Source of the DNA: Candidatus Omnitrophota bacterium
GTDB lineage: Bacteria; Omnitrophota; Omnitrophia; Omnitrophales; Aquincolibacteriaceae
Assembly (NCBI GenBank): GCA_043808175.1
Contig: JAZDFE010000030.1
Location: 1-60,875, forward strand
Reading direction: 5' to 3'
DNA length: 60,875 bases
Shown: piece by piece, positions 1 to 60,875 of the stretch
Numbering within the stretch: the stretch's first letter is position 1
Layout of the letters: every line of letters starts with the position of its first letter
The notes under the pieces: generated by a model
The model's input: the letters and a program-made list of their open reading frames with translations, nothing else
Databases searched by the model: none
Told to the model about the DNA's origin: nothing
Position numbers and translations under genes: made by a program

Positions 1-66
1 AGCGTGGCTCACCACACTTTCCGCCTCCGTTCTTAGAGAAGGCGAAGGGTTGAGACGAGGCATGCT

Positions 67-150
67 AGTCCCAATACCTATCAATTTCAGAGGATCTGAA
101 ATTGGGGCAATCCTTGTCAACCATTCAGGAAAAGAATGAAAGACAAGGAT
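67..150. repeat. Two-hairpin palindromic element (family A/B)
   Basis: gtcccaat..tcaatttcag-aggat-ctgaaatt..ggggc followed by stem atccttgtc/gacaaggat; close reverse-complement match to the copy ending at 44352. Confidence 0.85.
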
Positions 151-196
151 AGAAGGACGAGCGGGCAGGGACTTTGCGGAGCAAAGGAGCGAGGAC

Positions 197-281
197 AGTC
201 ATGATTCTCATTAATTAAAAATCAAAGGTAATCATGGCAGTCCTTGTCACCATTCTGGGAATGAATGCAAGACAAGGACTG
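197..281. repeat. Two-hairpin palindromic element (family A-like)
   Basis: Stems gtcatgatt/aatcatggc and agtccttgtc/gacaaggact; loops end in aaaggt and begin with accatt, as in the 84-bp element. Confidence 0.75.
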
Positions 282-400
282 GAGGGCGAACGAGGGAATC
301 CACGCCGGGGATTCCTGAGTGGTGACGAGGCTCAAACCTTAAGCCTTCTCTTGGCAAGCACCCGAAGATAAAATGGATGCGTGTCATGCCATAAAAAGGT

Positions 401-429
401 TTGTCGACGGCGCCGATTCTTCCTATAAT
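401..429 (+). promoter_or_regulatory. Putative sigma70 promoter of the cyclase gene (probably leaderless mRNA)
   Basis: TTGTCG-17 bp-TATAAT; ATG follows 5 nt later with no Shine-Dalgarno. Confidence 0.6.
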
Positions 430-434
430 CCCCC

Positions 435-2627
435 ATGCGAAAAATACTTTCTTATCTCATTCCCGCATTGATCCTCTTCGGTGTGCTCGCGCTCCAGTAC
501 AGTTTTCCATCCCAGATCGAATCGTTCCGGGCCAAGGTCTTTGATATTTTTCAAATGATCAAACCGCGCGTTTTTCAAGAGACGCCGGTACGCATCATCG
601 ATATCGATGACGAGAGCCTCGAGAAGATCGGGCAATGGCCCTGGCCGCGAACGATCCTGGCAAAACTTGTCTCGCGCCTCGCCGCGGGCGGCGCTACTGT
701 GATCTCTTTTGACGGGGTCTTTCCGGAATCCGACCGCACTTCCCCGCAGAATATGCTCCCGCTCTGGACGGAAGGCGCGACCAGCGAATTCCTGCGCGCC
801 CAGCTTGAAATGATCCCGGACCATGACACGATATTCGCGAAGGCCATCGCCAAAGCTCCCGTGGTCCTCGCCTTCGGCCTCACGAACGAGCCTCACTCAA
901 AATTACCCGAGTTAAAAACAGGGTTCTTGGAGCACGGCACGAGCAAGGACCGGGCCGTCGATCATATTGGGCCCGTCTTCAAGGGGGCAGTTGTCAATCT
1001 TCTCATTTTGGAAAAAGCCGCGAAAGGGAATGGCTGTTTTAATATGGGCACAGAATGGGATAATATTGTCAGACGCGTCCCGTCGATTTTCCGCCTCAAC
1101 AACGTCCTTTATCCGGCCCTCATCCTCGAAACCATGCGCATCTTCCAGGGCGCTTCGGCTTATAAGATCACACTTGCCGGCGCGACGGGTGAAACTTCCT
1201 TCGGGGAAAAGACAGGCCTCGTGAGCATTAAAACGGGCCTGCTGGAAATCCCCACTGATGCCATGGGCAGGATCTGGCTTTATGACACCGGATACAAAAG
1301 AGAACGTTTCATCCCTGCCTGGAAGGTCCTTTCGGATGACAACCTCCTGAAAGAGATGCGAGAAAAGGTCCTTTTCATCGGCGCAAGCGCGATGGCCATG
1401 AAGGACCTCCGGGCCACGCCCCTCAACCCCCGCGCCTCCGGCGTTGAGGTCCATGCCCAGATCGTGGAGCAAATGTTCCTCGGGGATTTTCTAGAACGGC
1501 CGGATTGGGCCGCAGGACTCGAGTTCACCTATCTGACCTTGCTGGGGATCCTGCTTATTTTGATCCTGCCCAAGGCCGGCGCCATACGCTGCGCCGTCAT
1601 CGCTTTTTTAGCCATCGCCTCGGCGTTCGGGGTTTGTTGGTATGCGTTCGTCCGCTGGCATTTCTTGATCGACCCGGTTTTCCCGTCATTCGCCGTCTTT
1701 GGGATCTATTTGGCGTCATCGTTCCTCAATTTTCTCAGCACCGAACGGGAGCGCGGTCAGATCCGCGGCGCCTTCGGCCGGTACCTTTCTCCCGCGCTCG
1801 TTGAAAGACTTGCCAAGAACCCCGGACAGCTCAAGCTCGGCGGAGAGATACGTCCCATGACGTTCCTCTTCATGGATATCCGCAATTTTACGGGGATCGC
1901 CGAAAATTTCACACCGGAGGAGCTCACTCAGTTCATGAACAGTTTTCTCACGCCGATGACCGATATCATTCTTCAACGCGGCGGCACGATCGACAAATAT
2001 ATGGGCGATTGCATCATGGCTTTCTGGAACGCCCCGTTCGAAGATGAGGACCACGCGCTCCACGCGTGCCAATCGGCCCTTGTAATGCAGGAATTCCTCC
2101 GAGCCACGCTGGGCTTTGAGAATGTCCGCGTCGGGATCGGCATCAATACCGGGAATGCCTGCGTCGGCAACATGGGCTCCGAGCAACGCTTTGATTACAC
2201 GGCCCTCGGCGATGAAGTGAATCTGGCTTCACGGATCGAGGGGCTTTCAAAAAATTATGGCGTCACGGCCGTTGTGGGCCAAAACACCGTCGTCGCAGCG
2301 CCGGGATTCGCCACACTTGAGATCGATCTCATCCGTGTCAAAGGAAAGACGAAACCCGTCAAGATCTTCGCTCTTTTGGGAGACACCGGGTTGGAAAGCC
2401 AGCCGCTTTTCAGAGAAGTGCGCGGGCATTTTGAAAAGATGCTCGCAGCTTACCGGAACCGGCAATGGGATGAAGCAGAAAAAACTCTCGAGAATTGCCG
2501 CCACAACACTCTGCCCGGCATCGACCTTGGCGTGCTTTACGAGCTTTACGTCTCGCGCATTCTTTCCTACAAGATCAATCCCCCGGTCCTTAACTGGGAT
2601 GGCGTCACCACCGCCGGTTCAAAATAA
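435..2627 (+). CDS. CHASE2-domain class III adenylate cyclase
   Basis: IIDIDDESL..GQWPWPR and GVEVHAQ CHASE2 motifs, 3 TM helices, then FMDIRNFT, DKYMGD, GIGINTG, YTALGDEVNLASR (Lys/Thr suggest ATP specificity). Confidence 0.95.
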   Translation: MRKILSYLIPALILFGVLALQYSFPSQIESFRAKVFDIFQMIKPRVFQETPVRIIDIDDESLEKIGQWPWPRTILAKLVSRLAAGGATVISFDGVFPESDRTSPQNMLPLWTEGATSEFLRAQLEMIPDHDTIFAKAIAKAPVVLAFGLTNEPHSKLPELKTGFLEHGTSKDRAVDHIGPVFKGAVVNLLILEKAAKGNGCFNMGTEWDNIVRRVPSIFRLNNVLYPALILETMRIFQGASAYKITLAGATGETSFGEKTGLVSIKTGLLEIPTDAMGRIWLYDTGYKRERFIPAWKVLSDDNLLKEMREKVLFIGASAMAMKDLRATPLNPRASGVEVHAQIVEQMFLGDFLERPDWAAGLEFTYLTLLGILLILILPKAGAIRCAVIAFLAIASAFGVCWYAFVRWHFLIDPVFPSFAVFGIYLASSFLNFLSTERERGQIRGAFGRYLSPALVERLAKNPGQLKLGGEIRPMTFLFMDIRNFTGIAENFTPEELTQFMNSFLTPMTDIILQRGGTIDKYMGDCIMAFWNAPFEDEDHALHACQSALVMQEFLRATLGFENVRVGIGINTGNACVGNMGSEQRFDYTALGDEVNLASRIEGLSKNYGVTAVVGQNTVVAAPGFATLEIDLIRVKGKTKPVKIFALLGDTGLESQPLFREVRGHFEKMLAAYRNRQWDEAEKTLENCRHNTLPGIDLGVLYELYVSRILSYKINPPVLNWDGVTTAGSK

Positions 2628-2669
2628 AAAAGGACAAGCGCTTTTTTAAAAAGTGCCCGCCCCTTTTTT
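2626..2669. terminator. Probable bidirectional terminator
   Basis: Imperfect hairpin with A-tract and T-tract between convergent genes. Confidence 0.5.
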
Positions 2670-2688
2670 ACATCAAAAACCATGGATC

Positions 2689-3252
2689 CTACGTTTGCTG
2701 CTTTTGGCCTTCGGAAGATTTGTTGCCGCGGGTTGCGGGGGTATCTGCCGCATCGATAGCATTGCCGAGTTCCGCCAGCGCCGGAGCATCGTCCTGAACT
2801 TCCGGCGAAGAAGCCCCCGGATCGCCCTTCACCGTATCCGGACCGCTCCTGTTCGGTGTGTCCTCAGGGTTTTTCTGCGCCACCTTTCCGGACACAGCCC
2901 GGAGAATCCCTTTCACCACGCTGGCCTTGGCCCCGGCATTCCTGGGGTCGTAGATAAATTCATCGACTATGATCGAGCTCAACGGCCCCAGCGTAAAAAA
3001 AGTCTGGTCAAGGAGCTGGATCTGAAGTTGTCCCTCCGCTCCCGTCTCAATCTTGTCCCCCATAAAGATCGGATCCCCGTCCTTCAGAAAATGCGCGGCT
3101 TTTTCCGGAGGCGTCGTCGTCTTGACCTCGCCTTTCACGGATGCCGCAACTCCCGCCTGAACCGGTCCCGTCGTTTCAGCAAATAAATTCCCATGCCGGC
3201 CGGCCGAAACCACGAAAAGAACAACTGCTGAGATCCAAATGAGTTTTTTCAT
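2689..3252 (-). CDS. Exported FecR-domain protein 1 (internally deleted paralogue)
   Basis: Signal peptide MKKLIW; GDKIETGAEGQLQIQLLDQTFFTLGP FecR motif; very similar to the neighbour but lacks the LPxxxIGxRGT half. Confidence 0.85.
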   Translation of the reverse strand: MKKLIWISAVVLFVVSAGRHGNLFAETTGPVQAGVAASVKGEVKTTTPPEKAAHFLKDGDPIFMGDKIETGAEGQLQIQLLDQTFFTLGPLSSIIVDEFIYDPRNAGAKASVVKGILRAVSGKVAQKNPEDTPNRSGPDTVKGDPGASSPEVQDDAPALAELGNAIDAADTPATRGNKSSEGQKQQT

Positions 3253-3366
3253 AGTTAGAATTTTCGCTTCCTCGTAAAAAATTTTAGCTTGAAACGGTGT
3301 CACCAAACGCCGCCATTGAATGTCTGCCCTTTTCTATTGAACTTCTAAAAATCATTTACTGACCGT

Positions 3367-4251
3367 CTAAGAGTAGCTACCCTGATCCTGGGAACTGGTT
3401 TTATGCGTATCGTCCTTTGCGGATTCCTGCGCCGCATTCTGGGCTCCGAGCGTGCTTGTTTGATTCAAGGCATCCACGTTATTGAGAAGATCCATCAGCT
3501 CCTGCGCATCCACTTGTCCCTTTGGCAAAGGGGCGGCGTTTGTATCGACTCCGGTGGTATCGGTTCCGGCGCCGGTGGCTTGCTGGCTCAGAGCTCCGGC
3601 GATCCGGTTAAGGTCCGCTTCCGAGACCTGGAATACAGCCGCAGGGGCGCTATTTGCTCCTTCCACAATCGTGGCATTTCCGGCCTGGTCGATATCGACT
3701 CCCACAACCTCTCCATTCACGATATTGGTGACATAAATACGCCCCGCGCCCACGGGACCGAGCAGGACGATCATGGATCTCTGCCCGTCAATGATCCCGG
3801 CCACATTCGTGCCGCGAAAACCGATGGACCCGGCAGGAAGATCGACCGACATGTTCTCCGGTTTTTTATGCGCCACCTTGCCGGACACAACCCTGAAGAT
3901 CCCTTTCAACATGCTCGCCTTCACCTTGCCGTTATCATTGGCGGGATCATACATGAACTCGTCCACCGCGATCCCGCTTGAAGGACCGAGCGTGAAGACC
4001 GTCTGGTCCAGAAGGAGGATCTGAAGCTGCCCGTCCGCTCCCGTTTCGATCTTGTCACCCATGAATACTTGATCCCCGCTCTTGAGCGGATGAGCGGCCT
4101 TTCCCGGAGGCGTCGTGGCCTTGACCTCGCCTTTCACCGCTGCCGCGACGCCCGCCCGCATCGGTGTTTCCGCTCCGGCAAACACGCTGCCCAATGTCCA
4201 CACTGTGAGAGCGGCAAGAGTCACTATTGTTATCCAGAAATTTTTTTTCAT
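3367..4251 (-). CDS. Exported FecR-domain protein 2
   Basis: Signal peptide; GDKIETG..LLDQTVFTLGP..LPAGSIGFRGT; ends shortly after GAQNAA. Confidence 0.9.
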   Translation of the reverse strand: MKKNFWITIVTLAALTVWTLGSVFAGAETPMRAGVAAAVKGEVKATTPPGKAAHPLKSGDQVFMGDKIETGADGQLQILLLDQTVFTLGPSSGIAVDEFMYDPANDNGKVKASMLKGIFRVVSGKVAHKKPENMSVDLPAGSIGFRGTNVAGIIDGQRSMIVLLGPVGAGRIYVTNIVNGEVVGVDIDQAGNATIVEGANSAPAAVFQVSEADLNRIAGALSQQATGAGTDTTGVDTNAAPLPKGQVDAQELMDLLNNVDALNQTSTLGAQNAAQESAKDDTHKTSSQDQGSYS

Positions 4252-4269
4252 AGGATTTTCCTTATATTG

Positions 4270-4312
4270 AAGGGGGACAGTCCCTCTAAGATCTTGAAGG
4301 AACTGTCCCCTT
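4270..4312. repeat. REP-like palindrome
   Basis: aaggggacagt...actgtcccctt inverted repeat between co-oriented FecR genes. Confidence 0.7.
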
Positions 4313-4344
4313 AGAACAAAACAGCCGCGACTTTTTTCTCTTGA

Positions 4345-5736
4345 TCAGACCAGGCCGGGACTAAGCGTTGCTGAGACTGTTCCACTGCCTGAAGTCGGGT
4401 AAGTACTGCCGCCAGTATTAGTGTAAGTTACGTTCACCACCGCATTCTGGGCGACCACTCCACCGTTATTTGATAATGCGACCGTAAAATCAAAATTCCC
4501 ACCCGAGGAGGTTTCGTGCCAAGAAAGATCTGTCGTGGGTCCACTTCGCCCGGCAAAGGAAGTCCCGCCACCGCCGGCAATAGAAGTACTATCAAAGCGG
4601 GTGCTTTGAGAGATGGAAATATAGGAATTCCCGCTACCGATGGATCCACTAGGACCAAAAACAATATTGCCCTGAACGAACAGAGAACCTCCGCCAGAAT
4701 ATGTCCCGCTATTGGCGTAATGGCCGGATCCTGATGTAGCTTGTAATTGCTCATACGTCGTGGTGCCATTGGGCATAGTGCTGCCGATGTCATTTGCCGC
4801 ATTCTGAGCCCCCAGAATGCTGACATCGTTCATACTGTTGCTGACATTATCAAGCCCGCTTACGAGCGCGACATTATTGCCGGTGACGGCTTTGTCCTCT
4901 CCCGACAGAGCGCCCATGTCCGTGTTGCCTCCGAGACCGCCGCCGCTGTCTCCGCCGCCGCCCTGCTGGCCCCCACCACCGCCTTGGCCACCGCCAAGCC
5001 CCTGAGTCAGGCCGTTGATCTGCGCATCGGAAAGCTGGAACACATCCGAGACCCCGCCGTCCGCGCCGACCTCGACGCCAAATCCCGTGCGATTCACATC
5101 CTGGTGATCCCCTCCCGTTCCGTCGACCGTGAAACTTCCGTTCCGTGCCCCGGCGTCATTATTTTTCCCGGGACCCAGAAGAGCCGTAAGTCCCTGGCCG
5201 TTTGCGCCCACGGATCCGCCGACGATCGTGCCTCGGAATCCGAGGGACGCCGTAGGAAGTTTTACTTTCACGCTGTCCGGATTTTTGGCCGCGATCTTGC
5301 CCGAAACATAGCGGAAAACGCCTTGCGTGATGCTCGCTTTGATCTCGCCGTTATGGCTTTTCGGATCATAAACAAATTTATCAATGGTGATAGTGCTGTT
5401 CGGTCCGATCGTAAAAACAGTCTCGTCCAAAAGAAGGATCTGGAGATGTCCTGCGGCGTCGGTCTTCACCTCGTCTCCCATAAAGATCGGCTGCCCGCTC
5501 TGCGCGATGCGCCCCGCCTGACCGAAGGTCGTAAGCTCTACTTTCCCCCCGGCCGCGGCAACAACACCGACCCGGTCAATGGCAGGAGGAATCACAGTCA
5601 CCGGCACGGGAGAAACAGACGCGGGAGCGGACACGGGAGCAGACGTAGGCACAGACATTTGAGCGGGAACAACGGGGATCGTAGGCACTGAAAATGCGAG
5701 AAACAATGCGAGAAAGAAAACTGAGAATTTTTTCAC
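4345..5736 (-). CDS. Exported FecR-domain protein 3 with Gly-rich linker and beta-rich C-terminal domain
   Basis: GTG start, signal peptide, GDEVKTDAAGHLQILLLDETVFTIGPNS..GFRGT, GAQNAA, then a G/S/T-rich domain. Confidence 0.9.
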   Translation of the reverse strand: MKKFSVFFLALFLAFSVPTIPVVPAQMSVPTSAPVSAPASVSPVPVTVIPPAIDRVGVVAAAGGKVELTTFGQAGRIAQSGQPIFMGDEVKTDAAGHLQILLLDETVFTIGPNSTITIDKFVYDPKSHNGEIKASITQGVFRYVSGKIAAKNPDSVKVKLPTASLGFRGTIVGGSVGANGQGLTALLGPGKNNDAGARNGSFTVDGTGGDHQDVNRTGFGVEVGADGGVSDVFQLSDAQINGLTQGLGGGQGGGGGQQGGGGDSGGGLGGNTDMGALSGEDKAVTGNNVALVSGLDNVSNSMNDVSILGAQNAANDIGSTMPNGTTTYEQLQATSGSGHYANSGTYSGGGSLFVQGNIVFGPSGSIGSGNSYISISQSTRFDSTSIAGGGGTSFAGRSGPTTDLSWHETSSGGNFDFTVALSNNGGVVAQNAVVNVTYTNTGGSTYPTSGSGTVSATLSPGLV

Positions 5737-5857
5737 TAGGGTTATCCCTCGAAGGTTTGAACCTGTCAGACGGCGCTATTATATCGCAACTTCCTCGGAG
5801 GGATACAAAAAACGGTGCTGGGTAACACGGGACGCTTGTTCTGTATTCTCATTGATT

Positions 5858-6694
5858 CTAAGAATGCTTTTCTTCAAATTCCGCATCCTTTTTTATTAGG
5901 CGTTTTGCGTATTGATCCAAGCTCTGTCCTGCATTAGGAGCCCATTCACTTAAACCATATTTTTCGAGAAGCTCCACCCGCTTATTTCTTCGATAGATTT
6001 GAACCCTCCGACTTACCAGTTGCTGCTTTTTCAAAGCTTTCTCATAATTCTTTTTTGTCCGTTTCTGTTCCTCATTATCTTCTCGGATCAGATCCCATGC
6101 CTGGACGATATCAGAAGAAGTTTTAACAACGGCCTCAAATACATCGACCTGCCTGATCATGCTTTGTTTCAACTTCTCAAAATCTTCACGGTCCACGTTT
6201 GCATCAAAGAGCTCTTGGTTATTGTCGAGGACGGCCTTCGCACAAGCGAGAGTTTGATAGACCGATTTAAACTCGTTCCAATGTTCTATGCGCACCGCCG
6301 TCTGTTTCGCCTTGTTTATTTTGATAGTGTCCTCCAATTCTTGGGACGCTAGTTTTATCAAATAATTAGACAATCGCCACTTCACCTCATTGAGAGTCAA
6401 AAGAGCCCAAAGTTTTATCGATGCGGGTTGTTTTGTATCATTTTGGATGGTTCGCACCTTCCGGATCAGTAGATCCCAATTCGTGAAGCTTTTCACTTGC
6501 TTCCCGTTGATAGCATTTTTTACCGCAGCATCGAGGTCAAAGGAAGTATTGCCCGCCATTTTAGATTCGCACCAAAGATTAAGGATTTGATCGGCTTTAG
6601 CTGAGACGTCTTGGGGGGAATCTTGGCCGTGACAGAGCGGGCCACAAACTAAGTTGAAAAAGATAGCCGAGAGAAAAAATGCTGACTTCTTCAA
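5858..6694 (-). CDS. Hypothetical exported helical/coiled-coil protein
   Basis: 278-aa ORF, TTG start with GGAGG upstream, signal-like N-terminus, AT-rich. Confidence 0.7.
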   Translation of the reverse strand: MKKSAFFLSAIFFNLVCGPLCHGQDSPQDVSAKADQILNLWCESKMAGNTSFDLDAAVKNAINGKQVKSFTNWDLLIRKVRTIQNDTKQPASIKLWALLTLNEVKWRLSNYLIKLASQELEDTIKINKAKQTAVRIEHWNEFKSVYQTLACAKAVLDNNQELFDANVDREDFEKLKQSMIRQVDVFEAVVKTSSDIVQAWDLIREDNEEQKRTKKNYEKALKKQQLVSRRVQIYRRNKRVELLEKYGLSEWAPNAGQSLDQYAKRLIKKDAEFEEKHS

Positions 6695-6891
6695 TGGCCT
6701 CCTCCTATTTCTTCTTTCTCTTAAATCGTCTCATCATCTTCCAGAACCCGACATCATCATCCGGCGGCTTGAATTCTTGACCTTGCTTTTTTACTGCCGC
6801 TGGCAAAGAACGGATTTTCCCATATCGCTATAAAAAATCACACGGTCTATGCGCTTGGACACCATGACCGTTTGGATAGTGGGGTCATTGT

Positions 6892-7527
6892 TTATCCTAA
6901 CCACACATAACAGAATATCCCCAGAACAACCAACATGGCGAGTGTAAGAACAAAAAAATACTTTCTTTTGTTTTCTACAAATCGTGAAAGAAAAATGGAA
7001 GTTAAAATAAGTGCCGGAATCGAAAAAAACCAGTCGTCTGCCAGACTTTTAATAATATCGCGGCAGAGAGAAGAAATACCTTCGAGCAAGGGCATGAGTC
7101 CGCCCGAGAAGATTAGCACTCCGACGATCACAAGGATAAGCACAAAAGGAAGCACGATAAATATTTCAAAGCCTATCTTAACACTCTCCGTTACGCCGCT
7201 AGGGGCTTTAACTTCTTTCGGGGTAACTAACTGAGCCAAGTTCTCCGTTTGCAGTGGTTTATTTGTCCGCAAATCCATCCTGCAGAAACGGCACAGCACG
7301 GCCTCTTCCTGTATCTCTTCAGCGCAAAAAGGACACTTTTTATGCGTCAAAACATCCGCGATGGTTTTTTCGATCACCCCGGCGCTTTCAATGCAAATAT
7401 CCGTGAATCCTTGCCGCCTCAACTCCTGGATTTCATTCAGGGCTTTTTCCTGATCTTCCGCCTCCACGGTCCCGGCGGCGGGTTTTCCGTTCTTATCTTT
7501 GGCTGTGTAATGAAATCTCACTATCAT
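6892..7527 (-). CDS. Membrane protein with GspF/PilC-like N-terminal motif and zinc ribbon
   Basis: FHYTAKDKNGKPAAGTVEAED; CPFCAEEI..CRFC; 3-4 TM helices. Confidence 0.8.
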   Translation of the reverse strand: MIVRFHYTAKDKNGKPAAGTVEAEDQEKALNEIQELRRQGFTDICIESAGVIEKTIADVLTHKKCPFCAEEIQEEAVLCRFCRMDLRTNKPLQTENLAQLVTPKEVKAPSGVTESVKIGFEIFIVLPFVLILVIVGVLIFSGGLMPLLEGISSLCRDIIKSLADDWFFSIPALILTSIFLSRFVENKRKYFFVLTLAMLVVLGIFCYVWLG

Positions 7528-8012
7528 GTTTTTTGCTCTTGTTCACACATGATGCTGCTTGGAGAAAACCGTGAAAAACAGGACGGCATCCCACGGGGAG
7601 GGGTTAGCTCCTAACCCTGCAGAAGCTCTTCCTCCATTATCTCTTCGTGGGGACCCGCCCCTGACACACATAATCCGCATAAAACCGACAGCTTGACCCA
7701 TCTCAATCCTCCACCCGCTTTACCATCCCGGCTCTCAAAGGGTTCCTTTCAGTGTATCTCCCGCATTCCAATAAGTAAACATCCTCATCACTTGCAAAGT
7801 AACGGCACGATAGAAACTTTGGGGAAGGTTCTCAAAAGTGAATTTTTATCCAAATCGACTTGATTCTATGGCGGGTTTGATCTTAAATCTCGACAACTAC
7901 CTTTTTGAATACGACCAACTTAGAAAATATGGCGGATTGAATTGCGAAATCTCTTTTGACAAGCTCCAAAGGATTATCGAATGAGTGAACTAGTACACCC
8001 GGTACCGTTCTA

Positions 8013-9632
8013 TTAGATCTGAGGAGCGATGACCTCGCCCGTCCCGGTTTCCGCCGATCTTGTATAATCGACAGTGACCTTCGCCTGCGCAGCTATATCT
8101 ACTTGGGTGGATCCATCGGTCGCCGTCTTTAGCACATCTTGAAACTGGACCGTAACTTGATTGAAGACGCCCGTACTGTCAAAAGTGGGAAGGCCCTGTT
8201 GTGTTATTTGCCCACCTGTCCACTGAAAAGTCGCGGGAAGGGAGGGGTTGCTACTGTTAAAAGGTTGGTCGCTCAATAGACAACTGTCATTAAGCGGCGT
8301 CCCCAATGATATTCCGTCGGGAACATGGATCTCAATATGAGACTGGGAACCTATCACCATATTGGAGCCAAAATCAACCTTGATGAGTGCGCTTAAAGTG
8401 CCTTGCAAATCCCCAAAATTAAAATTCCCGCCCACGTGTTGATAAGTCACAACCGGCGCGACACGGGCGAGCATATCACTATTCAAGGTATCTCTGACAG
8501 TTTGGTGAGTAGTCTGATTCGTGGTTTTTTGCGCGGCGTCCTGGGCGGCCATCGTGGTATCTTGCATCAGACCGTTCTGGAAAATCCCCATCATATTGAC
8601 CTGATTCGTCATTTGAAAACCCGCAAACGTTTGCGCACCGGATGCTTGTCCTGCGTTGAAACCCGCGCCAAAAACACTCGTGGTCATCATCGGCGCCTTA
8701 ATCGGACCGGGGGACGCCGGACCTGAGCTTGTTGCAGGCGCTCCAGGCATGGTCCCCGATGCCGGACTGACCGGTGGCTGCGCCCCGGAAGGACCTTGAT
8801 CCTCAACTCTCCCGGTAGGCGGCGCGCCTTGAGCATTCTCGCCCCCGGCAGGAACCGGACCTCGTCCCTGCGCAGGCAAAAGCGATTCGCCCAAATGCTG
8901 GACCTGGACCTCCGGGACCATGAACACGCCCGAAAGACCTCCGGCCTGATCGACGCTCACGCCAAACCCGGTGCGATTGACATGCTCCTGCTGGCCGGAA
9001 TTCCCGCCGGTACCGCTCATAACAAAACTTCCGATGGTCGCACCCGTTTCATTTTTGGAGCCGGGGCCCAAAAGCATCGCCATCGAACGGGTCGCGGAGA
9101 CCTCGCCCGCCACAATCGTTCCTCGGATCCCGATCGTCGCTGTCGGCAGCTTGATCGAAACATTTTCGGGTTTATTGGCCGCGATCTTTCCCGAGACATA
9201 CCGGAAAACCCCTTTGGTGATACTGGCCTCGACTTTCCCCACATGGGTCCCGGGTTCATAAATGAACTTATCGATGGTGATGGCGCTATTAGGCCCGATC
9301 GTGAATACGGTCTCATCCAAAAGCAGGATCTGAAGATGACCCGCTGCGTCGGTCTTCACCTCGTCGCCGATAAAGATCTCCTCGCCGCTCTGGACGACGC
9401 GCCCGGCCGCGCCGGGGGTCATCACTTCGACCTTACCCTGGATCGCCGCCACAACGCCGATCCTGGAAAGACCCTCTAGGGAAGACACCACTCCGGGAGC
9501 CGCAATCGGCATCTGAGCAAAAACCGCGGCATTGGAAAAAATAAAGATGGAAATGAAAAGTGACGTGAGGATCTTTGTCAAAAGGGCATTCTTTCTATGA
9601 GATATCAAGCTTATTTCCACATACCTCTTCAT
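8013..9632 (-). CDS. Exported FecR-domain protein 4 with Pro-rich linker and beta-rich C-terminal domain
   Basis: FecR core nearly the same as paralogue 3, LPTATIGIRGT, AAQDAA, distinct C-terminus; start uncertain. Confidence 0.9.
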   Translation of the reverse strand: MKRYVEISLISHRKNALLTKILTSLFISIFIFSNAAVFAQMPIAAPGVVSSLEGLSRIGVVAAIQGKVEVMTPGAAGRVVQSGEEIFIGDEVKTDAAGHLQILLLDETVFTIGPNSAITIDKFIYEPGTHVGKVEASITKGVFRYVSGKIAANKPENVSIKLPTATIGIRGTIVAGEVSATRSMAMLLGPGSKNETGATIGSFVMSGTGGNSGQQEHVNRTGFGVSVDQAGGLSGVFMVPEVQVQHLGESLLPAQGRGPVPAGGENAQGAPPTGRVEDQGPSGAQPPVSPASGTMPGAPATSSGPASPGPIKAPMMTTSVFGAGFNAGQASGAQTFAGFQMTNQVNMMGIFQNGLMQDTTMAAQDAAQKTTNQTTHQTVRDTLNSDMLARVAPVVTYQHVGGNFNFGDLQGTLSALIKVDFGSNMVIGSQSHIEIHVPDGISLGTPLNDSCLLSDQPFNSSNPSLPATFQWTGGQITQQGLPTFDSTGVFNQVTVQFQDVLKTATDGSTQVDIAAQAKVTVDYTRSAETGTGEVIAPQI

Positions 9633-9791
9633 AGAAGAAATGTACACGGCCGTTTGCATTACGGCAATAAACTTTCCATAGCAATTTATAGCATTATTGA
9701 TCTCTTGAATTAAATTAGCTCTTCTATGTTAGTCTCATGACTCTTAGAGACATGGGTACCTTTGGAAAATTGGGCCTACCAACTGGAGACG

Positions 9792-11219
9792 CTAAAACTC
9801 AAAGCGCTTGGTGAGCAATAGCTGGAACTTGTTGTTGGTGTAGCTGTAATTGGTGATATTAGAGAGGGCGCGGTAAAATTCGTAGGAACCTGTAAAAACA
9901 ATATCCTTCAGGGGCTTGGGGAGGACCTTGCCGAAAAAGATCGTGTTAAGAGGCGCTCCGTAGGTCACGCGATACCGCAGGGACCTGTCATACCGGATAA
10001 TACTTGCAACGGAGAATTCCGGTGTCTCGTAACTGTCAAAGTTCACATTGAAGGAGTTGATCACGAACTGGCCCCGGGGCAAGATCCACGTATGCGTATT
10101 ATTCAGGCTCAGGCGCTGGTAGGCATTATAGTCTTGTTTGGCTTTTTTATCCGAATACCCGAAGCTGGACGTCCACTTCATGGTCGGGATGATCACGTAG
10201 CTGGCGCCCCAAACATGACTGAACTCGGGCCCCTTGTTTTCAACGGAATTCGTATTCTCCGAGACGTTCATGTAATCCTGGCGCTCGATCCTGAAATTAT
10301 AGAACCCCCTGAGTTTTTTGGTCAGGTCACGCTCAAAAAGAAAGTTCCCTCCCTGCGTCCTTAGGAAATTCTCGCTGGAAAGAAAAATATCGCTCGCGAC
10401 GAACGAAGGGGTGATATCGCAAAACTTGCTTTTGTAGGTCCCGCCGAGCTCGTACTGGAAGGAGCCGAGATCCAGCGAATTCACGTTCGTCTGTTCCTGG
10501 AGATAATACGTGAAATTCCCGAACACCGAATGCCCCGCCTGGAACCCGAGATCATGCGAGATGTCGAGGCTCGAGATATTCAAAAAATTCGTGTCCGCGC
10601 GCCGGTTGTTCGACCCGAGGAGGTCCTGTGCCACATTATTTACGAGCTGGATCTTCGAGGAGGGCGCGGCATTGCGATTCGTGTCATAGCCCCAACCGTT
10701 GCTTTGACGCAATCCAATATGGGTCCGGCGTTTCCTTTGTTTGATCTTCTTTTCGTAAGTGGTCACCTGCTCTCGGATCGCGGGCGGAAGCGTCACAGCT
10801 TTCAAAGACTCTAATTCTTTCCCGGCCTCATTCAGACTGTCCAAGCGGTATAGGACCACGGCATAAAGAAGCCGGACGTCCGCGAGATTGGGATTGACCA
10901 TCAGGATGCGTTCCAGAGTAGCGGCCGCGCTTAAAAGCTCCCCGCGGGCGATCTGCTCCTGAGCATAGCGGGCGTTCAGTTCGATATTGTCCGGATCCTT
11001 AAGGATATCTTCGTACGTGACCCCGGTCTTATATTTATCGTCCGCTGCCTTTTCCTTTGACTTTTCCGCAACGCGGGAGGCCTGCTTGGCACGATACGTC
11101 TCAGCGCGCAAGTTCTGCGTTTCGTTGGTGATATCCTCGGCAAAGGAACTTGGGCGGAACACAAGCAGAAAGAATATGAGAAGGGCAAGAGACTTCAGAG
11201 AAAATCTTAAGAACATCAT
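9792..11219 (-). CDS. TPR plus outer-membrane beta-barrel protein (Slam/DUF560-like)
   Basis: Signal peptide, TPR pair (AAATLERILMVNPN), GYDTNRN strand, alternating amphipathic strands, C-terminal Phe. Confidence 0.8.
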   Translation of the reverse strand: MMFLRFSLKSLALLIFFLLVFRPSSFAEDITNETQNLRAETYRAKQASRVAEKSKEKAADDKYKTGVTYEDILKDPDNIELNARYAQEQIARGELLSAAATLERILMVNPNLADVRLLYAVVLYRLDSLNEAGKELESLKAVTLPPAIREQVTTYEKKIKQRKRRTHIGLRQSNGWGYDTNRNAAPSSKIQLVNNVAQDLLGSNNRRADTNFLNISSLDISHDLGFQAGHSVFGNFTYYLQEQTNVNSLDLGSFQYELGGTYKSKFCDITPSFVASDIFLSSENFLRTQGGNFLFERDLTKKLRGFYNFRIERQDYMNVSENTNSVENKGPEFSHVWGASYVIIPTMKWTSSFGYSDKKAKQDYNAYQRLSLNNTHTWILPRGQFVINSFNVNFDSYETPEFSVASIIRYDRSLRYRVTYGAPLNTIFFGKVLPKPLKDIVFTGSYEFYRALSNITNYSYTNNKFQLLLTKRFEF

Positions 11220-11417
11220 CTTCCTTTCGTTTTTCGGCCCCAAAACCCGTGGACTTTCCTCCATGGGAAAACGGAGCCAGCGGCCTTCTTTAATTTTCGG
11301 CTCGCGGTAGTGTACCTTTAGCAATGTGAAAAAGCAAATTGCAAATCTCGAGAAATGGAGAACGCAAGCGTTTATCGTTGCCCGTTTCCCGTTCTCCGGT
11401 TTTCAGGTTATACTACC

Positions 11418-11507
11418 GTCATGTCCAATTCTCCATCAGAAAATTCAAAGGTTAATGGGACTAGCCCTGGCAACCTTCTATCAAAAAAAAATGGAGGCTA
11501 GGGCATG
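11418..11507 (+). repeat. 84-bp palindromic element (family A) at the helicase start
   Basis: Ungapped match to copies at 14014-14103 and 26120-26209; gtcatg/ggcatg 84 bp apart. Confidence 0.95.
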
Positions 11508-13472
11508 TCATTTCAATTGGACCCGTTCCAGCTCCAAGCCATCGAATGGATCGAAAAAGAACATTCCCTTCTTGTCTCCGCACCCACGGGCTCAGGCAAA
11601 ACGCTCATCGCCGAAAAAGCCGTCGAAAAAGCTCTCTCACGCGGCGAGCAAGTCATTTACACCGCCCCGATCAAGGCCCTGAGTAATCAGAAATTCCGGG
11701 ATTTCCAGGAACATTTTGGCAAAGAGACGGTCGGTATCCTCACCGGAGACGTTTCCATCAACCCGGGAGCGCCGCTCCTCATCATGACGACCGAGATCTA
11801 CCGGAATTCCCTTTTCGAGAACGCGGAACGCATCCAAAAGATCGGCTGGGTTATTTTTGACGAGGTCCATTATCTGGATGACGCCCAACGCGGCACGGTC
11901 TGGGAAGAAGCTCTCCTTTTCACGCCCCCGGAGATCCGCATCCTTGCTCTGAGCGCCACGATCCCGAACGTCCAGGAACTCGCGGACTGGATCCGTCAGA
12001 TCCACCAACGTCCCATCGCCGTGATCGAAGAGACGCATCGCCCCGTTCCGCTCCATTTTCTGTTCCAATGTCAAGGCAAGATCCTTACGAACACAAAATC
12101 GCTTAGAAAAGAAGGCTATCTTCAGCGCGACAATTGGCAGCTTTCCATGCGGGAAAGGCGCCGCGGGTTCCAATCTCCCCGCGCGCGACCGAATCGCCTC
12201 AATGACATCCTGAAGCATCTCATCAATGGGGATCAACTCCCCGCCATCTATTTTGCGTTCGGACGGAAACGCACAGCCATGCTTGCCTGGGAAGTCGCGC
12301 ACTTTGATCTTTTGAGGGAGGCAGAACGTCGCGAAGTCCGGACGCTTTATGACGAACTCCTGGCGCGCTACGACCTGGCCGGTGATAAGACCGCCGAAGA
12401 GATCCGCCCGCTCATCGAACAAGGTATTGCCTACCATCACGCGGGCATGCTTCCGACGCTCAAAGAGGTCGTCGAAAGACTTTTCACGAGCCGCCTGATC
12501 AAGCTCATCTTCACCACTGAAACCTTCGCGCTGGGGATCAACATGCCGGCGCGCACCGTGGTCTTCGACGAGCTTGAAAAATTCTACGGCACGGGGTTCA
12601 AACCGCTCACCACACGCGATTTTTTTCAAATGGCCGGACGCGCGGGACGGCGCGGCATGGACCCGGAAGGTTTCGTTTACTGCCGCATTCATCCGAACGA
12701 CATCCCCTTTCCCGAAGTGGAACGCATTCTTTACGGGAAACCGGAGCCTGTGCGCAGTCAGTTGAACGCCACGTACGCAACGCTCCTGAATCTTTACAGA
12801 ACGCTCGGGCACAAACTTCTCGAGATCTATCCTCGCTCCTTCCATTTTTTCCAGTCCTCCAAACGGAAACGCGACGAAGGGTTCGATCTTCTGAAGAACA
12901 AGCTCGCGCTCCTGCAGGAGATGGGCTACATCACCGACCAGGGGACGACAGAAACTCAGGGTATGCTCACGGTCAAAGGGGAATTCGCGGCCTCGATCTT
13001 CGGTTTTGAGCTGCTTCTTACGGAAATGTACACCGATGGCGCGTTGGAGCAGTTGGACGAGGCGAAATTGAACGTCTTTTTGGCGGGATTGATCTTTGAG
13101 CCGAGAAAGAACGACGAGGCCCCGCGGCTCGGCAAGGACCATGGCGAATTACTGAAAATGACCCAGCATTATCACCGGATGGTCTTCAAATGGGAATCCA
13201 ATTTCCGCGTCACGCCCCACACCAAGCCTCCCTATTTTCATCTCGCTCGCCCCATCGAGGCATGGACGCAAGGTAAGGATTTCGAAAAGATCTGTCAGCT
13301 GACCTCGGAAGACGAGGGAAGCCTAGTGCGTTACATACGGATGGTGATCCAACTCTTGCGGGAGATCGCCAATGCACCGCACGCCTCCGAAGGCCTCAAG
13401 GCGAAGGCAAGGCGCGCGAGAACTATGATCGACCGGGACGTGGTGGACGCAGAAAAGCAACTGCGGATCTAA
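11505..13472 (+). CDS. Ski2/HelY-like DEAD/DEAH-box helicase
   Basis: APTGSGKT, PIKALSNQK, DEVH, LSAT, HHAG, TETFALGINMPA, QMAGRAGRRG, DSHCT-like C-terminus. Confidence 0.95.
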   Translation: MSFQLDPFQLQAIEWIEKEHSLLVSAPTGSGKTLIAEKAVEKALSRGEQVIYTAPIKALSNQKFRDFQEHFGKETVGILTGDVSINPGAPLLIMTTEIYRNSLFENAERIQKIGWVIFDEVHYLDDAQRGTVWEEALLFTPPEIRILALSATIPNVQELADWIRQIHQRPIAVIEETHRPVPLHFLFQCQGKILTNTKSLRKEGYLQRDNWQLSMRERRRGFQSPRARPNRLNDILKHLINGDQLPAIYFAFGRKRTAMLAWEVAHFDLLREAERREVRTLYDELLARYDLAGDKTAEEIRPLIEQGIAYHHAGMLPTLKEVVERLFTSRLIKLIFTTETFALGINMPARTVVFDELEKFYGTGFKPLTTRDFFQMAGRAGRRGMDPEGFVYCRIHPNDIPFPEVERILYGKPEPVRSQLNATYATLLNLYRTLGHKLLEIYPRSFHFFQSSKRKRDEGFDLLKNKLALLQEMGYITDQGTTETQGMLTVKGEFAASIFGFELLLTEMYTDGALEQLDEAKLNVFLAGLIFEPRKNDEAPRLGKDHGELLKMTQHYHRMVFKWESNFRVTPHTKPPYFHLARPIEAWTQGKDFEKICQLTSEDEGSLVRYIRMVIQLLREIANAPHASEGLKAKARRARTMIDRDVVDAEKQLRI

Positions 13473-13500
13473 CGTTCTCTTTCTCCCAAAAGCGTTCCGT

Positions 13501-16500
13501 CTATTCTCCCAACTCTTGTTTCTCTGTCAGTCCTGCTTTTTCATCCTCTTGGCGGATCTTCTCAAGAATGATCGGTAACTTCCATTTTTCAATACGGCAT
13601 ACGGTGTCGTAAGGGCAGAAGCTTTCACAATCCCGGGGCCGCACCGGGATCTCGGATGACAAGATCTCCTTTGTGAACTTTTGGACGAACGCCACTGCCC
13701 GGTCCAAAGTCTTTTGGAACACTTCATCCGGAAGCTGCGACCGGGAGGAAAATTCTTTTTCAAATAACTGGGCGCCCCCTTCACTGTAAAACCCACTCCG
13801 TTTGTGATCACGAATGGAATAGATCTCGGCGCCGAGAGGCGTGAGGCCCAGGTGCTTTTTTGCGGCTAAAAGATAAAGCGGCAACTGGAGCGCGGTCCCG
13901 AGTTCGAGGCTCGCGGCCTTGAATCTCGCGGAACGTTTGTAGTCGATCACGACCGCGAACTTCTTTCCGTCATCCGTATCGATCCGATCCACCCGCCCCC
14001 GCAACTTGATCTTCTTGCCCTGGCATCTATTTTCTTCTGTCCGAAGGTTGCCAGGACTAGTCCGATTAACTTTCGAATTTTCTGATGGAGAATTGGACTT
14101 GCCTTCGCCTTCGATCTCGAGAGCCGAGTGGTCATTTTCTCCGAAGTCACCAAAGGAATATTCCACGTGGCACGGCTTGAAAGACGCATTTTCCAGCCGC
14201 TCCGCTTCATAACTTATAAAATCCACGAGCATCTCGAAGAGTTCGCGGCGATCGAGAGCTTCCTCGTAGGGTTCCGTCCACAGCATCGGATGCCGCTTGA
14301 AGCCTTCTTCTATCTCACGCCGGACGAATTCCTCGAGCTTCTCTTTCGGATCTTTTTTCCCGCAGGGATCAAAATACTGCTGGAGAACGTGATGCAGAAT
14401 GCTTCCTTTTTGCATCGCGCGGATATCCTCGCCTGTATCTTTCAACTTGAGGATCTTGTCGGAAAAATAACGAAAAGGACATTTGGCATAAGTCTCAAGC
14501 CGCGTAGGGCTCGTTTCCGAGATCTCGAAATATCCTCCTTTGAGGATCTTCTCATCCAGGATCTTCGCCTCGATGGGTCTCACGGCAGAAAGAAGACGTT
14601 CGCGGCTTTGAGGATCTCCCGAAAGTTGAGCTAAAGCCTTGCGAAGACCGGCCTCCTGCCCCCTTGCGTCACGAAGAGCGCCGACCACCGAAGCCTCCAA
14701 CTCACGATGCGTGATCGCCTCATCGACCTCGGGAAAAGGCCTCGAAAGGTCCTGACGTATCACGGGCACCTGCCCCCCAAAAAGCTCTTTTACTTCTTCA
14801 AGATAGAATGATGGCAGGGATTCTTTTCCCTCAAAATCAAGATGCGGGTAGCTTAAAAAGAGCTTCTCCTTCGCGCGCGTGATGGCGACATAGAAAAAAA
14901 ACCTCTCGATATTCTGACGGGGCAAACACTCCGCGAGAGGATGTTCCATGCCGCCATTCATCAATTTCCGTTCCCAGTCTGAAAGTAACGGATCTTCGCG
15001 GATCTGCATGGGAAAAACTTTTTCCAGGAGGCCCGCCACGAACACGACCCTGTATTCTTTCTGCCGGGCGAGCGAGACGTCATAGACCTGCACGCGGTTC
15101 TTGTCGCGCTCGTGGAGCGAATAAACGTCCAATTCGACGAGGCCGAGAAAATGATCGGCAAAACTTTCGAAAGAGATCTCCGAAACCCTGCTTTTCAGGA
15201 AATAGCCCCGCATCTCATCCAGAAGAGCCTCGAACCTTTTGACACAGGCTGCGTCCCGGCGCGTGAACGGCGTGTAGCGATCGCTGATCTCCAGGATCCC
15301 GAAAGTATCGTACGCCGCGCGTTTCAAGATCCGGATATGATCTTCCGCGGTCTTCGCCATCCGGAACCGGTCCTCGAGCTCCATGAGAGCTTTAAGCGTT
15401 TCGGTCTTTTTTTGATTGAACCCGGAGAGGCTTCCGGGCTCTCCGCATTTCCAGTCCCCAAGCCAGGCCTCGCGCGTAAGCGCCACGCCTTCCCGGAATG
15501 ACCGCTGTTCGAACTCCGCGAGCCACTCTTTGTCTTTTGCGATATCTTTTCCAAAACGACGCGTGTAGCCGGATTTCAGGAAAGCGAAAACATCCTCCCG
15601 CTTCCAGGCATTACGGAAAACCGAAAGAAGCGACGCGACCGCGGCGATCCAGGATGAGAATTTCAAACGGTCGCGTTCATGGATCTCGGCAGGGATCCCG
15701 TAACGCAAAAAGACCGAAGCGATGACCGGCGCATAATGCCGGATTTGACGGAACAGGACCGCAAAATCGCTGTAGCGGTAATCCCCGGTCGCGTAGAGCT
15801 TGTGGATCTGGCGGGCGATCAATTCGATCTCGCCCTCGGTCCCGATGGCGTCAAGCATAACGATATCCTGCCCCGGTTCCGGTACTGGTCCTGCAGATTT
15901 TTGAGAAAAAATATTTTTTTGAAGGAAAAGAAGCGGCGATTTCCCGGTGCGCCAGGAATGAGGTTTCATCGTCTGCGCTTTGAACCCGAGCTTCTCGAGG
16001 TCCTGCTCTGTCCGGCTCACGGCCTCAAAAGCATCTTCTTTCTCATTGCTATCTTCTTCCGTAAGAGTGATCGTGATGTCCTCCGTAATGGCGGAAAGCT
16101 CCCGGAGATATTCCAATTGTAAATTCGAAAAATCAAAAAATCCGTCAATCCAGATCCCTTTGAATTGCATACCCGGAAGATCCGCCTTCTTTTTCCTCTC
16201 CCGGAAGATGCGGAGAGCATCCTGGCTGTCCCGAAGCCCTTGCTTTTCGAGGCGCGCCTCGTATTGCTCATAGAAATCGGCGAGCGCTTCGTACTTCGCG
16301 GCATAGGTCGGTTCGAAACCCTTGAGCGCGTTCATGCGTTCGCGAAAAATTTCCGGAGGAACGCAGGACTCTTTGAGCTCGGTCATGAACTGCACCATCA
16401 GTCCCGGAAAACCCGGTTGCTCGCACACTCCCTCGAAATAATCCCATGCATTCTCGCGGACAAGGTCCCGGACAATCATCGTGCGGGTCAGACTGGAAGC

Positions 16501-16755
16501 CACGGGAACATCGGTTACGCGGAAAACGTCCCCCGCAAGCCGGGAGAGCGTGGTCACGCGTTTGTGGAAAAATCCTTTGAGGCCCCGCTGGATCAAAAGC
16601 GAGATTACGCGTTCGGTGTGTTCCGCGGAAGGAACGACGAAGAAAAGATCGGCAGCAAGAGGATCGACCGCACTCGAAAGCGCCTCTCCGAAAGAATCCA
16701 GAAGTCTATGGGTCTTCCCGCAACCGGCAGGACCTATTAATAGTGTCTGCGCCAT
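13501..16755 (-). CDS. addB: AddB/RexB-like helicase-nuclease subunit
   Basis: N-terminal GPAGCGKT, IDGF, FYVAITRA, CPFRYF, RGRVDRID..VIDYK nuclease motif, C-terminal Cys triad. Confidence 0.85.
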   Translation of the reverse strand: MAQTLLIGPAGCGKTHRLLDSFGEALSSAVDPLAADLFFVVPSAEHTERVISLLIQRGLKGFFHKRVTTLSRLAGDVFRVTDVPVASSLTRTMIVRDLVRENAWDYFEGVCEQPGFPGLMVQFMTELKESCVPPEIFRERMNALKGFEPTYAAKYEALADFYEQYEARLEKQGLRDSQDALRIFRERKKKADLPGMQFKGIWIDGFFDFSNLQLEYLRELSAITEDITITLTEEDSNEKEDAFEAVSRTEQDLEKLGFKAQTMKPHSWRTGKSPLLFLQKNIFSQKSAGPVPEPGQDIVMLDAIGTEGEIELIARQIHKLYATGDYRYSDFAVLFRQIRHYAPVIASVFLRYGIPAEIHERDRLKFSSWIAAVASLLSVFRNAWKREDVFAFLKSGYTRRFGKDIAKDKEWLAEFEQRSFREGVALTREAWLGDWKCGEPGSLSGFNQKKTETLKALMELEDRFRMAKTAEDHIRILKRAAYDTFGILEISDRYTPFTRRDAACVKRFEALLDEMRGYFLKSRVSEISFESFADHFLGLVELDVYSLHERDKNRVQVYDVSLARQKEYRVVFVAGLLEKVFPMQIREDPLLSDWERKLMNGGMEHPLAECLPRQNIERFFFYVAITRAKEKLFLSYPHLDFEGKESLPSFYLEEVKELFGGQVPVIRQDLSRPFPEVDEAITHRELEASVVGALRDARGQEAGLRKALAQLSGDPQSRERLLSAVRPIEAKILDEKILKGGYFEISETSPTRLETYAKCPFRYFSDKILKLKDTGEDIRAMQKGSILHHVLQQYFDPCGKKDPKEKLEEFVRREIEEGFKRHPMLWTEPYEEALDRRELFEMLVDFISYEAERLENASFKPCHVEYSFGDFGENDHSALEIEGEGKSNSPSENSKVNRTSPGNLRTEENRCQGKKIKLRGRVDRIDTDDGKKFAVVIDYKRSARFKAASLELGTALQLPLYLLAAKKHLGLTPLGAEIYSIRDHKRSGFYSEGGAQLFEKEFSSRSQLPDEVFQKTLDRAVAFVQKFTKEILSSEIPVRPRDCESFCPYDTVCRIEKWKLPIILEKIRQEDEKAGLTEKQELGE
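14014..14103 (-). repeat. 84-bp palindromic element (family A) in frame within addB
   Basis: GGCAAG repeated exactly 84 bp apart; encodes SNSPSENSKVNRTSPGNLRTEENRCQGK. Confidence 0.95.
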
Positions 16756-16761
16756 GTTTTT

Positions 16762-17163
16762 TTATTCATGGTAAACCGCACAACTATCCTGATTCTCCCA
16801 GAGCGTCACCTTGGAGACAGGAAGTTTCATGCGGCGGGCTTCTTGAAAGATCCGCCAGGCGAGCATTTCCGCGGTCGGGTTCTCGTCCACGAGCACCACG
16901 GGCTCGCCGGCTTTTTTGAGGAGCTTCGCGAGAGGGTCTTTCGTCCAGAGGATCATTTTGTGATCGAGATGCCGTTCGATCCACTCCCCGATCGTCCGCT
17001 TGATATCAAAAAAATCCACGACCATCCCCTTGGGGTTGAGCTTTGATCTCGCCATTTCGATCTCCACGCGCGCGCTGTGGCCGTGAAGATGTGAACATTT
17101 GTCATGTCCGCCCAAAAGCCGATGCCCATAATTAAAATAGATCATCTTTGCGACTTTATACAT
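16762..17163 (-). CDS. queD: 6-carboxytetrahydropterin synthase
   Basis: GHRL..KCSHLHGHS, GMVVDF, LDH, NPTAE, WE. Confidence 0.9.
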   Translation of the reverse strand: MYKVAKMIYFNYGHRLLGGHDKCSHLHGHSARVEIEMARSKLNPKGMVVDFFDIKRTIGEWIERHLDHKMILWTKDPLAKLLKKAGEPVVLVDENPTAEMLAWRIFQEARRMKLPVSKVTLWENQDSCAVYHE

Positions 17164-17329
17164 AGCTTGAATCCCTCGAGAACAGTTATGGGAATAATAA
17201 GACGTGGTCATTATGGACGATTTCCGGAGACAAGTCCAATTCTCCGGAAGACCTTTCCCATTGCCGGGGTATCGTATAGAATGCTGTCTCATTCACAGGA
17301 AACGCTCTCATCTCCTGAAAGGGTCCTTG

Positions 17330-17902
17330 ATGTCCGAGATCTCGGCTAGTGAACTGGAAAAAAAACTTTATATTGAAGTGGACGGCCAGCCGTATTTTGT
17401 GCTCGACGTCAAATTTGCAACGCCTTCCGCGCGCGGGGCTTCGACCATGGTCAAGGCCAAGGTGCGCAATCTCCTGAACGGCGCGGTGCTGGACAAGACT
17501 TTTAAGACAAGCGAGAAATTTGAAGTCCCCGACGTGGAAAAAGTTCCGGCAGTCTTTCAGTACATCACCGGCTCAGATTATTATTTTATGGATAATGTAG
17601 CTTATGAGGAATTTGTGCTCACCGCGGAAAAACTCGGCGAACAAAAACTTTATCTTAAGGAGAATCAGGAAGTGCTGGCTTTAAAGTTAAGGGGCACGGT
17701 GGTTTCGTTGGAGCTTCCGGTCTATGTCGAGCTCGCCATCACGGAAACCGATCCCGTCGTCAAAGGGATCTCCGCTTCCGGGCGTTCGCTGAAAAAAGCA
17801 AAGCTTGAAACAGGCCTCGAAGTCCAAGCGCCCCTTTACGCGGAAGCAGGAACTATCTTGCGTGTGAACACCGAAACCGGAGAAGTGTCCGGCCGTGCTT
17901 AA
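17330..17902 (+). CDS. efp: Elongation factor P-like protein (EfpL/YeiP type)
   Basis: EF-P fold motifs; tip loop TPSARGAST and KGISAS resemble YeiP/EfpL. Confidence 0.85.
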   Translation: MSEISASELEKKLYIEVDGQPYFVLDVKFATPSARGASTMVKAKVRNLLNGAVLDKTFKTSEKFEVPDVEKVPAVFQYITGSDYYFMDNVAYEEFVLTAEKLGEQKLYLKENQEVLALKLRGTVVSLELPVYVELAITETDPVVKGISASGRSLKKAKLETGLEVQAPLYAEAGTILRVNTETGEVSGRA

Positions 17903-17919
17903 AAGTCCCTTTTCCCTTT

Positions 17920-18150
17920 CTACCTGATGCCCATTCCGGCATCAACGGGCGAATCATCCATCGGCAGATTTTCGGGAGCCCTTTCGCCGGGCATGGAGTC
18001 CGTATCGCCTTCAAAAGCCGAAGGATCTGATCCGCCGTCATCATCCTGGCTAAAGACCTCCGTAACATCCGACTCGGCATACAATGCCGGCGTTCCCGTT
18101 AAAGCGACAAGAAAAAGAGCCGCCAACCCAAAAACCATTTTTTCTTTCAC
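17920..18150 (-). CDS. Small exported acidic protein
   Basis: GTG start with AGGAGG, signal peptide, Asp-rich tail. Confidence 0.65.
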   Translation of the reverse strand: MKEKMVFGLAALFLVALTGTPALYAESDVTEVFSQDDDGGSDPSAFEGDTDSMPGERAPENLPMDDSPVDAGMGIR

Positions 18151-18183
18151 AATTTCCTCCTTTTAAAAACGCACTCTGTCCGG

Positions 18184-18729
18184 CTAAGCGTACTCGTTAA
18201 ACGAACTGATCTCCGCTAAAGCCTTCCGCGTTTTGGGAACGATCTTATCGTCCGCAGAAAACCCAAGAGCGATCACAATATCGATCTTTTTATCTTTGGA
18301 GACCTGGAGCTCTTCTTTCAAAGCCTTTTCGTCGAACCAGCCGATCCAACAGCTTCCGATCCCAAGTTCCTGAGCTTGCAGGACCAAATGCTCGCAGGCA
18401 ATCCCGACATCCACAAGGCAATAACTTGTATCCCGGATCTGACCTCCGAACGACGCCAGAAACTTTTCTTTTTCCGAAACGACGGCGACAAGCGCCGGCG
18501 CTTCCATGGCGAACTTGTTCGTGGAATAGATCCCGGAAAAGATCCGCGTTGCCACACGCTTCCGGAGCTTTGGTTCGTCGATCACGATAAAATGCCACGG
18601 TTGAGAATTGCATCCCGAGGGCGCAAGGCGCGCCGCTTCAAGGCATTTGAGGATATCCTCCTTGGCGACCGGACGGTCCGCATAACACCTGACACTCCTC
18701 CGCTTGTGAACTAATTCTTCGAATGTCAT
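18184..18729 (-). CDS. Nitroreductase family protein
   Basis: RRSVR, APSGCNSQPWHF, LGIGSCWIG. Confidence 0.95.
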   Translation of the reverse strand: MTFEELVHKRRSVRCYADRPVAKEDILKCLEAARLAPSGCNSQPWHFIVIDEPKLRKRVATRIFSGIYSTNKFAMEAPALVAVVSEKEKFLASFGGQIRDTSYCLVDVGIACEHLVLQAQELGIGSCWIGWFDEKALKEELQVSKDKKIDIVIALGFSADDKIVPKTRKALAEISSFNEYA

Positions 18730-19889
18730 TGGACTCCGGAAATGTCGATAAGGCGCTGAATGACTTCTTCGACCACAAGGTTCGGCGTGGACGCCCCGGC
18801 CGTAATGCCCACCTTGATCTTCCTCGGAGGAAGCCAGCCCGAAGTCTCAAGGATGTCCCGGGCCCCGGTCTTCTTGTGCCGGATCTTTTCCGGTGAGATG
18901 AGCGAAGTTGCGTCCTCGACGTGGAACGCAGGACAGAATTCGGAGGCGATCTCCACCAGGTGACCGGTATTGCTTGACCGGTAACCGCCGATCACGAGGA
19001 TCACATCCATTTTTTTCTCGCCAAGCTCGCGGATCGCGTCCTGCCGGTCCTGGGTCGCGGAGCAGATCGTGTCGAAATGACGGAATCGGTCCTGAAGTTC
19101 GCCGTCGCCATAACGGACCCGGAGGGCTTTGCGCAACATTTCAGAGATCTCGATCGATTCGCGCGACAGCATGGTCGTTTGGTTCGCAAACCCTATCTTT
19201 CCGAGGTCTTTGTCCGGATCGAAACTCTCCGAACAGGCGTCCTTGAATTTTTCGAGGAACGCTCTCCGCTCTCCCTTCCCCTCAATATATTGACAAACCT
19301 GCTCCGCCTGTCGCCTGTCCTTCACTACCAGATATTTGGAAGCCCGGGAGCAAGTCGCGCGCGTTTCTTCATGGTCATATTTACCGTGGATCACAGAAGT
19401 GAAACCATCCCGGCTGTAGGATTCCACGCGACGCCACACACTCATTACGGACCCGCAGGTCGTGTCCACGATCACGCAGCGTTTCTTCTGAAATTCCCTC
19501 AGTGCTTCGACCGGCACCCCGAAGGCCGGCATGATCACCACGTCCTTTTCGGTGATCTCGGAACGCGAGGCCTCGCCGGTGAGGATCTTTACGCCCATTC
19601 CCTGAAGTTCCGCGTTCACACGCGGATTATGAATGATCTCATTGGTCAGAAAAATGCGCCGGTCCGGAAAACGCGCGCGGGTCTCGTAGGCATATTCCAC
19701 GGCGCGTTCGACTCCGTAACAAAAACCGAATTCCTTCGCGAGATAGATCTCGAGGCGTCCTACCTTCAAAGAAAATCCGGAAACACGGATTTTATCAATG
19801 AGCGGGCTGTGATAACTTCGGTCAAGTTGGCGTTGGACGATCCCTTTGAGTTCGGGACTTTTATGGAAGGTTTTACCTTCTGCGGTCAT
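18726..19889 (-). CDS. ispH: 4-hydroxy-3-methylbut-2-enyl diphosphate reductase
   Basis: GFCYGVERA, IIHN, DTTC, TICSATQDRQ, SSNT, TAGASTP. Confidence 0.95.
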   Translation of the reverse strand: MTAEGKTFHKSPELKGIVQRQLDRSYHSPLIDKIRVSGFSLKVGRLEIYLAKEFGFCYGVERAVEYAYETRARFPDRRIFLTNEIIHNPRVNAELQGMGVKILTGEASRSEITEKDVVIMPAFGVPVEALREFQKKRCVIVDTTCGSVMSVWRRVESYSRDGFTSVIHGKYDHEETRATCSRASKYLVVKDRRQAEQVCQYIEGKGERRAFLEKFKDACSESFDPDKDLGKIGFANQTTMLSRESIEISEMLRKALRVRYGDGELQDRFRHFDTICSATQDRQDAIRELGEKKMDVILVIGGYRSSNTGHLVEIASEFCPAFHVEDATSLISPEKIRHKKTGARDILETSGWLPPRKIKVGITAGASTPNLVVEEVIQRLIDISGVQ

Positions 19890-19900
19890 GAAGACCCCAG

Positions 19901-20902
19901 TCAGGAAAAAGTGATCTTGCGGACCGTCACACCGGCCTGCTCGAGCAGCTTAAGAGAGGTTTCCAGGAAGGGATAATTCCCCTGGTAGACGACTTCGTTG
20001 ATCCCGGAATTGATGATCATCTTGGCGCACATCAGGCAGGGAGAAAAAGTCGTGTAAAGCGTGGCGCCTTTGAGGCTCACGCCGTGGTAGGCCGCCTGCA
20101 CGATCGCATTCTCTTCGCCGTGCGAGCAGAGGCATTCTCCGAGATCTTTCCCGGAGGCGTCGATCGCATTACATCGGGGACAACCGCCGTCGCTGCAATT
20201 CTTGATCCCCCGGGGCGTTCCGTTGTAACCAGTCGAGATGATACGCTTGTCCTTCACGATCACGGCGGCGATCTTCCGTTTCATGCAGTTGGCACGCATG
20301 GCCACGACCTTGGCAATATTCATGAAATACTCGTCCCAACCCGGCCTCGGAGCCTTTTGCGCAAGATCGAGAAAGATCGACTTCACCTTTTCATGCATCT
20401 CCCTGAGCGGCCCGTTGTTATCGACCTGGAGATCCGCCAAAGCGATTGTTTGATCAAGCTGTTGGTCGGTTTTGCTCGAGCTTTTTGCTTCCTTGGCCTC
20501 AAGCGCCTGAAAGTCCTCCCATACCCGGGGATCGTTCTCCCGGCCACGCTGCTTGAGACGTTCGAAACGAAGCCTTTCCGGAGCATGGATGCGAACGAGG
20601 GTGAAATCACTCCGCCGGCGAAAGACTTGGACTTCGGAGGGATGGCGGATAGAATCGATCACATAATTCTTCTCGGGATCCAGCTTCGCAAAGATCCGTT
20701 CGGCAAGACAACCCGGCCCTTCCTTTTCGCGCAATTCATTGCCGAGCGCGACGAGCGCATCGCGCGCGATCTCCAGGCCGCGTTGCCTGGCCTCTTCCCG
20801 GAGTGCGTCGGAAAGCGAATAGTAATGAAAGCCCCTGTCTTTGAGGAAATTCGCCGCTTCCCCTTTCCCCGATCCGTTCTTGCCTGTGAGTCCGATGATC
20901 AT
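19901..20902 (-). CDS. P-loop nucleotide kinase-like domain fused to dCMP deaminase
   Basis: IIGLTGKNGSGKG..IDSIR N-terminal domain; RPGWDEYFM, TGYNG, HGEENA, PCLMC. Confidence 0.9.
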   Translation of the reverse strand: MIIGLTGKNGSGKGEAANFLKDRGFHYYSLSDALREEARQRGLEIARDALVALGNELREKEGPGCLAERIFAKLDPEKNYVIDSIRHPSEVQVFRRRSDFTLVRIHAPERLRFERLKQRGRENDPRVWEDFQALEAKEAKSSSKTDQQLDQTIALADLQVDNNGPLREMHEKVKSIFLDLAQKAPRPGWDEYFMNIAKVVAMRANCMKRKIAAVIVKDKRIISTGYNGTPRGIKNCSDGGCPRCNAIDASGKDLGECLCSHGEENAIVQAAYHGVSLKGATLYTTFSPCLMCAKMIINSGINEVVYQGNYPFLETSLKLLEQAGVTVRKITFS

Positions 20903-20913
20903 AAGATCCTTTT

Positions 20914-21504
20914 TTATGGGTGGATCCAAAAATCAGGCGCGTAGAAACGCTGATCGCCCGCGTGGCGTTCCACCAGGATAAGATGGTGAGCGTTCTTGCC
21001 GTCTTTTACTTCAGGCAACGCGGCGATCTCGCGAAGAGTTTCTCCGGGTTTCCCGGCCGGGGGTCTTAAAAATCCCACAGACTGTTTCTCCAGATGGAAG
21101 GCCGCCTCTTCAATGTCATCCACACGAAGTGCCATGGCATAAGGCTTTTTATCCCCGAAATGCGCGACCCAATCCAGCCCGGTCTTCTCATGAGGATGCT
21201 CGACCAGGATCGCCGGAGCGCATCCTTTTCGAAAAACTTCCACGCTATGCCCTTTGTGCTCAAGAACCTTGACGGTGGGGTCTCTCTCGTACCCCATCTC
21301 AAGAAATTCGCCCGTTCTCTCTTTGAGATGAACGGTCCGGAAAATGAAATGATCCAAAATGGAAAGGAGGCCGACCCCGACAAGCGACAAACCGCGCGTC
21401 ACGACCTGGGCCGCGGTATTCTCCAGGGCAAGCCCTGCGGCATATTGTTTCAGAATCTTTTCAAAAAGGATGGGGTCCTTGTTGCAGCCGGCAGTAAATG
21501 GCAT
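20914..21504 (-). CDS. VOC/glyoxalase-like protein
   Basis: LDHFIFR, ALRVDDIEEA, LVERH. Confidence 0.65.
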   Translation of the reverse strand: MPFTAGCNKDPILFEKILKQYAAGLALENTAAQVVTRGLSLVGVGLLSILDHFIFRTVHLKERTGEFLEMGYERDPTVKVLEHKGHSVEVFRKGCAPAILVEHPHEKTGLDWVAHFGDKKPYAMALRVDDIEEAAFHLEKQSVGFLRPPAGKPGETLREIAALPEVKDGKNAHHLILVERHAGDQRFYAPDFWIHP

Positions 21505-21624
21505 CTTGATTTCCTTATGGCTGTGTTGCCTACAAAGACAAAGCTTGCCCCCACGGCTTCACTTTTTGAAGTGAAGCAGCGGGGGCAAACTGAGGAAGAC
21601 TCAAAAGGACTTTGAACGGTTTTT

Positions 21625-21936
21625 TTATTTCAGCTTATTCCCCGGCTTTTTCGGGGGTTCATCTTTCGAACGGGGCGTCGCTTTGGGGTTCGACTTGAAC
21701 TGGACTGAAAGTTCTGCATTGATCTTGGCATAAGTCGGATCCATATCCTCGGACTCGACGATCGAGCCTACCGGACATTCCGCCGCGCAAGCACCGCATG
21801 AAATACAGGTCAACGGATCGATCACCATGAAATCCTTGCCTTTGTATGTTCCGGGATAAATCGCTTCGGTGGGACAGACACCGGCGCAAAGGCCGTAGCG
21901 TTCGCCGTGACATTTCTCTGTAATAACATAAGCCAT
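21625..21936 (-). CDS. Ferredoxin (probably 7Fe type)
   Basis: MAYVITEKC..CAGVCP and CISCGACAAECP. Confidence 0.9.
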   Translation of the reverse strand: MAYVITEKCHGERYGLCAGVCPTEAIYPGTYKGKDFMVIDPLTCISCGACAAECPVGSIVESEDMDPTYAKINAELSVQFKSNPKATPRSKDEPPKKPGNKLK

Positions 21937-22012
21937 TCTGTGATTCTCCTTATGGGTGTTGGTTTTGAAAGAGGCCGTATTTTAACCGCTGCTTCCTCCA
22001 TCGTCAATGCTT

Positions 22013-22885
22013 TCAAACCAGGGGCTCCAACCTCTCAGGTGGCCGGCTCATGACCTCAAGACGGGCCATGCGATCTTCCATGGGGGGATGCGTGCTGAAA
22101 AGAGCGGACCACCCTTTGCCCGAAAGCGGATTCGCGATGAAAAGATGGGCAGTCGCGGGTTCGGCGTCGCGGAGTGGAAGTCGTCTGGAAGCGGCATCGA
22201 TCTTTCGAAGCGCACTTGCGAGATAAAGAGGTTCTCCGCAAAGCTTGGCCCCGCCAAGATCCGCCCCGTATTCCCTGGAGCGTGAGATCGTGAGCTGGAT
22301 GAGCATCGCGACCAAAGGCATCACGATCGATGCTAAGATCAGCGCCAGCGGATGGCCGTTGTCCCGCTCGTCACGCTCCCCGCCCCAGAAAAATGACCAG
22401 CGGAACATGGAAGCGATCATGCTGAGCGCGCCGGCCAACGTCGCCGCAATCGAGGACAACAAGATATCGTAATTCAGGATATGCGACAGCTCATGCCCCA
22501 ACACACCGGAAAGTTCTTCCTTGTTAAGAAGTCCAACGATACCGTGTGTGACCGCGATCGCCGCATGCTTGGGGTCGCGGCCCGTGGCAAAGGCGTTCGC
22601 TGAAGCCGACGGAAGCATGTAAAGCCGCGGCATGGGAACGCCGGCTTTTGCCGAAAGCTCCCTCAGGATCTCAAAAACCTCGGGGGCTTCATCCTCGGTC
22701 AGGGGTTGTGCCCGATACATCGCAAGCACGATCTTGTCACTAAACCAATAAGCGCCAAAATTCATCACACAGGCAAGACAGAACGCGGGCGCCATGCCGC
22801 GCTCGCCGCCTAAGGCAAACCCAAAAAAAACCACCAAAAGCGTCAGGAGCGCTAAAAGGAATGTGGTTTTAAAAAAATTGGCCAT
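22013..22885 (-). CDS. htpX: Zinc metalloprotease HtpX (M48)
   Basis: NAFATG, HELSH, SRSREYGAD, STHP. Confidence 0.95.
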   Translation of the reverse strand: MANFFKTTFLLALLTLLVVFFGFALGGERGMAPAFCLACVMNFGAYWFSDKIVLAMYRAQPLTEDEAPEVFEILRELSAKAGVPMPRLYMLPSASANAFATGRDPKHAAIAVTHGIVGLLNKEELSGVLGHELSHILNYDILLSSIAATLAGALSMIASMFRWSFFWGGERDERDNGHPLALILASIVMPLVAMLIQLTISRSREYGADLGGAKLCGEPLYLASALRKIDAASRRLPLRDAEPATAHLFIANPLSGKGWSALFSTHPPMEDRMARLEVMSRPPERLEPLV

Positions 22886-22897
22886 TCCCTTGTCCCT

Positions 22898-23518
22898 TTA
22901 GAACTTGATACCGAGTTTACGAAGGGTCTTGAGGAGGGCGGAACAGCCCTTAAAATGGATGGCGTGCATGCCGGCCTTCCGGGCGCCTTTGATAAAACTC
23001 TTCATGTCATCGATAAAAACGGTCTCTTCGGGCCTGAGGCCGACCTTCCTCAGGACGCGCCGGTAGATCGTGAGGCAGGGTTTGCGCGCACCCACCTCAT
23101 GCGACGGAAATTTCCGGTCGAAATGACGGAGGAGTTTGAAATGCTTCTTGAGATGAGTGAAGTGGAGCGCGTTGGTGTTCGAGATCAGATAAAGCGGATA
23201 GTGTTTCTTGATCCGCGCAAGGAGTTTGTCCATCCCCGGGTTCTCCCAGAAGATGTCGTTCCAATAATGGCGAAAGGTCGCTAGAGGTAGGGAGACACCG
23301 AGGGTTCTGCAAGCGATCCGGTGGAATTCGCGGGTCGAGATCTCGCCGCGCGTATAGGCCTGCTCGAACCTGGAAAGAAAGAAACGCTTCCAAATCTGCC
23401 GGGTGGAAAGACCCGAGGCGGCCGAAAATCGCTTTGCAGCTTTTTCGACATCATAATTCACAAGCACATTGCCGAGATCGAAAATCACGGCTCTGATCTT
23501 TGGGTTTTTATTTTTCAT
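22898..23518 (-). CDS. HAD family phosphatase (YihX-like)
   Basis: FDLGNVL, ISNTN, KP, FIDD. Confidence 0.9.
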   Translation of the reverse strand: MKNKNPKIRAVIFDLGNVLVNYDVEKAAKRFSAASGLSTRQIWKRFFLSRFEQAYTRGEISTREFHRIACRTLGVSLPLATFRHYWNDIFWENPGMDKLLARIKKHYPLYLISNTNALHFTHLKKHFKLLRHFDRKFPSHEVGARKPCLTIYRRVLRKVGLRPEETVFIDDMKSFIKGARKAGMHAIHFKGCSALLKTLRKLGIKF

Positions 23519-23550
23519 AGGCTGGGTATTTTAACATACCTCTTATAAAA

Positions 23551-23607
23551 ATGGATGGAGGATGGAGCTTGGCTTTTCGCCCTCTGCCATCCTCCTTCCG
23601 TCATCCG
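23551..23607. repeat. Heptamer-based palindrome (GGATGGA-type)
   Basis: atggatggaggatggagc followed by complementary ccatcctcc tracts; related copies at 35440 and 48527. Confidence 0.7.
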
Positions 23608-24758
23608 AGTAAAGCGACCCATTTACACAGCTGGCTCGTAATGAGACCCAAATACGTCCCCATCACGTTCCCAAGAATGCCGAGGAGAAGCCCGACAGGT
23701 GCGAGTGCGGGTTCATAAGCCGCAGCCACGATCGGCGCCGAGGCCGGCCCCCCGATATTAGCCTGGCTCGCGGTCGCGGCAAGACAAAGCGGGATACGGG
23801 CAACGCGGGACACGATCAGAAGAAATGCCCCATGGATGAGAACCAGGACAACGCCAGCCACGACCAGAAGCGGCGCGGACAGGATCCCTGACAAACTTGC
23901 TCTTGCACCGATCGATGTAAGCACGAGAAACAGGAAAAGATACCCTATCCGCGAAGCGCCACAGAACTCGAGCTTCCGAAGCGACGTCAATGAAAGCAAA
24001 ATGCCGAAGGTCGTGGCGAGAATGATCGTCCATGCAAAAGATCCGTTCCCCAAGAAATCTGCCAACCTACTCGAAATCCACGCTCCGCCGAATGCTACGG
24101 CAAGAGTGAGAGGAAGAAACTGGAAGCTTACTTTTTTTGTGCTCGAGTCCGCCAAAGTGGTCTTTCGGGCCAGTTCCTCGACGAAGCGAAGGTCGGAACG
24201 GTTCCACTTGTCATAAGCTTTTTGAAAACCTTCGAGCAGGATCAAGAGCCCCATCCAGGAATAGGCAACGACCGTATCCACCACGATCATCGGAAAAAAG
24301 ATAGCGTCCGGCGTGTGGATCGCCTCCTTGACCGCGATCATATTGGCGCTCCCGCCGATCCAGGAAGCCGAAAGCGCCCCGAACCCTGACCACGCGTCCG
24401 CCGGAAGCCACGGTTTAAAAAGCATCACCACGAACGGCGTGCCGATCATGATCCCAGCGCTCCCGGTGAACATCATGAGAAGCGCAGGCCGGCCGAGTTT
24501 CAAGATGGCTTTGATATCCGTCGAGATCAAAAGAAGGATCAATCCCGCGGGAAGAACCGTGCTCGTGATCTTCGAATAGATCGCGTGTTGCCCGGGAAGG
24601 ATCCCGGACCCGGAAACCATCATGGGAACAAAATAGATCCAGAAAAGCGGCGGCGGGAACTTGAAAAATTTACGGGTTCGCGGATCTTCGGAAAAGAAAA
24701 CGATGCTCAGAACGATCAGCGCCAGAACGCAAAAAATACCTGGAGAATTTTGAATCAT
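23601..24758 (-). CDS. DUF819 family membrane protein
   Basis: Polytopic; SWIGGSANM and SQANIGGPASAP motifs. Confidence 0.9.
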   Translation of the reverse strand: MIQNSPGIFCVLALIVLSIVFFSEDPRTRKFFKFPPPLFWIYFVPMMVSGSGILPGQHAIYSKITSTVLPAGLILLLISTDIKAILKLGRPALLMMFTGSAGIMIGTPFVVMLFKPWLPADAWSGFGALSASWIGGSANMIAVKEAIHTPDAIFFPMIVVDTVVAYSWMGLLILLEGFQKAYDKWNRSDLRFVEELARKTTLADSSTKKVSFQFLPLTLAVAFGGAWISSRLADFLGNGSFAWTIILATTFGILLSLTSLRKLEFCGASRIGYLFLFLVLTSIGARASLSGILSAPLLVVAGVVLVLIHGAFLLIVSRVARIPLCLAATASQANIGGPASAPIVAAAYEPALAPVGLLLGILGNVMGTYLGLITSQLCKWVALLG

Positions 24759-25834
24759 GGGAGGAGCGGCGCGACGCCGATACCGGCCCTGACTTTCCGG
24801 AGGTCATAAACGCCGGAGCGTGTCACAAAATTGCCCTGCGTCACGTTCTTCGCCATAAAAAAAGGTGCGTCTAAGTCCACGAAATCAAAACCGCCGAGCC
24901 CTGCCGCAAGATGCGCGGCCGCGGTGACCGCCAGCGGCGTTTCCATCATCGTCCCGATCATCAGCTTGATCCCGTTCCGTTTCGCAAGACACGCGATCTC
25001 GTATGCCTCCAGAACGCCTGTCTTCATGAATTTGACGTTGATCGCACCGGCAGCTTTTGTCTTGATGAGACGCTTGGCGTCCTGAAGTGACGAGATGCTT
25101 TCATCAGCGCAAACAAGCGTTTTGCCTTCACGCGTTACTTTCGCGAGCCCTTCCCAATCCTCTTTTGGTACCGGCTGTTCGACAAGCGCGGGTTTTATTT
25201 TTAGCCTTTCTAATTCTTTTAAAAATTTGAGCGTCTGTGCGGCCGTAAACCCCTGATTCGCGTCAAGATAGACCGGACATTTTCCGGTGATCCGGACCAC
25301 CGCCGCGACGCGTTTGAGGTCCCGGTCGAAATCCCGGCCGATCTTCACTTTGAAAGAACGTATCCCACGCCGCAGGATCTCACGCGTTGCGGTTTCGGCT
25401 TCGGTGACATCGCCAAGCACCACGGTCATGTTGGTTTTGAGCGCGCGCGGCCGAGGCCCGAAAGCTTTCCAAAGCGGGATCTTCTTTTCGCGTGTCGCCG
25501 CGTCCAGAAGCGCCATTTCCAGCGCCGCCAGCGCGCACTTGTTCTTCGCCCACTTCATTTTAAATTCTTCCGCGATCTCCGAAAATGCCTCGAGACCCAG
25601 ACCGGCGATTGAACGAGCCGCTTCTTTCAGATTTTTGAGCGTTTCATGGACGGTCTCCCCGGTGATGTGCGTCGCGACCGCTGCCTCGCCGGACCCGCGG
25701 ACCCCGTCTGAGAGTTCTATCAAAAAAAGGACATTCTCGAGCAGGTCGTGCTGGCCCTTGGCCGTACTGAACGGGCGTACGAGCTTCGCACGCCAGATCC
25801 TGGCCTTTGCTTTTTGGATGCTCACCGGCTTCAT
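24755..25834 (-). CDS. L-Ala-D/L-Glu (dipeptide) epimerase, enolase superfamily
   Basis: KVKIG, DANQG, EQP, DES, KFMKTG, terminal DLD. Confidence 0.9.
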   Translation of the reverse strand: MKPVSIQKAKARIWRAKLVRPFSTAKGQHDLLENVLFLIELSDGVRGSGEAAVATHITGETVHETLKNLKEAARSIAGLGLEAFSEIAEEFKMKWAKNKCALAALEMALLDAATREKKIPLWKAFGPRPRALKTNMTVVLGDVTEAETATREILRRGIRSFKVKIGRDFDRDLKRVAAVVRITGKCPVYLDANQGFTAAQTLKFLKELERLKIKPALVEQPVPKEDWEGLAKVTREGKTLVCADESISSLQDAKRLIKTKAAGAINVKFMKTGVLEAYEIACLAKRNGIKLMIGTMMETPLAVTAAAHLAAGLGGFDFVDLDAPFFMAKNVTQGNFVTRSGVYDLRKVRAGIGVAPLLP

Positions 25835-25855
25835 AGTTTCTCTTTCAGGGAGTTT

Positions 25856-26021
25856 TACTGGCACTGCGTTACTATTGATTTTAGGGATTCGTAGTGCCGT
25901 ACCGCCCAAATTTTATATTCTTTTCTGAAATGGTAATTTGGGCGGCCCCAATCTCAGCTTCGCTGAGACTGATTGGTATTGGGACCGTTAACCCTTAAAA
26001 TTAAATAGAGAACGGTACTGG
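25856..26021. repeat. Four-hairpin composite array
   Basis: Stems ggcactgcg/cgtagtgcc, ccgcccaaatt/aatttgggcgg, cccaat/attggg, accgtt/aacggt; flanked by direct tactgg. Confidence 0.85.
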
Positions 26022-26098
26022 TCTTCATTTTTCGTTCGGGCTATACTACCGCAAATTCGAAAAAGGGGATAGCTCCCTCAACAAACCGGATTCGTTCT

Positions 26099-27376
26099 AT
26101 GAAAAAAATTATACTAAAAGGCAAGCCCAATTCTCCATTAAAAGATTTAAATGTTAATTGGACTAGTCCTGGCAATCTTCTGTTTAAAAAAAATAGATGC
26201 CAGGGCAAAGCCGTTGTCGGGCAATCCGGCGGATGCACGGCGGTCATTAATCAAAGTCTCGCGGGCGTCGTGGAAGCGGCACGGACCTGCCGCGTGATCA
26301 CGGGGATCCTCGGGTCGCGGAATGGCATCGAAGGCATTCTGAATGGTTCTTTTGTGGATCTCAAGGCAAAGCCATCAAAATTGATTCTCCGAATCGCCCA
26401 ATCCCCTTCCGCCGCGCTGGGTTCTTCCCGTTACAAACTCAAACCCGGAGATGACCGGAAGATCGTTGCGAGCCTCCGGAGACATCATATCCGCTATGTA
26501 TTCCTGATCGGAGGGAATGATACGGCAAACACTAGCCTCCAGATCGCAAGAGCCGCAGAAAAAGATCATTATGAGATCCGGGTTATCCATATCCCGAAGA
26601 CCATTGATAACGACTTGGTTGAGACTGACCACTGCCCGGGGTACGGTTCTGTCGCGCGCTTCGCGGCCGTCACGACGCAGGAGGCGGCGCTGGACACCCA
26701 AGCCATGAAAAATGTCGATCCTGTGAAGATCATCGAGCTTATGGGAAGAAATTCCGGCTGGATCGTCGCGGCCTCGGCCCTCTTGAAAAAAGCACCGGAG
26801 GATGCTCCCCATCTCCTGCTCATTCCCGAAGTCCCGTTCGACGAGACGTCGTTTATTAAAAGGACCGAGGCCATTCTGCAATCGGTGGGTTATTGCATTA
26901 TCGTTATTTCGGAAACGATCCGCGACTATCAGGGAAACCGCATCGGCCACAAAATCGAGGGGGTCACGTCAGACCCGTTTGGTCACAAATATGTCGAAGG
27001 CACGGCGGCGCGTCTTGCCACGATCCTCGAAAAAAATCTGGGGGTCCGCGCCCGTTTCGACAAGCCCGGAACAATCCAGCGCATGTCGATGGCTTACGTC
27101 TCAGAGACCGATCAAAAAGAAGCCTATCAGGCGGGCGTTCACGCGGTCAAGTGGGCCCTCCGGGGAATGACCCGGGTCATGGTGGGATTTGAAAGAAAAC
27201 CAGGAAAGAATTACGCTATGGCTTACAAGCCGGTACCGCTCGAAAAGATCCCGAATCATGAGCGCGACCTCTTTGCGGGATTTTTTGACAAGAAAAAAGG
27301 GATGGTCACGCCGGCCTTCGTGGAATACGCCCTGCCGCTTCTCGGCAAAGGCCTCCCCCATTTCGCCTCGCTCTAG
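26099..27376 (+). CDS. pfp: Pyrophosphate-dependent phosphofructokinase
   Basis: GQSGG, GGND, PKTIDND (Asp and Lys signature of PPi type), MGR. Confidence 0.9.
   Translation: MKKIILKGKPNSPLKDLNVNWTSPGNLLFKKNRCQGKAVVGQSGGCTAVINQSLAGVVEAARTCRVITGILGSRNGIEGILNGSFVDLKAKPSKLILRIAQSPSAALGSSRYKLKPGDDRKIVASLRRHHIRYVFLIGGNDTANTSLQIARAAEKDHYEIRVIHIPKTIDNDLVETDHCPGYGSVARFAAVTTQEAALDTQAMKNVDPVKIIELMGRNSGWIVAASALLKKAPEDAPHLLLIPEVPFDETSFIKRTEAILQSVGYCIIVISETIRDYQGNRIGHKIEGVTSDPFGHKYVEGTAARLATILEKNLGVRARFDKPGTIQRMSMAYVSETDQKEAYQAGVHAVKWALRGMTRVMVGFERKPGKNYAMAYKPVPLEKIPNHERDLFAGFFDKKKGMVTPAFVEYALPLLGKGLPHFASL
26120..26209 (+). repeat. 84-bp palindromic element (family A) in frame within pfp
   Basis: ggcaag/ggcaaa 84 bp apart; encodes PNSPLKDLNVNWTSPGNLLFKKNRCQGK. 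Confidence 0.95.
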
Positions 27377-27469
27377 AGTGCCGGAATTCTTTACGCCGGC
27401 ACTGGTTCTCATAAAAATTCATTGCAAGCGAGTGCCGCATTGAACAACCCGTGAAAATTTATAGGAAGT

Positions 27470-29065
27470 TCAGTGCGGAGAATCCCGAAGGACAATGTGC
27501 GGATTTTTTTCCTGGAAATTCCTGAGAAGCCATTCGCTTAAGAAAAGAAGCACCCGGCGTCTCTGTTCATCCCGGGCCAAGGCGACGCCGTAGGAAAGCA
27601 CCTCCCCAAGATCCGCATCGTTGAGCGCGCTCTCAGCCCATCTCAGGATCTTCCACGGCAACATTTCAAGCTGCGACTCCGCACCATATTCTTCCTTCAA
27701 CCGGTACTGCAGCACTTCATATTGCAAAGGACCCACGGCTCCCAGAAGCGCGATGTTGGGATTGGACGGCTTGATCCAGCTGAAAACCTGCACAATATCT
27801 TCGGCAAGCAAATGCTCCAGGCCTTTTCGAAAAGGCTTGTATTTCGCCGGTGAAGGATTGTGGATCGAGGCAAAACATTCGGGAGCAAACCGCGGGATAG
27901 CATTGAACGCGATCGAGGGATCTTCGCTTACGGTATCCCCCACGCGGAAATCCGATTTAACGGCAAAGCCGACGATGTCCCCGGGAAACGCCTCATTGAC
28001 GGTTTCGCGGCTCTGTCCTAAAAGAGTGTGCGATCCCGCAAGCCTTACGCTCTTTCCTGTCCTCGTGTGATAAACGTTCATATCACGGGAAAACTTGCCC
28101 GAACAAATGCGCAAAAAAGCGATCCGATCACGATGCAACGGATTCATGTTGGTCTGGATCTTAAAGATAAAACCGGAAAAATCTGTTGAGATGACGGGAA
28201 TAGAACGGTCTCCCGCACGTCTCTCCACCGGTCCCGTGGAATACTTGATAAAGCCGTCGAGCAAAAGTTGTACGCCAAAGTTGTTCGCGGCACTCCCGAA
28301 AAAAACAGGCGTTGTCTTTCCCTGAAGCACCGACTCCGGAAAAAAGCCTACATGAGCCGTGTCCAAAAGCTCCAATTCCTCCGAGGCTTGGCCATAGGAT
28401 TGTTCGTCTATGATCTCTTTTACCGCGGGGTCTGAAAATCCATGCATCGACACCGGGGCTTTGTAGGCGCCCCCCGGAACTTTCTGAAAAATGTGCACTT
28501 CCTTTTGAAGCCGGTCATAAACTCCCCTGAATTCCCGGCCGCTTCCCAGAGGCCAGTTGACCGGATAGGCATGAATCCCAAGAACATTTTCCAGTTCGTC
28601 GATCAACGCGAGGGGGGCCAGACCCGGACGATCCAGCTTGTTCATGAAGGTAAAGATCGGGATCCCGCGGTGGCGGCATATCTCAAAAAGCTTGCGGGTC
28701 TGACTTTCAATACCCTTTCCGGAATCGATCACCATCACGACCGCATCGACCGCCATCAGCACCCGGTAGGTATCTTCCGAAAAATCTTTATGGCCCGGTG
28801 TATCGAGAAGATTGATCCTCCACGGACCGTAATCGAACTGAAGGAGCGTAGAACTGATCGAGATCCCACGCTTCTTCTCCATTTCCATCCAATCCGAGGC
28901 CGTCTCCCGCTCCTGCTTCCGGGCAGTTACGGAACCGGCCAGCTGGACAGCCCCGCCATACAGAAGGAATTTTTCCGTGAGTGTCGTTTTGCCGGCATCC
29001 GGATGTGAAATAATCGCGAACGTCCGCCGCCTTAAAATTTCGTCGTGAATCAAGCCTGTTTGCAT
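27470..29065 (-). CDS. prfC: Peptide chain release factor 3
   Basis: RRRTFAIISHPDAGKTT, DTPGHKDF, GAVGPLQYEV. Confidence 0.97.
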   Translation of the reverse strand: MQTGLIHDEILRRRTFAIISHPDAGKTTLTEKFLLYGGAVQLAGSVTARKQERETASDWMEMEKKRGISISSTLLQFDYGPWRINLLDTPGHKDFSEDTYRVLMAVDAVVMVIDSGKGIESQTRKLFEICRHRGIPIFTFMNKLDRPGLAPLALIDELENVLGIHAYPVNWPLGSGREFRGVYDRLQKEVHIFQKVPGGAYKAPVSMHGFSDPAVKEIIDEQSYGQASEELELLDTAHVGFFPESVLQGKTTPVFFGSAANNFGVQLLLDGFIKYSTGPVERRAGDRSIPVISTDFSGFIFKIQTNMNPLHRDRIAFLRICSGKFSRDMNVYHTRTGKSVRLAGSHTLLGQSRETVNEAFPGDIVGFAVKSDFRVGDTVSEDPSIAFNAIPRFAPECFASIHNPSPAKYKPFRKGLEHLLAEDIVQVFSWIKPSNPNIALLGAVGPLQYEVLQYRLKEEYGAESQLEMLPWKILRWAESALNDADLGEVLSYGVALARDEQRRRVLLFLSEWLLRNFQEKNPHIVLRDSPH

Positions 29066-29158
29066 CGTCTCATTTTTCCGTTTGTCTTCCCTGGATTTTA
29101 TTCACGTCGCTGGGGGAAGGGCAGCACTGATCACCTTAAACTTTTCAATTGATGAAGA

Positions 29159-30094
29159 TCAGTGCTGCTGTGATTCGCGAAGAAAGTCAGGATGGCTTTT
29201 CCAACCAGGGATCACCTTGCACCAAAGCTCCAGAAATATTTTTTTGCCGAGGAACCGCTCAATGTCGAAACGCGCGGCCATGCCGATCTGTTTGATCTTC
29301 TCACCGCCTTTGCCGATCACGATCGCTTTCTGGGAATCCCTCTCGATCACGATCGTAGCGTGAATGCGGGTTATTTTTTCTTCTTCCTTGAAATCATCGA
29401 TACGCACCGCTCCGTCGTAGGGAAGTTCCTCGCCCAGGAAGTGATAAAGCTTTTCACGTATCATTTCCTGCACGTGGAAGCGGACATTCTGGTCGGAAAG
29501 CTGATCTTCGGGATAAATGAACTCCCCAAAAGGCAGGTATTTCAACGTCTGTTGGATCAAGACTTTGACGTTCTCTCCGGTCTTGGCGCTAATGGGAATG
29601 AGTTCTTTGAAGGCGTAAGCTTTTTGAAAAGAATCCAGAGCTAACAAGAGATCGTCCTTGGGGAAACGGTCGATCTGATTGACCAAAAGAAATACGGGGA
29701 TGGAAACATCCTGGACCCATTTCAAGATCGCACGTTCCGCATCCCCCATGGCCTTGGGATAAACCATCCAGTAAAGAAGGTCCGCGTCCGAAAGCGACTG
29801 ATGGACGTCACGCACCATGCCCTCTCCCAAAGCATCTTTAGGTTGATGGACACCCGGCGTGTCGAGAAAAACGATCTGCCCGCGATAGGGGCTTTGGACC
29901 ACCGCGCCGTCAGGAACGGTCATGATCCCGCGGACCACATCGCGCGTCGTCTGTGGCTTGGCGGAAGTCCCGGCCAATTTCTCTCCCACCAAATAATTGA
30001 GCAGGGTGGATTTCCCGACGTTCGGTCTTCCGATGATCGCGACATGCCCTACCTTAGTTTCAGGCATCCTTTTTTTCTCCGTTGGATCCGGCAT
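29159..30094 (-). CDS. era: GTPase Era
   Basis: GRPNVGKSTL, PQTTR, DTPG, EELPY, VIGKGG KH domain. Confidence 0.95.
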   Translation of the reverse strand: MPDPTEKKRMPETKVGHVAIIGRPNVGKSTLLNYLVGEKLAGTSAKPQTTRDVVRGIMTVPDGAVVQSPYRGQIVFLDTPGVHQPKDALGEGMVRDVHQSLSDADLLYWMVYPKAMGDAERAILKWVQDVSIPVFLLVNQIDRFPKDDLLLALDSFQKAYAFKELIPISAKTGENVKVLIQQTLKYLPFGEFIYPEDQLSDQNVRFHVQEMIREKLYHFLGEELPYDGAVRIDDFKEEEKITRIHATIVIERDSQKAIVIGKGGEKIKQIGMAARFDIERFLGKKIFLELWCKVIPGWKSHPDFLRESQQH

Positions 30095-31274
30095 CTGTCC
30101 TGTTTTGGGTCGTAAAAGGTTGGGTCAGGATCGAACCCAGTTTGGTCAATCTGTACGTCATCTGTCCCGGCGCGCTCGCGGCCATCTTTACGGTCCCGGC
30201 GATGCCCGCCTTGGCCTTAGAGATCAAAGCCTTTTGGAATGCTTTTGTGAAAGCGCTGAAAACGCGGAACTTGGGATCCTCGATGTAGCCATCGACCTTA
30301 ATATCCAATTCCACAGTTTTCTGATCCTCCAAAAGAAGGCGGACCGCATCGAACGGATATTGGAGAAGCCTCTGGGCGGCGGTCGGCGCCGCAAATGTCA
30401 TAGACTTGAGAGTCAGTAAATGCTCCGACTTGAGATCCCCTTCCACACACAACAAATGCGACTTGAGATCAAAGGTCCCGCTTTGCACTTCACCGAGGAT
30501 CCCGGAAAGAAGAAACTCATATTCCGCCATGGAACCGCCGGTGATCTGAACGTCCACATCAAAATTGTCCCCATCCGCAAATTGGCACTTCCCCCCGCCT
30601 TGGAAACGGGCTGGAGGATTCACCCCGAATGTTGCCTCCACCTGGATCGTCTCCGTAAAGGTCGGGCTGACATAATCCGAAAGAAAATCAAAACCGTCCC
30701 AGTGCCCCTTGATATGCTCAAAAATCCACCGCTGCTCTTCGGGTTCGCGCCTGTCATCAAAAATGAGGGCTCCTTTCTCGAGTTCCAAACGGTCGATCCG
30801 GACACGCCAGGAGTCTTCGCCGACATTGTCCGGATGAGGCATCGCGCGCGGCGGGATCGGTGGACTTTCCTTATCAAGCCCCATGTTGTGATACCAGTGT
30901 TTGACATTGGTCCGCGACCCCTGAGGAGTCATGTAGCTTTCAATGGCGAAAACAACTTCTTTGAAATGGGCCTTACGGATCCGGATAAACTTGTTCTTGA
31001 GCACCCGAAGGTCCAGAGTGCAATCAATGCCTTTAGCCGTGAAATGGTCGCGCCTTTTGAACCCCGGAGGGTTGAGGATCTCGAGTTTTTTAACACTGAT
31101 ATGCGCAAAAAAAGGGGAAATGCGCATGCCCGCGATATGGACCGGCATGTCAAAGAGCCGGGTCATTATTTTCTCCAAAAAAGGCTCGGCGACCATGCCC
31201 AGGAGCCGGGCATGCAGCATCCCGAGAATAGCCAGCATGATCAAAACAAAGAAAAGAGGCCTTAGTTTTTTCAT
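30060..31274 (-). CDS. AsmA/DUF748-like envelope protein
   Basis: N-terminal anchor, beta-rich body, C-terminal VDGYIEDPKF. Confidence 0.6.
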   Translation of the reverse strand: MKKLRPLFFVLIMLAILGMLHARLLGMVAEPFLEKIMTRLFDMPVHIAGMRISPFFAHISVKKLEILNPPGFKRRDHFTAKGIDCTLDLRVLKNKFIRIRKAHFKEVVFAIESYMTPQGSRTNVKHWYHNMGLDKESPPIPPRAMPHPDNVGEDSWRVRIDRLELEKGALIFDDRREPEEQRWIFEHIKGHWDGFDFLSDYVSPTFTETIQVEATFGVNPPARFQGGGKCQFADGDNFDVDVQITGGSMAEYEFLLSGILGEVQSGTFDLKSHLLCVEGDLKSEHLLTLKSMTFAAPTAAQRLLQYPFDAVRLLLEDQKTVELDIKVDGYIEDPKFRVFSAFTKAFQKALISKAKAGIAGTVKMAASAPGQMTYRLTKLGSILTQPFTTQNRTDAGSNGEKKDA

Positions 31275-32287
31275 CGAGGGATCAATTCTTTCCGGAAAAT
31301 TTCCTCCCGGGCGTAAAGTTCTTTCAGCCGCACAACGTCCTCCCGGCTTAGCGCCGGTTTCAAAGATGCCTCTACATTCTCAAGCGCCTGTGTTCTGGTT
31401 TTCGCTCCAGCGATCACCGTCGAAACTGCCCCGAACGCGAGGGCAAATTCTAACGCCGCTTTCGACAGAGATGGGGTCCCGGACCCAAGCATTTGCTGAA
31501 TAAGCCGGATCTTTTGCCAATCAGCTTCCCGCTTTTCAGGGGCCCACCGGCAGCGATGATCGTCCTTGGGGAATTCATGCTCCGGTGTATATTTCCCGCT
31601 CAAAAGTCCCGAAGCAAGGGCCTCCCGGACGATCACTGCGGTGCCCTTTTTCTCCGCTTCAGGAAAGATCTTTTCAGCCATGCGCTGGTCCAATAGATTA
31701 AAGATGATCTGGATTGCTTGGACTCGCGGGTCCTTGAGCGCCGCCCAGGCCTCAGCCTCCGTATGGACCGAGATCCCGATAAAGCGGATCTTCCCTTCTT
31801 TCTTCAACCCCTCCAGAACGCCTACCAAATCCCCCTTTTGGATCAACTCCAGAGAGGGATTATGAAGCTGAAAAAGGTCGACTACATCCGTGCCGAGACG
31901 TTTGAGGCTTTGTTCGCAAGCGAAGTGGATGTGACCGGTATCAAAATTTTTCCTATGCCCGACATGATTGAGTTTTTCGGGCGATCCCCGCAGAAAAAAT
32001 CCGCGCTTTTGCGAAGGCGGATAAAAATCCCAACCGCACTTGGTGGCCAGGATCAAGCGGTCGCGGGACCTGTCTTTCAGGAATTTCCCGAGAAGTTCTT
32101 CGCTGTGCCCTTCTCCGTAGACGTCGGCCGTATCAAAGAAATTAACCCCAGAATCCCATGCAGCCGCTAAGGCTTCGAGAGAATCTTTATCACGAACCGG
32201 ACCGTAGGCATGACCTCCTATGGCCCAGCAACCGAAGCCGACTTCGGAAACACGCAAACCTGTTTTTCCAAAAGGGCGCTCTTTCAT
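31271..32287 (-). CDS. Aldo/keto reductase
   Basis: GFGCW, FDTADVYG, SLKRLGTD, LASGLL. Confidence 0.95.
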   Translation of the reverse strand: MKERPFGKTGLRVSEVGFGCWAIGGHAYGPVRDKDSLEALAAAWDSGVNFFDTADVYGEGHSEELLGKFLKDRSRDRLILATKCGWDFYPPSQKRGFFLRGSPEKLNHVGHRKNFDTGHIHFACEQSLKRLGTDVVDLFQLHNPSLELIQKGDLVGVLEGLKKEGKIRFIGISVHTEAEAWAALKDPRVQAIQIIFNLLDQRMAEKIFPEAEKKGTAVIVREALASGLLSGKYTPEHEFPKDDHRCRWAPEKREADWQKIRLIQQMLGSGTPSLSKAALEFALAFGAVSTVIAGAKTRTQALENVEASLKPALSREDVVRLKELYAREEIFRKELIPR

Positions 32288-32344
32288 ACGGGGAGTAACG
32301 ACTCCGATCCGGGACACCTGAGAGAAGGGGGGACGATGGAACGG

Positions 32345-32674
32345 TTACTTCGGAAAAAGTTCGTCAATGGCTTTTTGGATCTTATCCTGGGCCTGATAGC
32401 CCACAAGCTGTTTCGCGACTTCTCCGTCCTTGAAGAAGATGACCGTCGGGATACCCTGGATCCCATATTTCTGGGGCGTATTCGGATTCTCATCCACGTT
32501 CATTTTTCCGATCGCAACACGACCGGCATTGGCCGCCGCGATCTTTTCGATCACGGGACCGAGCATCCGGCAAGGTCCGCACCACTCGGCCCAAAAATCG
32601 ACCAGAACGGGTTGTTCGGATTGAAGCACCTCAGCCTGAAAATTGGCATCGGTAAGAGTCTTTTCTTTGCTCAT
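32345..32674 (-). CDS. trxA: Thioredoxin
   Basis: WAEWCGPC. Confidence 0.97.
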   Translation of the reverse strand: MSKEKTLTDANFQAEVLQSEQPVLVDFWAEWCGPCRMLGPVIEKIAAANAGRVAIGKMNVDENPNTPQKYGIQGIPTVIFFKDGEVAKQLVGYQAQDKIQKAIDELFPK

Positions 32675-32744
32675 GGATTCACCCTGTCAGAGATAGAAAA
32701 AGTTTTTAAAATATCGGATTTTTTCGAACTTAAAATTAACCCAC

Positions 32745-32826
32745 AAAAAACAGCCCCATTCCTGCAATCCCTAACGGGGCTAGCCTCACTTTCTGGAAGG
32801 TGACGGCGGCAAGCTCGCCGCAACGG
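32745..32826 (-). ncRNA. Candidate small structured RNA or attenuator
   Basis: TGGACA-17 bp-TATATT promoter (32861-32833), two hairpins, then stem AGCCCC/GGGGCT with a U6 tail. Confidence 0.5.
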
Positions 32827-32891
32827 AGCCGTAATATACACCGAACACAGGGTTCTGTCCACACACTGGCAATCTTCGCAAATCCGAGGAA

Positions 32892-33263
32892 CTATTTTGG
32901 GCCGAGGATCTCCGAGATAGCCTTGAACACCTGATCCACGAACGGTTTCTGGACCACTCGCTCAGCGCCGGCCTCTCGGGCCAAAATATCCAGCTTCATT
33001 TCTTGCACGGCAGTAAAAAACACTACGGGAATATGCGCGGTCTCTTTCATCGCCTTGAGGCGACGACAAGTTTCATACCCGTCCATCCCAGGCATGGCAA
33101 TATCCAACAAAATAAGATCGGGCTGCCACATCTTTGCTTTGTCAAGACCGCTTAGGCCGTCCGTTGCGATCTCGACAAGAAATCCGCGCGATGCGACACG
33201 GACTTTCAAGAGCGTCACCACCACAGGTTCATCATCCACGATCAGGATCTTCTGGGGTGTCAT
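32892..33263 (-). CDS. Single-domain response regulator
   Basis: ILIVDDE, LLDIAMPGMDG, FTA, KP. Confidence 0.95.
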   Translation of the reverse strand: MTPQKILIVDDEPVVVTLLKVRVASRGFLVEIATDGLSGLDKAKMWQPDLILLDIAMPGMDGYETCRRLKAMKETAHIPVVFFTAVQEMKLDILAREAGAERVVQKPFVDQVFKAISEILGPK

Positions 33264-33296
33264 GATTCCTCCTTAATGAAAAAATGAATTAGAAAC

Positions 33297-33427
33297 TGGG
33301 ACAGTCCAAACTTTGCATTTTTTTCCAAAATGGTAGTTTGGACAGCCCCAATTTCAACTCCGTTGAAATTGATAGGTATTGGGACAGTTCAAGTCGCCAT
33401 TGATAAAAATAAAACAAGACTTAGGCG
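33297..33427. repeat. Three-hairpin composite array
   Basis: gtccaaact/agtttggac, then ccccaatttcaa..ttgaaattgataggtattgggac, then aagtc/gactt. Confidence 0.8.
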
Positions 33428-33493
33428 CCATGCTTCTTTTTAGGTTCTGTTCCAAAGCTCCTCTAGTAGGTTTCGGAATCCTTCCCCGTAAAC

Positions 33494-34168
33494 TTAAAGC
33501 CTATTTCCAGTCCTTCTGGGGGCTGCTTTATACGCTGAGGGACACAAATCCTGGATTTCACAATGCCAACAATCCGGCCGCCGGGCAAAACAGCGCACGC
33601 GGCCATGATGGATGATAAGATGCGAATAGAGCGTCCAATTCCTTACCGGCACTAATCTCATCAAGTCAAATTCGATCTTCATGGGATCTGAGTGGCACGT
33701 CGCCCGCAGCAAACGGTTGATGCGGATCATGTGCGTATCTACCGAGATTCCGGGGATCCCGAACGCGTTCCCCAAAATGACATTAGCCGTTTTCCGGCCT
33801 ACTCCCGGGATCGTGATAAGATCTTCCATGTGGGCCGGGACTTTCCCTCCAAATCTTTCAAGAACCACTTTCGCGGCACCGAGAATGTTCTTGGTCTTAT
33901 TCCTATAAAAGCCCGTGCTCCGAACCGTTTTCTCAACCGCCCTAGAGTCCGCGGCTGCAAAGGCGCGTATGTTTGGATATCTTTTAAAAAGAACCGGCGT
34001 AATCCGGTTCACAAGTTTATCGGTACACTGCGCGGAAAGAACCGTCGCCACCAAGAGCTCCCACGGTGTCCGGAAATAAAGGGCACACCGGATATCCGGA
34101 TAGACTTTGCGCAACCGGAGGAAAATCGCACGCACGCGTCTCTTTTTGGCCGCAAATGTCTCTTTCAT
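33494..34168 (-). CDS. nth: Endonuclease III
   Basis: LSAQCTD, PGVGRKTAN, VDTH, four-Cys Fe-S motif. Confidence 0.95.
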   Translation of the reverse strand: MKETFAAKKRRVRAIFLRLRKVYPDIRCALYFRTPWELLVATVLSAQCTDKLVNRITPVLFKRYPNIRAFAAADSRAVEKTVRSTGFYRNKTKNILGAAKVVLERFGGKVPAHMEDLITIPGVGRKTANVILGNAFGIPGISVDTHMIRINRLLRATCHSDPMKIEFDLMRLVPVRNWTLYSHLIIHHGRVRCFARRPDCWHCEIQDLCPSAYKAAPRRTGNRL

Positions 34169-34209
34169 GAGTAACAATATACTACATACAAGCTTTAGCG
34201 TTGAAATCT

Positions 34210-34331
34210 ATCCTGACTTTTATTTTCTTCTCCTTAAGGGTGGTCGGGACAGCCTTGGCTTTTATTTTTTTCTAAATGGTGGCCAGGGCAGCCCCAATTT
34301 TCACGCGATGGAAATTGACGAGGATCGGGAC
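34210..34331. repeat. Three-hairpin composite array
   Basis: tcctgac/gtcggga, gccttggc/gccagggc, ccccaatttt..gaaattgacgaggatcgggac. Confidence 0.75.
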
Positions 34332-34396
34332 TCAATGTCATCCGCATTGTCCTCCACTTATTTTTCAAGTATACTTCGCAAATAGGGAGAATTTTT

Positions 34397-35434
34397 ATGG
34401 CAAAGATGAAAGCCGTTGTTTTCAGAAAGCATGGCACGACAGCGGAACTTGAGGAAGCTTACGTGCCCATCCCGGAACTCGGAAAAAAGGATGTCCTGGT
34501 CAAGGTCAAGGCTTGCGCGCTGAACCATTTGGATCTTTGGACGCTTGCGGGCATGCCCGGCATCAAGATCAGCATGCCGCATATTCTCGGTTGCGATATC
34601 GCGGGCGAAGTCGTTGAAAAAGGCAAAAAGGCTCATGGTATCCCGCTCCATAAACCCGTGATCGTCGCGCCCGGCATTTCCTGCGGCAAATGTGCTTACT
34701 GCAAATCCGGCTGGGACAGCCTTTGCGCCCATTATGAGATCGTCGGATTTCAGAACAGCGGCGGGTACGCGGAATATGTCAAGATCCCCGCGCGAAACAT
34801 CATCCCTGTCACCGGCAATCTTGGAATGGAATCCTGGGCTGCGGTGCCGCTTGTATTTCTAACGGCGTGGCATATCCTCGTAACGCGGGCCGCTCTCCAG
34901 AAAAAAGAGACGGTGCTCATTCAGGCCGGCGGAAGCGGGATCGGCAGCGCTGGGATCCAGATCGCAAAGCTCCTGGGAGCCCGGGTGATCACCACAGTAG
35001 GAAGTGAAGAAAAAGTCAAGCGGGCCAAAGCGCTCGGGGCGGACGTTGTCATCAATTATAAGCTGAAAGATTTCCAGACCGAGGTCATGCGCCTGACTCA
35101 CAGTGAGGGCGTCGACGTTCTTTTCGAACACATCGGAGGCCATACATTCGCCCAAAGCGTATTGTGCCTCAAGAAAAAAGGGCGAATCGTCACCTGCGGC
35201 GCCACAACCGGCCGCACCGTCAGTTTTGATCTGCGTTATCTTTTCACGCGCCAGCTTTCTGTCATAGGTGCTTACATGGGCGGCATTCCTGAGCTTCAGC
35301 GCATCGTCCGACGTATTCAAGACGGTCGTTTGCGGCCTGTGATTGACCAGATATTTCCATTACGGGAAGCGCGCCAAGCCTTAAATCGCATGGCTTCCCG
35401 GGAGAACTTTGGAAAAATTATTTTAAAACCTTAA
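34397..35434 (+). CDS. Zinc-binding medium-chain dehydrogenase/quinone oxidoreductase
   Basis: ALNHLD, GCDIAG, CGKCAYC..C, AGGSGIG, GKIIL. Confidence 0.92.
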   Translation: MAKMKAVVFRKHGTTAELEEAYVPIPELGKKDVLVKVKACALNHLDLWTLAGMPGIKISMPHILGCDIAGEVVEKGKKAHGIPLHKPVIVAPGISCGKCAYCKSGWDSLCAHYEIVGFQNSGGYAEYVKIPARNIIPVTGNLGMESWAAVPLVFLTAWHILVTRAALQKKETVLIQAGGSGIGSAGIQIAKLLGARVITTVGSEEKVKRAKALGADVVINYKLKDFQTEVMRLTHSEGVDVLFEHIGGHTFAQSVLCLKKKGRIVTCGATTGRTVSFDLRYLFTRQLSVIGAYMGGIPELQRIVRRIQDGRLRPVIDQIFPLREARQALNRMASRENFGKIILKP

Positions 35435-35439
35435 CAGCC

Positions 35440-35510
35440 GGATGGAGGATGACGGAAAGCGGATGACGAAAAACTTGACACCATTCGCCATCCTCGATCC
35501 ACGACCCCTG
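35440..35510. repeat. Heptamer-based palindrome
   Basis: ggatggaggatgacgg...gccatcctcgatcc. Confidence 0.55.
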
Positions 35511-35515
35511 CTCCC

Positions 35516-36409
35516 ATGAAACGCTCCAGACTTTATCTCTCCGGCATTCAATTGATGTCTCAAAGCGCGATTTGTTTTTCCATCATGGCGCTTTGCGTCA
35601 AATATGCGAGTGTGTCACTCTCTCCGTTCCAAATCGTTTTTTTCCGGAGTTTTTTCGGCATGCTGATAGTGCTCCCCTTTATTTGGCGCAAAAAGGTATC
35701 GCTCTGGGGTGAAGAACGGCTCAAACTGACGTCCCGCGGCATCTGTGGCTTCGGCGCTCTGATCCTTCACTTTTACACCATCGCCAAACTTGATCTCGGG
35801 CTTGCAATCATGCTCAATTATACGGCGCCCATTTTTACGGTGATCTTCTCGGTCTTTTTCTTGAAGGAGCGCCCGAGCCTCTCTCTTTGCTTTCTGATCG
35901 TTTTGTCTTTCACCGGAGTGATCCTGCTGAATACGCGTTCCGGCGCGGCGTGGAGCCCGGCAGTATGGCTAGCGCTATTTTCCTCGGTCTTCGCCGCATT
36001 CGCTTATCTGTCGATCCGAACGATCCGACAACGAGAGTCACCCTACACCGTGGTTTTTTATTTCACGCTGATCTCGACCGTGGGTTCGCTTTTTTTCCTG
36101 AAAGGATGGAAGTGGCCAGACCCTGCATCCTGGGGACTAATCGCCGGGGTGGTGATCTTTTCTTTCTACGGGCAGGTCTGGATGACCACCGCTCTGAGAC
36201 GCGCACCCGCCTACCTGGTCACGCCATTCTCTTACCTTCATCCGGTGCTCTCGTTCGCGTATGGATGGCTGCTATGGGGGGATGCCATCACCTGGATCAC
36301 CGCGGCCGGCATTTTTCTGATCGTGGGAAGCGGCTCGCTTATTTCCTATTTTGAAACAAAACGCGAAAAAAAACTTCCCGCCTCCCTCTCGAGTGAATCC
36401 TGCCTTTAG
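35516..36409 (+). CDS. DMT/EamA family transporter
   Basis: About 10 TM helices, IVFFRS, FLKER. Confidence 0.9.
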   Translation: MKRSRLYLSGIQLMSQSAICFSIMALCVKYASVSLSPFQIVFFRSFFGMLIVLPFIWRKKVSLWGEERLKLTSRGICGFGALILHFYTIAKLDLGLAIMLNYTAPIFTVIFSVFFLKERPSLSLCFLIVLSFTGVILLNTRSGAAWSPAVWLALFSSVFAAFAYLSIRTIRQRESPYTVVFYFTLISTVGSLFFLKGWKWPDPASWGLIAGVVIFSFYGQVWMTTALRRAPAYLVTPFSYLHPVLSFAYGWLLWGDAITWITAAGIFLIVGSGSLISYFETKREKKLPASLSSESCL

Positions 36410-36503
36410 CATAGCTTCGAGATTGAAATTGCGGATAGTGCAATTTCAATTTGCTTTATGTGCTGTACCGTTAAACCCATAAAATCAAATAGGGAACGGT
36501 ACT
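36408..36503. repeat. Two-hairpin array between convergent genes (possible terminator)
   Basis: attgaaattgc/gcaatttcaat, then gtaccgtt-aaacccataaaatcaaataggg-aacggtac matching the module at 25983-26018. Confidence 0.75.
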
Positions 36504-36507
36504 AAGC

Positions 36508-37323
36508 TTACGCCTTGGCGTCTTGGACATCCGTTATTTTGAATGCGACGAACATATAAACTAAATTAATCAGGATCATCACCCCGAACGGCAATGGCAG
36601 CCTCCGAAGCGGCGTCATGATTTGAAACCATGTCAGAGTGAAAGACACGGTCGTAGCAAAGCACACTAGAGAAAAAATAGATCCGTAACGAAGTTTTTGC
36701 TTCCTCATCATGTTGAACAAAAGCCCGACAAGCGAATAGAGAAGATCCGTGATCAGAATGAGAAAGAAGAACAGGACGATCATGACAGGCGGAATGATCA
36801 AAAATAGAGTATTTTTGATCACTTTAAAGAGACCTCCCACGATTTCACCGGTGATCCGGATCTTGGGCGGCAGTTGTTCCTTTGTCTGGATCCCCGCCTT
36901 GGTAATATCCCGTTCTTCGATCTGCCCCGGCGCCCGTTTCATAAAAACTTTTGTCGAGGTCACAAGCAAGGGAGCCTTGTTCAGGTCCGCTTCAGTCACG
37001 GATGTTTTGGTCATATCGAAAGCAACGATCGGACCGTATTGAGGATGAACCAAAAGGGCTGTCGTCTGACCATTCTCCAGAGAAATTCCCCCGGGTGTCC
37101 AGATCACGACCGGCATAGTCTTCTGAGTCCAGGAAACAAACTCATTCACAACGGGCAACACCCTCCCAAGCATCAAAAACACGGTCAATACGCCGGCGAT
37201 CACCGAAAGATAAAAAACATAAAGCACTCCCTTCCACGCGGACCTCTTTGTGGCATCATGAAAAACACGCGGGTGGAAAAGCGCGGTAACGGGAGCGAGC
37301 CAAAAAGAAAGAAGGTTATTCAT
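36508..37323 (-). CDS. DUF1189-like membrane protein
   Basis: N-terminal TM, soluble loop, three C-terminal TMs. Confidence 0.65.
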   Translation of the reverse strand: MNNLLSFWLAPVTALFHPRVFHDATKRSAWKGVLYVFYLSVIAGVLTVFLMLGRVLPVVNEFVSWTQKTMPVVIWTPGGISLENGQTTALLVHPQYGPIVAFDMTKTSVTEADLNKAPLLVTSTKVFMKRAPGQIEERDITKAGIQTKEQLPPKIRITGEIVGGLFKVIKNTLFLIIPPVMIVLFFFLILITDLLYSLVGLLFNMMRKQKLRYGSIFSLVCFATTVSFTLTWFQIMTPLRRLPLPFGVMILINLVYMFVAFKITDVQDAKA

Positions 37324-37792
37324 AGAGGATCTCCATGATTTTGAGTTTGATCTTCCCTGCCGGAACTTGAATGACGGCTTCTTCGTTCAAAGCTTTTCCC
37401 AGTATGCCGCGGCCGATCGGCGAGGTCACCGAGATCTTCCCCTCGTCAAAATTCGCTTCATCCTGAGAGACGAGCGTATAATCAAAAATATCGCCGCTGT
37501 CGAGATTCTTCACTTTTACCTTGGCGCTCAAATAGGCTTTGTCCTGGGCGATATCTCCTTTATCAAGAATGCGCGCATTCGCGAGACGAGCCTCTAACTG
37601 ACCGATTCGGATCTCCAGCTGGTGCTTGGCTTCCTTGGCGGTCTCCCAATCGGCATTCTCGCTGAGATCGCCGTGCGCCCGGGCCTTTTCAAGCTGGTTC
37701 GCGACCTCGCGACGTTTCTTGGTCTTAAGAAAGTTCAATTCTTCGTAAAGCTTGTCATAACCTTGCTGTGTTAAGATCACTTTATCCGACAT
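37316..37792 (-). CDS. greA: Transcription elongation factor GreA
   Basis: ARAHGDLSENA, ISVTSPIG. Confidence 0.95.
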   Translation of the reverse strand: MSDKVILTQQGYDKLYEELNFLKTKKRREVANQLEKARAHGDLSENADWETAKEAKHQLEIRIGQLEARLANARILDKGDIAQDKAYLSAKVKVKNLDSGDIFDYTLVSQDEANFDEGKISVTSPIGRGILGKALNEEAVIQVPAGKIKLKIMEILYE

Positions 37793-37910
37793 GTTCACCC
37801 CGTTAGAGACAAGAAGCGCTCGAAGCACTTCCGTCTGTGTTGAAAATTTCTTTAATGATCTTTCTGACCCCTATTGCGAACTCATCTTCCAAAATATCAC
37901 CCGCGAATCT

Positions 37911-38993
37911 CTAGCGGAGTGAATAAGAACTATCCACCAAACAAGGCTCAAACCCTGCCCCCGCGATACATCGGATAAGATCGTCGGAACTTAATCCCTC
38001 GGGAGCATGACTTCCCGCCTCATGCATGACTTTCTCATGAAAATTCGTTCCGCCCACATCATCCGCGCCGAACGAAAGCGCGACTTGAACGAACTTCAAG
38101 TCCGTTGCCGACCCGTGGACCTTGATGTGAGGGATATTATCAAGAAGAAGTCTCGAAATGGAAAGCACTTTTAGGTCTAAAAAACCACTTGCCCGTTCAA
38201 CCTCTCGGAGCGCGTTATTCTCCGGATGATAGGCAAGCGGCACCAATGCGTAAAATCCTCGGGTTTCATCCTGGAGCCGACGCAACTTCAGAAGATGGGA
38301 CACGCGCTGCTCGTCGGTTTCTATGTGTCCGTAAAGCATCGTGGCGTTGGTCTTGATCCCCGCCTTATGCGCGATCCGGTGGATCTCAATCCACTCTTCT
38401 CCTGATATTTTTTGGGGACAAATTTCAGCCCGCACCCCGGGATCAAAGATCTCGGCCCCCCCGCCCGGCATGCCGTTTAACCCGGCCTCTTTTAAGCAGC
38501 GCAGGACTTCGGCCCAGGAAAGCCCCGACTGCTTGGCCATAAAATCTATCTCGGGAGCACTGAACGCCTTAATAAAAATTTCTTCCGCTATCCGTCGTAT
38601 CCGCCGCACCATCTCCAGATAATAGTCGAGCTGAAGCGCGGGATTATGACCGCCCACGATATGGACTTCGTTGATCCGCCAGCGATCGACCGCGTCCCGG
38701 ACTTTTTGTTCGATTTCATCAATTGTCAGCGTGTAGGCGCCAGGCGCATCCGCATCACGAGAAAAGGCGCAGAATTCGCAACGGGTCGAGCAAATGTTTG
38801 TGGGATTGAGGTGGAGATTCCGGGCATAAAAGGCATGCCGTCCATGCATCCGTTCGCGAACCTGATGCGCCATCCGGCCGATCGCAAGAATGTCCGTGCT
38901 CTTAAAAAGCTGCACGCCATCTTCGAAGGAAAGCCTCTCCTGATTCTGGACTTTTTGGAAGACATCCTTGAGGGGACTTGAAGACCCGTCCAT
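37911..38993 (-). CDS. mqnE: CofH/MqnE-family radical SAM enzyme (aminofutalosine synthase-like)
   Basis: NPTNICSTRCEFCAF, PGGGAEIF, NATMLYGHIE. Confidence 0.75.
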   Translation of the reverse strand: MDGSSSPLKDVFQKVQNQERLSFEDGVQLFKSTDILAIGRMAHQVRERMHGRHAFYARNLHLNPTNICSTRCEFCAFSRDADAPGAYTLTIDEIEQKVRDAVDRWRINEVHIVGGHNPALQLDYYLEMVRRIRRIAEEIFIKAFSAPEIDFMAKQSGLSWAEVLRCLKEAGLNGMPGGGAEIFDPGVRAEICPQKISGEEWIEIHRIAHKAGIKTNATMLYGHIETDEQRVSHLLKLRRLQDETRGFYALVPLAYHPENNALREVERASGFLDLKVLSISRLLLDNIPHIKVHGSATDLKFVQVALSFGADDVGGTNFHEKVMHEAGSHAPEGLSSDDLIRCIAGAGFEPCLVDSSYSLR

Positions 38994-39002
38994 GGGAAAT
39001 TT

Positions 39003-40091
39003 TTAAGCTTTGCGCTTTGCGCTTCGCGGTTTACGCTTTTCAATTTCTTTGAAAAGTTCGTCGACGAGCTTATCCTCATCGACCACGCGCTCCTGCCTGC
39101 CCTCCACGTAGATCATGCCCCTTTTCTGGCCACCCGTGATCGCGAAATCCGCCCTTTGCGCTTCGCCGGGGCCGTTCACCGCGCATCCCATCACGGCAAT
39201 CGTAAGGGGGCCTGCGAGCTTCATCGCGCGCGCTTCCACTTCCTGAGCGAGTTTGGCGGTATCGATCTCGGTGCGCCCGCAAGTCGGACACGAGATCACC
39301 CGCACCCCTTGACGAAGGTCTAAAGATTCAAGGATCATCTTTGCGACTTTGACTTCTTCAACAGGATCCGCAGTAAGCGACACGCGGATCGTATCCCCGA
39401 GCCCTTCCTGGAGAAGCGTCCCGATCCCGATCGCGTTATAAATGCTGCCGCGGATGAGCGTCCCGGCCTCGGTAACGCCAAGGTGTAAAGGATAATTGAA
39501 CTTCTGGCTCGCCAGGCGATACGCTGCGATCAAGGTCGGCACATCCGTGGTTTTAAGCGAGATCACGGTATCATAAAAATCCATCGCTTCCAGGATCGCC
39601 ACATGACGACGCGCACTTTCGACCAAGGCTTCGGGGGTGGGTCCGTATTTTTCCATCAGATCTTTCTCAAGCGACCCGGAGTTCACCCCGATGCGGATCG
39701 GAATGTGGCATCGCTTCGCTTTTTCCACAACCTCGGCCACGCGGTCCTTGTCCCCGATGTTGCCGGGATTCAGACGTAATTTGTCGACACCTTCGTCGAT
39801 CGCCATTAAAGCAAATCGATAATTAAAATGGATATCCGCGACGAGAGGGATCTTGACCCTGGACTTGATCTTCCCGAGCGCCTTGACGTCCTCTTCGCCG
39901 GGACAGGCAACACGCACGATCTCGCAGCCGGACTCGACCAAGCGATCGATCTGCTCAAGCGTTGCCTGCACGTTACGCGTCGGGACCTTGGTCATGGACT
40001 GAATGCGGATCGGCTGGCCGTCACCGAGGATAAGATTGCCGACCTTGACGGCTTTTGTTTTTTTTCTTTGGATCGCATTTTGCTTTTTCAT
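39003..40091 (-). CDS. ispG: (E)-4-hydroxy-3-methylbut-2-enyl-diphosphate synthase
   Basis: [40 protein letters not shown]. Confidence 0.97.
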
Positions 40092-41449
40092 TTTTTCTTC
40101 AAAGCCTGCTTTTTTTCTCCTGTTCCCGTCAAACACTGCGAAAGATTCATGGCACAGAATCCTTCCCCGCACATCGAACAATATTCCCCGTGCCGCGCTT
40201 CACCTTCCGGAAGGCCTTCATCATGCATTTTCTTCGCATTCTCCGGATCAAGCGACAGGGCGTATTGCTTTTCCCAATCGAAATCAAATCGAGCCTTCGC
40301 AAGCGCATCATCCCTCTCCCGGGCGCCCGGCCGGTGACGCGCAATGTCCGCAGCGTGTGCTGCGATCTTATAGGCGATCACGCCCTGCTTCACATCATCG
40401 AGATTCGGAAGCCTCAGATGTTCGCACGGTGTCACGTAACAAAGCATGGCCGCGCCCGCTTGAGCGGCGATCGCCGCGCCGATCGCGGAGGTAAGGTGGT
40501 CATACCCCGGCGCAATGTCCGTCACGAGCGGACCCAAGACATAAAAAGGCGCGCCGTGGCAAATTCTGATCTGACGTTCAATGTTCATGGGAATCTGGTC
40601 CATCGGCACGTGCCCCGGACCTTCCACGATCACCTGCACGTCCTGTTCCCAGGCCCGTAAGGTCAAAGCCCCGAGCGCATCCAGTTCCGCGAACTGTGCC
40701 GCGTCGTTCGCATCGGCGAGACATCCCGGCCGCATCCCGTCCCCGAGACTGATCGTCACGTCGTATTTTTTACAGATCTCAAGCAATCGGTCGAAGTGCG
40801 TAAAAAGAAAATTCTGTTTTTGATGAGCCTTGCACCAACGCGCGAGGATCGCGCCGCCACGGCTCACCACGCCCGTCACACGGTTCTCGATGAGAGGCAG
40901 ATGTTCCAACAGCACTCCCGCGTGGATCGTCATAAAATCCACGCCCTGCCGGGCTTGATGCTCGATCACCTCGAACATGACCTCCGGCGTCAACGCCTCC
41001 AGTTTCCCATTCACCCGTTCGAGCGCCTCATAGATCGGCACGGTTCCCACTGGCACTGTGGTCGCACGGAGGATCGCTTCACGTGTTTCATCTAGTTGTT
41101 TTCCAGTCGAAAGATCCATCACGGTATCTGCCCCGAATTTGACCGCGAGCTTTACCTTCTCCACTTCCGTCTGAATGTCCGAACCCAACGCGGAATTCCC
41201 GAGGTTCGCGTTGATCTTGCAGCGAACGCTTATTCCGATCCCCACCGGCCGCAGGTCCCGGTGATTTACGTTCGCACAAATCACAAGCCGTCCGGCTGCC
41301 ACCTCTTCCCGGACAAATTCCGGTGAAAGCCTTTCCTCGACCGCCACGTGGTTCATTTCTTCCGTCACGATCCCCTGGCGGGCGTAGCGCATCTGGGAAC
41401 GGTTCGCATCTTTTTCCCGTTTAGCTATCCATTCGTCTCGAAATGACAT
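40088..41449 (-). CDS. thiC: Phosphomethylpyrimidine synthase
   Basis: KINANLG, MDLSTG, SRGG, EGPGH, CSMCG..FC. Confidence 0.97.
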
Positions 41450-41479
41450 GTTTTCCTCAAGTAATACCTTTCGCAACAT

Positions 41480-42634
41480 TCAGTGAAATGCCGTCTCGAC
41501 AACATGGCGGCTCTCGTGCCACCACCCACCCAGTTCTTTGGGAAAATACTTCATCGGATTTTTTTTGAGTTCGCGGGTCGTCATTAACGCTCGGTAAGGC
41601 CACTTCCCGATACGATCTTGCATACGCCGCGCCAAAACCTCAACCTCTGTTGAAGTGCTGACCCGAACCATCGTATAAAGTGAGTACGGAAACTCCGTAA
41701 AGACCGGCCGCCGGTCCGCATAAAGCACTTCGCTGAATCCCGCGATCTCGGATCCTATCCGTTCGAGCTTTTCTTCCGGAATCTGCCAAACCACTAAAGT
41801 CTTCGCACCCGAAAGAAACACCTCGGATCTTGGAAAACTTCCGATCCGTTTAAGGTATCCTTTTTTCGCCAGCGCCTTTACCCACTCTAGCGCTTGATTC
41901 TCCGAAATCCCGAGATCTGCGGCAATCTTCCGGTAAGGTGCGTCCGTAAGCGGAAAGGGCTCTTGCAATTGCCGGATCATCTCAATCTCTTTCGCGGACG
42001 GCCCATCCTTCCGTGCGACCCCGGCGGGAGCTTGATGCTCTTGTCCGGTCCGCGCCGTCAAATGTGGAAATCCTGCGGCGCGCCGCCTCTTAAAGTGCTC
42101 ATCCATGGCCGGAAATGTTCCCGCATCCAAAGAGCTCAAAAGATCGGATCCCTTGAACACCTTGCGCACGGGCAAGAATAAGGCCTTCTGAATGCCCGCA
42201 AGTTTTTCAAGACATTTGACATGCAACTCCAGATCATGACCCGCCGGAGCCGCGATAAAAAACCAGAGATTGAACTCGTGTTCACGCTCACAACCATAGA
42301 CCACGCCCGGATGCCGACCAAAAACCTCCGCGCAGGATTCGAGTTCTCCAGAGCTGAGTTGCGTCGAAGACCCATCCCTCGGCACAGCTTCGCCGAGAGC
42401 TTGACGCTCCGGCCCGACCTTTACCGCAACCCAGGCGCTTTGATAATGGAATGTGCGCGGGTTCAGGATGGCCTTGATCCCCGCGAAAATCCCTTCCTGT
42501 TTAAGACGCTGGATACGAACCAGAAGTTCCGCGCTGTCTGCATCGATCTTCGCGGACAAAACATCGAAGGGCCGCAAAGTCAAAGAAAGCCCGTTATGGA
42601 GATAGGTCAAAAGAAGACGATCTTTTTCATCCAT
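41480..42634 (-). CDS. Fused AhbA/AhbB (NirD/L/G/H)-like Lrp/AsnC protein, degenerate
   Basis: Two wHTH plus AsnC-like units (LTLRPF; LQEPFPLTDAPY; FNLWF; FPYSLYTM; RELKK); carries two ~20-aa insertions. Confidence 0.75.
   Translation of the reverse strand: MDEKDRLLLTYLHNGLSLTLRPFDVLSAKIDADSAELLVRIQRLKQEGIFAGIKAILNPRTFHYQSAWVAVKVGPERQALGEAVPRDGSSTQLSSGELESCAEVFGRHPGVVYGCEREHEFNLWFFIAAPAGHDLELHVKCLEKLAGIQKALFLPVRKVFKGSDLLSSLDAGTFPAMDEHFKRRRAAGFPHLTARTGQEHQAPAGVARKDGPSAKEIEMIRQLQEPFPLTDAPYRKIAADLGISENQALEWVKALAKKGYLKRIGSFPRSEVFLSGAKTLVVWQIPEEKLERIGSEIAGFSEVLYADRRPVFTEFPYSLYTMVRVSTSTEVEVLARRMQDRIGKWPYRALMTTRELKKNPMKYFPKELGGWWHESRHVVETAFH
41993..42054 (-). repeat. Palindromic insertion (family E) in frame
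   Basis: cgcggac/gtccgcg ends; core encodes EHQAPAGVARKDGPS. Confidence 0.7.
42348..42412 (-). repeat. Palindromic insertion (family E) in frame
   Basis: ccggagc/gctctgg ends, inner ctcggc/gccgag; core encodes ERQALGEAVPRDGSS. Confidence 0.7.
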
Positions 42635-42766
42635 AGGAGCTATTGTTCGGGACCTCCGGAAGGTTCGCTCAATGCTTGAAAGCATGATAACTGAGGGAGC
42701 AGGATTTGTCCATCAACGCAAGTCGCACTCAACAGAAGTGGAAATCAGAAGATCTTTGAGGAAAAA

Positions 42767-43075
42767 TTAGAGCGCCAGAGCCGCATACTTGGCGTAGGGA
42801 GCGCCACCGCGGGCGACATCCACCACCCCGCCCACCACCCCCGCTAAGGTCTGAACAGTCCCGCGTATCGCTCCGGTCACGAGCCCGAATGGGAACATCA
42901 CGCGCCCGGAATCCTGAAACATGGCCTTCGGAATAGCGAACACGCCCCCCACGATCTTGCCGACTCCACGCGTGGCGTAGGCAATGTTCTCACCCGTTCC
43001 GGCATAAACAGGAAAAGACACAAGTAACACGTCAGAGATCAGCAAGAAGGCCAAGAAGGTTTTGAGATTTTTCAT
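42767..43075 (-). CDS. Small exported/membrane hypothetical protein
   Basis: Signal peptide (VYA), Gly-rich hydrophobic helices. Confidence 0.7.
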   Translation of the reverse strand: MKNLKTFLAFLLISDVLLVSFPVYAGTGENIAYATRGVGKIVGGVFAIPKAMFQDSGRVMFPFGLVTGAIRGTVQTLAGVVGGVVDVARGGAPYAKYAALAL

Positions 43076-43148
43076 CGTCGGATACCTTCTTTTGTTATCG
43101 GCATTAAAGATTTGAACTTTCGTGGATTTTGGCTATGATAACGCACCT

Positions 43149-44066
43149 ATGAAGAATATCCTTGTGACGGGCGGTTCCGGTTTTATCGGCTCGAACATCG
43201 CTCTGGAACTCCAATCTCGCCTTCCTGAAGCCCGCATCACGGTTCTGGAGGACTTCCGCAGTTCCTGTTTTAAGAACCTCCTCGGCTTTAAGGGCGACCT
43301 CTTGGCTTACGACTGTTCGGGCAAAACCTGGATGAGCTGGGCCAAGGGCAAAAAGCTTGACATAATTTACCATATGGCCGCCATCACGGACACGACTATC
43401 CTCGATGAGCAAAAGATGATGTTTGATAATGTCGAAGGCTTTCGTAATGTCCTCGATCTTGCCGTCGAGAAGAAAGCCGCCGTGGTCTACGCCTCCTCCG
43501 CCGCAACCTACGGCTCGATCGACCGGCCCATCAAAGAATCTGACGCGGGTCATCCTAACAATATCTATGGCTACTCCAAATGGATCATGGATCAGCTTGC
43601 TCCCTTCTATTATGACAAGGTCAAGGTGATCGGACTGCGGTTCTTCAACGTCTTCGGCCCCCGGGAATGTTACAAAGAACATGCCGCCAGCATGATCTAC
43701 CAGCTCGCGCTCAAAATGATGGAGGGCCATCGCCCCCGTATTTTTAAATGGGGTGAACAGAAACGCGATCATATCTATGTCAAAGATGTCGTTGCAGCCA
43801 CGCTTATGGCGCAAAAAGCCAGGGCGTCCACCGTCATGAACCTCGGCACCGGTCAGGCAACTTCCTTTAATGAGATCGTGAACGCGCTCAATGAAGCGCT
43901 TGGGACAAATCACAAGCCCGATTACTTCGACAATCCCTACGTTTTTTATCAGAATTTCACGCAGGCGGATATGAGCCACCATGAAACAATGACGGGCTTC
44001 CGCTGCCGCTACACCACTCGTGAAGGTATCCTCGATTACGTCCGGAACTATTTGCTTAAAAAATAA
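43149..44066 (+). CDS. rfaD: ADP-L-glycero-D-manno-heptose 6-epimerase
   Basis: TGGSGFIGSN, YASSAATYG, YGYSK, RFFNVFG, YQNFTQAD. Confidence 0.9.
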   Translation: MKNILVTGGSGFIGSNIALELQSRLPEARITVLEDFRSSCFKNLLGFKGDLLAYDCSGKTWMSWAKGKKLDIIYHMAAITDTTILDEQKMMFDNVEGFRNVLDLAVEKKAAVVYASSAATYGSIDRPIKESDAGHPNNIYGYSKWIMDQLAPFYYDKVKVIGLRFFNVFGPRECYKEHAASMIYQLALKMMEGHRPRIFKWGEQKRDHIYVKDVVAATLMAQKARASTVMNLGTGQATSFNEIVNALNEALGTNHKPDYFDNPYVFYQNFTQADMSHHETMTGFRCRYTTREGILDYVRNYLLKK

Positions 44067-44189
44067 ATTCGTTTATCGGGTGGCGGATGGCGCAAAAATG
44101 GTTTTTCCCATTCCGTTTTTTCATTGTTCTCCGGCCACTTCCCGCTGCCCTGGTCTTTGTTCCGCTTGCCAAAACAAAGGAATCCGCTA

Positions 44190-44353
44190 GACTATCCTTG
44201 TCTAAGGTTTTTTTCTTAAATGGTCGACATGCTGATTTTTGTTCAAAATGAAGGTCAATCAGTATAGTTTCAACCACCTTTAAGTTTTTTATTGGGTTGG
44301 GACAAGGATTGCCCCAATTTCAGATTCTCTGAAATTGATAAGAATTGGGACTA
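44190..44353. repeat. Nested palindromic elements
   Basis: Host stem atccttgtc/gacaaggat split by a 75-bp two-hairpin insert bounded by gacatg and gacaag. Confidence 0.8.
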
Positions 44354-44358
44354 AAGCC

Positions 44359-45411
44359 ATGAAACGCGAACAATTCATCTCTTTTTTCTTCATTGCTATC
44401 CTGGGCTTTATTGTTTACGAGGTCTTTAACATCTTCGCGCCGTTCTTCACGGCTATTTTCTGGGCGGCGATCCTCGCGTTTGCATTTTATCCTCTCTACG
44501 AAAAACTGCGCAAATGGTTTCCTAAACGGAACAATTCCATCGCGCTCCTCATGACCGTCGCGGTATTCCTCGTGGTCATTCCCCCCCTCGTCTTCATTAT
44601 CATCAACATGACCACGCAGATCATCGAATTTTCTCAGTGGGCTTACAATTATGTCCGCGATGGGAAGCTGGAACAACTGGTCGAACAGGTCCGGGGGCTT
44701 CCCTGGTTCCAGAATATCCAGGCCCACATCTTCGCGTCGCAAACACTCAAAGACAGCCTGTCTTCGTGGTCCCTCGGAACCACCAAGACTCTCGGAAACC
44801 TCGCCGCGACTCAGGCTGGGACTTTTACCAAGAACATCTTCTTTGTCATCTTGAATGTTTTCTTCATGTCCTTCCTAACCTTCATCTTTTTCAAACATGG
44901 GGAAAAGATTTACAATTTTATTTATGAGATCGCGCCGTTCGAGAAAGAGACCAAAAGGGCTCTTTTCAAGCAGATCCATGAAACGTTTGTCGCGGTCATC
45001 CGGGGACAGCTCCTGACAAGCGTCACGCAGGCAGCCGTGGCGGGCATCATTTTCACGGCTTTGGGGATCCCGCTCCCGCTTTTTTTCACATTCCTGATCT
45101 TCCTGACCTCGCTCATCCCGATCCTTGGCGCGGCAAGCGTGTGGTTCCCGATCGCAGTTTATCTTTTAATCACGCAGCTCTACGGCAAGGCGATCGTTCT
45201 TTTCGTGGTGGGTTTTTTCGGGATCAGCCTCATTGATAATTTCATGAAACCAGCGATCATCGGAGAGAGAACCAAACTCCCCTATTTCCTTCTTTTCTTC
45301 GGGATCATGGGGGGCATGAAATTTTACGGCCTGATGGGGATCTTTCTGGCGCCGGCGGTACTTTCAATCTTTTTTGCACTGATCAAGATCTACCGCGAAA
45401 AATACGTCTGA
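44359..45411 (+). CDS. AI-2E family transporter
   Basis: WAAILAFAFYP, IPILG, DNFMKP, GLMGIFLAP. Confidence 0.92.
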   Translation: MKREQFISFFFIAILGFIVYEVFNIFAPFFTAIFWAAILAFAFYPLYEKLRKWFPKRNNSIALLMTVAVFLVVIPPLVFIIINMTTQIIEFSQWAYNYVRDGKLEQLVEQVRGLPWFQNIQAHIFASQTLKDSLSSWSLGTTKTLGNLAATQAGTFTKNIFFVILNVFFMSFLTFIFFKHGEKIYNFIYEIAPFEKETKRALFKQIHETFVAVIRGQLLTSVTQAAVAGIIFTALGIPLPLFFTFLIFLTSLIPILGAASVWFPIAVYLLITQLYGKAIVLFVVGFFGISLIDNFMKPAIIGERTKLPYFLLFFGIMGGMKFYGLMGIFLAPAVLSIFFALIKIYREKYV

Positions 45412-45479
45412 CCTTTCGAAATATTCTTTCTTTTCCAGCCCTTCCGGCGGACAAAGCAACCCGGAGAATCGACCCTCTC

Positions 45480-46586
45480 CTAATCTCCGAGGATCTTTGT
45501 GTCTTGACCGATCTGGATGCCTTTCATTAGAGATCGGAGATCTTCCGGCGATGGACTCGCGGCGATCGCGCTCTCTGGGCTGATCCGCCCGACCTTCCAA
45601 AGCTCCAGAAGCGACTGGTCCATCGTTTGCATGCCTTCTTCACGGGCATTGCGGATCGCTTGCGGGATCTTGTCGATTTTTTTTTCGAGGATCAGCTGCT
45701 TGATCGTATAATTCCCCAGAAGCACCTCGGCAGCAGGCACGAGCGTTTTCCCGTCCTTAGCCCCTAAAAGTTTCTGGACCACAATGCAGGACATGTTGGC
45801 CGCAAAATAACGTAAGGTCGCTTCTCTCTCCTGAGGCGGGAAGAATCCTAAAACGCGATCAAAAACCTGAGTCGCGGATTGGGCGTGAACGGTGGAGATG
45901 ATAAGTCTCCCCACCTCGGCCGCGGAAAGTGCGAAGCTGAAGGATTCCGCGTCTCGCATCTCACCGATGACGATCACGTCGGGGGACTGACGCACTATGT
46001 ATTTCAGGGCCGAACTAAAACTTTCCGCATCTCGCCCGATCTCGCGCTGCTGAATGAGACACTTTTCGTCTTCGTGCATATATTCAATGGGATCTTCGAT
46101 CGTGAGAATATGTTTCTGGACACTTTCGTTCATGGTCCGGATCATGGCCGACGCTGTGGTGGTCTTCCCGGAAGAAACCGTGCCACCGATCAAAATAATG
46201 CCGGATTTTTCGAGTGCAACCCTTTTCAGGACTGGCGGCAACCCGAGTTCTTCGAAGCTCGGAATGCCTCGCCAGAGCAACCGGAACACCAGGGAGATAT
46301 CCCCCTGCTGGAAGAATGCATTGGCCCGAAAACGGCAGTTCTTTTCGTGAAAGGAGAAGCCAAAATCTACGCTTTTATTTTTTTTTAGGATTTCCTTCTG
46401 TGAAAGATCCAGAAGCTCATCAACAAGCTCACGGATCTCTGCTGCAGAAGGTGCCTTCAAGTGTAACGATACCACCTGCCCGCCAAGACGCATATGGGGA
46501 GACGCACCCGCCTTTAAAAAAACATCCTGTCCTTTTTGTTCAATGACCTTTTCAAGGCAGGATTTCAAGAAAGCATTCGTGTCCAT
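45480..46586 (-). CDS. PilT/PilU family type IV pilus retraction ATPase
   Basis: RFRANAF, GTVSSGKTT, TIEDPIE, IGEMRD, GMQTMDQ. Confidence 0.92.
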   Translation of the reverse strand: MDTNAFLKSCLEKVIEQKGQDVFLKAGASPHMRLGGQVVSLHLKAPSAAEIRELVDELLDLSQKEILKKNKSVDFGFSFHEKNCRFRANAFFQQGDISLVFRLLWRGIPSFEELGLPPVLKRVALEKSGIILIGGTVSSGKTTTASAMIRTMNESVQKHILTIEDPIEYMHEDEKCLIQQREIGRDAESFSSALKYIVRQSPDVIVIGEMRDAESFSFALSAAEVGRLIISTVHAQSATQVFDRVLGFFPPQEREATLRYFAANMSCIVVQKLLGAKDGKTLVPAAEVLLGNYTIKQLILEKKIDKIPQAIRNAREEGMQTMDQSLLELWKVGRISPESAIAASPSPEDLRSLMKGIQIGQDTKILGD

Positions 46587-46766
46587 GAGACTCCTTTTAT
46601 GTCGTGTATCCTTTAAAATAACAGTTTATTTTAACAGTCTGGCAAGGGCACTGCAATAGTCCTCTTATTCTTGAGGGAAAAATAGGTTTTCTTTTTATAA
46701 CGGACTCGGATATCATAAGAGCATTCTCGCTTGAAGGGACACGTAAACTTCTGAGGGCACGGCAGC

Positions 46767-48143
46767 ATGAGGATCACGGAAAAGACCCCGGCAGGAGAGA
46801 TTTACAAAAAAGCCTATCACCTTTATCAACTCCGCATCCTCGCCATTCTTTTCCTCATTCCCCTTTATGTCTTAACCTGCAAATGGGGAAATTTCACGGT
46901 CGAAAACATTTGGTCGCTTTATCTCGTGATCGCGGTCGAGCTTTTCGCGAACCGCCCTTATAAGGTTTTTTTTCGCGATGCCCAATCGGGGACCGAAGCT
47001 TTGATCGCTTCGGTCATTATCGACTTTTTGGCAGAAACCGCCGCCCTGCACCTTTTGGGAAACGTGGATCTTTTCATTTACACTTCCTGTTTTTTCATCT
47101 CCATCGTCTACTGCGCGCTGAATCTACCGACCGTCCTGACCATGCAAATGGCCACGCTTGCCTCGGCCCTTTATGCGGGGCTGATCGTTCTCGGACGTTT
47201 TCATATTATCCCCAATACCGTCTCGTTCGGACCCGGCCTGAGTCCGGTCCAAGAAACCGCCATCATCTTCCGGCATATCGCTTTCTTCTACTTGATCGCG
47301 ATCTTTATAAGATCCCTGTCTTCAGCTCTCGTGAACAAGGACGACCGTCTCGAGGAACTTCTTCGGGAACTCCGGAAAACGAGCGATCAGGTCAAGTACG
47401 CCTATCACATACAAACCGATTATTTCGCCCGCATGAGCCACGAGATCCGCGCGCCGCTGAACTCGATCTTGGGCTTTTCCCAGCTCTTACTTGAAGGCCC
47501 GACCGAAACCCTCACGGAAAAACAAAAGGATTTCCTTTCCCGCGTCGAGCGAAGCGCCAAGCATCTTCGCGAGCTCATCAATGATGTTCTTGATCTTTCA
47601 AAGATCGAGTCCAAAAAGATGCGCCTGGAACTCCATGAGATCGAGCTCGTTAAGATCATCCATACAGCGCTTGAAGTTTTTAATGAAGAAGCTCTCATGA
47701 AAGGTTTGACCCTCGGATTTAAAAAAACCCCGGCCAGCTTCAGGATCACGGCGGACGAACTCAAGATCAGGCAGGTACTCTACAATCTCCTCTCGAACTC
47801 TCTCAAATTCACCCAGCAAGGCTTTGTCTCTATTGCCTTGGAAAAAGAGATCGATGGCGGAGCGAGGATCACGGTCGAAGATTCGGGGCCCGGAATTGCC
47901 TTGAAAGATCAGACGGCTATCTTCCAGCCTTATGAGGTGACAGGGCGCACACCTGATGAGGGCGGCCAGAAGGGAACAGGACTGGGACTCGCTATCAGTA
48001 AACAATTAGTGGAGATGCACGGCGGAAAGATCTGGGTCGAAAGCGAGCCCGGAAAAGGGTCCCGATTCATTGTCACACTCCCCCCGGTGCCCCCGACGCC
48101 CGCGCAAAACGCTTTGCCGGTGGGCCCCAACGCGGCCGTTTAG
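46767..48143 (+). CDS. Membrane sensor histidine kinase
   Basis: Multi-TM N-terminus, MSHEIRAPLN H-box, NLLSN, DSGPGI, GTGLGL. Confidence 0.93.
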   Translation: MRITEKTPAGEIYKKAYHLYQLRILAILFLIPLYVLTCKWGNFTVENIWSLYLVIAVELFANRPYKVFFRDAQSGTEALIASVIIDFLAETAALHLLGNVDLFIYTSCFFISIVYCALNLPTVLTMQMATLASALYAGLIVLGRFHIIPNTVSFGPGLSPVQETAIIFRHIAFFYLIAIFIRSLSSALVNKDDRLEELLRELRKTSDQVKYAYHIQTDYFARMSHEIRAPLNSILGFSQLLLEGPTETLTEKQKDFLSRVERSAKHLRELINDVLDLSKIESKKMRLELHEIELVKIIHTALEVFNEEALMKGLTLGFKKTPASFRITADELKIRQVLYNLLSNSLKFTQQGFVSIALEKEIDGGARITVEDSGPGIALKDQTAIFQPYEVTGRTPDEGGQKGTGLGLAISKQLVEMHGGKIWVESEPGKGSRFIVTLPPVPPTPAQNALPVGPNAAV

Positions 48144-48205
48144 TATACCGCCCTCCTTTGGTTAGGGGCACTCTGCGGACCCTTAGGATTCATAATAACG
48201 CAACG

Positions 48206-48517
48206 CTAGACCTTTTTCATCCCTTCGCAGTAATTTTGACTTCTTTCTGTTTTCCAGCTCAAGGGAAAATCGCGGCACGGTGCGGGTCTCGCTGCATAGA
48301 CGGTACAACCGCTGGCCCCAAGAAAAAGGCACGTTTCATCCGGATTTTTTTTGAGCGCGAGTTGTTTCCGGTCCATGAGAAGACAATACGTTCCCGTGAA
48401 TTGGTAAATGTCCATCTCGAGACACGCGGCAAGGCGCTCGGTATCTTCTTCTTTGAGATAGACAAACCCGGATTGCCTGCAACAGGCGCTGCAACGCTGA
48501 CATTGGAAGGCGGTCAT
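48206..48517 (-). CDS. YkgJ family cysteine-cluster protein
   Basis: CQRCSACC, CLFL, CTVYAARPAPCRDFP. Confidence 0.9.
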   Translation of the reverse strand: MTAFQCQRCSACCRQSGFVYLKEEDTERLAACLEMDIYQFTGTYCLLMDRKQLALKKNPDETCLFLGASGCTVYAARPAPCRDFPLSWKTERSQNYCEGMKKV

Positions 48518-48526
48518 AAGAAAAGA

Positions 48527-48583
48527 AGGAAGGAGGATAGAGGGCGGAGGATGGCGCTGAACTGCTCCATCCTCCATCCATTA
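48527..48583. repeat. Heptamer-based palindrome
   Basis: Reverse strand begins atggatggaggatggagc, 18 nt identical to the copy at 23551. Confidence 0.7.
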
Positions 48584-48597
48584 TCCTGTTTTCAGGA

Positions 48598-48939
48598 TTA
48601 TTTTCCGAGTTGCTGTTCGACGAAATCACCGACCACGGGCAATTTGTAACGCTCGCCTTTATAGGCCTTCACCATCAGAATGATCCAGAGCACGACGCTC
48701 AAGGGCCAAAGAAGCAGATTGGCAAGAAACCCCAGGACCGGAATAAACCCGACCACTAAGGTGATGATGAAAAGTCCGAGGAACGTCACAAGCGACTGCA
48801 TTGCGTGAAAACGCACGAAAGCGTTCTTCTGCTCAAGCAGCAGAAAAACAAGCCCCGTCACCCATCCCAGCGCATAACAAAGAAGCCCTTCGAGATTCTC
48901 CGTCACGCCCAAAACAGTATTCTTATTTTCGTCTGCCAT
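48598..48939 (-). CDS. DUF4870 family membrane protein
   Basis: LLCYALGWVTG, FVRFHAMQS, YKLPVVG. Confidence 0.9.
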   Translation of the reverse strand: MADENKNTVLGVTENLEGLLCYALGWVTGLVFLLLEQKNAFVRFHAMQSLVTFLGLFIITLVVGFIPVLGFLANLLLWPLSVVLWIILMVKAYKGERYKLPVVGDFVEQQLGK

Positions 48940-49152
48940 CTGGAACCCCCTTATTTTTAAAAAGTTCTTCGCGGGATATTGTACCGCACTTCCGAGAAAA
49001 AATGATACCCTTCTTTCTCCGGCAAGATTAAAATAAGCCCTGTTCCACCGACAACGTTTTATATCCGTTGTAAAATATCAGATTTGCATATCACGCACCG
49101 GACGTAGAAAGGGTGGCCGCTTGCCCCCTTCATTCTAAAAAAGGAGACAGCT

Positions 49153-49548
49153 ATGCCTACCGTTTTCACCAAGATCCTCGCGGGAGAGATCCCCGCCCAC
49201 AAGATTCTCGAAAACAACGAATATCTCGCATTCCTTGATATCCGCCCCGTAAATCCAGGCCACACGCTCGTTATTCCGAAGCAGGAGATCGATTACATCT
49301 TTGATATTGAGGATGAACTTTTGAAGGGGCTCGTCGTCTTCGCTAAAAAGGTCGCCAAGGCCCTCGGCAAGACCATCCCCTGCAAGAAGGTCGGCGTGAT
49401 GGTCGCAGGACTGGAAGTCCCCCATGCCCACATCCATCTGATCCCGATCATTGAAAATCTTACCGAGCTCAATTTCGCGCGCGCAAAAGCCATGCCGCAG
49501 GAAGAACTCGCCGTGATTGCTGCAAAGATTCGGGCGAACCTAAAGTAG
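49153..49548 (+). CDS. HIT family hydrolase
   Basis: AFLDIRP, GHTLVIPK, HAHIHL. Confidence 0.95.
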   Translation: MPTVFTKILAGEIPAHKILENNEYLAFLDIRPVNPGHTLVIPKQEIDYIFDIEDELLKGLVVFAKKVAKALGKTIPCKKVGVMVAGLEVPHAHIHLIPIIENLTELNFARAKAMPQEELAVIAAKIRANLK

Positions 49549-49550
49549 GT

Positions 49551-50147
49551 TCAGACGGTTTTCTGGAAAGCCGAAAGGAGTTCGCTGTAGGTGTTCGTGA
49601 CCGGAAATCTCGGAAATTGGCGAACGATTTTCTCAGGGGGACGAAAAAGTATCCCATGGTCGGCGGTCCGGAGCATGGCGATGTCATTATAGGAATCCCC
49701 CGCGGCGGCGACCCTAAATCCGAGGCTTTGGATCCCTCGGACAGCTTCTTTCTTGCCATTTTTTTGGCGTAAATAGTAATTCGCAATAAAACCTCTTGCG
49801 TCCGTCGAAAGCCAATTGCAAAAAAGGGTCGGGTATCCCAGCTTTTTCATCATCGGTCCGGCGAACTCGTAATAAGTGTCGGAAAGAATGATGACCTGAT
49901 ACTTTTCTTGAAGTTTTCGCAGGAATTCTTTCGCTCCCGGGAGCGGATTCATACGCTTGATCACAGCTTGGATATCGCAAAGCTTGATCCCTTCACGTTT
50001 TAGGATCGCAAGCCGGTAGCGCATGAGCTTATCGTAGTCAGGTTCATCGCGCGTGGTGATCGCGAGCGCTTTGATGCCGGTCTTCTTCGCCACATTGATC
50101 CATATCTCCGGGATCAATACACCTTCCAGATCTAAACAGCAAATCAT
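49551..50147 (-). CDS. thrH: Phosphoserine phosphatase/homoserine phosphotransferase
   Basis: CLDLEGVLIPEIW, LSDT, GDSYND. Confidence 0.93.
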   Translation of the reverse strand: MICCLDLEGVLIPEIWINVAKKTGIKALAITTRDEPDYDKLMRYRLAILKREGIKLCDIQAVIKRMNPLPGAKEFLRKLQEKYQVIILSDTYYEFAGPMMKKLGYPTLFCNWLSTDARGFIANYYLRQKNGKKEAVRGIQSLGFRVAAAGDSYNDIAMLRTADHGILFRPPEKIVRQFPRFPVTNTYSELLSAFQKTV

Positions 50148-50262
50148 TTTTGTCCCCCATTTTTGTTGAGGGGTGGATTATATCCGAACGCGGAATCTTT
50201 GAGAAATAATCTTTTGTTGCATCTCACTTCAAACGATTAGCAATCCCAATGCGAGAAACACG

Positions 50263-51084
50263 CTACGCAAAATGATTCACGGGGCCCATGCCATGCCCGA
50301 GGTCGGGACTTGTGCGGATGGCGCGCGTGATGAACTTTTTGGCGGTCGTGATCGCAGAAAAAAGGTCCTTTCCCTTGGCAAGCTCGGCGGTAATGGCAGC
50401 GGAATACGTGCAGCCGGTCCCATGCGTATGCCGCGTCCTGATCCGAGGAGCTTTGAATATGTGGACCAGACCTTGTTGCCACAAAAGATCCATGGCTTCC
50501 CCTTGAAGATGGCCGCCCTTGACAAGCACTGCTTGAGGACCGAACCCGGCGATAATTCGCGCGGCTTTTTCCATGGACTTCGGATCACGAACCTTGATCC
50601 CGCTCAAAACTCCGGCTTCATCAAGGTTGGGCGTGACCAAAGCGGCGAAAGGCATTAGTTCTTTGATAAAAGCATGAACGGCGCTTCGCCTGAAAAGCGG
50701 CACACCGTGCTTGCTCACCATGACCGGATCCACCACGAGAGGGAACCGGAATTTCCTGGCCGCCCTTGCGACCGCCCGGAGAACCTTTTCATCCCCCAGT
50801 GCTCCTGTCTTGGCCGCTTGAGGCGGGATGTCCGCAAGTACGGCTTCGAGTTGTCGGATCACCTGGGTGGGTTTCATGACGTAAACAGCCTGGATACCGC
50901 GTGTGTTCTGAGCTGTGAGAAGCGTGATTACCGCCATCCCATAGACCTTATGCTGATGGAAGGTCTTGAGATCGGCCTGAATGCCCGCCCCGCCCGAAGG
51001 ATCGGAACCGGCGATGGAAAGCGCTCGCGGGATCCCTTGTGGTGCGTTCATTTTATCTCTGGGGAATCGCGATGCGGTAGACAT
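50263..51084 (-). CDS. thiD: HMP/HMP-P kinase
   Basis: IAGSDPSGGAGIQADLK, VDPVM, KGGH, HGTGCT; start may be 51051. Confidence 0.95.
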   Translation of the reverse strand: MSTASRFPRDKMNAPQGIPRALSIAGSDPSGGAGIQADLKTFHQHKVYGMAVITLLTAQNTRGIQAVYVMKPTQVIRQLEAVLADIPPQAAKTGALGDEKVLRAVARAARKFRFPLVVDPVMVSKHGVPLFRRSAVHAFIKELMPFAALVTPNLDEAGVLSGIKVRDPKSMEKAARIIAGFGPQAVLVKGGHLQGEAMDLLWQQGLVHIFKAPRIRTRHTHGTGCTYSAAITAELAKGKDLFSAITTAKKFITRAIRTSPDLGHGMGPVNHFA

Positions 51085-51118
51085 TCTCGATGGAAGTCAT
51101 CAATTCCATGGGAATGCT

Positions 51119-51619
51119 CTACCCGAGGACTTGTTTGAAAAACTCGACGAACATTTCGGGTGTAACACCGGTCGAAAATTGTACGACTTCGCCAGGCTGG
51201 GGCGGGTGAAGGAAAAAAGACGGAAATCCGCGAATCCTGTATTGAAACGCGATATCATCCTCGCGCTTCTCGGATTCAGGATTGATATTGACCTTGATCT
51301 TGTCCTTCAACATATCCCTGACAAGGGGTGACGACAACACCCCTTTTTCGAACTTACGACAATATGGGCACCAACCGACGCTCATATAAACGACCATCGG
51401 TTTATTGGTCCGCTTGTATTCTTCGACCGCCTGATCGTACCCGGAAGCACCCTGATACCAACCCTCGGACCACTGGCCCGTAGCCGGGGCCCCGACGGGC
51501 GTTGAAACGGATGGCACATACGATGCCTGAGGGTCCTCGGCGTAGCATCCCGGCCCCATGAGTAAAAAAGATGACAAAAAAAGTGGAACGATTTTTCTAG
51601 AATTCACAAAGCCTCCCAA
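51119..51619 (-). CDS. Exported thioredoxin-family protein
   Basis: Signal-like N-terminus, WCPYC, GFP. Confidence 0.85.
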   Translation of the reverse strand: MGGFVNSRKIVPLFLSSFLLMGPGCYAEDPQASYVPSVSTPVGAPATGQWSEGWYQGASGYDQAVEEYKRTNKPMVVYMSVGWCPYCRKFEKGVLSSPLVRDMLKDKIKVNINPESEKREDDIAFQYRIRGFPSFFLHPPQPGEVVQFSTGVTPEMFVEFFKQVLG

Positions 51620-51672
51620 ATCATTTTTTGTATTTTAACATGGAGTCTTTCGGAAAAGACGTTTCTTTTCAA

Positions 51673-51750
51673 GTCCCAACCCACTCACCCATTCAAGCAA
51701 GATTGGGACGGCATGTAAACCCCCTTAAAATTAAAAGCACTGCGGTGTCG
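51673..51750. repeat. Degenerate two-hairpin element
   Basis: gtcccaa/ttgggac, then loop aaacccccttaaaattaaaa like the module at 25990. Confidence 0.55.
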
Positions 51751-51776
51751 GAATCTCCGAACCTTGGGCAAACTTC

Positions 51777-52226
51777 CTACATCGCTTGAACTGACTTCAT
51801 GAGCCGTTCCAGGAATGAAGCCGCGAACGTCATGGCCGCGATCGATAAGAGCGCAATCCCGATGACGACGATGGTCCAGACAGTCTTCGCTAGGGGTGAA
51901 AACTTCCGGCTCTGCCATAGGAGAGGGATGGCAAAGGGACCGACCATGAGGAGCATAACGATCACGTAAGGAATAGTATCTCCTGCAAAAGTCCGCGGAC
52001 GGCCTGAAGCAGTCCGAAAAGCGTCCAAAGCCGCAGGGATCATCACCGCCAGATAGATTCCCCCCATCAAAAAGCAGGACACCGCGGTGTGGCTCACGAT
52101 CAGACTCACCACCACCCCGGCCCCCATACATAAAAGCGTCCACCCTTTGGCGCGCTCCCCGAGATAAATCTGACCGAGACCTGGCGCGATCACGGAATAC
52201 AATAGAGCGAGACGGGGATCTTTCAT
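51777..52226 (-). CDS. Membrane protein (PGLGQ motif)
   Basis: APGLGQIYLG; 4-5 TM helices. Confidence 0.75.
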   Translation of the reverse strand: MKDPRLALLYSVIAPGLGQIYLGERAKGWTLLCMGAGVVVSLIVSHTAVSCFLMGGIYLAVMIPAALDAFRTASGRPRTFAGDTIPYVIVMLLMVGPFAIPLLWQSRKFSPLAKTVWTIVVIGIALLSIAAMTFAASFLERLMKSVQAM

Positions 52227-53254
52227 GCGTGGACTTGAGTCCCGGGGGGTGTTATTTTCTTTTCAAGGAATTTACCGCGCCGCTCGATCTGGAACATTTG
52301 TATTTCTCCATCTTTTTGGGCCAGGATCGCACGGTAATAGTTCTCCCATCTGTCGAGCAGGAAGTTGTTCTGTTTGAGCAGGATATCTCCCGGTAAAAAT
52401 CCTTCCCGCTCCGCAGGAGAACCGGCGCGTACATCTGAGATCTTAAATCGGAGGGTTTTAGGATCACGCTCAACACGGAATCCAAGATGCGGCGCATCGG
52501 AATTCAGGAAGAAAATTCTGACAGGCAGTTCCAGCTCCCCTTCCTTTCGGAGGATCATGAATTTCTTGAGGGATTCGCCGGGGATATTCAAAAAGAACCC
52601 GAAAAGATTCCCGGGCGTTACTTCCTGACCTGAGATCTTCAGGAGAACATCCCCATTACGAAGTCCCTCCTCATAGGCGAGCGTTGAAGGATCGGCTCCT
52701 GCAATGAAATAATGCGCCGTCTTGTCATCATAGTGAAGATCGCAACCCAGGATCACGCTTTTGATGGCTGGAAATTTTTTTGCCACAAGCCGCTCATTGA
52801 TATCCCTGCCCAAAAACCCCTCGAATACTCCCCGGGACCCGTCGCGCGCCCGGAACCCCTTCGAAGAAAGTCCCTTTTTTCTCTTGAAATAGGCCTTGAT
52901 CCCAACAACCGTCATGGTCGAATCTTTTTCCACGATACCGATCTCAAGCGCGCAAAACCCGCTTGAGGACAAGGTCGGGGCTTTGGCCCATTCTTTATAT
53001 TCTTTTTTATATAAGGGAAATGTTGCGGATTGGATATAGCCCCGGGCCTTGTCGACCGTGGCGAGCGGGATCTTCTCGGCCTCCAGCGTCGCGAGCGTGG
53101 CATTCCAGACTTCTTCAAAATTTCCCGGCAACGGAAACGAGCGGCCTTCGGACTTCGAGGAAGAGAGGGAAAATCCAGAAAAAAAAAGGCATAAAAAAAG
53201 CAGGCCGCAAAGTTCCCACGGCCTGCCTTTTTTAAAAGAAAGAACGGATCCCAA
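52223..53254 (-). CDS. Exported protein with two PDZ domains
   Basis: EGLRNGDVLLKI and GSPAEREGFLPGDIL. Confidence 0.8.
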   Translation of the reverse strand: MGSVLSFKKGRPWELCGLLFLCLFFSGFSLSSSKSEGRSFPLPGNFEEVWNATLATLEAEKIPLATVDKARGYIQSATFPLYKKEYKEWAKAPTLSSSGFCALEIGIVEKDSTMTVVGIKAYFKRKKGLSSKGFRARDGSRGVFEGFLGRDINERLVAKKFPAIKSVILGCDLHYDDKTAHYFIAGADPSTLAYEEGLRNGDVLLKISGQEVTPGNLFGFFLNIPGESLKKFMILRKEGELELPVRIFFLNSDAPHLGFRVERDPKTLRFKISDVRAGSPAEREGFLPGDILLKQNNFLLDRWENYYRAILAQKDGEIQMFQIERRGKFLEKKITPPGTQVHA

Positions 53255-53258
53255 AGAA

Positions 53259-53636
53259 TTAACGCTCGAGCTTTTCGCCCTTCATCGCCACTTCAGGACC
53301 TACCGGGACCTTAAAATAAGCGTCCGAAGCGCTCCAGATGTGGTTGAACATCAGGATTCCGATACCCACCCAGATTACGGGATAACCGATAAGCGTCCCA
53401 AGAAGGATCGTGGTCACGATGCCCCCGATCTCGAGAACGATCATGGCACCGGTCTTGAGCTTGCCGCTCTTGGTGTCCATTTCGTTGTTCAGGTATTGTC
53501 CCCAACCCGGCAGCACCAACGATGCCGCACCGTGGGTCAGGCTCTTGTCTGCATTTTTTTCTTCGGCACAAGCCACGCCGCTTACAGCCATGAACACGGC
53601 CACGGCCACCGTCATACTGATAATCTTCTTGAACAT
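53259..53636 (-). CDS. Small membrane protein (PGWGQ motif)
   Basis: Signal peptide, SLVLPGWGQ, WSASDAY. Confidence 0.75.
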   Translation of the reverse strand: MFKKIISMTVAVAVFMAVSGVACAEEKNADKSLTHGAASLVLPGWGQYLNNEMDTKSGKLKTGAMIVLEIGGIVTTILLGTLIGYPVIWVGIGILMFNHIWSASDAYFKVPVGPEVAMKGEKLER

Positions 53637-53759
53637 AATGTCCCCCTTTGTTATTTTTTATGACGTTCCTGATTATCGACCATTCCTTGAGAAGTTTAAT
53701 TGTAAGCCCAGGCTGCGTCAAGAGTCTCTCTTAAGTTAAAAAACCGGAGCGCTGCAGAT

Positions 53760-55727
53760 TTATTTGCTCGGTGTAAGCCCGAATGTAAAACCGGTTTTCA
53801 CCTTGGCGATAAGTTCGGGAAGCACTTCCTGGTAATCACGGACTATGCCAAAATCCGCATGGCGGAAGATCGCGGCCTGCGGATCCTGGTTGATGGCGAT
53901 GATCCTGCCGGATTCTTTCATTCCCGCAAGATGCTGGATCGCCCCGGAGATCGCGACGGCAATATAGATCTTCGGACGAACGGTCTTTCCGGTTTGTCCG
54001 ACCTGACGCGCATAGGGAGCGTAACCGTTGTCTACCGCATGACGGCTCGCGCCCCAATCCGCGTTAATGCCCTGATCTTGCAGGGCCTTCGCGAGTTCCT
54101 GGATCAGTTTGAAATCGTCGTGCTCGCCGGCCGGCCGGCCCCCGGAAATAATGATATCTGCCACAAAAAGGTTATCGCCGCCTCCCGCCTCGCGTTTGAC
54201 TTCGATCACCTCCACCGTAAAATCACTGTCCTTGAAAGTGGGGGTAAATTCGCGAACGGTCCCTTTCCGACTTGTGTCTTTTGGCAATATTTTGAAAGTC
54301 CCGGCACGAGCGGTCGCCATCTGCGGACACCAGAACCCGATGATCGTCGCAAGCTTACTTTCGCCGTAAGTCGGACGGATGGACTCAAGGCATGGATACA
54401 TGATCGCTTTTTTGATACGGTGCACATATTCCCCGACCTTCAGGCTTGTGCAATCCGCCGTCACGCCGGCCTTCACACGGCTCGCGAGCCTCGGTGCAAG
54501 TTCACGGCCCGAAGTCGTTACTCCAAAAAGCGCTATTTCAGGCCGTTGATGCTCAATCCACTGTGCGATAACAGCCGCTACCGGCAGGATTCTGTATTCC
54601 TTAAGACGCGGATCGTCCACCACCACAACTTCGTCAGCACCCTGCGCGATGATCTCGGAGGCCACGCCCTTGATGTTGTATCCGGTCATAACCGCGGTCA
54701 CCTGGGTCTGGAGTTGATCCGCCAGCTTCCTTGCGGGATTCAGGATCTCAAGGGAAGAGCGCGCCGGTGTTTGTCCGTGCATTTCGATCCAGGTTAGAAT
54801 GCCCCGCGCACCGTTGCGGAAATCCACTCTCGGGAAATCCACATCCGCTTTGGCCTTTTCTCCAACCGCGCTTTTTTCATCTCCGGCCCCGGCGTCTTGT
54901 CCATGACCTCCACCGATCGTATCCTTGAGCTTTTCGATCTCGGCTACAAGAGCCTCCGCGAGGTCTTTGGGTTCATGACCGGAGATCATATTGACCGGCG
55001 GCCTGTCTTTTTGAATATCCACGACCTTCGACACAAGCGTCGGTGAGCCGCTCAGACCGACCACGCTGGCATCCGCTCCGGTTTGATCAAGCGTCCAGAC
55101 CTCTGTCTTAGTGTTCTTCGCGCGAATGGCTCCCTTGAGGGAGGGCCGGCGTGCCGGAGTCGCGGTCGGGGCGATAGAAATGAGACACGGGATAGGAACC
55201 TTGAGGACCTGGAACCCCCCTTCGATGATGCGTCGGACCTTCAGATGGTCTCCCTTGAACTCCACCTTTTCTACGAAAGTCGCTTGGGGAATACCGAGAT
55301 TCTCGGCCGTCTGAGAAGGCACATGCGCTGTATCCCCGTCGGTCGTCTGGCGTCCGGAGAAAATGATGAAAGGATCTTTACTCTCCTTGGAAAATTCGAG
55401 TTTTTTGAGAAGCGAGGCGATCGCGTAACCAGTAGCGAACGTATCCGACCCCCCAAGTTTCCTGTCCGAGAGAAGTATCGCGCGGTCATACCCCATGGCC
55501 AGGGCTTTTTTAAGCGATTGTTCAAAACTCATCGGCCCCATCGAAACTACGATCAATTCTGCATCCGGAACATACTTTTTGATCTGGAGCCCTTGCTCCA
55601 GGCCGAACGTGCAGTCCGCATTGATCGAAGATTTTGCCTTGGTGCGGTCCATCAGCCCATCGGCGCCCATCCGCATCTCGGTCGGGAGCGGTACTTGTTT
55701 CATAATGGTAATGACTTTCAGTCCCAT
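53760..55727 (-). CDS. Fused electron transfer flavoprotein beta-alpha
   Basis: KQVP, SMGP, GGSDT, GRQTTDGDT (beta); TADCT, QVGQTG, ISGAIQH (alpha). Confidence 0.9.
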   Translation of the reverse strand: MGLKVITIMKQVPLPTEMRMGADGLMDRTKAKSSINADCTFGLEQGLQIKKYVPDAELIVVSMGPMSFEQSLKKALAMGYDRAILLSDRKLGGSDTFATGYAIASLLKKLEFSKESKDPFIIFSGRQTTDGDTAHVPSQTAENLGIPQATFVEKVEFKGDHLKVRRIIEGGFQVLKVPIPCLISIAPTATPARRPSLKGAIRAKNTKTEVWTLDQTGADASVVGLSGSPTLVSKVVDIQKDRPPVNMISGHEPKDLAEALVAEIEKLKDTIGGGHGQDAGAGDEKSAVGEKAKADVDFPRVDFRNGARGILTWIEMHGQTPARSSLEILNPARKLADQLQTQVTAVMTGYNIKGVASEIIAQGADEVVVVDDPRLKEYRILPVAAVIAQWIEHQRPEIALFGVTTSGRELAPRLASRVKAGVTADCTSLKVGEYVHRIKKAIMYPCLESIRPTYGESKLATIIGFWCPQMATARAGTFKILPKDTSRKGTVREFTPTFKDSDFTVEVIEVKREAGGGDNLFVADIIISGGRPAGEHDDFKLIQELAKALQDQGINADWGASRHAVDNGYAPYARQVGQTGKTVRPKIYIAVAISGAIQHLAGMKESGRIIAINQDPQAAIFRHADFGIVRDYQEVLPELIAKVKTGFTFGLTPSK

Positions 55728-55728
55728 A

Positions 55729-57414
55729 TTATAGATTCTCGTATTCGGGACCGTCGCCCCCGTAGGGCACGGCCCATTCAATGTTCCCGAACGGATCTTT
55801 GATGTCGCAGGTCTTGCAATGCACGCAATTGGCCGGATGAAGATGAAGATCTTTTTTCCCGGTCTTCGGATCCGTCACGATCTCATAAACCTCCGCCGGG
55901 CAAAAATTTTGGCACGGCCCGCCGTATTTTGGGATACAAACGTTCCGGCAAAGTTCGAAATCCAGCACATGAAGATGGCACGGCTGCTCTTCGTCGTGCT
56001 TGGAACCGGAGAAAAAAACGTCAGTCACTTTGTCGAACGTAAGCTGTTTGTCAAAAATGAGCTCTTTCGCGAACTTCTTGCAGAATGTTTTTTTAACATC
56101 CGAAAGTTTCTTGTAACAGGCCGCGTCCTCGTGCGTCTTCATCTTCCCTGACAGCGTGACGCCGCGTCCGCCGGTCAGGATCTGCGTCGCGAAATGGAAT
56201 GCCCCCAGGATCATGCCATGCTCGAACCCCGCTCGGAAATTACGCGTGCGAGACAGGGTTTTGCGCGTGGCGCTTTTCTTGAAAAGTTCTTCGTAAAAGC
56301 TAAGTTGTTTTGCCGAAAAATCATTTTTCTTTAAAGCTTCGAATGAGGACTTTGCGGCTAGCATCCCGGACTCGATCGCGAGATGAACGCCCTTCAGGCT
56401 TGGCATGCTGAGAAATCCGGCGGAATCCCCGACGATCATGACCCCGTCATGATAAAGCTTGGGAAGCGAATAAAGGCCGCCCTCCGGGATCGTCTTAGCA
56501 CCGTAGCGCAGAAGCTTCCCCTTTTTGAGGATCTTCGCGATGAAAGGATGTTTTTTATAGACCTGAAGCACCGCGTGGGAATCGAACGTGGGATCCGTAT
56601 GATCCAGCCCTGCCGCGATCCCGACCACGACCTGACGCCCGTTCAAACCATAAATAAAACCGCCGCCAAAATGGTCGAACTCAAAAGGATAGCCAAGCGT
56701 GTGCATGATCCGTCCGGCCTCAAAGGTCCCTTCCGGAAGGTCCCAAAGCTCTTTGACGCCCGTGGAATAAACCTGCGGGTTGGCGTTCTCGCCCAACTTC
56801 AATTGGCGGTAGAGCGCTTTGGTCAGACTGCCGCGAGGCCCTTCGGCCAGGATCGTGATCTTGGCGCGGATCTCGTTACCCGCCTGGAAATTATCCATCG
56901 GATACCCGTGCTTATCCACACCGGTATCGATCGTTTTCGCCCCGATGACACGGCCGTCTTCATAGAGCATTTCGGAGACGCTGAACCCCGGATAGACTTG
57001 CACGCCTTTTTTTTCCGCGATCTCGGCCAGCCACCGTGTCATTTTCCCGAGAGAGACCACGAAATTCCCATGATTCCCCATAAAAGGAGGTGTGAAAGGA
57101 GCTTTTAAAGCGAGTTTCGGGGTTAAAAAATAAACACCTTCTTTTTTGACGGGAGATTCGAATGGAAAATCCTTGGGGTCGACTCCGGGGAGGAGCTCCT
57201 TGAGCGTAGACGGATCGATCACGGCGCCGGAAAGCGTGTGGCTCCCGATCGAACTTCCCTTTTCAAGGACCAGAATGTTCCAGGGAAGCTTGGCGCCCTC
57301 TTCTTTGGGGGCAAAGGCGGCTGCGAGATCCGCGAGATGGATGGCGGTTGCGAGGCCCGCGACACCGCCGCCCACGATCAGAATGTCTGTTTCAACTACT
57401 TCACATTTCAACAT
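55729..57414 (-). CDS. ETF-quinone oxidoreductase
   Basis: GGGVAG, HTLSGA, GVKELW, KGVHLA, CPAEVYE, NCVHCKTCDIKDP. Confidence 0.93.
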   Translation of the reverse strand: MLKCEVVETDILIVGGGVAGLATAIHLADLAAAFAPKEEGAKLPWNILVLEKGSSIGSHTLSGAVIDPSTLKELLPGVDPKDFPFESPVKKEGVYFLTPKLALKAPFTPPFMGNHGNFVVSLGKMTRWLAEIAEKKGVQVYPGFSVSEMLYEDGRVIGAKTIDTGVDKHGYPMDNFQAGNEIRAKITILAEGPRGSLTKALYRQLKLGENANPQVYSTGVKELWDLPEGTFEAGRIMHTLGYPFEFDHFGGGFIYGLNGRQVVVGIAAGLDHTDPTFDSHAVLQVYKKHPFIAKILKKGKLLRYGAKTIPEGGLYSLPKLYHDGVMIVGDSAGFLSMPSLKGVHLAIESGMLAAKSSFEALKKNDFSAKQLSFYEELFKKSATRKTLSRTRNFRAGFEHGMILGAFHFATQILTGGRGVTLSGKMKTHEDAACYKKLSDVKKTFCKKFAKELIFDKQLTFDKVTDVFFSGSKHDEEQPCHLHVLDFELCRNVCIPKYGGPCQNFCPAEVYEIVTDPKTGKKDLHLHPANCVHCKTCDIKDPFGNIEWAVPYGGDGPEYENL

Positions 57415-57532
57415 AGGAATATGAAATCTCTTGAGAGGAAATTCTAAAATTGAGGCGGTATTTTAACACAAACTTATTGGCAAAAAAGAGAAAAATTGTT
57501 TTCCGCCTCAGAGAACAGCCGCTAGCAGAAAA

Positions 57533-58567
57533 TCAGCCTTTGGCAAGAAGCTCGTTCACCTTAGCCATGACAGCGAAGGCATCAGCCACATAAAGCACAT
57601 CGGCCTTCCCCTGGGCCCAGCCGCAATTGGCGTCCGTATTGATTGCGCGGCGTTCGTTGATAAAACGCCAGCCGACCACGTGCGGTTCTTCTCCGTGACA
57701 GCAGGCGGAAAGACCTTTCGGATGACGCGGCGTGGAGCCGGTCTGCCCGACCTGGTTGAGATGACTCATAAAAGAAAGCACCGCTTCCCCCTCCGACCCC
57801 TGATCCACGAGCGATTTGCTGCTCCCGAGCGACGCCTTGGCGTACTTCAAGAAATCGAGAATGTTTTTTTCGGCTTCCTTGGCATGAATCTGACCATCCG
57901 CCTGTTTCTTGGTCCATCCGGCGCCCGCGACAAGCAACACCTTGGCATCCGGACGAATGGTCTGTGCGTCTGCGAAAGGCGCTTCAATACCCGTCACTTT
58001 TGTGCGCCTTTCCTTATCGGTCACCGCCACCGCGATCGCTTCCACTTTCGCCGCACCTTTGGCCCCCTGCCAGATCGGAAACACTCCGGAATCCACGGCA
58101 AGGATCCATGGCCGCGCCGCCCTCGTCAAAGTCGCTATCATACGCTGACGATAATACCAGCGTTGGATCTGCAAAACGCCCTTGGCTAATTGAATCCCGC
58201 TCACATGCGTGTCGATCATAGCCTTTAAACGGAACGCGACACCGGGTAGCGCTCTTGAAAAACGGGAAGTCGCCGGAGCAATGATGATCGTTGCCCCCGA
58301 AGCGATCCCGATGGCTTCCGCAGCTTTCACATCCGTCGCATAACGCGAAACTCCGAAATCGGTGCCGCTTACGCCGAGCATTTTCGCGGCACCGCACACA
58401 GCGATCGAATCCGCGACCGCCTGGACATTTTCCCCGACAAGGCCGACCGTAAGCGTTGAACCTGCGAGACCTTTTTGGATCTCAAGCGCCGCGCTTAGTG
58501 TTTCGAGTGCGACCTTCGGGAGAAGGCCGTTTGTATCCGTATGAGCTAAAAAAAGTATTTTTTCCAT
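57533..58567 (-). CDS. etfA: Divergent ETF alpha subunit
   Basis: QVGQTG retained; VAGAG; ADVLYVAD. Confidence 0.8.
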   Translation of the reverse strand: MEKILFLAHTDTNGLLPKVALETLSAALEIQKGLAGSTLTVGLVGENVQAVADSIAVCGAAKMLGVSGTDFGVSRYATDVKAAEAIGIASGATIIIAPATSRFSRALPGVAFRLKAMIDTHVSGIQLAKGVLQIQRWYYRQRMIATLTRAARPWILAVDSGVFPIWQGAKGAAKVEAIAVAVTDKERRTKVTGIEAPFADAQTIRPDAKVLLVAGAGWTKKQADGQIHAKEAEKNILDFLKYAKASLGSSKSLVDQGSEGEAVLSFMSHLNQVGQTGSTPRHPKGLSACCHGEEPHVVGWRFINERRAINTDANCGWAQGKADVLYVADAFAVMAKVNELLAKG

Positions 58568-58571
58568 GGGA

Positions 58572-59381
58572 CTAGCTTTTTATCCAGGTTACGATTTCTT
58601 TGGCGATTTCTTCGATCGGAGTATCCTTAACAATACGCGTTTGGCGCTGCTGCTTGGGAAGCTCCACGCTTGCGAACTTGATGGCATCGGTCTTGAGCGC
58701 GGCCGCCTGCGCTTTCTGGAGGGCCGGCATGATGGTGCGCATATTCGTCATCCCCACCTGCGGATTATTCGGCGGCTCCGGGAGATTCCCGGTCGCCCAT
58801 CCGATCACGGCCGGAGCCCCGGCGCATGTAGAAACCTGATACTGCCCGCCTTCGATACGTTCAAGGATCTTGAAGGAGCCATCCGGCTGGACTTTAAGCT
58901 CGTCAGCCGCCAGAAACACATCACTGATCTCGAGCTGCTCCGCGATCATCTGCATCGTGGTTCCCGCGTCACGCGAAGCGGAGGAACAGCCGCCGAACAC
59001 GAGGAGTTTCGTCTTATCAAGCCCTGGGATTTTCTCGATCGCTCCGGCAAGCGCCGCCGCGACCTCTCTGGAATCCACAAAACCGCTCGCGGAACCATCA
59101 AGACACACGAGTTCGAACGGAACCTTTTGGGCGATGATCATCATGAGTTGTTGGAGTTTTGCTTTGGGCCCAAGGCTTACAAGCGTCACCTTGCTTCCCG
59201 GATTCTGTTTTGCGAGATGAGCGGCCTCAAAGAGCGAGTGCCCGGCCCACGGGTCAAGCACCGAGGGCAGCATCATTTCATTCTTAAGAGCGGGTCCGGT
59301 CGCCCCCTGGATCGGCTCCAGCGTTTGAAGCGGGTCCGGCACAAGACTCCCGCAGACTACGATATTAAAGACTGTGGTCAT
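58572..59381 (-). CDS. etfB: Divergent ETF beta subunit
   Basis: VPD, LDPWA, VSLGP, ERIEGG; upstream of the alpha gene. Confidence 0.75.
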   Translation of the reverse strand: MTTVFNIVVCGSLVPDPLQTLEPIQGATGPALKNEMMLPSVLDPWAGHSLFEAAHLAKQNPGSKVTLVSLGPKAKLQQLMMIIAQKVPFELVCLDGSASGFVDSREVAAALAGAIEKIPGLDKTKLLVFGGCSSASRDAGTTMQMIAEQLEISDVFLAADELKVQPDGSFKILERIEGGQYQVSTCAGAPAVIGWATGNLPEPPNNPQVGMTNMRTIMPALQKAQAAALKTDAIKFASVELPKQQRQTRIVKDTPIEEIAKEIVTWIKS

Positions 59382-59480
59382 ATTTTTTCCCTTATGGGTA
59401 AAAAGTTCATAGAGGTCGGACATTATAATGACGGTGTCCTGTTTCGGCTAGCGGAAAAACAGGCCGGGGATTGAAACGCG

Positions 59481-60248
59481 CTATTTTTCGATTTTTTGGA
59501 TAGCTTCCTTGGTATCAGCCTCAAAATGAGATCTTAGAAATTCTTCGCTCTCCGGAAGTTCCATCGAAAATTGATGGCTCCTGCCGATCTGAATGTGGGG
59601 TCCTTCCACTTGCAGATCAAGCACATGGCCGCCCAAGGTCCTTTCTTTGTTTAAGAAATGGAAATGATACCCCGGAACATTGATCCCCTCTACATAAGGC
59701 GGGAACCTGAATCCCACAAGCGTCCCTTCCTGATCCTTAAGTTCAAAAACCTTCTGCTCCTTGATAGCTTCGGTCAGGACCGGAAAGGGCTTATTTTGAC
59801 GAGATGCGCTGCGAACCTTGAGCGAAGGGAATCTCCCCGCGATCTTGATCGCATAGATCAGATTTTCTGACGGAAGATTTTCATCAAGGAATCCCGTCAA
59901 TTCTTTGTATCCCATCGCCCGCCCCGGAGATAGCTCCTGTTCGGCTTTGAAGAATGTCACGGTCGCAAACGGGCTCGTATCCCTCCCTTTCAGGAGATGC
60001 GCTTTTCCGTCCGATTTTATCTGATAAAAGACATGGCCCAGAACGATCATTTCTCCGTTGAGCGTATCGAGAGTTCCGACGCCGAAATCGCCGTGCTTCC
60101 CGAGATCATGGACACTCATCGTGCCTCTGTAGCATCCCGCCAAGAGAGCATTGATGGGTGCGTTTTGAAAAACAACGTCTTTGGGGCGTGAGGCGTGGAT
60201 GCAACCCGATGCGAATAGAAACGCGAAAAGTAAAGCGGCTTTTTTCAT
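59481..60248 (-). CDS. budA: Alpha-acetolactate decarboxylase with lipobox
   Basis: HGDFGVGT, GEMI, VPGYHFHF, GGHV; LFASGC lipobox. Confidence 0.92.
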   Translation of the reverse strand: MKKAALLFAFLFASGCIHASRPKDVVFQNAPINALLAGCYRGTMSVHDLGKHGDFGVGTLDTLNGEMIVLGHVFYQIKSDGKAHLLKGRDTSPFATVTFFKAEQELSPGRAMGYKELTGFLDENLPSENLIYAIKIAGRFPSLKVRSASRQNKPFPVLTEAIKEQKVFELKDQEGTLVGFRFPPYVEGINVPGYHFHFLNKERTLGGHVLDLQVEGPHIQIGRSHQFSMELPESEEFLRSHFEADTKEAIQKIEK

Positions 60249-60294
60249 GCTTTAAAGATCAGCGGAACTTGGAATGAAGCCCGCGGGTGACGGC

Positions 60295-60681
60295 TCAAGG
60301 ACCGACCAGAGGGAGCTCTTTTTCGATTTTGAAAATGACAAGATAACGGTCCTTGCCGTCCGATTCCTTTTCTTCATTACAAAGACAGCTGTGGCGCATC
60401 GTCTTGATGCGCTCGGAATTCTTCTCTTCCGAGACTTTCTTCAAAAAGAGCCTCTTCCCTTGATACATCCCCTGGGTTTCGATAAAAAGATAAGCTGCCT
60501 GAGGATTGGACTGAAGATTGTGATGCGTCAAACGGTCCGCCATGATGAAAGCAAGCGTCCCGTCCTGAAGCATGTGAGGCCGCGCGTAGAGCGCCGCGTC
60601 CACTTTACCGGAGTTGTCCGCCGTTGCAAGTACGCCGGTGCCTTTTGTTTTTTCAAAATATTCATGAAGGTCCATGGTCAT
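60295..60681 (-). CDS. Pyridoxamine 5'-phosphate oxidase-like FMN-binding protein
   Basis: GVLATAD, ALYARP, NLQSNPQA, PLVG. Confidence 0.85.
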   Translation of the reverse strand: MTMDLHEYFEKTKGTGVLATADNSGKVDAALYARPHMLQDGTLAFIMADRLTHHNLQSNPQAAYLFIETQGMYQGKRLFLKKVSEEKNSERIKTMRHSCLCNEEKESDGKDRYLVIFKIEKELPLVGP

Positions 60682-60722
60682 CTCCTTTGTTTTATCAAGC
60701 ACTTCCGCGAAACAATAAACCG

Positions 60723-60875
60723 CTAGTTGATATTGGAATGTAACCCGCCGGAACCGGCCCGGAAATCGACGTTGGTGAGATCACGACCCTCTTCGCGCGC
60801 GTAGGCGCAATTCCAGAGGCAAGCGGCGCAGTGAATGCATTTTTCGCGGTCGAAAAGCGGAACGCCGCCGTCGGA
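60723..60875 (-). CDS. C-terminal fragment of a 4Fe-4S (FixX-like) domain protein, cut by the window edge
   Basis: Manual translation: ...FDREKCIHCAACLWNC...DFRAGSGGLHSNIN*. Confidence 0.8.
   Translation of the reverse strand, partial: SDGGVPLFDREKCIHCAACLWNCAYAREEGRDLTNVDFRAGSGGLHSNIN

Follow-up and report, generated by a model that had tools for sequence, protein, structure and literature searches.

The window analysed here, a stretch of 60,875 nucleotides from a Candidatus Omnitrophota bacterium (genome G000; 1.44 Mb), contains arrays of short hairpins at eight places, which raises the question of what these arrays are and how they came to be there. The first-pass annotation had described them as covarying hairpins with a T-rich loop ending in AA(T)GGT and with GGAC-AG or GGAC-TAG junctions, and had read them as an intergenic BIME/REPIN-like superfamily serving an HUH transposase. 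The hairpins are present as described at all eight places, and the loop ends, the junctions and the stems tccaaact/agtttgga, ccgcccaaatt/aatttgggcgg, gccttggc/gccagggc and atccttgtc/gacaaggat are all found in the sequence. From their structure, their insertion sites and their distribution, the arrays are very probably small non-autonomous mobile DNA elements built of hairpin modules of about 40 nt.

Hairpin modules and their assembly into units

The modules fall into types A, B, C, D, E and F. Module A has a variable stem and a T-rich loop with AATGGT at its end, while B has the form CCCCAAT...ATTGGGAC, C pairs GTACCGTT with AACGGTAC around the loop AACCCTTAAAATTAAATAGAG, and D and F are the hairpins GGCACT...AGTGCC and CATGATT...AATCATG, respectively. 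Mobile units comprise one to three modules, most frequently A+B (about 85 nt). Further genomic copies, which the first reading had predicted, amount to 68 A+B units in G000, and in 59/68 B modules a hairpin A lies immediately upstream on the same strand. By crude ORF calls, 50 of these units are intergenic and 15 lie within ORFs. Their borders read C-NN on one side and GGGAC-NN on the other, and across units the flanking dinucleotide is CG, TA, TG, AG, GG, CA, AA or AT. Of the other modules, F occurs at 15 loci (0 in the control), and the loop of C has 10 matches, of which several show stem covariation.

All 68 A+B units of G000 went into a covariance model (R1), with which the window was searched with the filters disabled (Table 1). 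Matches at E<=1e-11 were obtained in six of the eight places (those beginning at 65, 195, 25901, 33301, 34249 and 44273), and the model also recovers the three 84-nt coding copies. Because they consist of other module types, the arrays at 36408-36503 and 51673-51750 are related to A+B by layout only. The resemblance noted earlier between 34252-34331 and the 84-nt coding element, taken as its reverse complement, is confirmed, with 71% mean column identity, best in the A half.

Table 1. Hairpin elements located in the window
Feature	Position	Strand	Evidence
Host repeat H copy, ~300 nt, with two inserted hairpin units	1..397	-	Alignment of 8 copies
TA-type A+B unit (B 68-106, A 108-150), in H at ...cttC-TA-GCG	65..153	-	R1 E=7.7e-26; empty H copies
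A+F unit: hairpin F + hairpin A (GTCCTTGTC/GACAAGGAC)	195..282	-	R1 E=1.2e-11
84-nt two-hairpin element at ATG of DEAD/DSHCT helicase gene	11420..11508	-	R1 E=8.8e-5
84-nt element, in frame in AddB-like nuclease gene (gene on - strand)	14014..14101	+	R1 E=1.2e-4
Module D hairpin	25860..25898	+	Read from sequence
Module C hairpin, 5' arm interrupted	25899..26018	+	Intact C copy at 36465-36502
CG-type A+B unit nested in module C at GTAC-CG-TT, CG both sides	25903..25987	+	R1 E=3.2e-24 (25901-25988)
84-nt element in frame near phosphofructokinase (PFK) N-terminus	26121..26209	-	R1 E=6.6e-8; empty relatives
AG-type A+B unit (junctions AG / CAG / AG)	33301..33388	+	R1 E=3.9e-26
Further hairpin TCAAGTC...GACTTAG after AG-type unit	33389..33431	+	R1 match 33342-33429(-), E=3.2e-6
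Array A, A, B inserted at ...c-TA-AATGTCATCC	34212..34334	+	R1 matches (34249-34334)
E+C two-hairpin unit, 96-nt insert in EamA stop codon	36409..36504	+	G004 comparison and folds
TA-type A+B unit upstream of AI-2E transporter gene	44193..44353	+	R1 (44273-44354); empty/filled relatives
Degenerate B-like hairpin (GTCCCAAC...ATTGGGAC) + C-like loop	51673..51750	.	R1 weak, E=0.51

Covariation of the stems was computed over all 68 A+B units, none left out, and compared with 500 shuffles. Paired cells make up 89.4% of the stems against 75.6±0.6 in the shuffles and double-change cells number 229 against 85±9, values that 0/500 shuffles reach; the covariation score is 0.424 against 0.184 (0.03-0.10 when the 3' partners are slid). 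Both sides vary in 14/20 stem pairs, and the independent events are fewer than the cells counted, because the copies are kin and form subfamilies. The covariation first suggested by eye is thus real. When folded as DNA, the modules form hairpins on either strand (z -3.0 to -6.9); exceptions to this range are 34251-34291, at z -1.6, and the coding copy of 84 nt, at z -1.1 / -0.5.

Filled and empty insertion sites

About twelve pairs of filled and empty sites, together with several nested copies, argue for mobility. The start of PFK lacks the 84 nt in L012, L013, L014, L015, L016, L019 and L020 but has them in L018 and L017. The AddB-like insert is found in G000 and G004 and missing in G018, G011, G016, G015, G003 and G001. 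The helicase ATG site is empty in G016 and G005 and filled in G017 and G013; since AT stands on both sides of the element, the start codon is rebuilt. A similar case is the EamA stop codon, which is TAG in the window, where the E+C insert has TA on both sides, and TAA in G004, whose empty site reads cctcTAAGCTTAC.

Comparable differences are seen between genes. Upstream of the AI-2E gene, where the A loop of the window's unit holds an additional nested insert of ~76 nt, the site is empty in G008 and G013 (TA) and in G001 (TG), and is filled by a TA-type unit in G004 and G017 and by a TG-type unit in G015 and G002. The position of the AG-type unit is free of modules in G017 and G010 and holds A alone in G004. 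The site of the A, A, B array, which has TA on the left, TC on the right and CAG junctions internally, is empty in G004, G010 and G018, and G003 and G015 show another insertion point. The Nth-ADH spacer has two distinct insertion spots, and the ADH-EamA spacer carries a TG-type unit at TG in G008 and is empty in G011. Among the paralogues of repeat H, three sites occur in filled and empty forms: the 8-copy alignment has empty forms at C14 and C2, and the A+F unit is found in the window's copy only. This copy is truncated at base 1 of the window, at the very point where an IS110-family element, with CT at both junctions, interrupts another H copy.

Units have inserted at unrelated sites, within other modules, whether in a loop or in a stem, and beside module ends. 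CG-type units are nested within B loops, one A loop and one C stem, always at a pre-existing CCG. Landing within or beside other modules thus accounts for the head-to-tail and nested arrays.

The copies are not limited to intergenic regions as was initially supposed, since in-frame copies occur in the genes of PFK, AddB, UvrB and PriA, repair genes among them. Only one open orientation and frame was seen in these genic copies, each of which adds ~28 residues; the AddB-like one adds 28 within the PD-(D/E)XK domain. Rickettsia palindromic elements are described as small palindromes that lie in frame in unrelated housekeeping genes and add a peptide (PMC10969869). The units resemble them in this behaviour only, being of 84-89 nt rather than ~150 bp, modular, stackable and from another phylum.

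Regarding orientation, 35/68 units are co-oriented with the local GC skew, a skew that is dominated by the coding strand and read on short contigs, and 32/68 agree with the neighbouring genes, showing no bias. The lagging-strand bias expected of insertion into single-stranded DNA is therefore not shown.

A flanking dinucleotide paired with the unit interior

The units have the layout C-pq-[hairpin A]-q'rG-[hairpin B]-C-pq, in which the flanking dinucleotide pq pairs with an internal trinucleotide; this layout and this pairing are new here. Left and right pq are equal in 51/68 units (shuffle mean 14.9, maximum 27 in 10,000) and unequal in 17/68. Position q' pairs with the right-hand q in 66/68 units and with the left-hand q in 63/68, and r-p is paired in 35/68, the remainder being T.T or A.A. 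As pq pairs with q'rG, the middle strand can join the left pq, which closes hairpin A, or the right one, which closes hairpin B. That q'rG is complementary to the C-pq on either side would suit a guide, but it is also a plain extension of the stems.

Empty sites have pq once, usually after C, and filled sites have it on both sides. The same unit types were seen again in 35 parsed units of other genomes. At the orthologous site upstream of the AI-2E gene, TA/TTG/TA units occur where the target of relatives is TA, and TG/CTG/TG units where that of a relative is TG. Because the flanking repeat is paired to the unit interior, it may belong to the element. In the 84-nt subfamily the interior is constant and the flanks vary (AA, AA, AT), which fits better a plain target duplication of 2-3 nt than a guided target.

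In IS608, as described in PMC3201880, guide sequences in the DNA at the foot of the hairpin recognise the cleavage sites, non-canonical pairs included. Compared with that description, the units similarly have subterminal hairpins, a short hairpin-foot sequence complementary to the borders, a target that resembles the element's own end, and a tolerance of non-canonical T.T and A.A. Unlike in IS200/IS605, the two adjacent hairpins of a unit are separated by one guide-like trinucleotide, which simply lengthens either stem; the units neither contain nor adjoin tnpA or tnpB, show no detected replication-strand bias and do not co-occur with Y1 genes. The units also differ from modular MITE-like repeats, such as pneumococcal BOX and Neisseria Correia elements, in that their flanking dinucleotide varies and base-pairs with an internal position, and no parent IS was found.

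On this basis a mechanism can be sketched. The hairpin, as single-stranded DNA or as a cruciform, would be the feature recognised by the enzyme, and one pq would be part of the element, to which the target would be matched by DNA-DNA pairing, as in the peel-and-paste transposition of IS200/IS605, or by a 2-nt crossover core. The units could be a new miniature single-strand (or core-dinucleotide) element, in which one 3-nt internal guide between hairpins sets both the element end and the target, and whose mover lies outside the tested Y1/HUH, DDE, serine and DEDD families. We offer this last proposal only tentatively, as a possible but unlikely account.

Distribution and candidate movers

The repeat is abundant and patchily spread across one family of uncultured Omnitrophota. 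For the B pattern, G000 has 65 occurrences and 17/18 other genomes of the genus have 11-91 each; with the pattern reversed as a control, there were none in any of the 40 genomes searched. By the covariance model, units are present in 28/150 Omnitrophota genomes (19/46 in the family and 11/12 in the genus), with weak single matches only outside those. No Rfam family reaches its gathering score in the window, and a literature search retrieved no description of the repeat.

REP, BIME and REPIN sequences are described as short high-copy palindromes in composite arrays with conserved structure, presumed to be non-autonomous and to be processed as folded single-stranded DNA (PMC2817692, PMC8266576, PMC3333891). 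The units share with them their short, palindromic, high-copy, mostly extragenic and clustered nature and the maintenance of structure. What stands of the superfamily proposed initially is a modular repeat of the REP/BIME/MITE kind, kept as a hairpin; the alternating orientation of REPs within BIMEs (PMC2817692) is not shared, as the modules run head to tail, in a single orientation and in fixed A-B order. Moreover, they are of ~40 nt with long conserved AT-rich loops and lack at the hairpin foot the GTAG or CGTC tag that is reported as conserved at one end of REP palindromes (PMC3733652).

That the units are REP/BIME-type repeats moved on single-stranded hairpins by a RAYT (Y1 HUH) transposase is improbable. 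Hairpins accompanied by a short stretch of the interior that is complementary to the trinucleotide at either border, the agreement of unit type with target dinucleotide and the IS608 precedent would suit such an enzyme, and Y1_Tnp (PF01797) genes are present in 11/14 other genus genomes searched, G012 having neither units nor Y1. However, Y1_Tnp was not found in the unit-rich genomes G069 (95% complete, 20 contigs), G005 and G014, yet five genomes of the family that lack units (G048, G052, G055, G067 and G111) have it; Y1 genes and units do not co-occur, and the proposed HUH/RAYT link is not supported. No single Y1 subfamily is common to the genus genomes, and the sole Y1-like ORF of G000 has an HUH motif without the second His and no adjacent repeats. 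Rather than being flanked by A-F modules, as had been anticipated, the RAYT-like genes of the genus are bordered by their own classical ~20-nt GC-rich palindromes. Modules lie within about 2 kb of 4-5/16 Y1 loci, near the chance expectation, and none was found <=1.5 kb from the Y1 genes of L022, L025 and L026. The in-frame copies in genes are a further difference from REP/RAYT systems.

The Ssn system, in which SRM repeats that fit an NTS-like consensus are described as flanking a small GIY-YIG ssn gene (PMC11893778), was considered and rejected: the small GIY-YIG genes of G008 and G009 have their own CGTCATTC...GAAT-type hairpins or adjoin tRNA genes, and a B module lies near just 1/7 such loci in the first batch (L147-L153).

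DDE insertion sequences of the IS30- or IS5-like types produce target duplications of 2-3 bp. Classical MITEs of such an IS, each hairpin consisting of two terminal inverted repeats, would account for the short direct repeats that flank units and are single in empty sites, for the flanks of the 84-nt subfamily that vary with the target, and for arrays arising by insertion beside existing ends. We nevertheless regard this origin as quite improbable, given that plain duplication leaves the flank-interior pairing in 66/68 units unexplained and that no parent IS was found whose ends match. G000 has a single rve IS, with 45-nt TIRs unrelated to the units, and the IS110 element has different ends and occurs in only 3/19 genomes. 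In G008 (95% complete, 46 B copies) there was no match for TnpB, DDE_3, DDE_Tnp_1, rve, Resolvase, IS110 or DDE_Tnp_4, and in G069 none for Y1, rve or DDE_Tnp_4; no tested transposase family is common to the unit-rich genomes.

Finally, structured RNAs (terminators, mRNA stabilisers, or protein-binding or processing sites) selected as RNA, with copy number as a by-product, would agree with covarying stems and conserved loops, with the 34/50 intergenic units in transcribed spacers of co-directional genes, with the excess of C.A cells (G.U on the opposite strand) over G.T cells (60 against 33) and with the T.C/C.T mismatches of subtype-2 B stems, which are tandem G.A on the opposite strand, but are highly improbable because intergenic units take both orientations (22 run with their flanking genes, 12 run against them and 16 lie between genes that diverge or converge), copies lie within coding frames, sites are polymorphic among species, Rfam recognises no family, hairpin stability is equal on both DNA strands, and the C.A excess stems mostly from one column inherited within subfamilies.

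Returning to the internally guided miniature element, if this tentative reading is true, a mover outside the tested families would explain why the near-complete, unit-rich genomes G008 and G069 have none of these families in common.

Hairpin modules and the pairing of their stems

Hairpin modules of about 40 nt were found by sequence inspection at all eight of the places where the first-pass annotation had put arrays, in the window, which is contig C30 of genome G000 (1.44 Mb, 42 contigs, 52.5% G+C, 77% complete). Module A has a variable stem of 7-11 bp and a T-rich loop with AATGGT at its end, part of which forms an inner mini-stem (CATTTT/AAAATG) in DNA folding, while module B reads CCCCAATTTCA-n7-TGAAATTGATAGGTATTGGGAC, with a second subtype AATCTCAGC/GCTTCGATT. 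Module C keeps the loop AACCCTTAAAATTAAATAGAG on a variable stem, and modules D, E and F are additional hairpin types. The layout of the 84-nt two-hairpin element is indeed, as had been proposed, that of an A+B pair (the unit) in reverse complement, with a mean column identity of 71%. In the window, the covariance model R1, built from all 68 A+B units of G000, matched ten places at E<1e-3.

Coordinates of the hairpin features and neighbouring elements (window positions unless a contig is named)
Feature	Location	Remarks
Repeat H	1-66 + 282-397; G000 C5:1-1522; G000 C23:5337-5709	~300-nt host repeat; the C5 stretch includes the IS110-family element
IS110-family element	G000 C5:1335-253	360-residue transposase, inside a copy of H
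Module F	199-238	CATGATT...AATCATG
Paralogous gene segments	2859-3186, 3797-4182, 5216-5573, 9106-9463	- strand; diverged, 61-83% identity
CG-type unit	25903-25987	in 5' arm of module C at GTAC|CG|TT
Spacer hairpin	27397-27478	GTGCCGGAATTC...CGGCAC region; weak R1 match, E=0.08
Response-regulator gene start	33261-33263	adjoined by module F
Full A+B unit	33297-33388	folding z -5.4 and -6.9
Array	34212-34334	TA left, TC right, around CAG junctions
E+C array	36408-36503	not matched by R1
Module C, intact copy	36465-36502
Unit with ~76-nt insert in A loop	44193-44353	insert missing in G004
Array	51673-51750	not matched by R1
Small GIY-YIG gene (L157)	G008:C6:48800-51200	flanked by CGTCATTC...GAAT-type hairpins

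Module F, present at 15 loci in G000, has an AGGAG-type Shine-Dalgarno sequence and an ATG on each arm and often adjoins gene starts. By self-BLAST the spacer hairpin matches five other places in the genome, and it may represent a further type of module. The four paralogous segments are a local gene family with no relation to the hairpins.

Both the further copies and the covarying stems expected from the first-pass annotation were found. A strict regular expression for module B hits 61 places in G000. Allowing 3 substitutions raises this to 68, of which 59 are directly preceded by an A hairpin of 7 bp or more. When 2 mismatches are allowed, the pattern is found 65 times in G000; of the 18 other genus genomes, 17 carry it, in 11-91 copies each, the 22 genomes of other genera in the same sample carry none, and the reversed pattern, used as a control, has no occurrence anywhere in that sample. 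In an alignment of all 68 units (A1; MAFFT, every row kept), 89.4% of the cells in the two stems are paired (shuffles, 75.6+-0.6), with 229 double-change cells against 85+-9, a covariation score of 0.424 against 0.184 (0.03-0.10 with the partners slid) and change on both sides in 14 of the 20 stem pairs, figures that overstate the number of independent events because the copies are related to one another. Compensatory change is also seen between orthologous copies at one site (TGTC/GACA in G000, TGCC/GGCA in G004, another Omnitrophota genome) and, on a small scale, in module C, where one loop is carried by the stems ACCGTT/AACGGT, ACTGTT/AACAGT, CCGCA/TGCGG, GCTGCG/CGCAGC and CCCAATC/GATTGGG. 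Individual modules form DNA hairpins whichever strand is folded (z -3.0 to -6.0), folding being weak in one diverged A copy (z -1.6) and in the 84-nt coding copy (z -1.1 / -0.5).

Mobility of the units and the border rule

The units are mobile DNA. At the N-terminus of PFK the 84 nt are missing from seven relatives and present in two loci extracted from relatives, L018 and L017, the latter with an extra nested copy on top of the insert. The EamA stop-codon site reads cctcTAAGC in G004; in the window it holds a 96-nt E+C unit with TA on each side, and the stop codon is now TAG. The spacer between ADH and EamA is empty in G011 (cgtcTGtggtc) and holds a TG-type A+B unit with TG on each side in G008. 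In the spacer between Nth and ADH, G004, G010 and G018 have no insertion; the window has one, and G003 and G015 have theirs at another position. The same polymorphism is seen upstream of AI-2E, in AddB, at the helicase ATG and, inside G000 itself, at three sites within paralogous copies of H. Units are also nested, CG-type units being found inside B loops after CCCCAAT[TC]TC, inside a reverse-oriented A loop at AC|CG|TT and in a module C arm (table). Since the A-loop insert of the unit at 44193-44353 is missing in G004, where the unit is about 90% identical, the family was active after the G000/G004 species split.

H itself has at least 8 copies, with a long-range 13-bp stem, GGCGGGAAGTGTG / CACACTTCCCGCC, around the site of the IS110-family element, whose junctions (...gagccacgCT|...|CT aaggaggcc) have CT on each side. 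The window starts exactly at this insertion point, and therefore its left end was probably broken by another IS copy.

Copies were also found inside genes, in reverse-complement orientation on the coding strand in every case. PFK and the PD-(D/E)XK domain of an AddB-like protein each contain the 84-nt element in frame, and a third copy adjoins the helicase start codon. Of the A+B units, one splits the interaction domain of UvrB near residue 214, one is located within PriA (residues ~655-685) and one is close to the N-terminus of an RnfC-like protein.

The layout of the unit is C-p-q-[A]-q'-r-G-[B: CCCCAAT...ATTGGGA]-C-p-q, and 51 of 68 units have the same dinucleotide on left and right; over 10,000 shuffles the mean was 14.9 (sd 3.1) and the maximum 27. 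Written as left/middle/right, the types are CG/CGG/CG (20 units), TA/TTG/TA (14), TG/CTG/TG (5), AG/CAG/AG (5), GG/CCG/GG (4) and CA/TGG/CA (1), the remainder being mixed, and identical types recur among 35 parsed units from other genomes. Pairing of q' with q holds on the right in 66 of 68 units and on the left in 63, while r and p are paired if p is C or G and identical (T.T or A.A) if p is T or A; in units with unequal flanks, the middle agrees more often with the right flank (10) than with the left (4). Empty sites hold pq once, and of those examined only one lacks a C before it. Upstream of AI-2E, the target reads TA (G008, G013) or TG (G001), and filled sites carry a TA-type unit (G000, G004, G017) or a TG-type one (G015, G002). 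Both the border/interior pairing rule and the match of unit type to target at orthologous and nested sites are new here.

We read these data as indicating that one pq is part of the element and that the target is matched to it. Some recombinases require an identical 2-nt core. Passages of a published account of IS200/IS605 elements describe DNA guide sequences at the foot of a hairpin that read the cleavage sites, non-canonical pairs included (PMC3201880); the matching of pq and target follows this DNA-guide logic, and a 2-nt-core logic fits equally. Against a guided or matched-target reading stand the 17 of 68 units that break the border rule, the 84-nt subfamily, which has one interior yet flanks AA, AA and AT, and the unequal flanks of the array at 34212-34334. 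A plain duplication of 2-3 bp, followed by selection for stem closure, may instead lie behind the border pattern.

A primary role at the RNA level has in its favour a modest excess of C.A over G.T cells (60 vs 33) and the T.C/C.T mismatches of subtype-2 B stems, which are tandem G.A on the other strand, but these features are inherited within subfamilies, and the mixed orientation relative to genes, the copies inside coding frames and the polymorphic sites argue against it. By crude ORF calls, intergenic units run with the neighbouring genes in 22 cases and against them in 12, and lie between convergent genes in 6 and divergent genes in 10; no orientation bias was seen relative to GC skew (35/68) or the local gene majority (32/68), no Rfam family reached its gathering score in the window, and a look-up of RNA runs covering positions 32900-35400 of the window gave none. 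Separately, 49 of the 68 units of G000 lie on the contig + strand (+ majority in 18 contigs vs - majority in 3), an excess without link to GC skew or gene direction, where contig orientation should be arbitrary.

Candidate movers

The proposed membership of a BIME/REPIN-like superfamily holds in part: the family behaves like REP/BIME and MITE repeats, but fails on the tag, the alternating orientation and the cognate gene, and no parent IS is known for it. Inside genes its behaviour is like that of Rickettsia palindromic elements as passages of PMC10969869 present them.

The link to a RAYT/HUH transposase was not supported, RAYT as the mover being rejected on gene flanks and co-occurrence. Its family, PF01797, has matches in 20 of 24 relatives and 9 of 10 genera, was not found in unit-rich G069 (95% complete, 20 contigs), G005 and G014, and is present in unit-free G048, G052, G055, G067 and G111. 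The sole match of G000 is a 429-residue ORF with RIHLLIEP in place of the HUH motif and no repeats nearby. Instead of being flanked by the modules, the RAYT-like genes L068 (G001), L069 (G013), L070 (G009), L074 (G007) and L075 (G003) are bracketed by their own GC-rich palindromes of about 20 nt, e.g. GTACACACCCGGTGTGTAC; classical REP/RAYT systems therefore coexist with the hairpin modules in the genus. These five genes have intact HUH motifs and species-specific palindromes, and downstream of L070, L074 and L075, in three species, lies a conserved stretch of about 80 nt (gcatgcgagacttacgggtctcgactcacctg...cacgaacctctttttttt) that may be a small RNA with a terminator.

Ssn/GIY-YIG nucleases were rejected, the small GIY-YIG genes having SRM-type hairpins of their own or lying beside tRNA genes; the SRM (NTS-like) repeats described in passages of PMC11893778 served as comparison for their flanks. 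The hairpins flanking L157 and L153 (G009:C10) are of one type and fit NTS/SRM repeats, and L152 and L158 each immediately precede a tRNA-like gene, with the opening ~16 bases of the tRNA recurring on the far side of the GIY-YIG gene. IS110 was found in only 3 of 19 genus genomes, and its G000 copy targets H. Large serine recombinases, which occur in 17 of 19 genus genomes, are found in unit-free G012 and missing from G008 and G014, and DDE_3, DDE_Tnp_1, rve and DDE_Tnp_4 are each missing from G008 and/or G069, none being common to unit-rich genomes. No TnpB was found in the five genomes searched, and Y2_Tnp gave no match, but none in the control genomes either. A pair of identical B modules at a distance of 1.8 kb in G009 reflects a tandem gene duplication and not a transposon; no gene in G000 is bracketed by a pair of solitary GTCCCAAT / ATTGGGAC sites, and its long self-matches include no high-identity multi-copy IS with module-like ends. 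No mover was identified among the families tested, and the negative outcomes for RAYT, Ssn and six further transposase families are new here.

Range and significance in Omnitrophota

With R1, full-length units were found in 28 of 150 Omnitrophota genomes, among them 11 of 12 genus genomes and 19 of the 46 genomes of the family; none was ever found in G012 (97% complete, same genus). Three further genera of the family hold, with scored candidates capped at about 29 per genome, at least 15 units (G062), at least 27 (G069) and at least 25, 5 and 12 (G071, G121 and G154), and elsewhere the 150 genomes gave single weak matches only. The range is therefore patchy and at family level, which is a new result. 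The Omnitrophota are an uncultured phylum whose mobile DNA has received little description. Literature searches gave no account of the repeat family in Omnitrophota; judged by title and abstract, the papers retrieved that name the phylum deal with other subjects.

The family shapes much of the spacer DNA examined in G000 and several related genera, adds loops of 28 residues to the repair and replication proteins UvrB, PriA and AddB, and remodels gene starts and stops, with an ATG rebuilt and a stop codon changed from TAA to TAG. In Omnitrophota MAGs such repeats also fragment assemblies and lead gene prediction astray. The matching of border and interior offers a testable handle on target choice by tiny hairpin repeats, a question that concerns REP-like elements in general, and a mover outside the known transposases would represent a new activity on DNA, one whose target rule is short and encoded in DNA.

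Follow-up and report, generated by a model that had tools for sequence, protein, structure and literature searches.

Palindromic repeats that code for protein segments were reportedly first described as a peculiarity of Rickettsia. The Rickettsia palindromic elements (RPE-1 and relatives; Ogata et al. 2000, 2002) are described as fused in frame into unrelated conserved genes, with the peptide tolerated, and as intergenic in other cases (PMC10969869, PMC2229807). According to Table 1 of PMC2229807, they are 105 to 146 bp long and form a single long stem-loop closed by terminal repeats of about 12 bp, with no target duplication established there. For three RPE families, "nearly half" of the copies are given as in frame (PMC10969869, PMC2229807).

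Scattered REP dimers inside repair genes were reported later (PMC3733652). In the GTAG- and CGTC-tagged superfamilies, pairs of hairpins within open reading frames (ORFs) encode 20 to 30 residues (Di Nocera et al. 2013, PMC3733652). The available text of that paper describes tagged units of 20 to 40 bp, mostly extragenic, with 8- to 9-bp stems, loops of 4 to 5 nt, and an unpaired GTAG or CGTC tag. It reports an enrichment of intragenic dimers in genes for DNA replication and repair (uvrA at several sites, uvrB, recBCD, and helicases) and in tRNA synthetase genes, gives Opitutus terrae as the richest GTAG case, and mentions a RAYT gene flanked by repeats (REPtron) for GTAG REPs and no linked transposase for CGTC repeats. 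MITEs with open frames that can be fused to genes include the 107-bp Correia element, ERIC, and QMITE1 (PMC2229807, PMC5896051).

The window, i.e., the whole 60,875-nt stretch of Omnitrophota DNA analyzed here, contains three copies of an 84-bp two-hairpin repeat. The three ungapped 90-nt blocks of the original prediction, their translations, and the flanking hexamers 84 bp apart (GTCATG/GGCATG, GGCAAG/GGCAAG, and GGCAAG/GGCAAA) are all confirmed. The copies, a remnant, and their host genes are as follows.

11418..11507, plus strand: element copy 1, left GTCATG followed by the 84-bp unit with its GGCATG end, inserted on the helicase start codon
11505..13472, plus strand: host gene for a DEAD/DSHCT helicase (PF00270, PF08148)
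13501..16755, minus strand: host gene for AddB (PD-(D/E)XK nuclease, ADDB_N), from domain matches and 3u44_B (E = 2e-42)
14014..14103, minus strand: element copy 2, GGCAAG followed by the 84-bp unit with its GGCAAG end, in frame in AddB directly upstream of KIKLRGRVDRID
17229..17245, plus strand: element remnant, GACAAG and the first 11 nt of the element
26099..27376, plus strand: host gene for phosphofructokinase (PFK), from a domain match and the 3hno_A alignment
26120..26209, plus strand: element copy 3, GGCAAG followed by the 84-bp unit with its GGCAAA end, in frame after codon 9 of the PPi-type PFK

The best explanation overall, with a probability of about 80%, is that these copies belong to an old family of non-autonomous mobile repeats that persist in frame or on start codons and are recurrently gained and lost. 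The element is non-autonomous because 84 bp is too short for an enzyme, and it is mobile, now or formerly, because of the filled and empty alleles at the three window sites, the nesting of copies, and the non-monophyletic PFK insert.

Filled and empty alleles are found in related genomes at all three window sites, metagenome contigs provide further empty AddB, PFK, and helicase sites, and filled and empty pairs differ by exactly 84 bp. The PFK site is filled in 4 and empty in 12 of 16 genus loci, the empty ones reading MKK..LKGK/AVVGQSGG (the slash marks the site); in the filled query, residue 38 aligns with residue 6 of 3hno_A. Grouping of the filled taxa is rejected in the PFK tree (p-AU 0.0009), which needs at least 3 changes. 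At the AddB site, G004 has the copy, and the empty allele is seen in G011, in G017, and in contigs of runs X3 and X5. Without the insert, AddB of two congeners reads EIEGEGKP/IKLRGRVDRID and EIGDKEKK/IKLRGRVDRID, which, together with the 12 empty PFK loci, bears out the expectation that removal of the insert restores normal proteins. G004, G010, G013, and G018 carry the copy on the helicase start codon, and G005 has the empty site. A further in-frame copy lies inside the helicase in G004, G005, and G010, at a position that corresponds to about 12957 of the window and is empty in the window genome (G000). The remnant at 17229..17245 has lost the rest of the element and about 55 bp of flank relative to a full copy in G004. 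Gain or loss of copies has recurred at individual sites. Over 15 kb of the window, the orientation of the copies tracks that of the host gene (plus, minus, plus) and not one replication arm.

The claim that all three copies extend their host proteins in frame holds for AddB and PFK but not for the helicase. In copy 1, frame 0 is closed by a TAG two codons before the duplicated ATG (position 11505), yet the copy is in frame with that ATG, and GGAGG is located 7 nt upstream of it. This copy is therefore a 5' leader in the window genome and lies outside the helicase protein; in G004 and G018, the same copy has an open frame through to the helicase.

A profile built from the three window copies has 11 hits at E ≤ 0.001 in the 1.435-Mb genome, and a degenerate 27-mer core has 148 matches in 18 of the 19 genus genomes (0 for the reversed control). 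The only genus genome without elements is G012, and the most copies (20) are found in G008. A search of 185,579 species representatives yields 41 stretches with the exact pattern, 21 of them in records titled Candidatus Omnitrophota or Omnitrophica and 20 from "uncultured bacterium" MAG records. The 84-bp family is found only in one genus of Candidatus Omnitrophota, its matches being otherwise only to such MAG records, and it is old, being common to species that differ at about 47% of synonymous sites. Opitutus terrae probably belongs to the same superphylum as Omnitrophota. No match to the 84-mer is found in Rfam, either at the gathering score or at E ≤ 1, or in plasmid, phage, and viral-contig collections, and the search of the literature on Omnitrophota repeats returned nothing relevant.

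The original interpretation needs a correction here: the 84-mer is only a minor branch of a far larger superfamily, which is represented by about 90 near-full copies in the window genome. This superfamily is restricted to one family of Omnitrophota, and its other branches likewise insert and nest in frame. Its additional members in the window are the following.

59..287, plus strand: two superfamily copies (59-157 and 189-287) within a larger repeat that is also found at the ends of contigs C1, C5, and C23
25895..25994, minus strand: superfamily copy with a type-A first hairpin, CGG-flanked, in the spacer upstream of PFK
33295..33395, minus strand: CTG-flanked superfamily copy, from the superfamily search
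34206..34333, minus strand: superfamily copy and half copy in tandem, from the same search
44277..44356, minus strand: truncated, TAG-flanked superfamily copy, from the same search

The copy at 25895..25994 is missing from site-bridging contigs of runs X2 and X3.

Of 124 full copies of the 84-mer, 81 lie in frame 0 within long ORFs, at internal (69), C-terminal (7), or N-terminal (5) positions. Start codons are occupied by another 13, whose frame is closed, 23 are outside any long ORF, and 7 lie only in an ORF of another frame. The 81 coding copies form about 51 site clusters, a few of them still split, and the counts overstate the number of independent events because many copies are orthologues. 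The host genes, dozens of them essential, are unrelated and code for AddB, PFK, helicases, UvrA (at least 3 sites), FtsK, LeuRS, UbiD, an XerC/D-like protein, histidine kinases, RbfA, and others. This census agrees with the proposal of a non-autonomous, protein-invading family. All 81 coding copies are in the sense orientation and in a single frame; the antisense frame R1 is free of stops in 50 of them but is never the frame used. The exact length of 84 bp is kept in 80 of the 81 coding copies, compared to 13 of the 43 others (p = 2e-17). Intragenic copies survive only in the sense orientation, in one frame, and with a length that is a multiple of three, a bias that would reflect selection on survivors rather than frame-aware insertion. 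The encoded 28-mer is hydrophilic and rich in Ser, Pro, Asn, Gly, and Lys; its translation is predicted from the conservation of frame and length. Nested copies in PFK, LeuRS, an AroE-like gene, and UvrA are also in frame, there are 8 tandem junctions, and in-frame nesting and tandem arrays add 56 or 84 residues to proteins.

Where a copy has landed on a start codon, the gene is restored by the duplicated ATG, with the element as its leader. A GAGG or GGAG before the terminal triplet is present in 17 of 23 start-codon or ATG-ended copies, compared to 20 of 81 in-frame copies (p = 3e-5). In the start-codon copies, the GAGG is usually 7 nt upstream of the duplicated ATG, where this part of the 3' arm may serve as the ribosome-binding site.

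It is very improbable that the insert is anything other than mobile DNA, whether a linker peptide passed on vertically, an artefact of assembly, or an intervening sequence spliced from RNA or protein. Its shortness and hydrophilicity would suit a linker, and nothing more specific speaks for such an origin. Linker and artefact are contradicted by the presence of the same nucleotide sequence in unrelated genes and in non-coding DNA, by the empty sites, and by the occurrence of elements in 18 genomes with separate assemblies and in contigs from three other runs. As to splicing, 84 nt is far below the size of an intein or a group I or II intron, and such a variant is unlikely because an exact length of 84 bp and an open frame are maintained in 80 of 81 coding copies, which would be needless if the insert were spliced out of RNA.

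The element consists of two hairpins, whose stems start with GTCC and end with GGRC, with CTAG between them. Each hairpin is about 41 nt long, with a loop of about 23 nt and a paired GTCC/GGRC foot. The alignment shows two independent 9-bp helices (columns 5-13/37-45 and 47-55/79-87), in line with the structure originally proposed, and pairing is found in 92% of cells over 38 copies, compared to 19 to 45% with the partner columns slid. Folded as single-stranded DNA, copies 2 and 3 have z scores of -2.3 to -2.9 and copy 1, which is degraded, one of -1.4. Covariation inside the 84-mer is thin and comes mostly from pair 10-40 (CG in 18 copies and AU in 14), with no double change found in the second helix. 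A set of 79 second hairpins includes 44 different 9-mer stems, with 655 of 711 pairs being Watson-Crick. Stem mismatches on the strand of the element are G.T in 89 cases and A.C in 31.

Insertion takes place at CAWG, in a preferred context, (A)GGRCAWG, that resembles the 3' end of the element itself, and the tetranucleotide ends up on both sides. The left flank has CAWG in about 90% of copies, and the right end repeats the bases of the left flank, with rare variants (ACG, CTG, and TAAG) mirrored. At each of positions -4 to -1, the flank has the same base as the element end in 90 to 94% of the 124 copies, and a deviant base at position -2 is mirrored in 42 of 46 copies. At the site inside the helicase, G004 has the repeats GGCACG/GGCACG, G005 and G010 have GGCCTG/GGCCTG, and the empty site of the window genome is GGTATG. 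The 84-mer thus has the target-site duplication of a MITE but not the terminal inverted repeats of a parent IS, as its own are only 3 to 4 nt long.

The mobilizing enzyme would act in trans on the folded single strand. A RAYT-like Y1/HUH protein is the best candidate for this role, although a weak one, and a transposase with a 4-bp staggered cut is nearly as likely. Matches to Y1_Tnp (PF01797) are found in 15 of the 19 genus genomes; G012, which has no elements, is without one, as are three genomes with elements (G018, G014, and G005). The RAYT-like protein of the window genome scores 48.6 bits against a curated cut-off of 80, and its C-terminal half is unrelated. The anticipated RAYT/IS200 gene bordered by the same ends was not found: 10 Y1 loci are free of elements over 1.5 kb on either side, and no such hairpins lie next to the RAYT-like gene in the window genome. 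No autonomous partner for the 84-mer was found, and self-comparison of the window genome (77% complete) reveals no long repeat with the element ends. Classical IS200/IS605 transposition inserts 3' of a fixed short target, with which the left-hand CAWG agrees, but produces no target duplication, and the mirrored flank of the 84-mer looks like one.

The possibility of a classical MITE, i.e., double-stranded DNA moved in trans by a DDE-type transposase with a 4-bp staggered cut at CAWG (and at NTAG, NCGG, etc., in the sister branches), would explain the mirrored 4-nt direct repeat. It would also fit the nested copies that have their own repeat (ATAG/ATAG and, once, ATGG/ATGG), the CGG-flanked copies that show GCGG/GCGG inside other copies, and the DDE_Tnp_1 genes in 8 of the 19 genus genomes (IS110 is found in 3 and TnpB in 1). 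This possibility is nevertheless doubtful: the termini share only YCC/GGR, there are two separate hairpins instead of one long inverted repeat, each branch would need a target specificity of its own, and the excess of G.T on one strand has no role in double-strand transposition. Furthermore, G008, with its 20 copies, has no DDE_Tnp_1, IS110, or TnpB match, and neither does the window genome at 77% completeness. Site-specific recombination between the core of a circular or folded element and a look-alike target core, with the "duplication" being the shared crossover region, is considerably less probable. Here, the resemblance of the targets to the 3' end of the element extends beyond the tetranucleotide (G at -6 in 82 and A at -8 in 76 of 124 copies), the base at -5, A or G, shows partial covariation (of 55 copies with A at the right end, 31 also have A on the left), the junction is shared in tandem arrays, and the same sites are used repeatedly. 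However, the match beyond -4 is only 46 to 64%, no dedicated recombinase is identified, and the sole tyrosine recombinase seen, an XerC/D-like host gene, is itself a target.

In 17 independent same-site pairs, the element has pS of 0.108 and pN of 0.085, compared to 0.471 and 0.075, respectively, in the flanks. The synonymous difference (chi-square, 128) has the same direction in 15 of the 17 pairs, with the element lower, and at the UbiD site the low synonymous divergence is visible by eye across five species. This approximately fourfold higher synonymous conservation of same-site copies than of the host genes was unexpected, and it is not predicted for a purely selfish relic. Concerted evolution is no explanation because copies from one site resemble each other more across species (mean best identity, 0.914) than copies from different sites do within a genome (0.847). 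Codon-position entropies are 0.58, 0.31, and 0.34, so variation is mostly at first positions and the peptide as such is not the conserved object. Conceivably, although this is tentative, copies are kept by the host after insertion as functional nucleic acid or peptide modules, which is compatible with a mobile origin; the pS values and the exclusion of concerted evolution speak for such a role. As judged from sequence comparison, the in-frame copies may be under purifying selection at the nucleotide level, recruited as a cis-acting DNA or RNA site within coding sequence, possibly with repair, replication, and translation genes as favored hosts and with the GAGG permitting a landing on start codons without loss of the gene. 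Such a role is in doubt, as losses are harmless, with empty sites in close relatives and no element at all in G012; the first-position variation argues against a conserved peptide; and an appearance of constraint could arise if a slowly evolving master had inserted anew, independently, at hot spots, as mirrored repeats at 3 sites suggest.

The suggestion that the family had not been described stands for the 84-bp family itself, which is new to Rfam and the literature searched, but not for the kind of element, which is already known from the RPEs and the intragenic REP dimers (PMC3733652). By their published description, the RPEs are likewise short, non-autonomous palindromic repeats in frame in unrelated genes, with no transposase known for either. 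In contrast to them, the 84-mer is shorter, has two hairpins and a mirrored CAWG, occurs in another phylum, and is in frame in about two thirds of the copies. The 84-mer departs from the RPEs as described in that its matches (41 stretches, in agreement with the genus-level searches) are confined to Omnitrophota and MAG records and in that there is no long single stem-loop; in-frame copies in unrelated genes are common to both.

With the tagged REPs, as described, the 84-mer shares paired small hairpins within ORFs and over-representation in repair, replication, and tRNA synthetase genes. It differs in the size of its hairpins and loops, the paired foot, the fixed head-to-tail unit, and the mostly coding location. 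Its structure is not that of a GTAG- or CGTC-tagged REP: the 9-bp stems fit, but the loops and the foot do not, and no RAYT gene flanked by the repeats was found at the 10 Y1 loci or at the RAYT-like gene of the window genome. CGTC- and TAG-like strings are found at the hairpin junctions of sister branches, and a distant relationship to the tagged REPs is possible. REPIN/RAYT and IS200/IS605-derived elements (in part, PMC3733652) resemble the 84-mer in having hairpins at both ends, a strand-specific fold (here, the G.T excess), and a conserved short sequence by the left hairpin, and Y1/HUH genes are present in most genus genomes; they differ in that none of the Y1 loci inspected is flanked by 84-mers and the mirrored flank is not made by their mechanism. 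The MITEs cited above are also small mobile repeats with occasional in-frame fusion and short direct repeats at the ends, but these have clear terminal inverted repeats, mostly TA duplications, and an in-frame minority, whereas in-frame copies of the 84-mer are the majority.

In the annotation of Omnitrophota genomes, these repeats account for odd insertions and misplaced starts in gene models. The 19 related genomes, with their many filled and empty sites, constitute a natural experiment on the tolerance of proteins to random loop insertions and the origin of new peptide segments, and the excess synonymous conservation poses the testable question of whether such elements acquire a host function. 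Next to the RPEs and the intragenic REP dimers, the 84-mer represents a third, independent, and unusually clean case, in an uncultivated phylum, with 28 codons fixed in a single frame in 81 of 81 coding copies and with start codons as a second way for copies to persist.

The three blocks in the window have the positions, flanking hexamers and translations that the original prediction gave them. They are copies of an 84-bp two-hairpin repeat (the 84-mer), flanked by CAWG, that adds a 28-aa peptide in frame, and the features discussed here lie in the window as follows.

1-354, larger repeat that includes a TAG-flanked copy
11400-11420, TATACT/TATAAT then ACC, ahead of the helicase gene
11418-11507, plus strand, copy 1, helicase start
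14014-14103, minus strand, copy 2, within AddB
25985-26010, TATACT/TATAAT then ACC, ahead of the PFK gene
26120-26209, plus strand, copy 3, PFK N-terminal site

Searched with a profile of the three copies, the window genome (G000; 1.435 Mb in 42 contigs, 77% complete) gives 11 places at E ≤ 0.001. The G+C content is 43% in the element and 52.5% in this genome. The finding is real, and the reading of these blocks as a protein-invading mobile repeat family is essentially right.

At the PFK N-terminal site, 4 of the 16 genus loci are filled (G000, G004, G006, and G017). The other 12 are empty and read MKK..LKGK joined directly to AVVGQSGG, the normal start that removal of the insert had been predicted to restore; solved PPi-dependent PFKs have just five residues ahead of the AVVGQSGG motif. 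The AddB site is filled in G000 and G004, and the empty alleles sought there are present in G011 and G017. The helicase start site is filled in G000, G004, G010, G013, and G018 and empty in G005. In three public runs, contigs of related organisms read across the AddB and PFK insertion points and come out 84 bp shorter. G004 has an extra in-frame copy within the helicase, at a position that is empty in G000, and one full copy of G004 corresponds to a remnant of only 17 nt in G000. On the PFK tree, the grouping of the four filled genes is rejected (p-AU 0.0009), and at least three gains or losses are required; the grouping of three of the four, chosen after inspection of the tree, is also rejected (p 0.006).

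Further inserts were seen in the same host genes. The PFK of G008 (L168:~15045, contig G008:C1) has an empty N-terminal site and an in-frame copy near residue 366, reading MTRVMVGFDRKP followed by KYVISYKP. The AddB gene of G004 carries a second 84-bp insert (L071:4756-4839, G004:C8:24756-24839) that is absent in G000 (window ~14360-14366). This insert is G+C rich and palindromic (CCGCCACAA...TTGTGGCGG, then CCGTCCTCCGGCGG), shows no kinship to the 84-mer, and may represent a further in-frame repeat family; the similar CCGTCCTCCGCC is found in another insert, specific to G004, between AddB and the PTPS gene. For the C-terminal part of AddB, a search of the PDB at E ≤ 0.001 gave nothing. The full-length protein does match 3u44_B, the alignment being weak in the stretch that adjoins the insert (domain E 160).

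The AddB piece with copy 2 has matches in 17 of the 18 other genomes of the genus; 5 genomes from other genera of the family and 16 from elsewhere in the order give no match. Among representatives of 185,579 species, the exact degenerate 27-mer core occurs in 41 stretches, 21 of them under the record title Candidatus Omnitrophota or Omnitrophica and the other 20 in MAG records called just "uncultured bacterium". When up to 3 mismatches are allowed, 148 core matches turn up across 18 of the 19 genus genomes (5 to 20 per genome), and the reversed-core control has none in these 19 genomes. G012 (97% complete, about 1.5 Mb) is the sole genus member that has neither the 84-mer nor copies of the superfamily of two-hairpin repeats described below. 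Viral contigs have no matches to two patterns, and plasmid and phage collections have none to the element.

For the census, all core matches with up to 3 mismatches were rescanned with their flanks, which gave 165 hits, 140 of them full length and 124 with a score of at least 55; 25 partial hits were left out, as were 16 full-length ones scoring below 55 in nhmmer, the latter being sister branches or decayed copies. When the 124 copies are compared with open reading frames (ORFs) of at least 120 codons, 69 are internal, 7 lie near the end, and 5 lie near the start, and all 81 of these coding copies run in sense and use the frame previously proposed. Thirteen copies sit on a start codon and have a closed frame, 23 have no long ORF around them (10 of these end in ATG), and 7 lie inside an other-frame ORF only. 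None of these 7 is a convincing internal insertion; they are mostly 87 to 89 nt long, at gene boundaries, or in tandem pairs. The length is exactly 84 bp in 80 of the 81 coding copies versus 13 of the 43 others.

The 81 coding copies fall into about 51 site clusters, with a few orthologous sites still split. Their hosts include AddB, PFK (two sites), DEAD and Upf1-like helicases, UvrA (at least three sites), FtsK, LeuRS, UbiD, a XerC/D-like recombinase, histidine kinases, RbfA, and inositol monophosphatase, among others. Eight tandem junctions were seen, and one histidine kinase contains three in-frame copies in succession. The three window copies, in plus, minus, and plus orientation within 15 kb, track the direction of their host genes, which speaks against a replication-strand bias in this stretch. 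Of the 81 coding copies, 50 have no stop in antisense frame R1 and 29 have none in frame +1, and neither frame is ever used; we infer that the frame bias reflects survival of a single hydrophilic reading.

The left flank mirrors the end of the element. Across the 124 copies, the two agree at each of the last four positions (C-A-W-G) in 90 to 94%, at positions -5 and -6 in 59 to 64%, and beyond -8 at background level, and of the 46 copies whose right end has a base other than A at -2, 42 repeat that base in the left flank. At the helicase-internal site, the repeat is GGCACG on both sides in G004 and GGCCTG in both G005 and G010, and G000, which is empty there, has GGTATG. The size difference between filled and empty alleles is 84 bp, which, together with the mirrored end bases, indicates that the CAWG tetranucleotide is duplicated. 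The target tends to look like the element's own end, (A)GGRCAWG.

Copies at start codons, including window copy 1, have ATG at both sides and vary in length. Of the 13 such copies, 10 have GAGG or GGAG about 7 nt ahead of the second ATG, as do 7 of 10 others that end in ATG; the figure for in-frame copies is 20 of 81, a comparison that overstates independence because many start-codon copies come from one sub-lineage. A conserved TATACT/TATAAT then ACC is located 7 to 60 nt upstream of several start codons, among them those of the helicase and PFK, and recurs at the same places in relatives. At the empty helicase site, it lies just about 7 nt from the ATG, a placement that would suit a leaderless transcript.

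The proposed two-hairpin structure is borne out by the pairing of 92% of cells in 38 ungapped copies, versus 19 to 45% with slid partners (entropy and pair counts cover ungapped 90-nt copies only, 41 and 38, respectively, of the 62 in hand). Among these 38, columns 10 and 40 form C-G in 18 copies and A-U in 14, and the two sides of the second helix never change together. Folding z scores are about -2.3 to -2.9 for window copies 2 and 3; the second hairpin is lost in copy 1.

Divergence was measured in 17 independent, non-overlapping same-site pairs, each formed by internal, exact-length copies of two different species. In the element it comes to 10.8% at synonymous and 8.5% at nonsynonymous sites, compared with 47.1% and 7.5%, respectively, in 80 codons of flanking sequence. 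At synonymous sites, the difference between element and flank gives a chi-square of 128, with the element lower in 15 of the 17 pairs; the low divergence is directly visible at the UbiD site in five species. Selection on the peptide as the main constraint can be dismissed, as variation does not peak at third codon positions and pN/pS in the element is 0.79. Concerted evolution within genomes also fails as the source, since the similarity between copies at different sites of one genome (0.847) is below that between same-site copies of different genomes (0.914). What is left is either nucleotide-level selection on the insert or repeated insertion of a slowly changing master copy at hot spots. 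Some re-insertion is favored by the PFK tree and by the mirrored repeats, and clustering by site, with the same-site partner being the nearest relative in 24 of the 43 copies that have one, favors orthology with constraint.

The 84-mer is one branch of a much bigger repeat family. Profile iteration yields 120 non-overlapping matches in G000, 90 of them near full length, that share the plan NNG flank, TCC-hairpin 1-GG, linker, TCC-hairpin 2-GG, NNG flank, in units of 83 to 84 bp. What sets the branches apart is the first hairpin, the stem of the second one, and the triplet at the flanks (AAG/ATG, TAG, CGG, CCG, or CTG/CAG). In 79 second hairpins, there are 44 different 9-mer stems, with Watson-Crick pairs kept at 655 of 711 positions, and the excess of G.T over A.C mismatches on the element's strand (89 versus 31) points to a fold on one strand. 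A search for one branch detected it in 17 of 18 genus members and, elsewhere in the family, in 4 genomes belonging to three genera; 235 genomes of other families in the phylum gave no match. The other branches are less strict in reading frame than the 84-mer: in G000, they occupy sense frames of UvrB, PriA, and an RnfC-like protein and an antisense frame of an MFS transporter, an inositol-monophosphatase-family protein, and a PD-(D/E)XK nuclease. A CGG-flanked copy, GPSTNSIAAERRLGPSKLPFGKETKSLG, is in frame in the AddB of G010 (L006:~1560-1650, contig G010:C14), about 20 residues upstream of the insertion point in the window, so that two different branches have struck one AddB loop region. TAG-flanked 84-mers are nested in frame within AAG-type copies in PFK (G017), LeuRS, an AroE-like gene, and UvrA.

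The larger repeat at the start of the window consists of GGGTTGAG.CGAGGCA.GC, a TAG-flanked copy, and AAGGACGAGCGGGCA. It is found at or near several contig ends (also G000 C1:1-400, C5:6242-6597, and C23:~5400-5560) and may be the cause of assembly breaks. Two repeat copies (G000:C32:37860-37995 and G000:C39:16400-16530) abut what looks by eye like the 3' end of a tRNA gene, with a GGTTCGA-like arm; the window contains no tRNA.

The search for an autonomous partner by self-comparison of the 77%-complete G000 gave diverged paralogues only, and DDE_Tnp_1 and TnpB have no match in it. Across the 19 genus genomes, DDE_Tnp_1 is found in 8, IS110 in 3, and TnpB in 1, and none of them mirrors the distribution of the element. 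Fifteen of the 19 have a Y1_Tnp match; the element-free G012 has no match to any of these four. No RAYT/IS200 gene flanked by the element's ends was found. Among the RAYT-like Y1 proteins of the genus is one of 221 aa (locus L074). The RAYT-like protein of G000 is a weak match (48.6 bits versus a cutoff of 80) with an unrelated C-terminal half. With no element near any of 10 Y1 loci and no related hairpins in the flanks of this gene, a REPtron is rejected for these loci. Contig C5 of G000 has an IS110-family transposase frame (865-1296; 378 aa, 38 bits) and three superfamily copies at 6327-6760; palindromic repeats are described as targets of IS110 relatives (PMC1525189).

The suggestion that the element is undescribed applies to the family, which has no match in Rfam and no relevant report in the literature found on Omnitrophota or Omnitrophica repeats, and not to the class. 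In Rickettsia, the activity of guanylate kinase has reportedly been compared between forms that have such an insert and forms that lack it. Rickettsia palindromic elements are described as fused in frame into many genes (PMC10969869, PMC2229807). The account of Di Nocera and colleagues includes REP dimers within ORFs that encode 20 to 30 residues, many of them in uvrA, uvrB, recBCD, helicase, and tRNA-synthetase genes, as well as CGTC repeats presented there without a transposase (PMC3733652). Unlike the Rickettsia elements, the 84-mer family belongs to another genus and has no single long stem; it differs from tagged REPs in unit size, loop, unpaired tag, and REPtron, and it does not fit a MITE with inverted termini. 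The 84-mer, documented here by a full genus census, is a new family, new in architecture, within the known class of protein-coding palindromic repeats.
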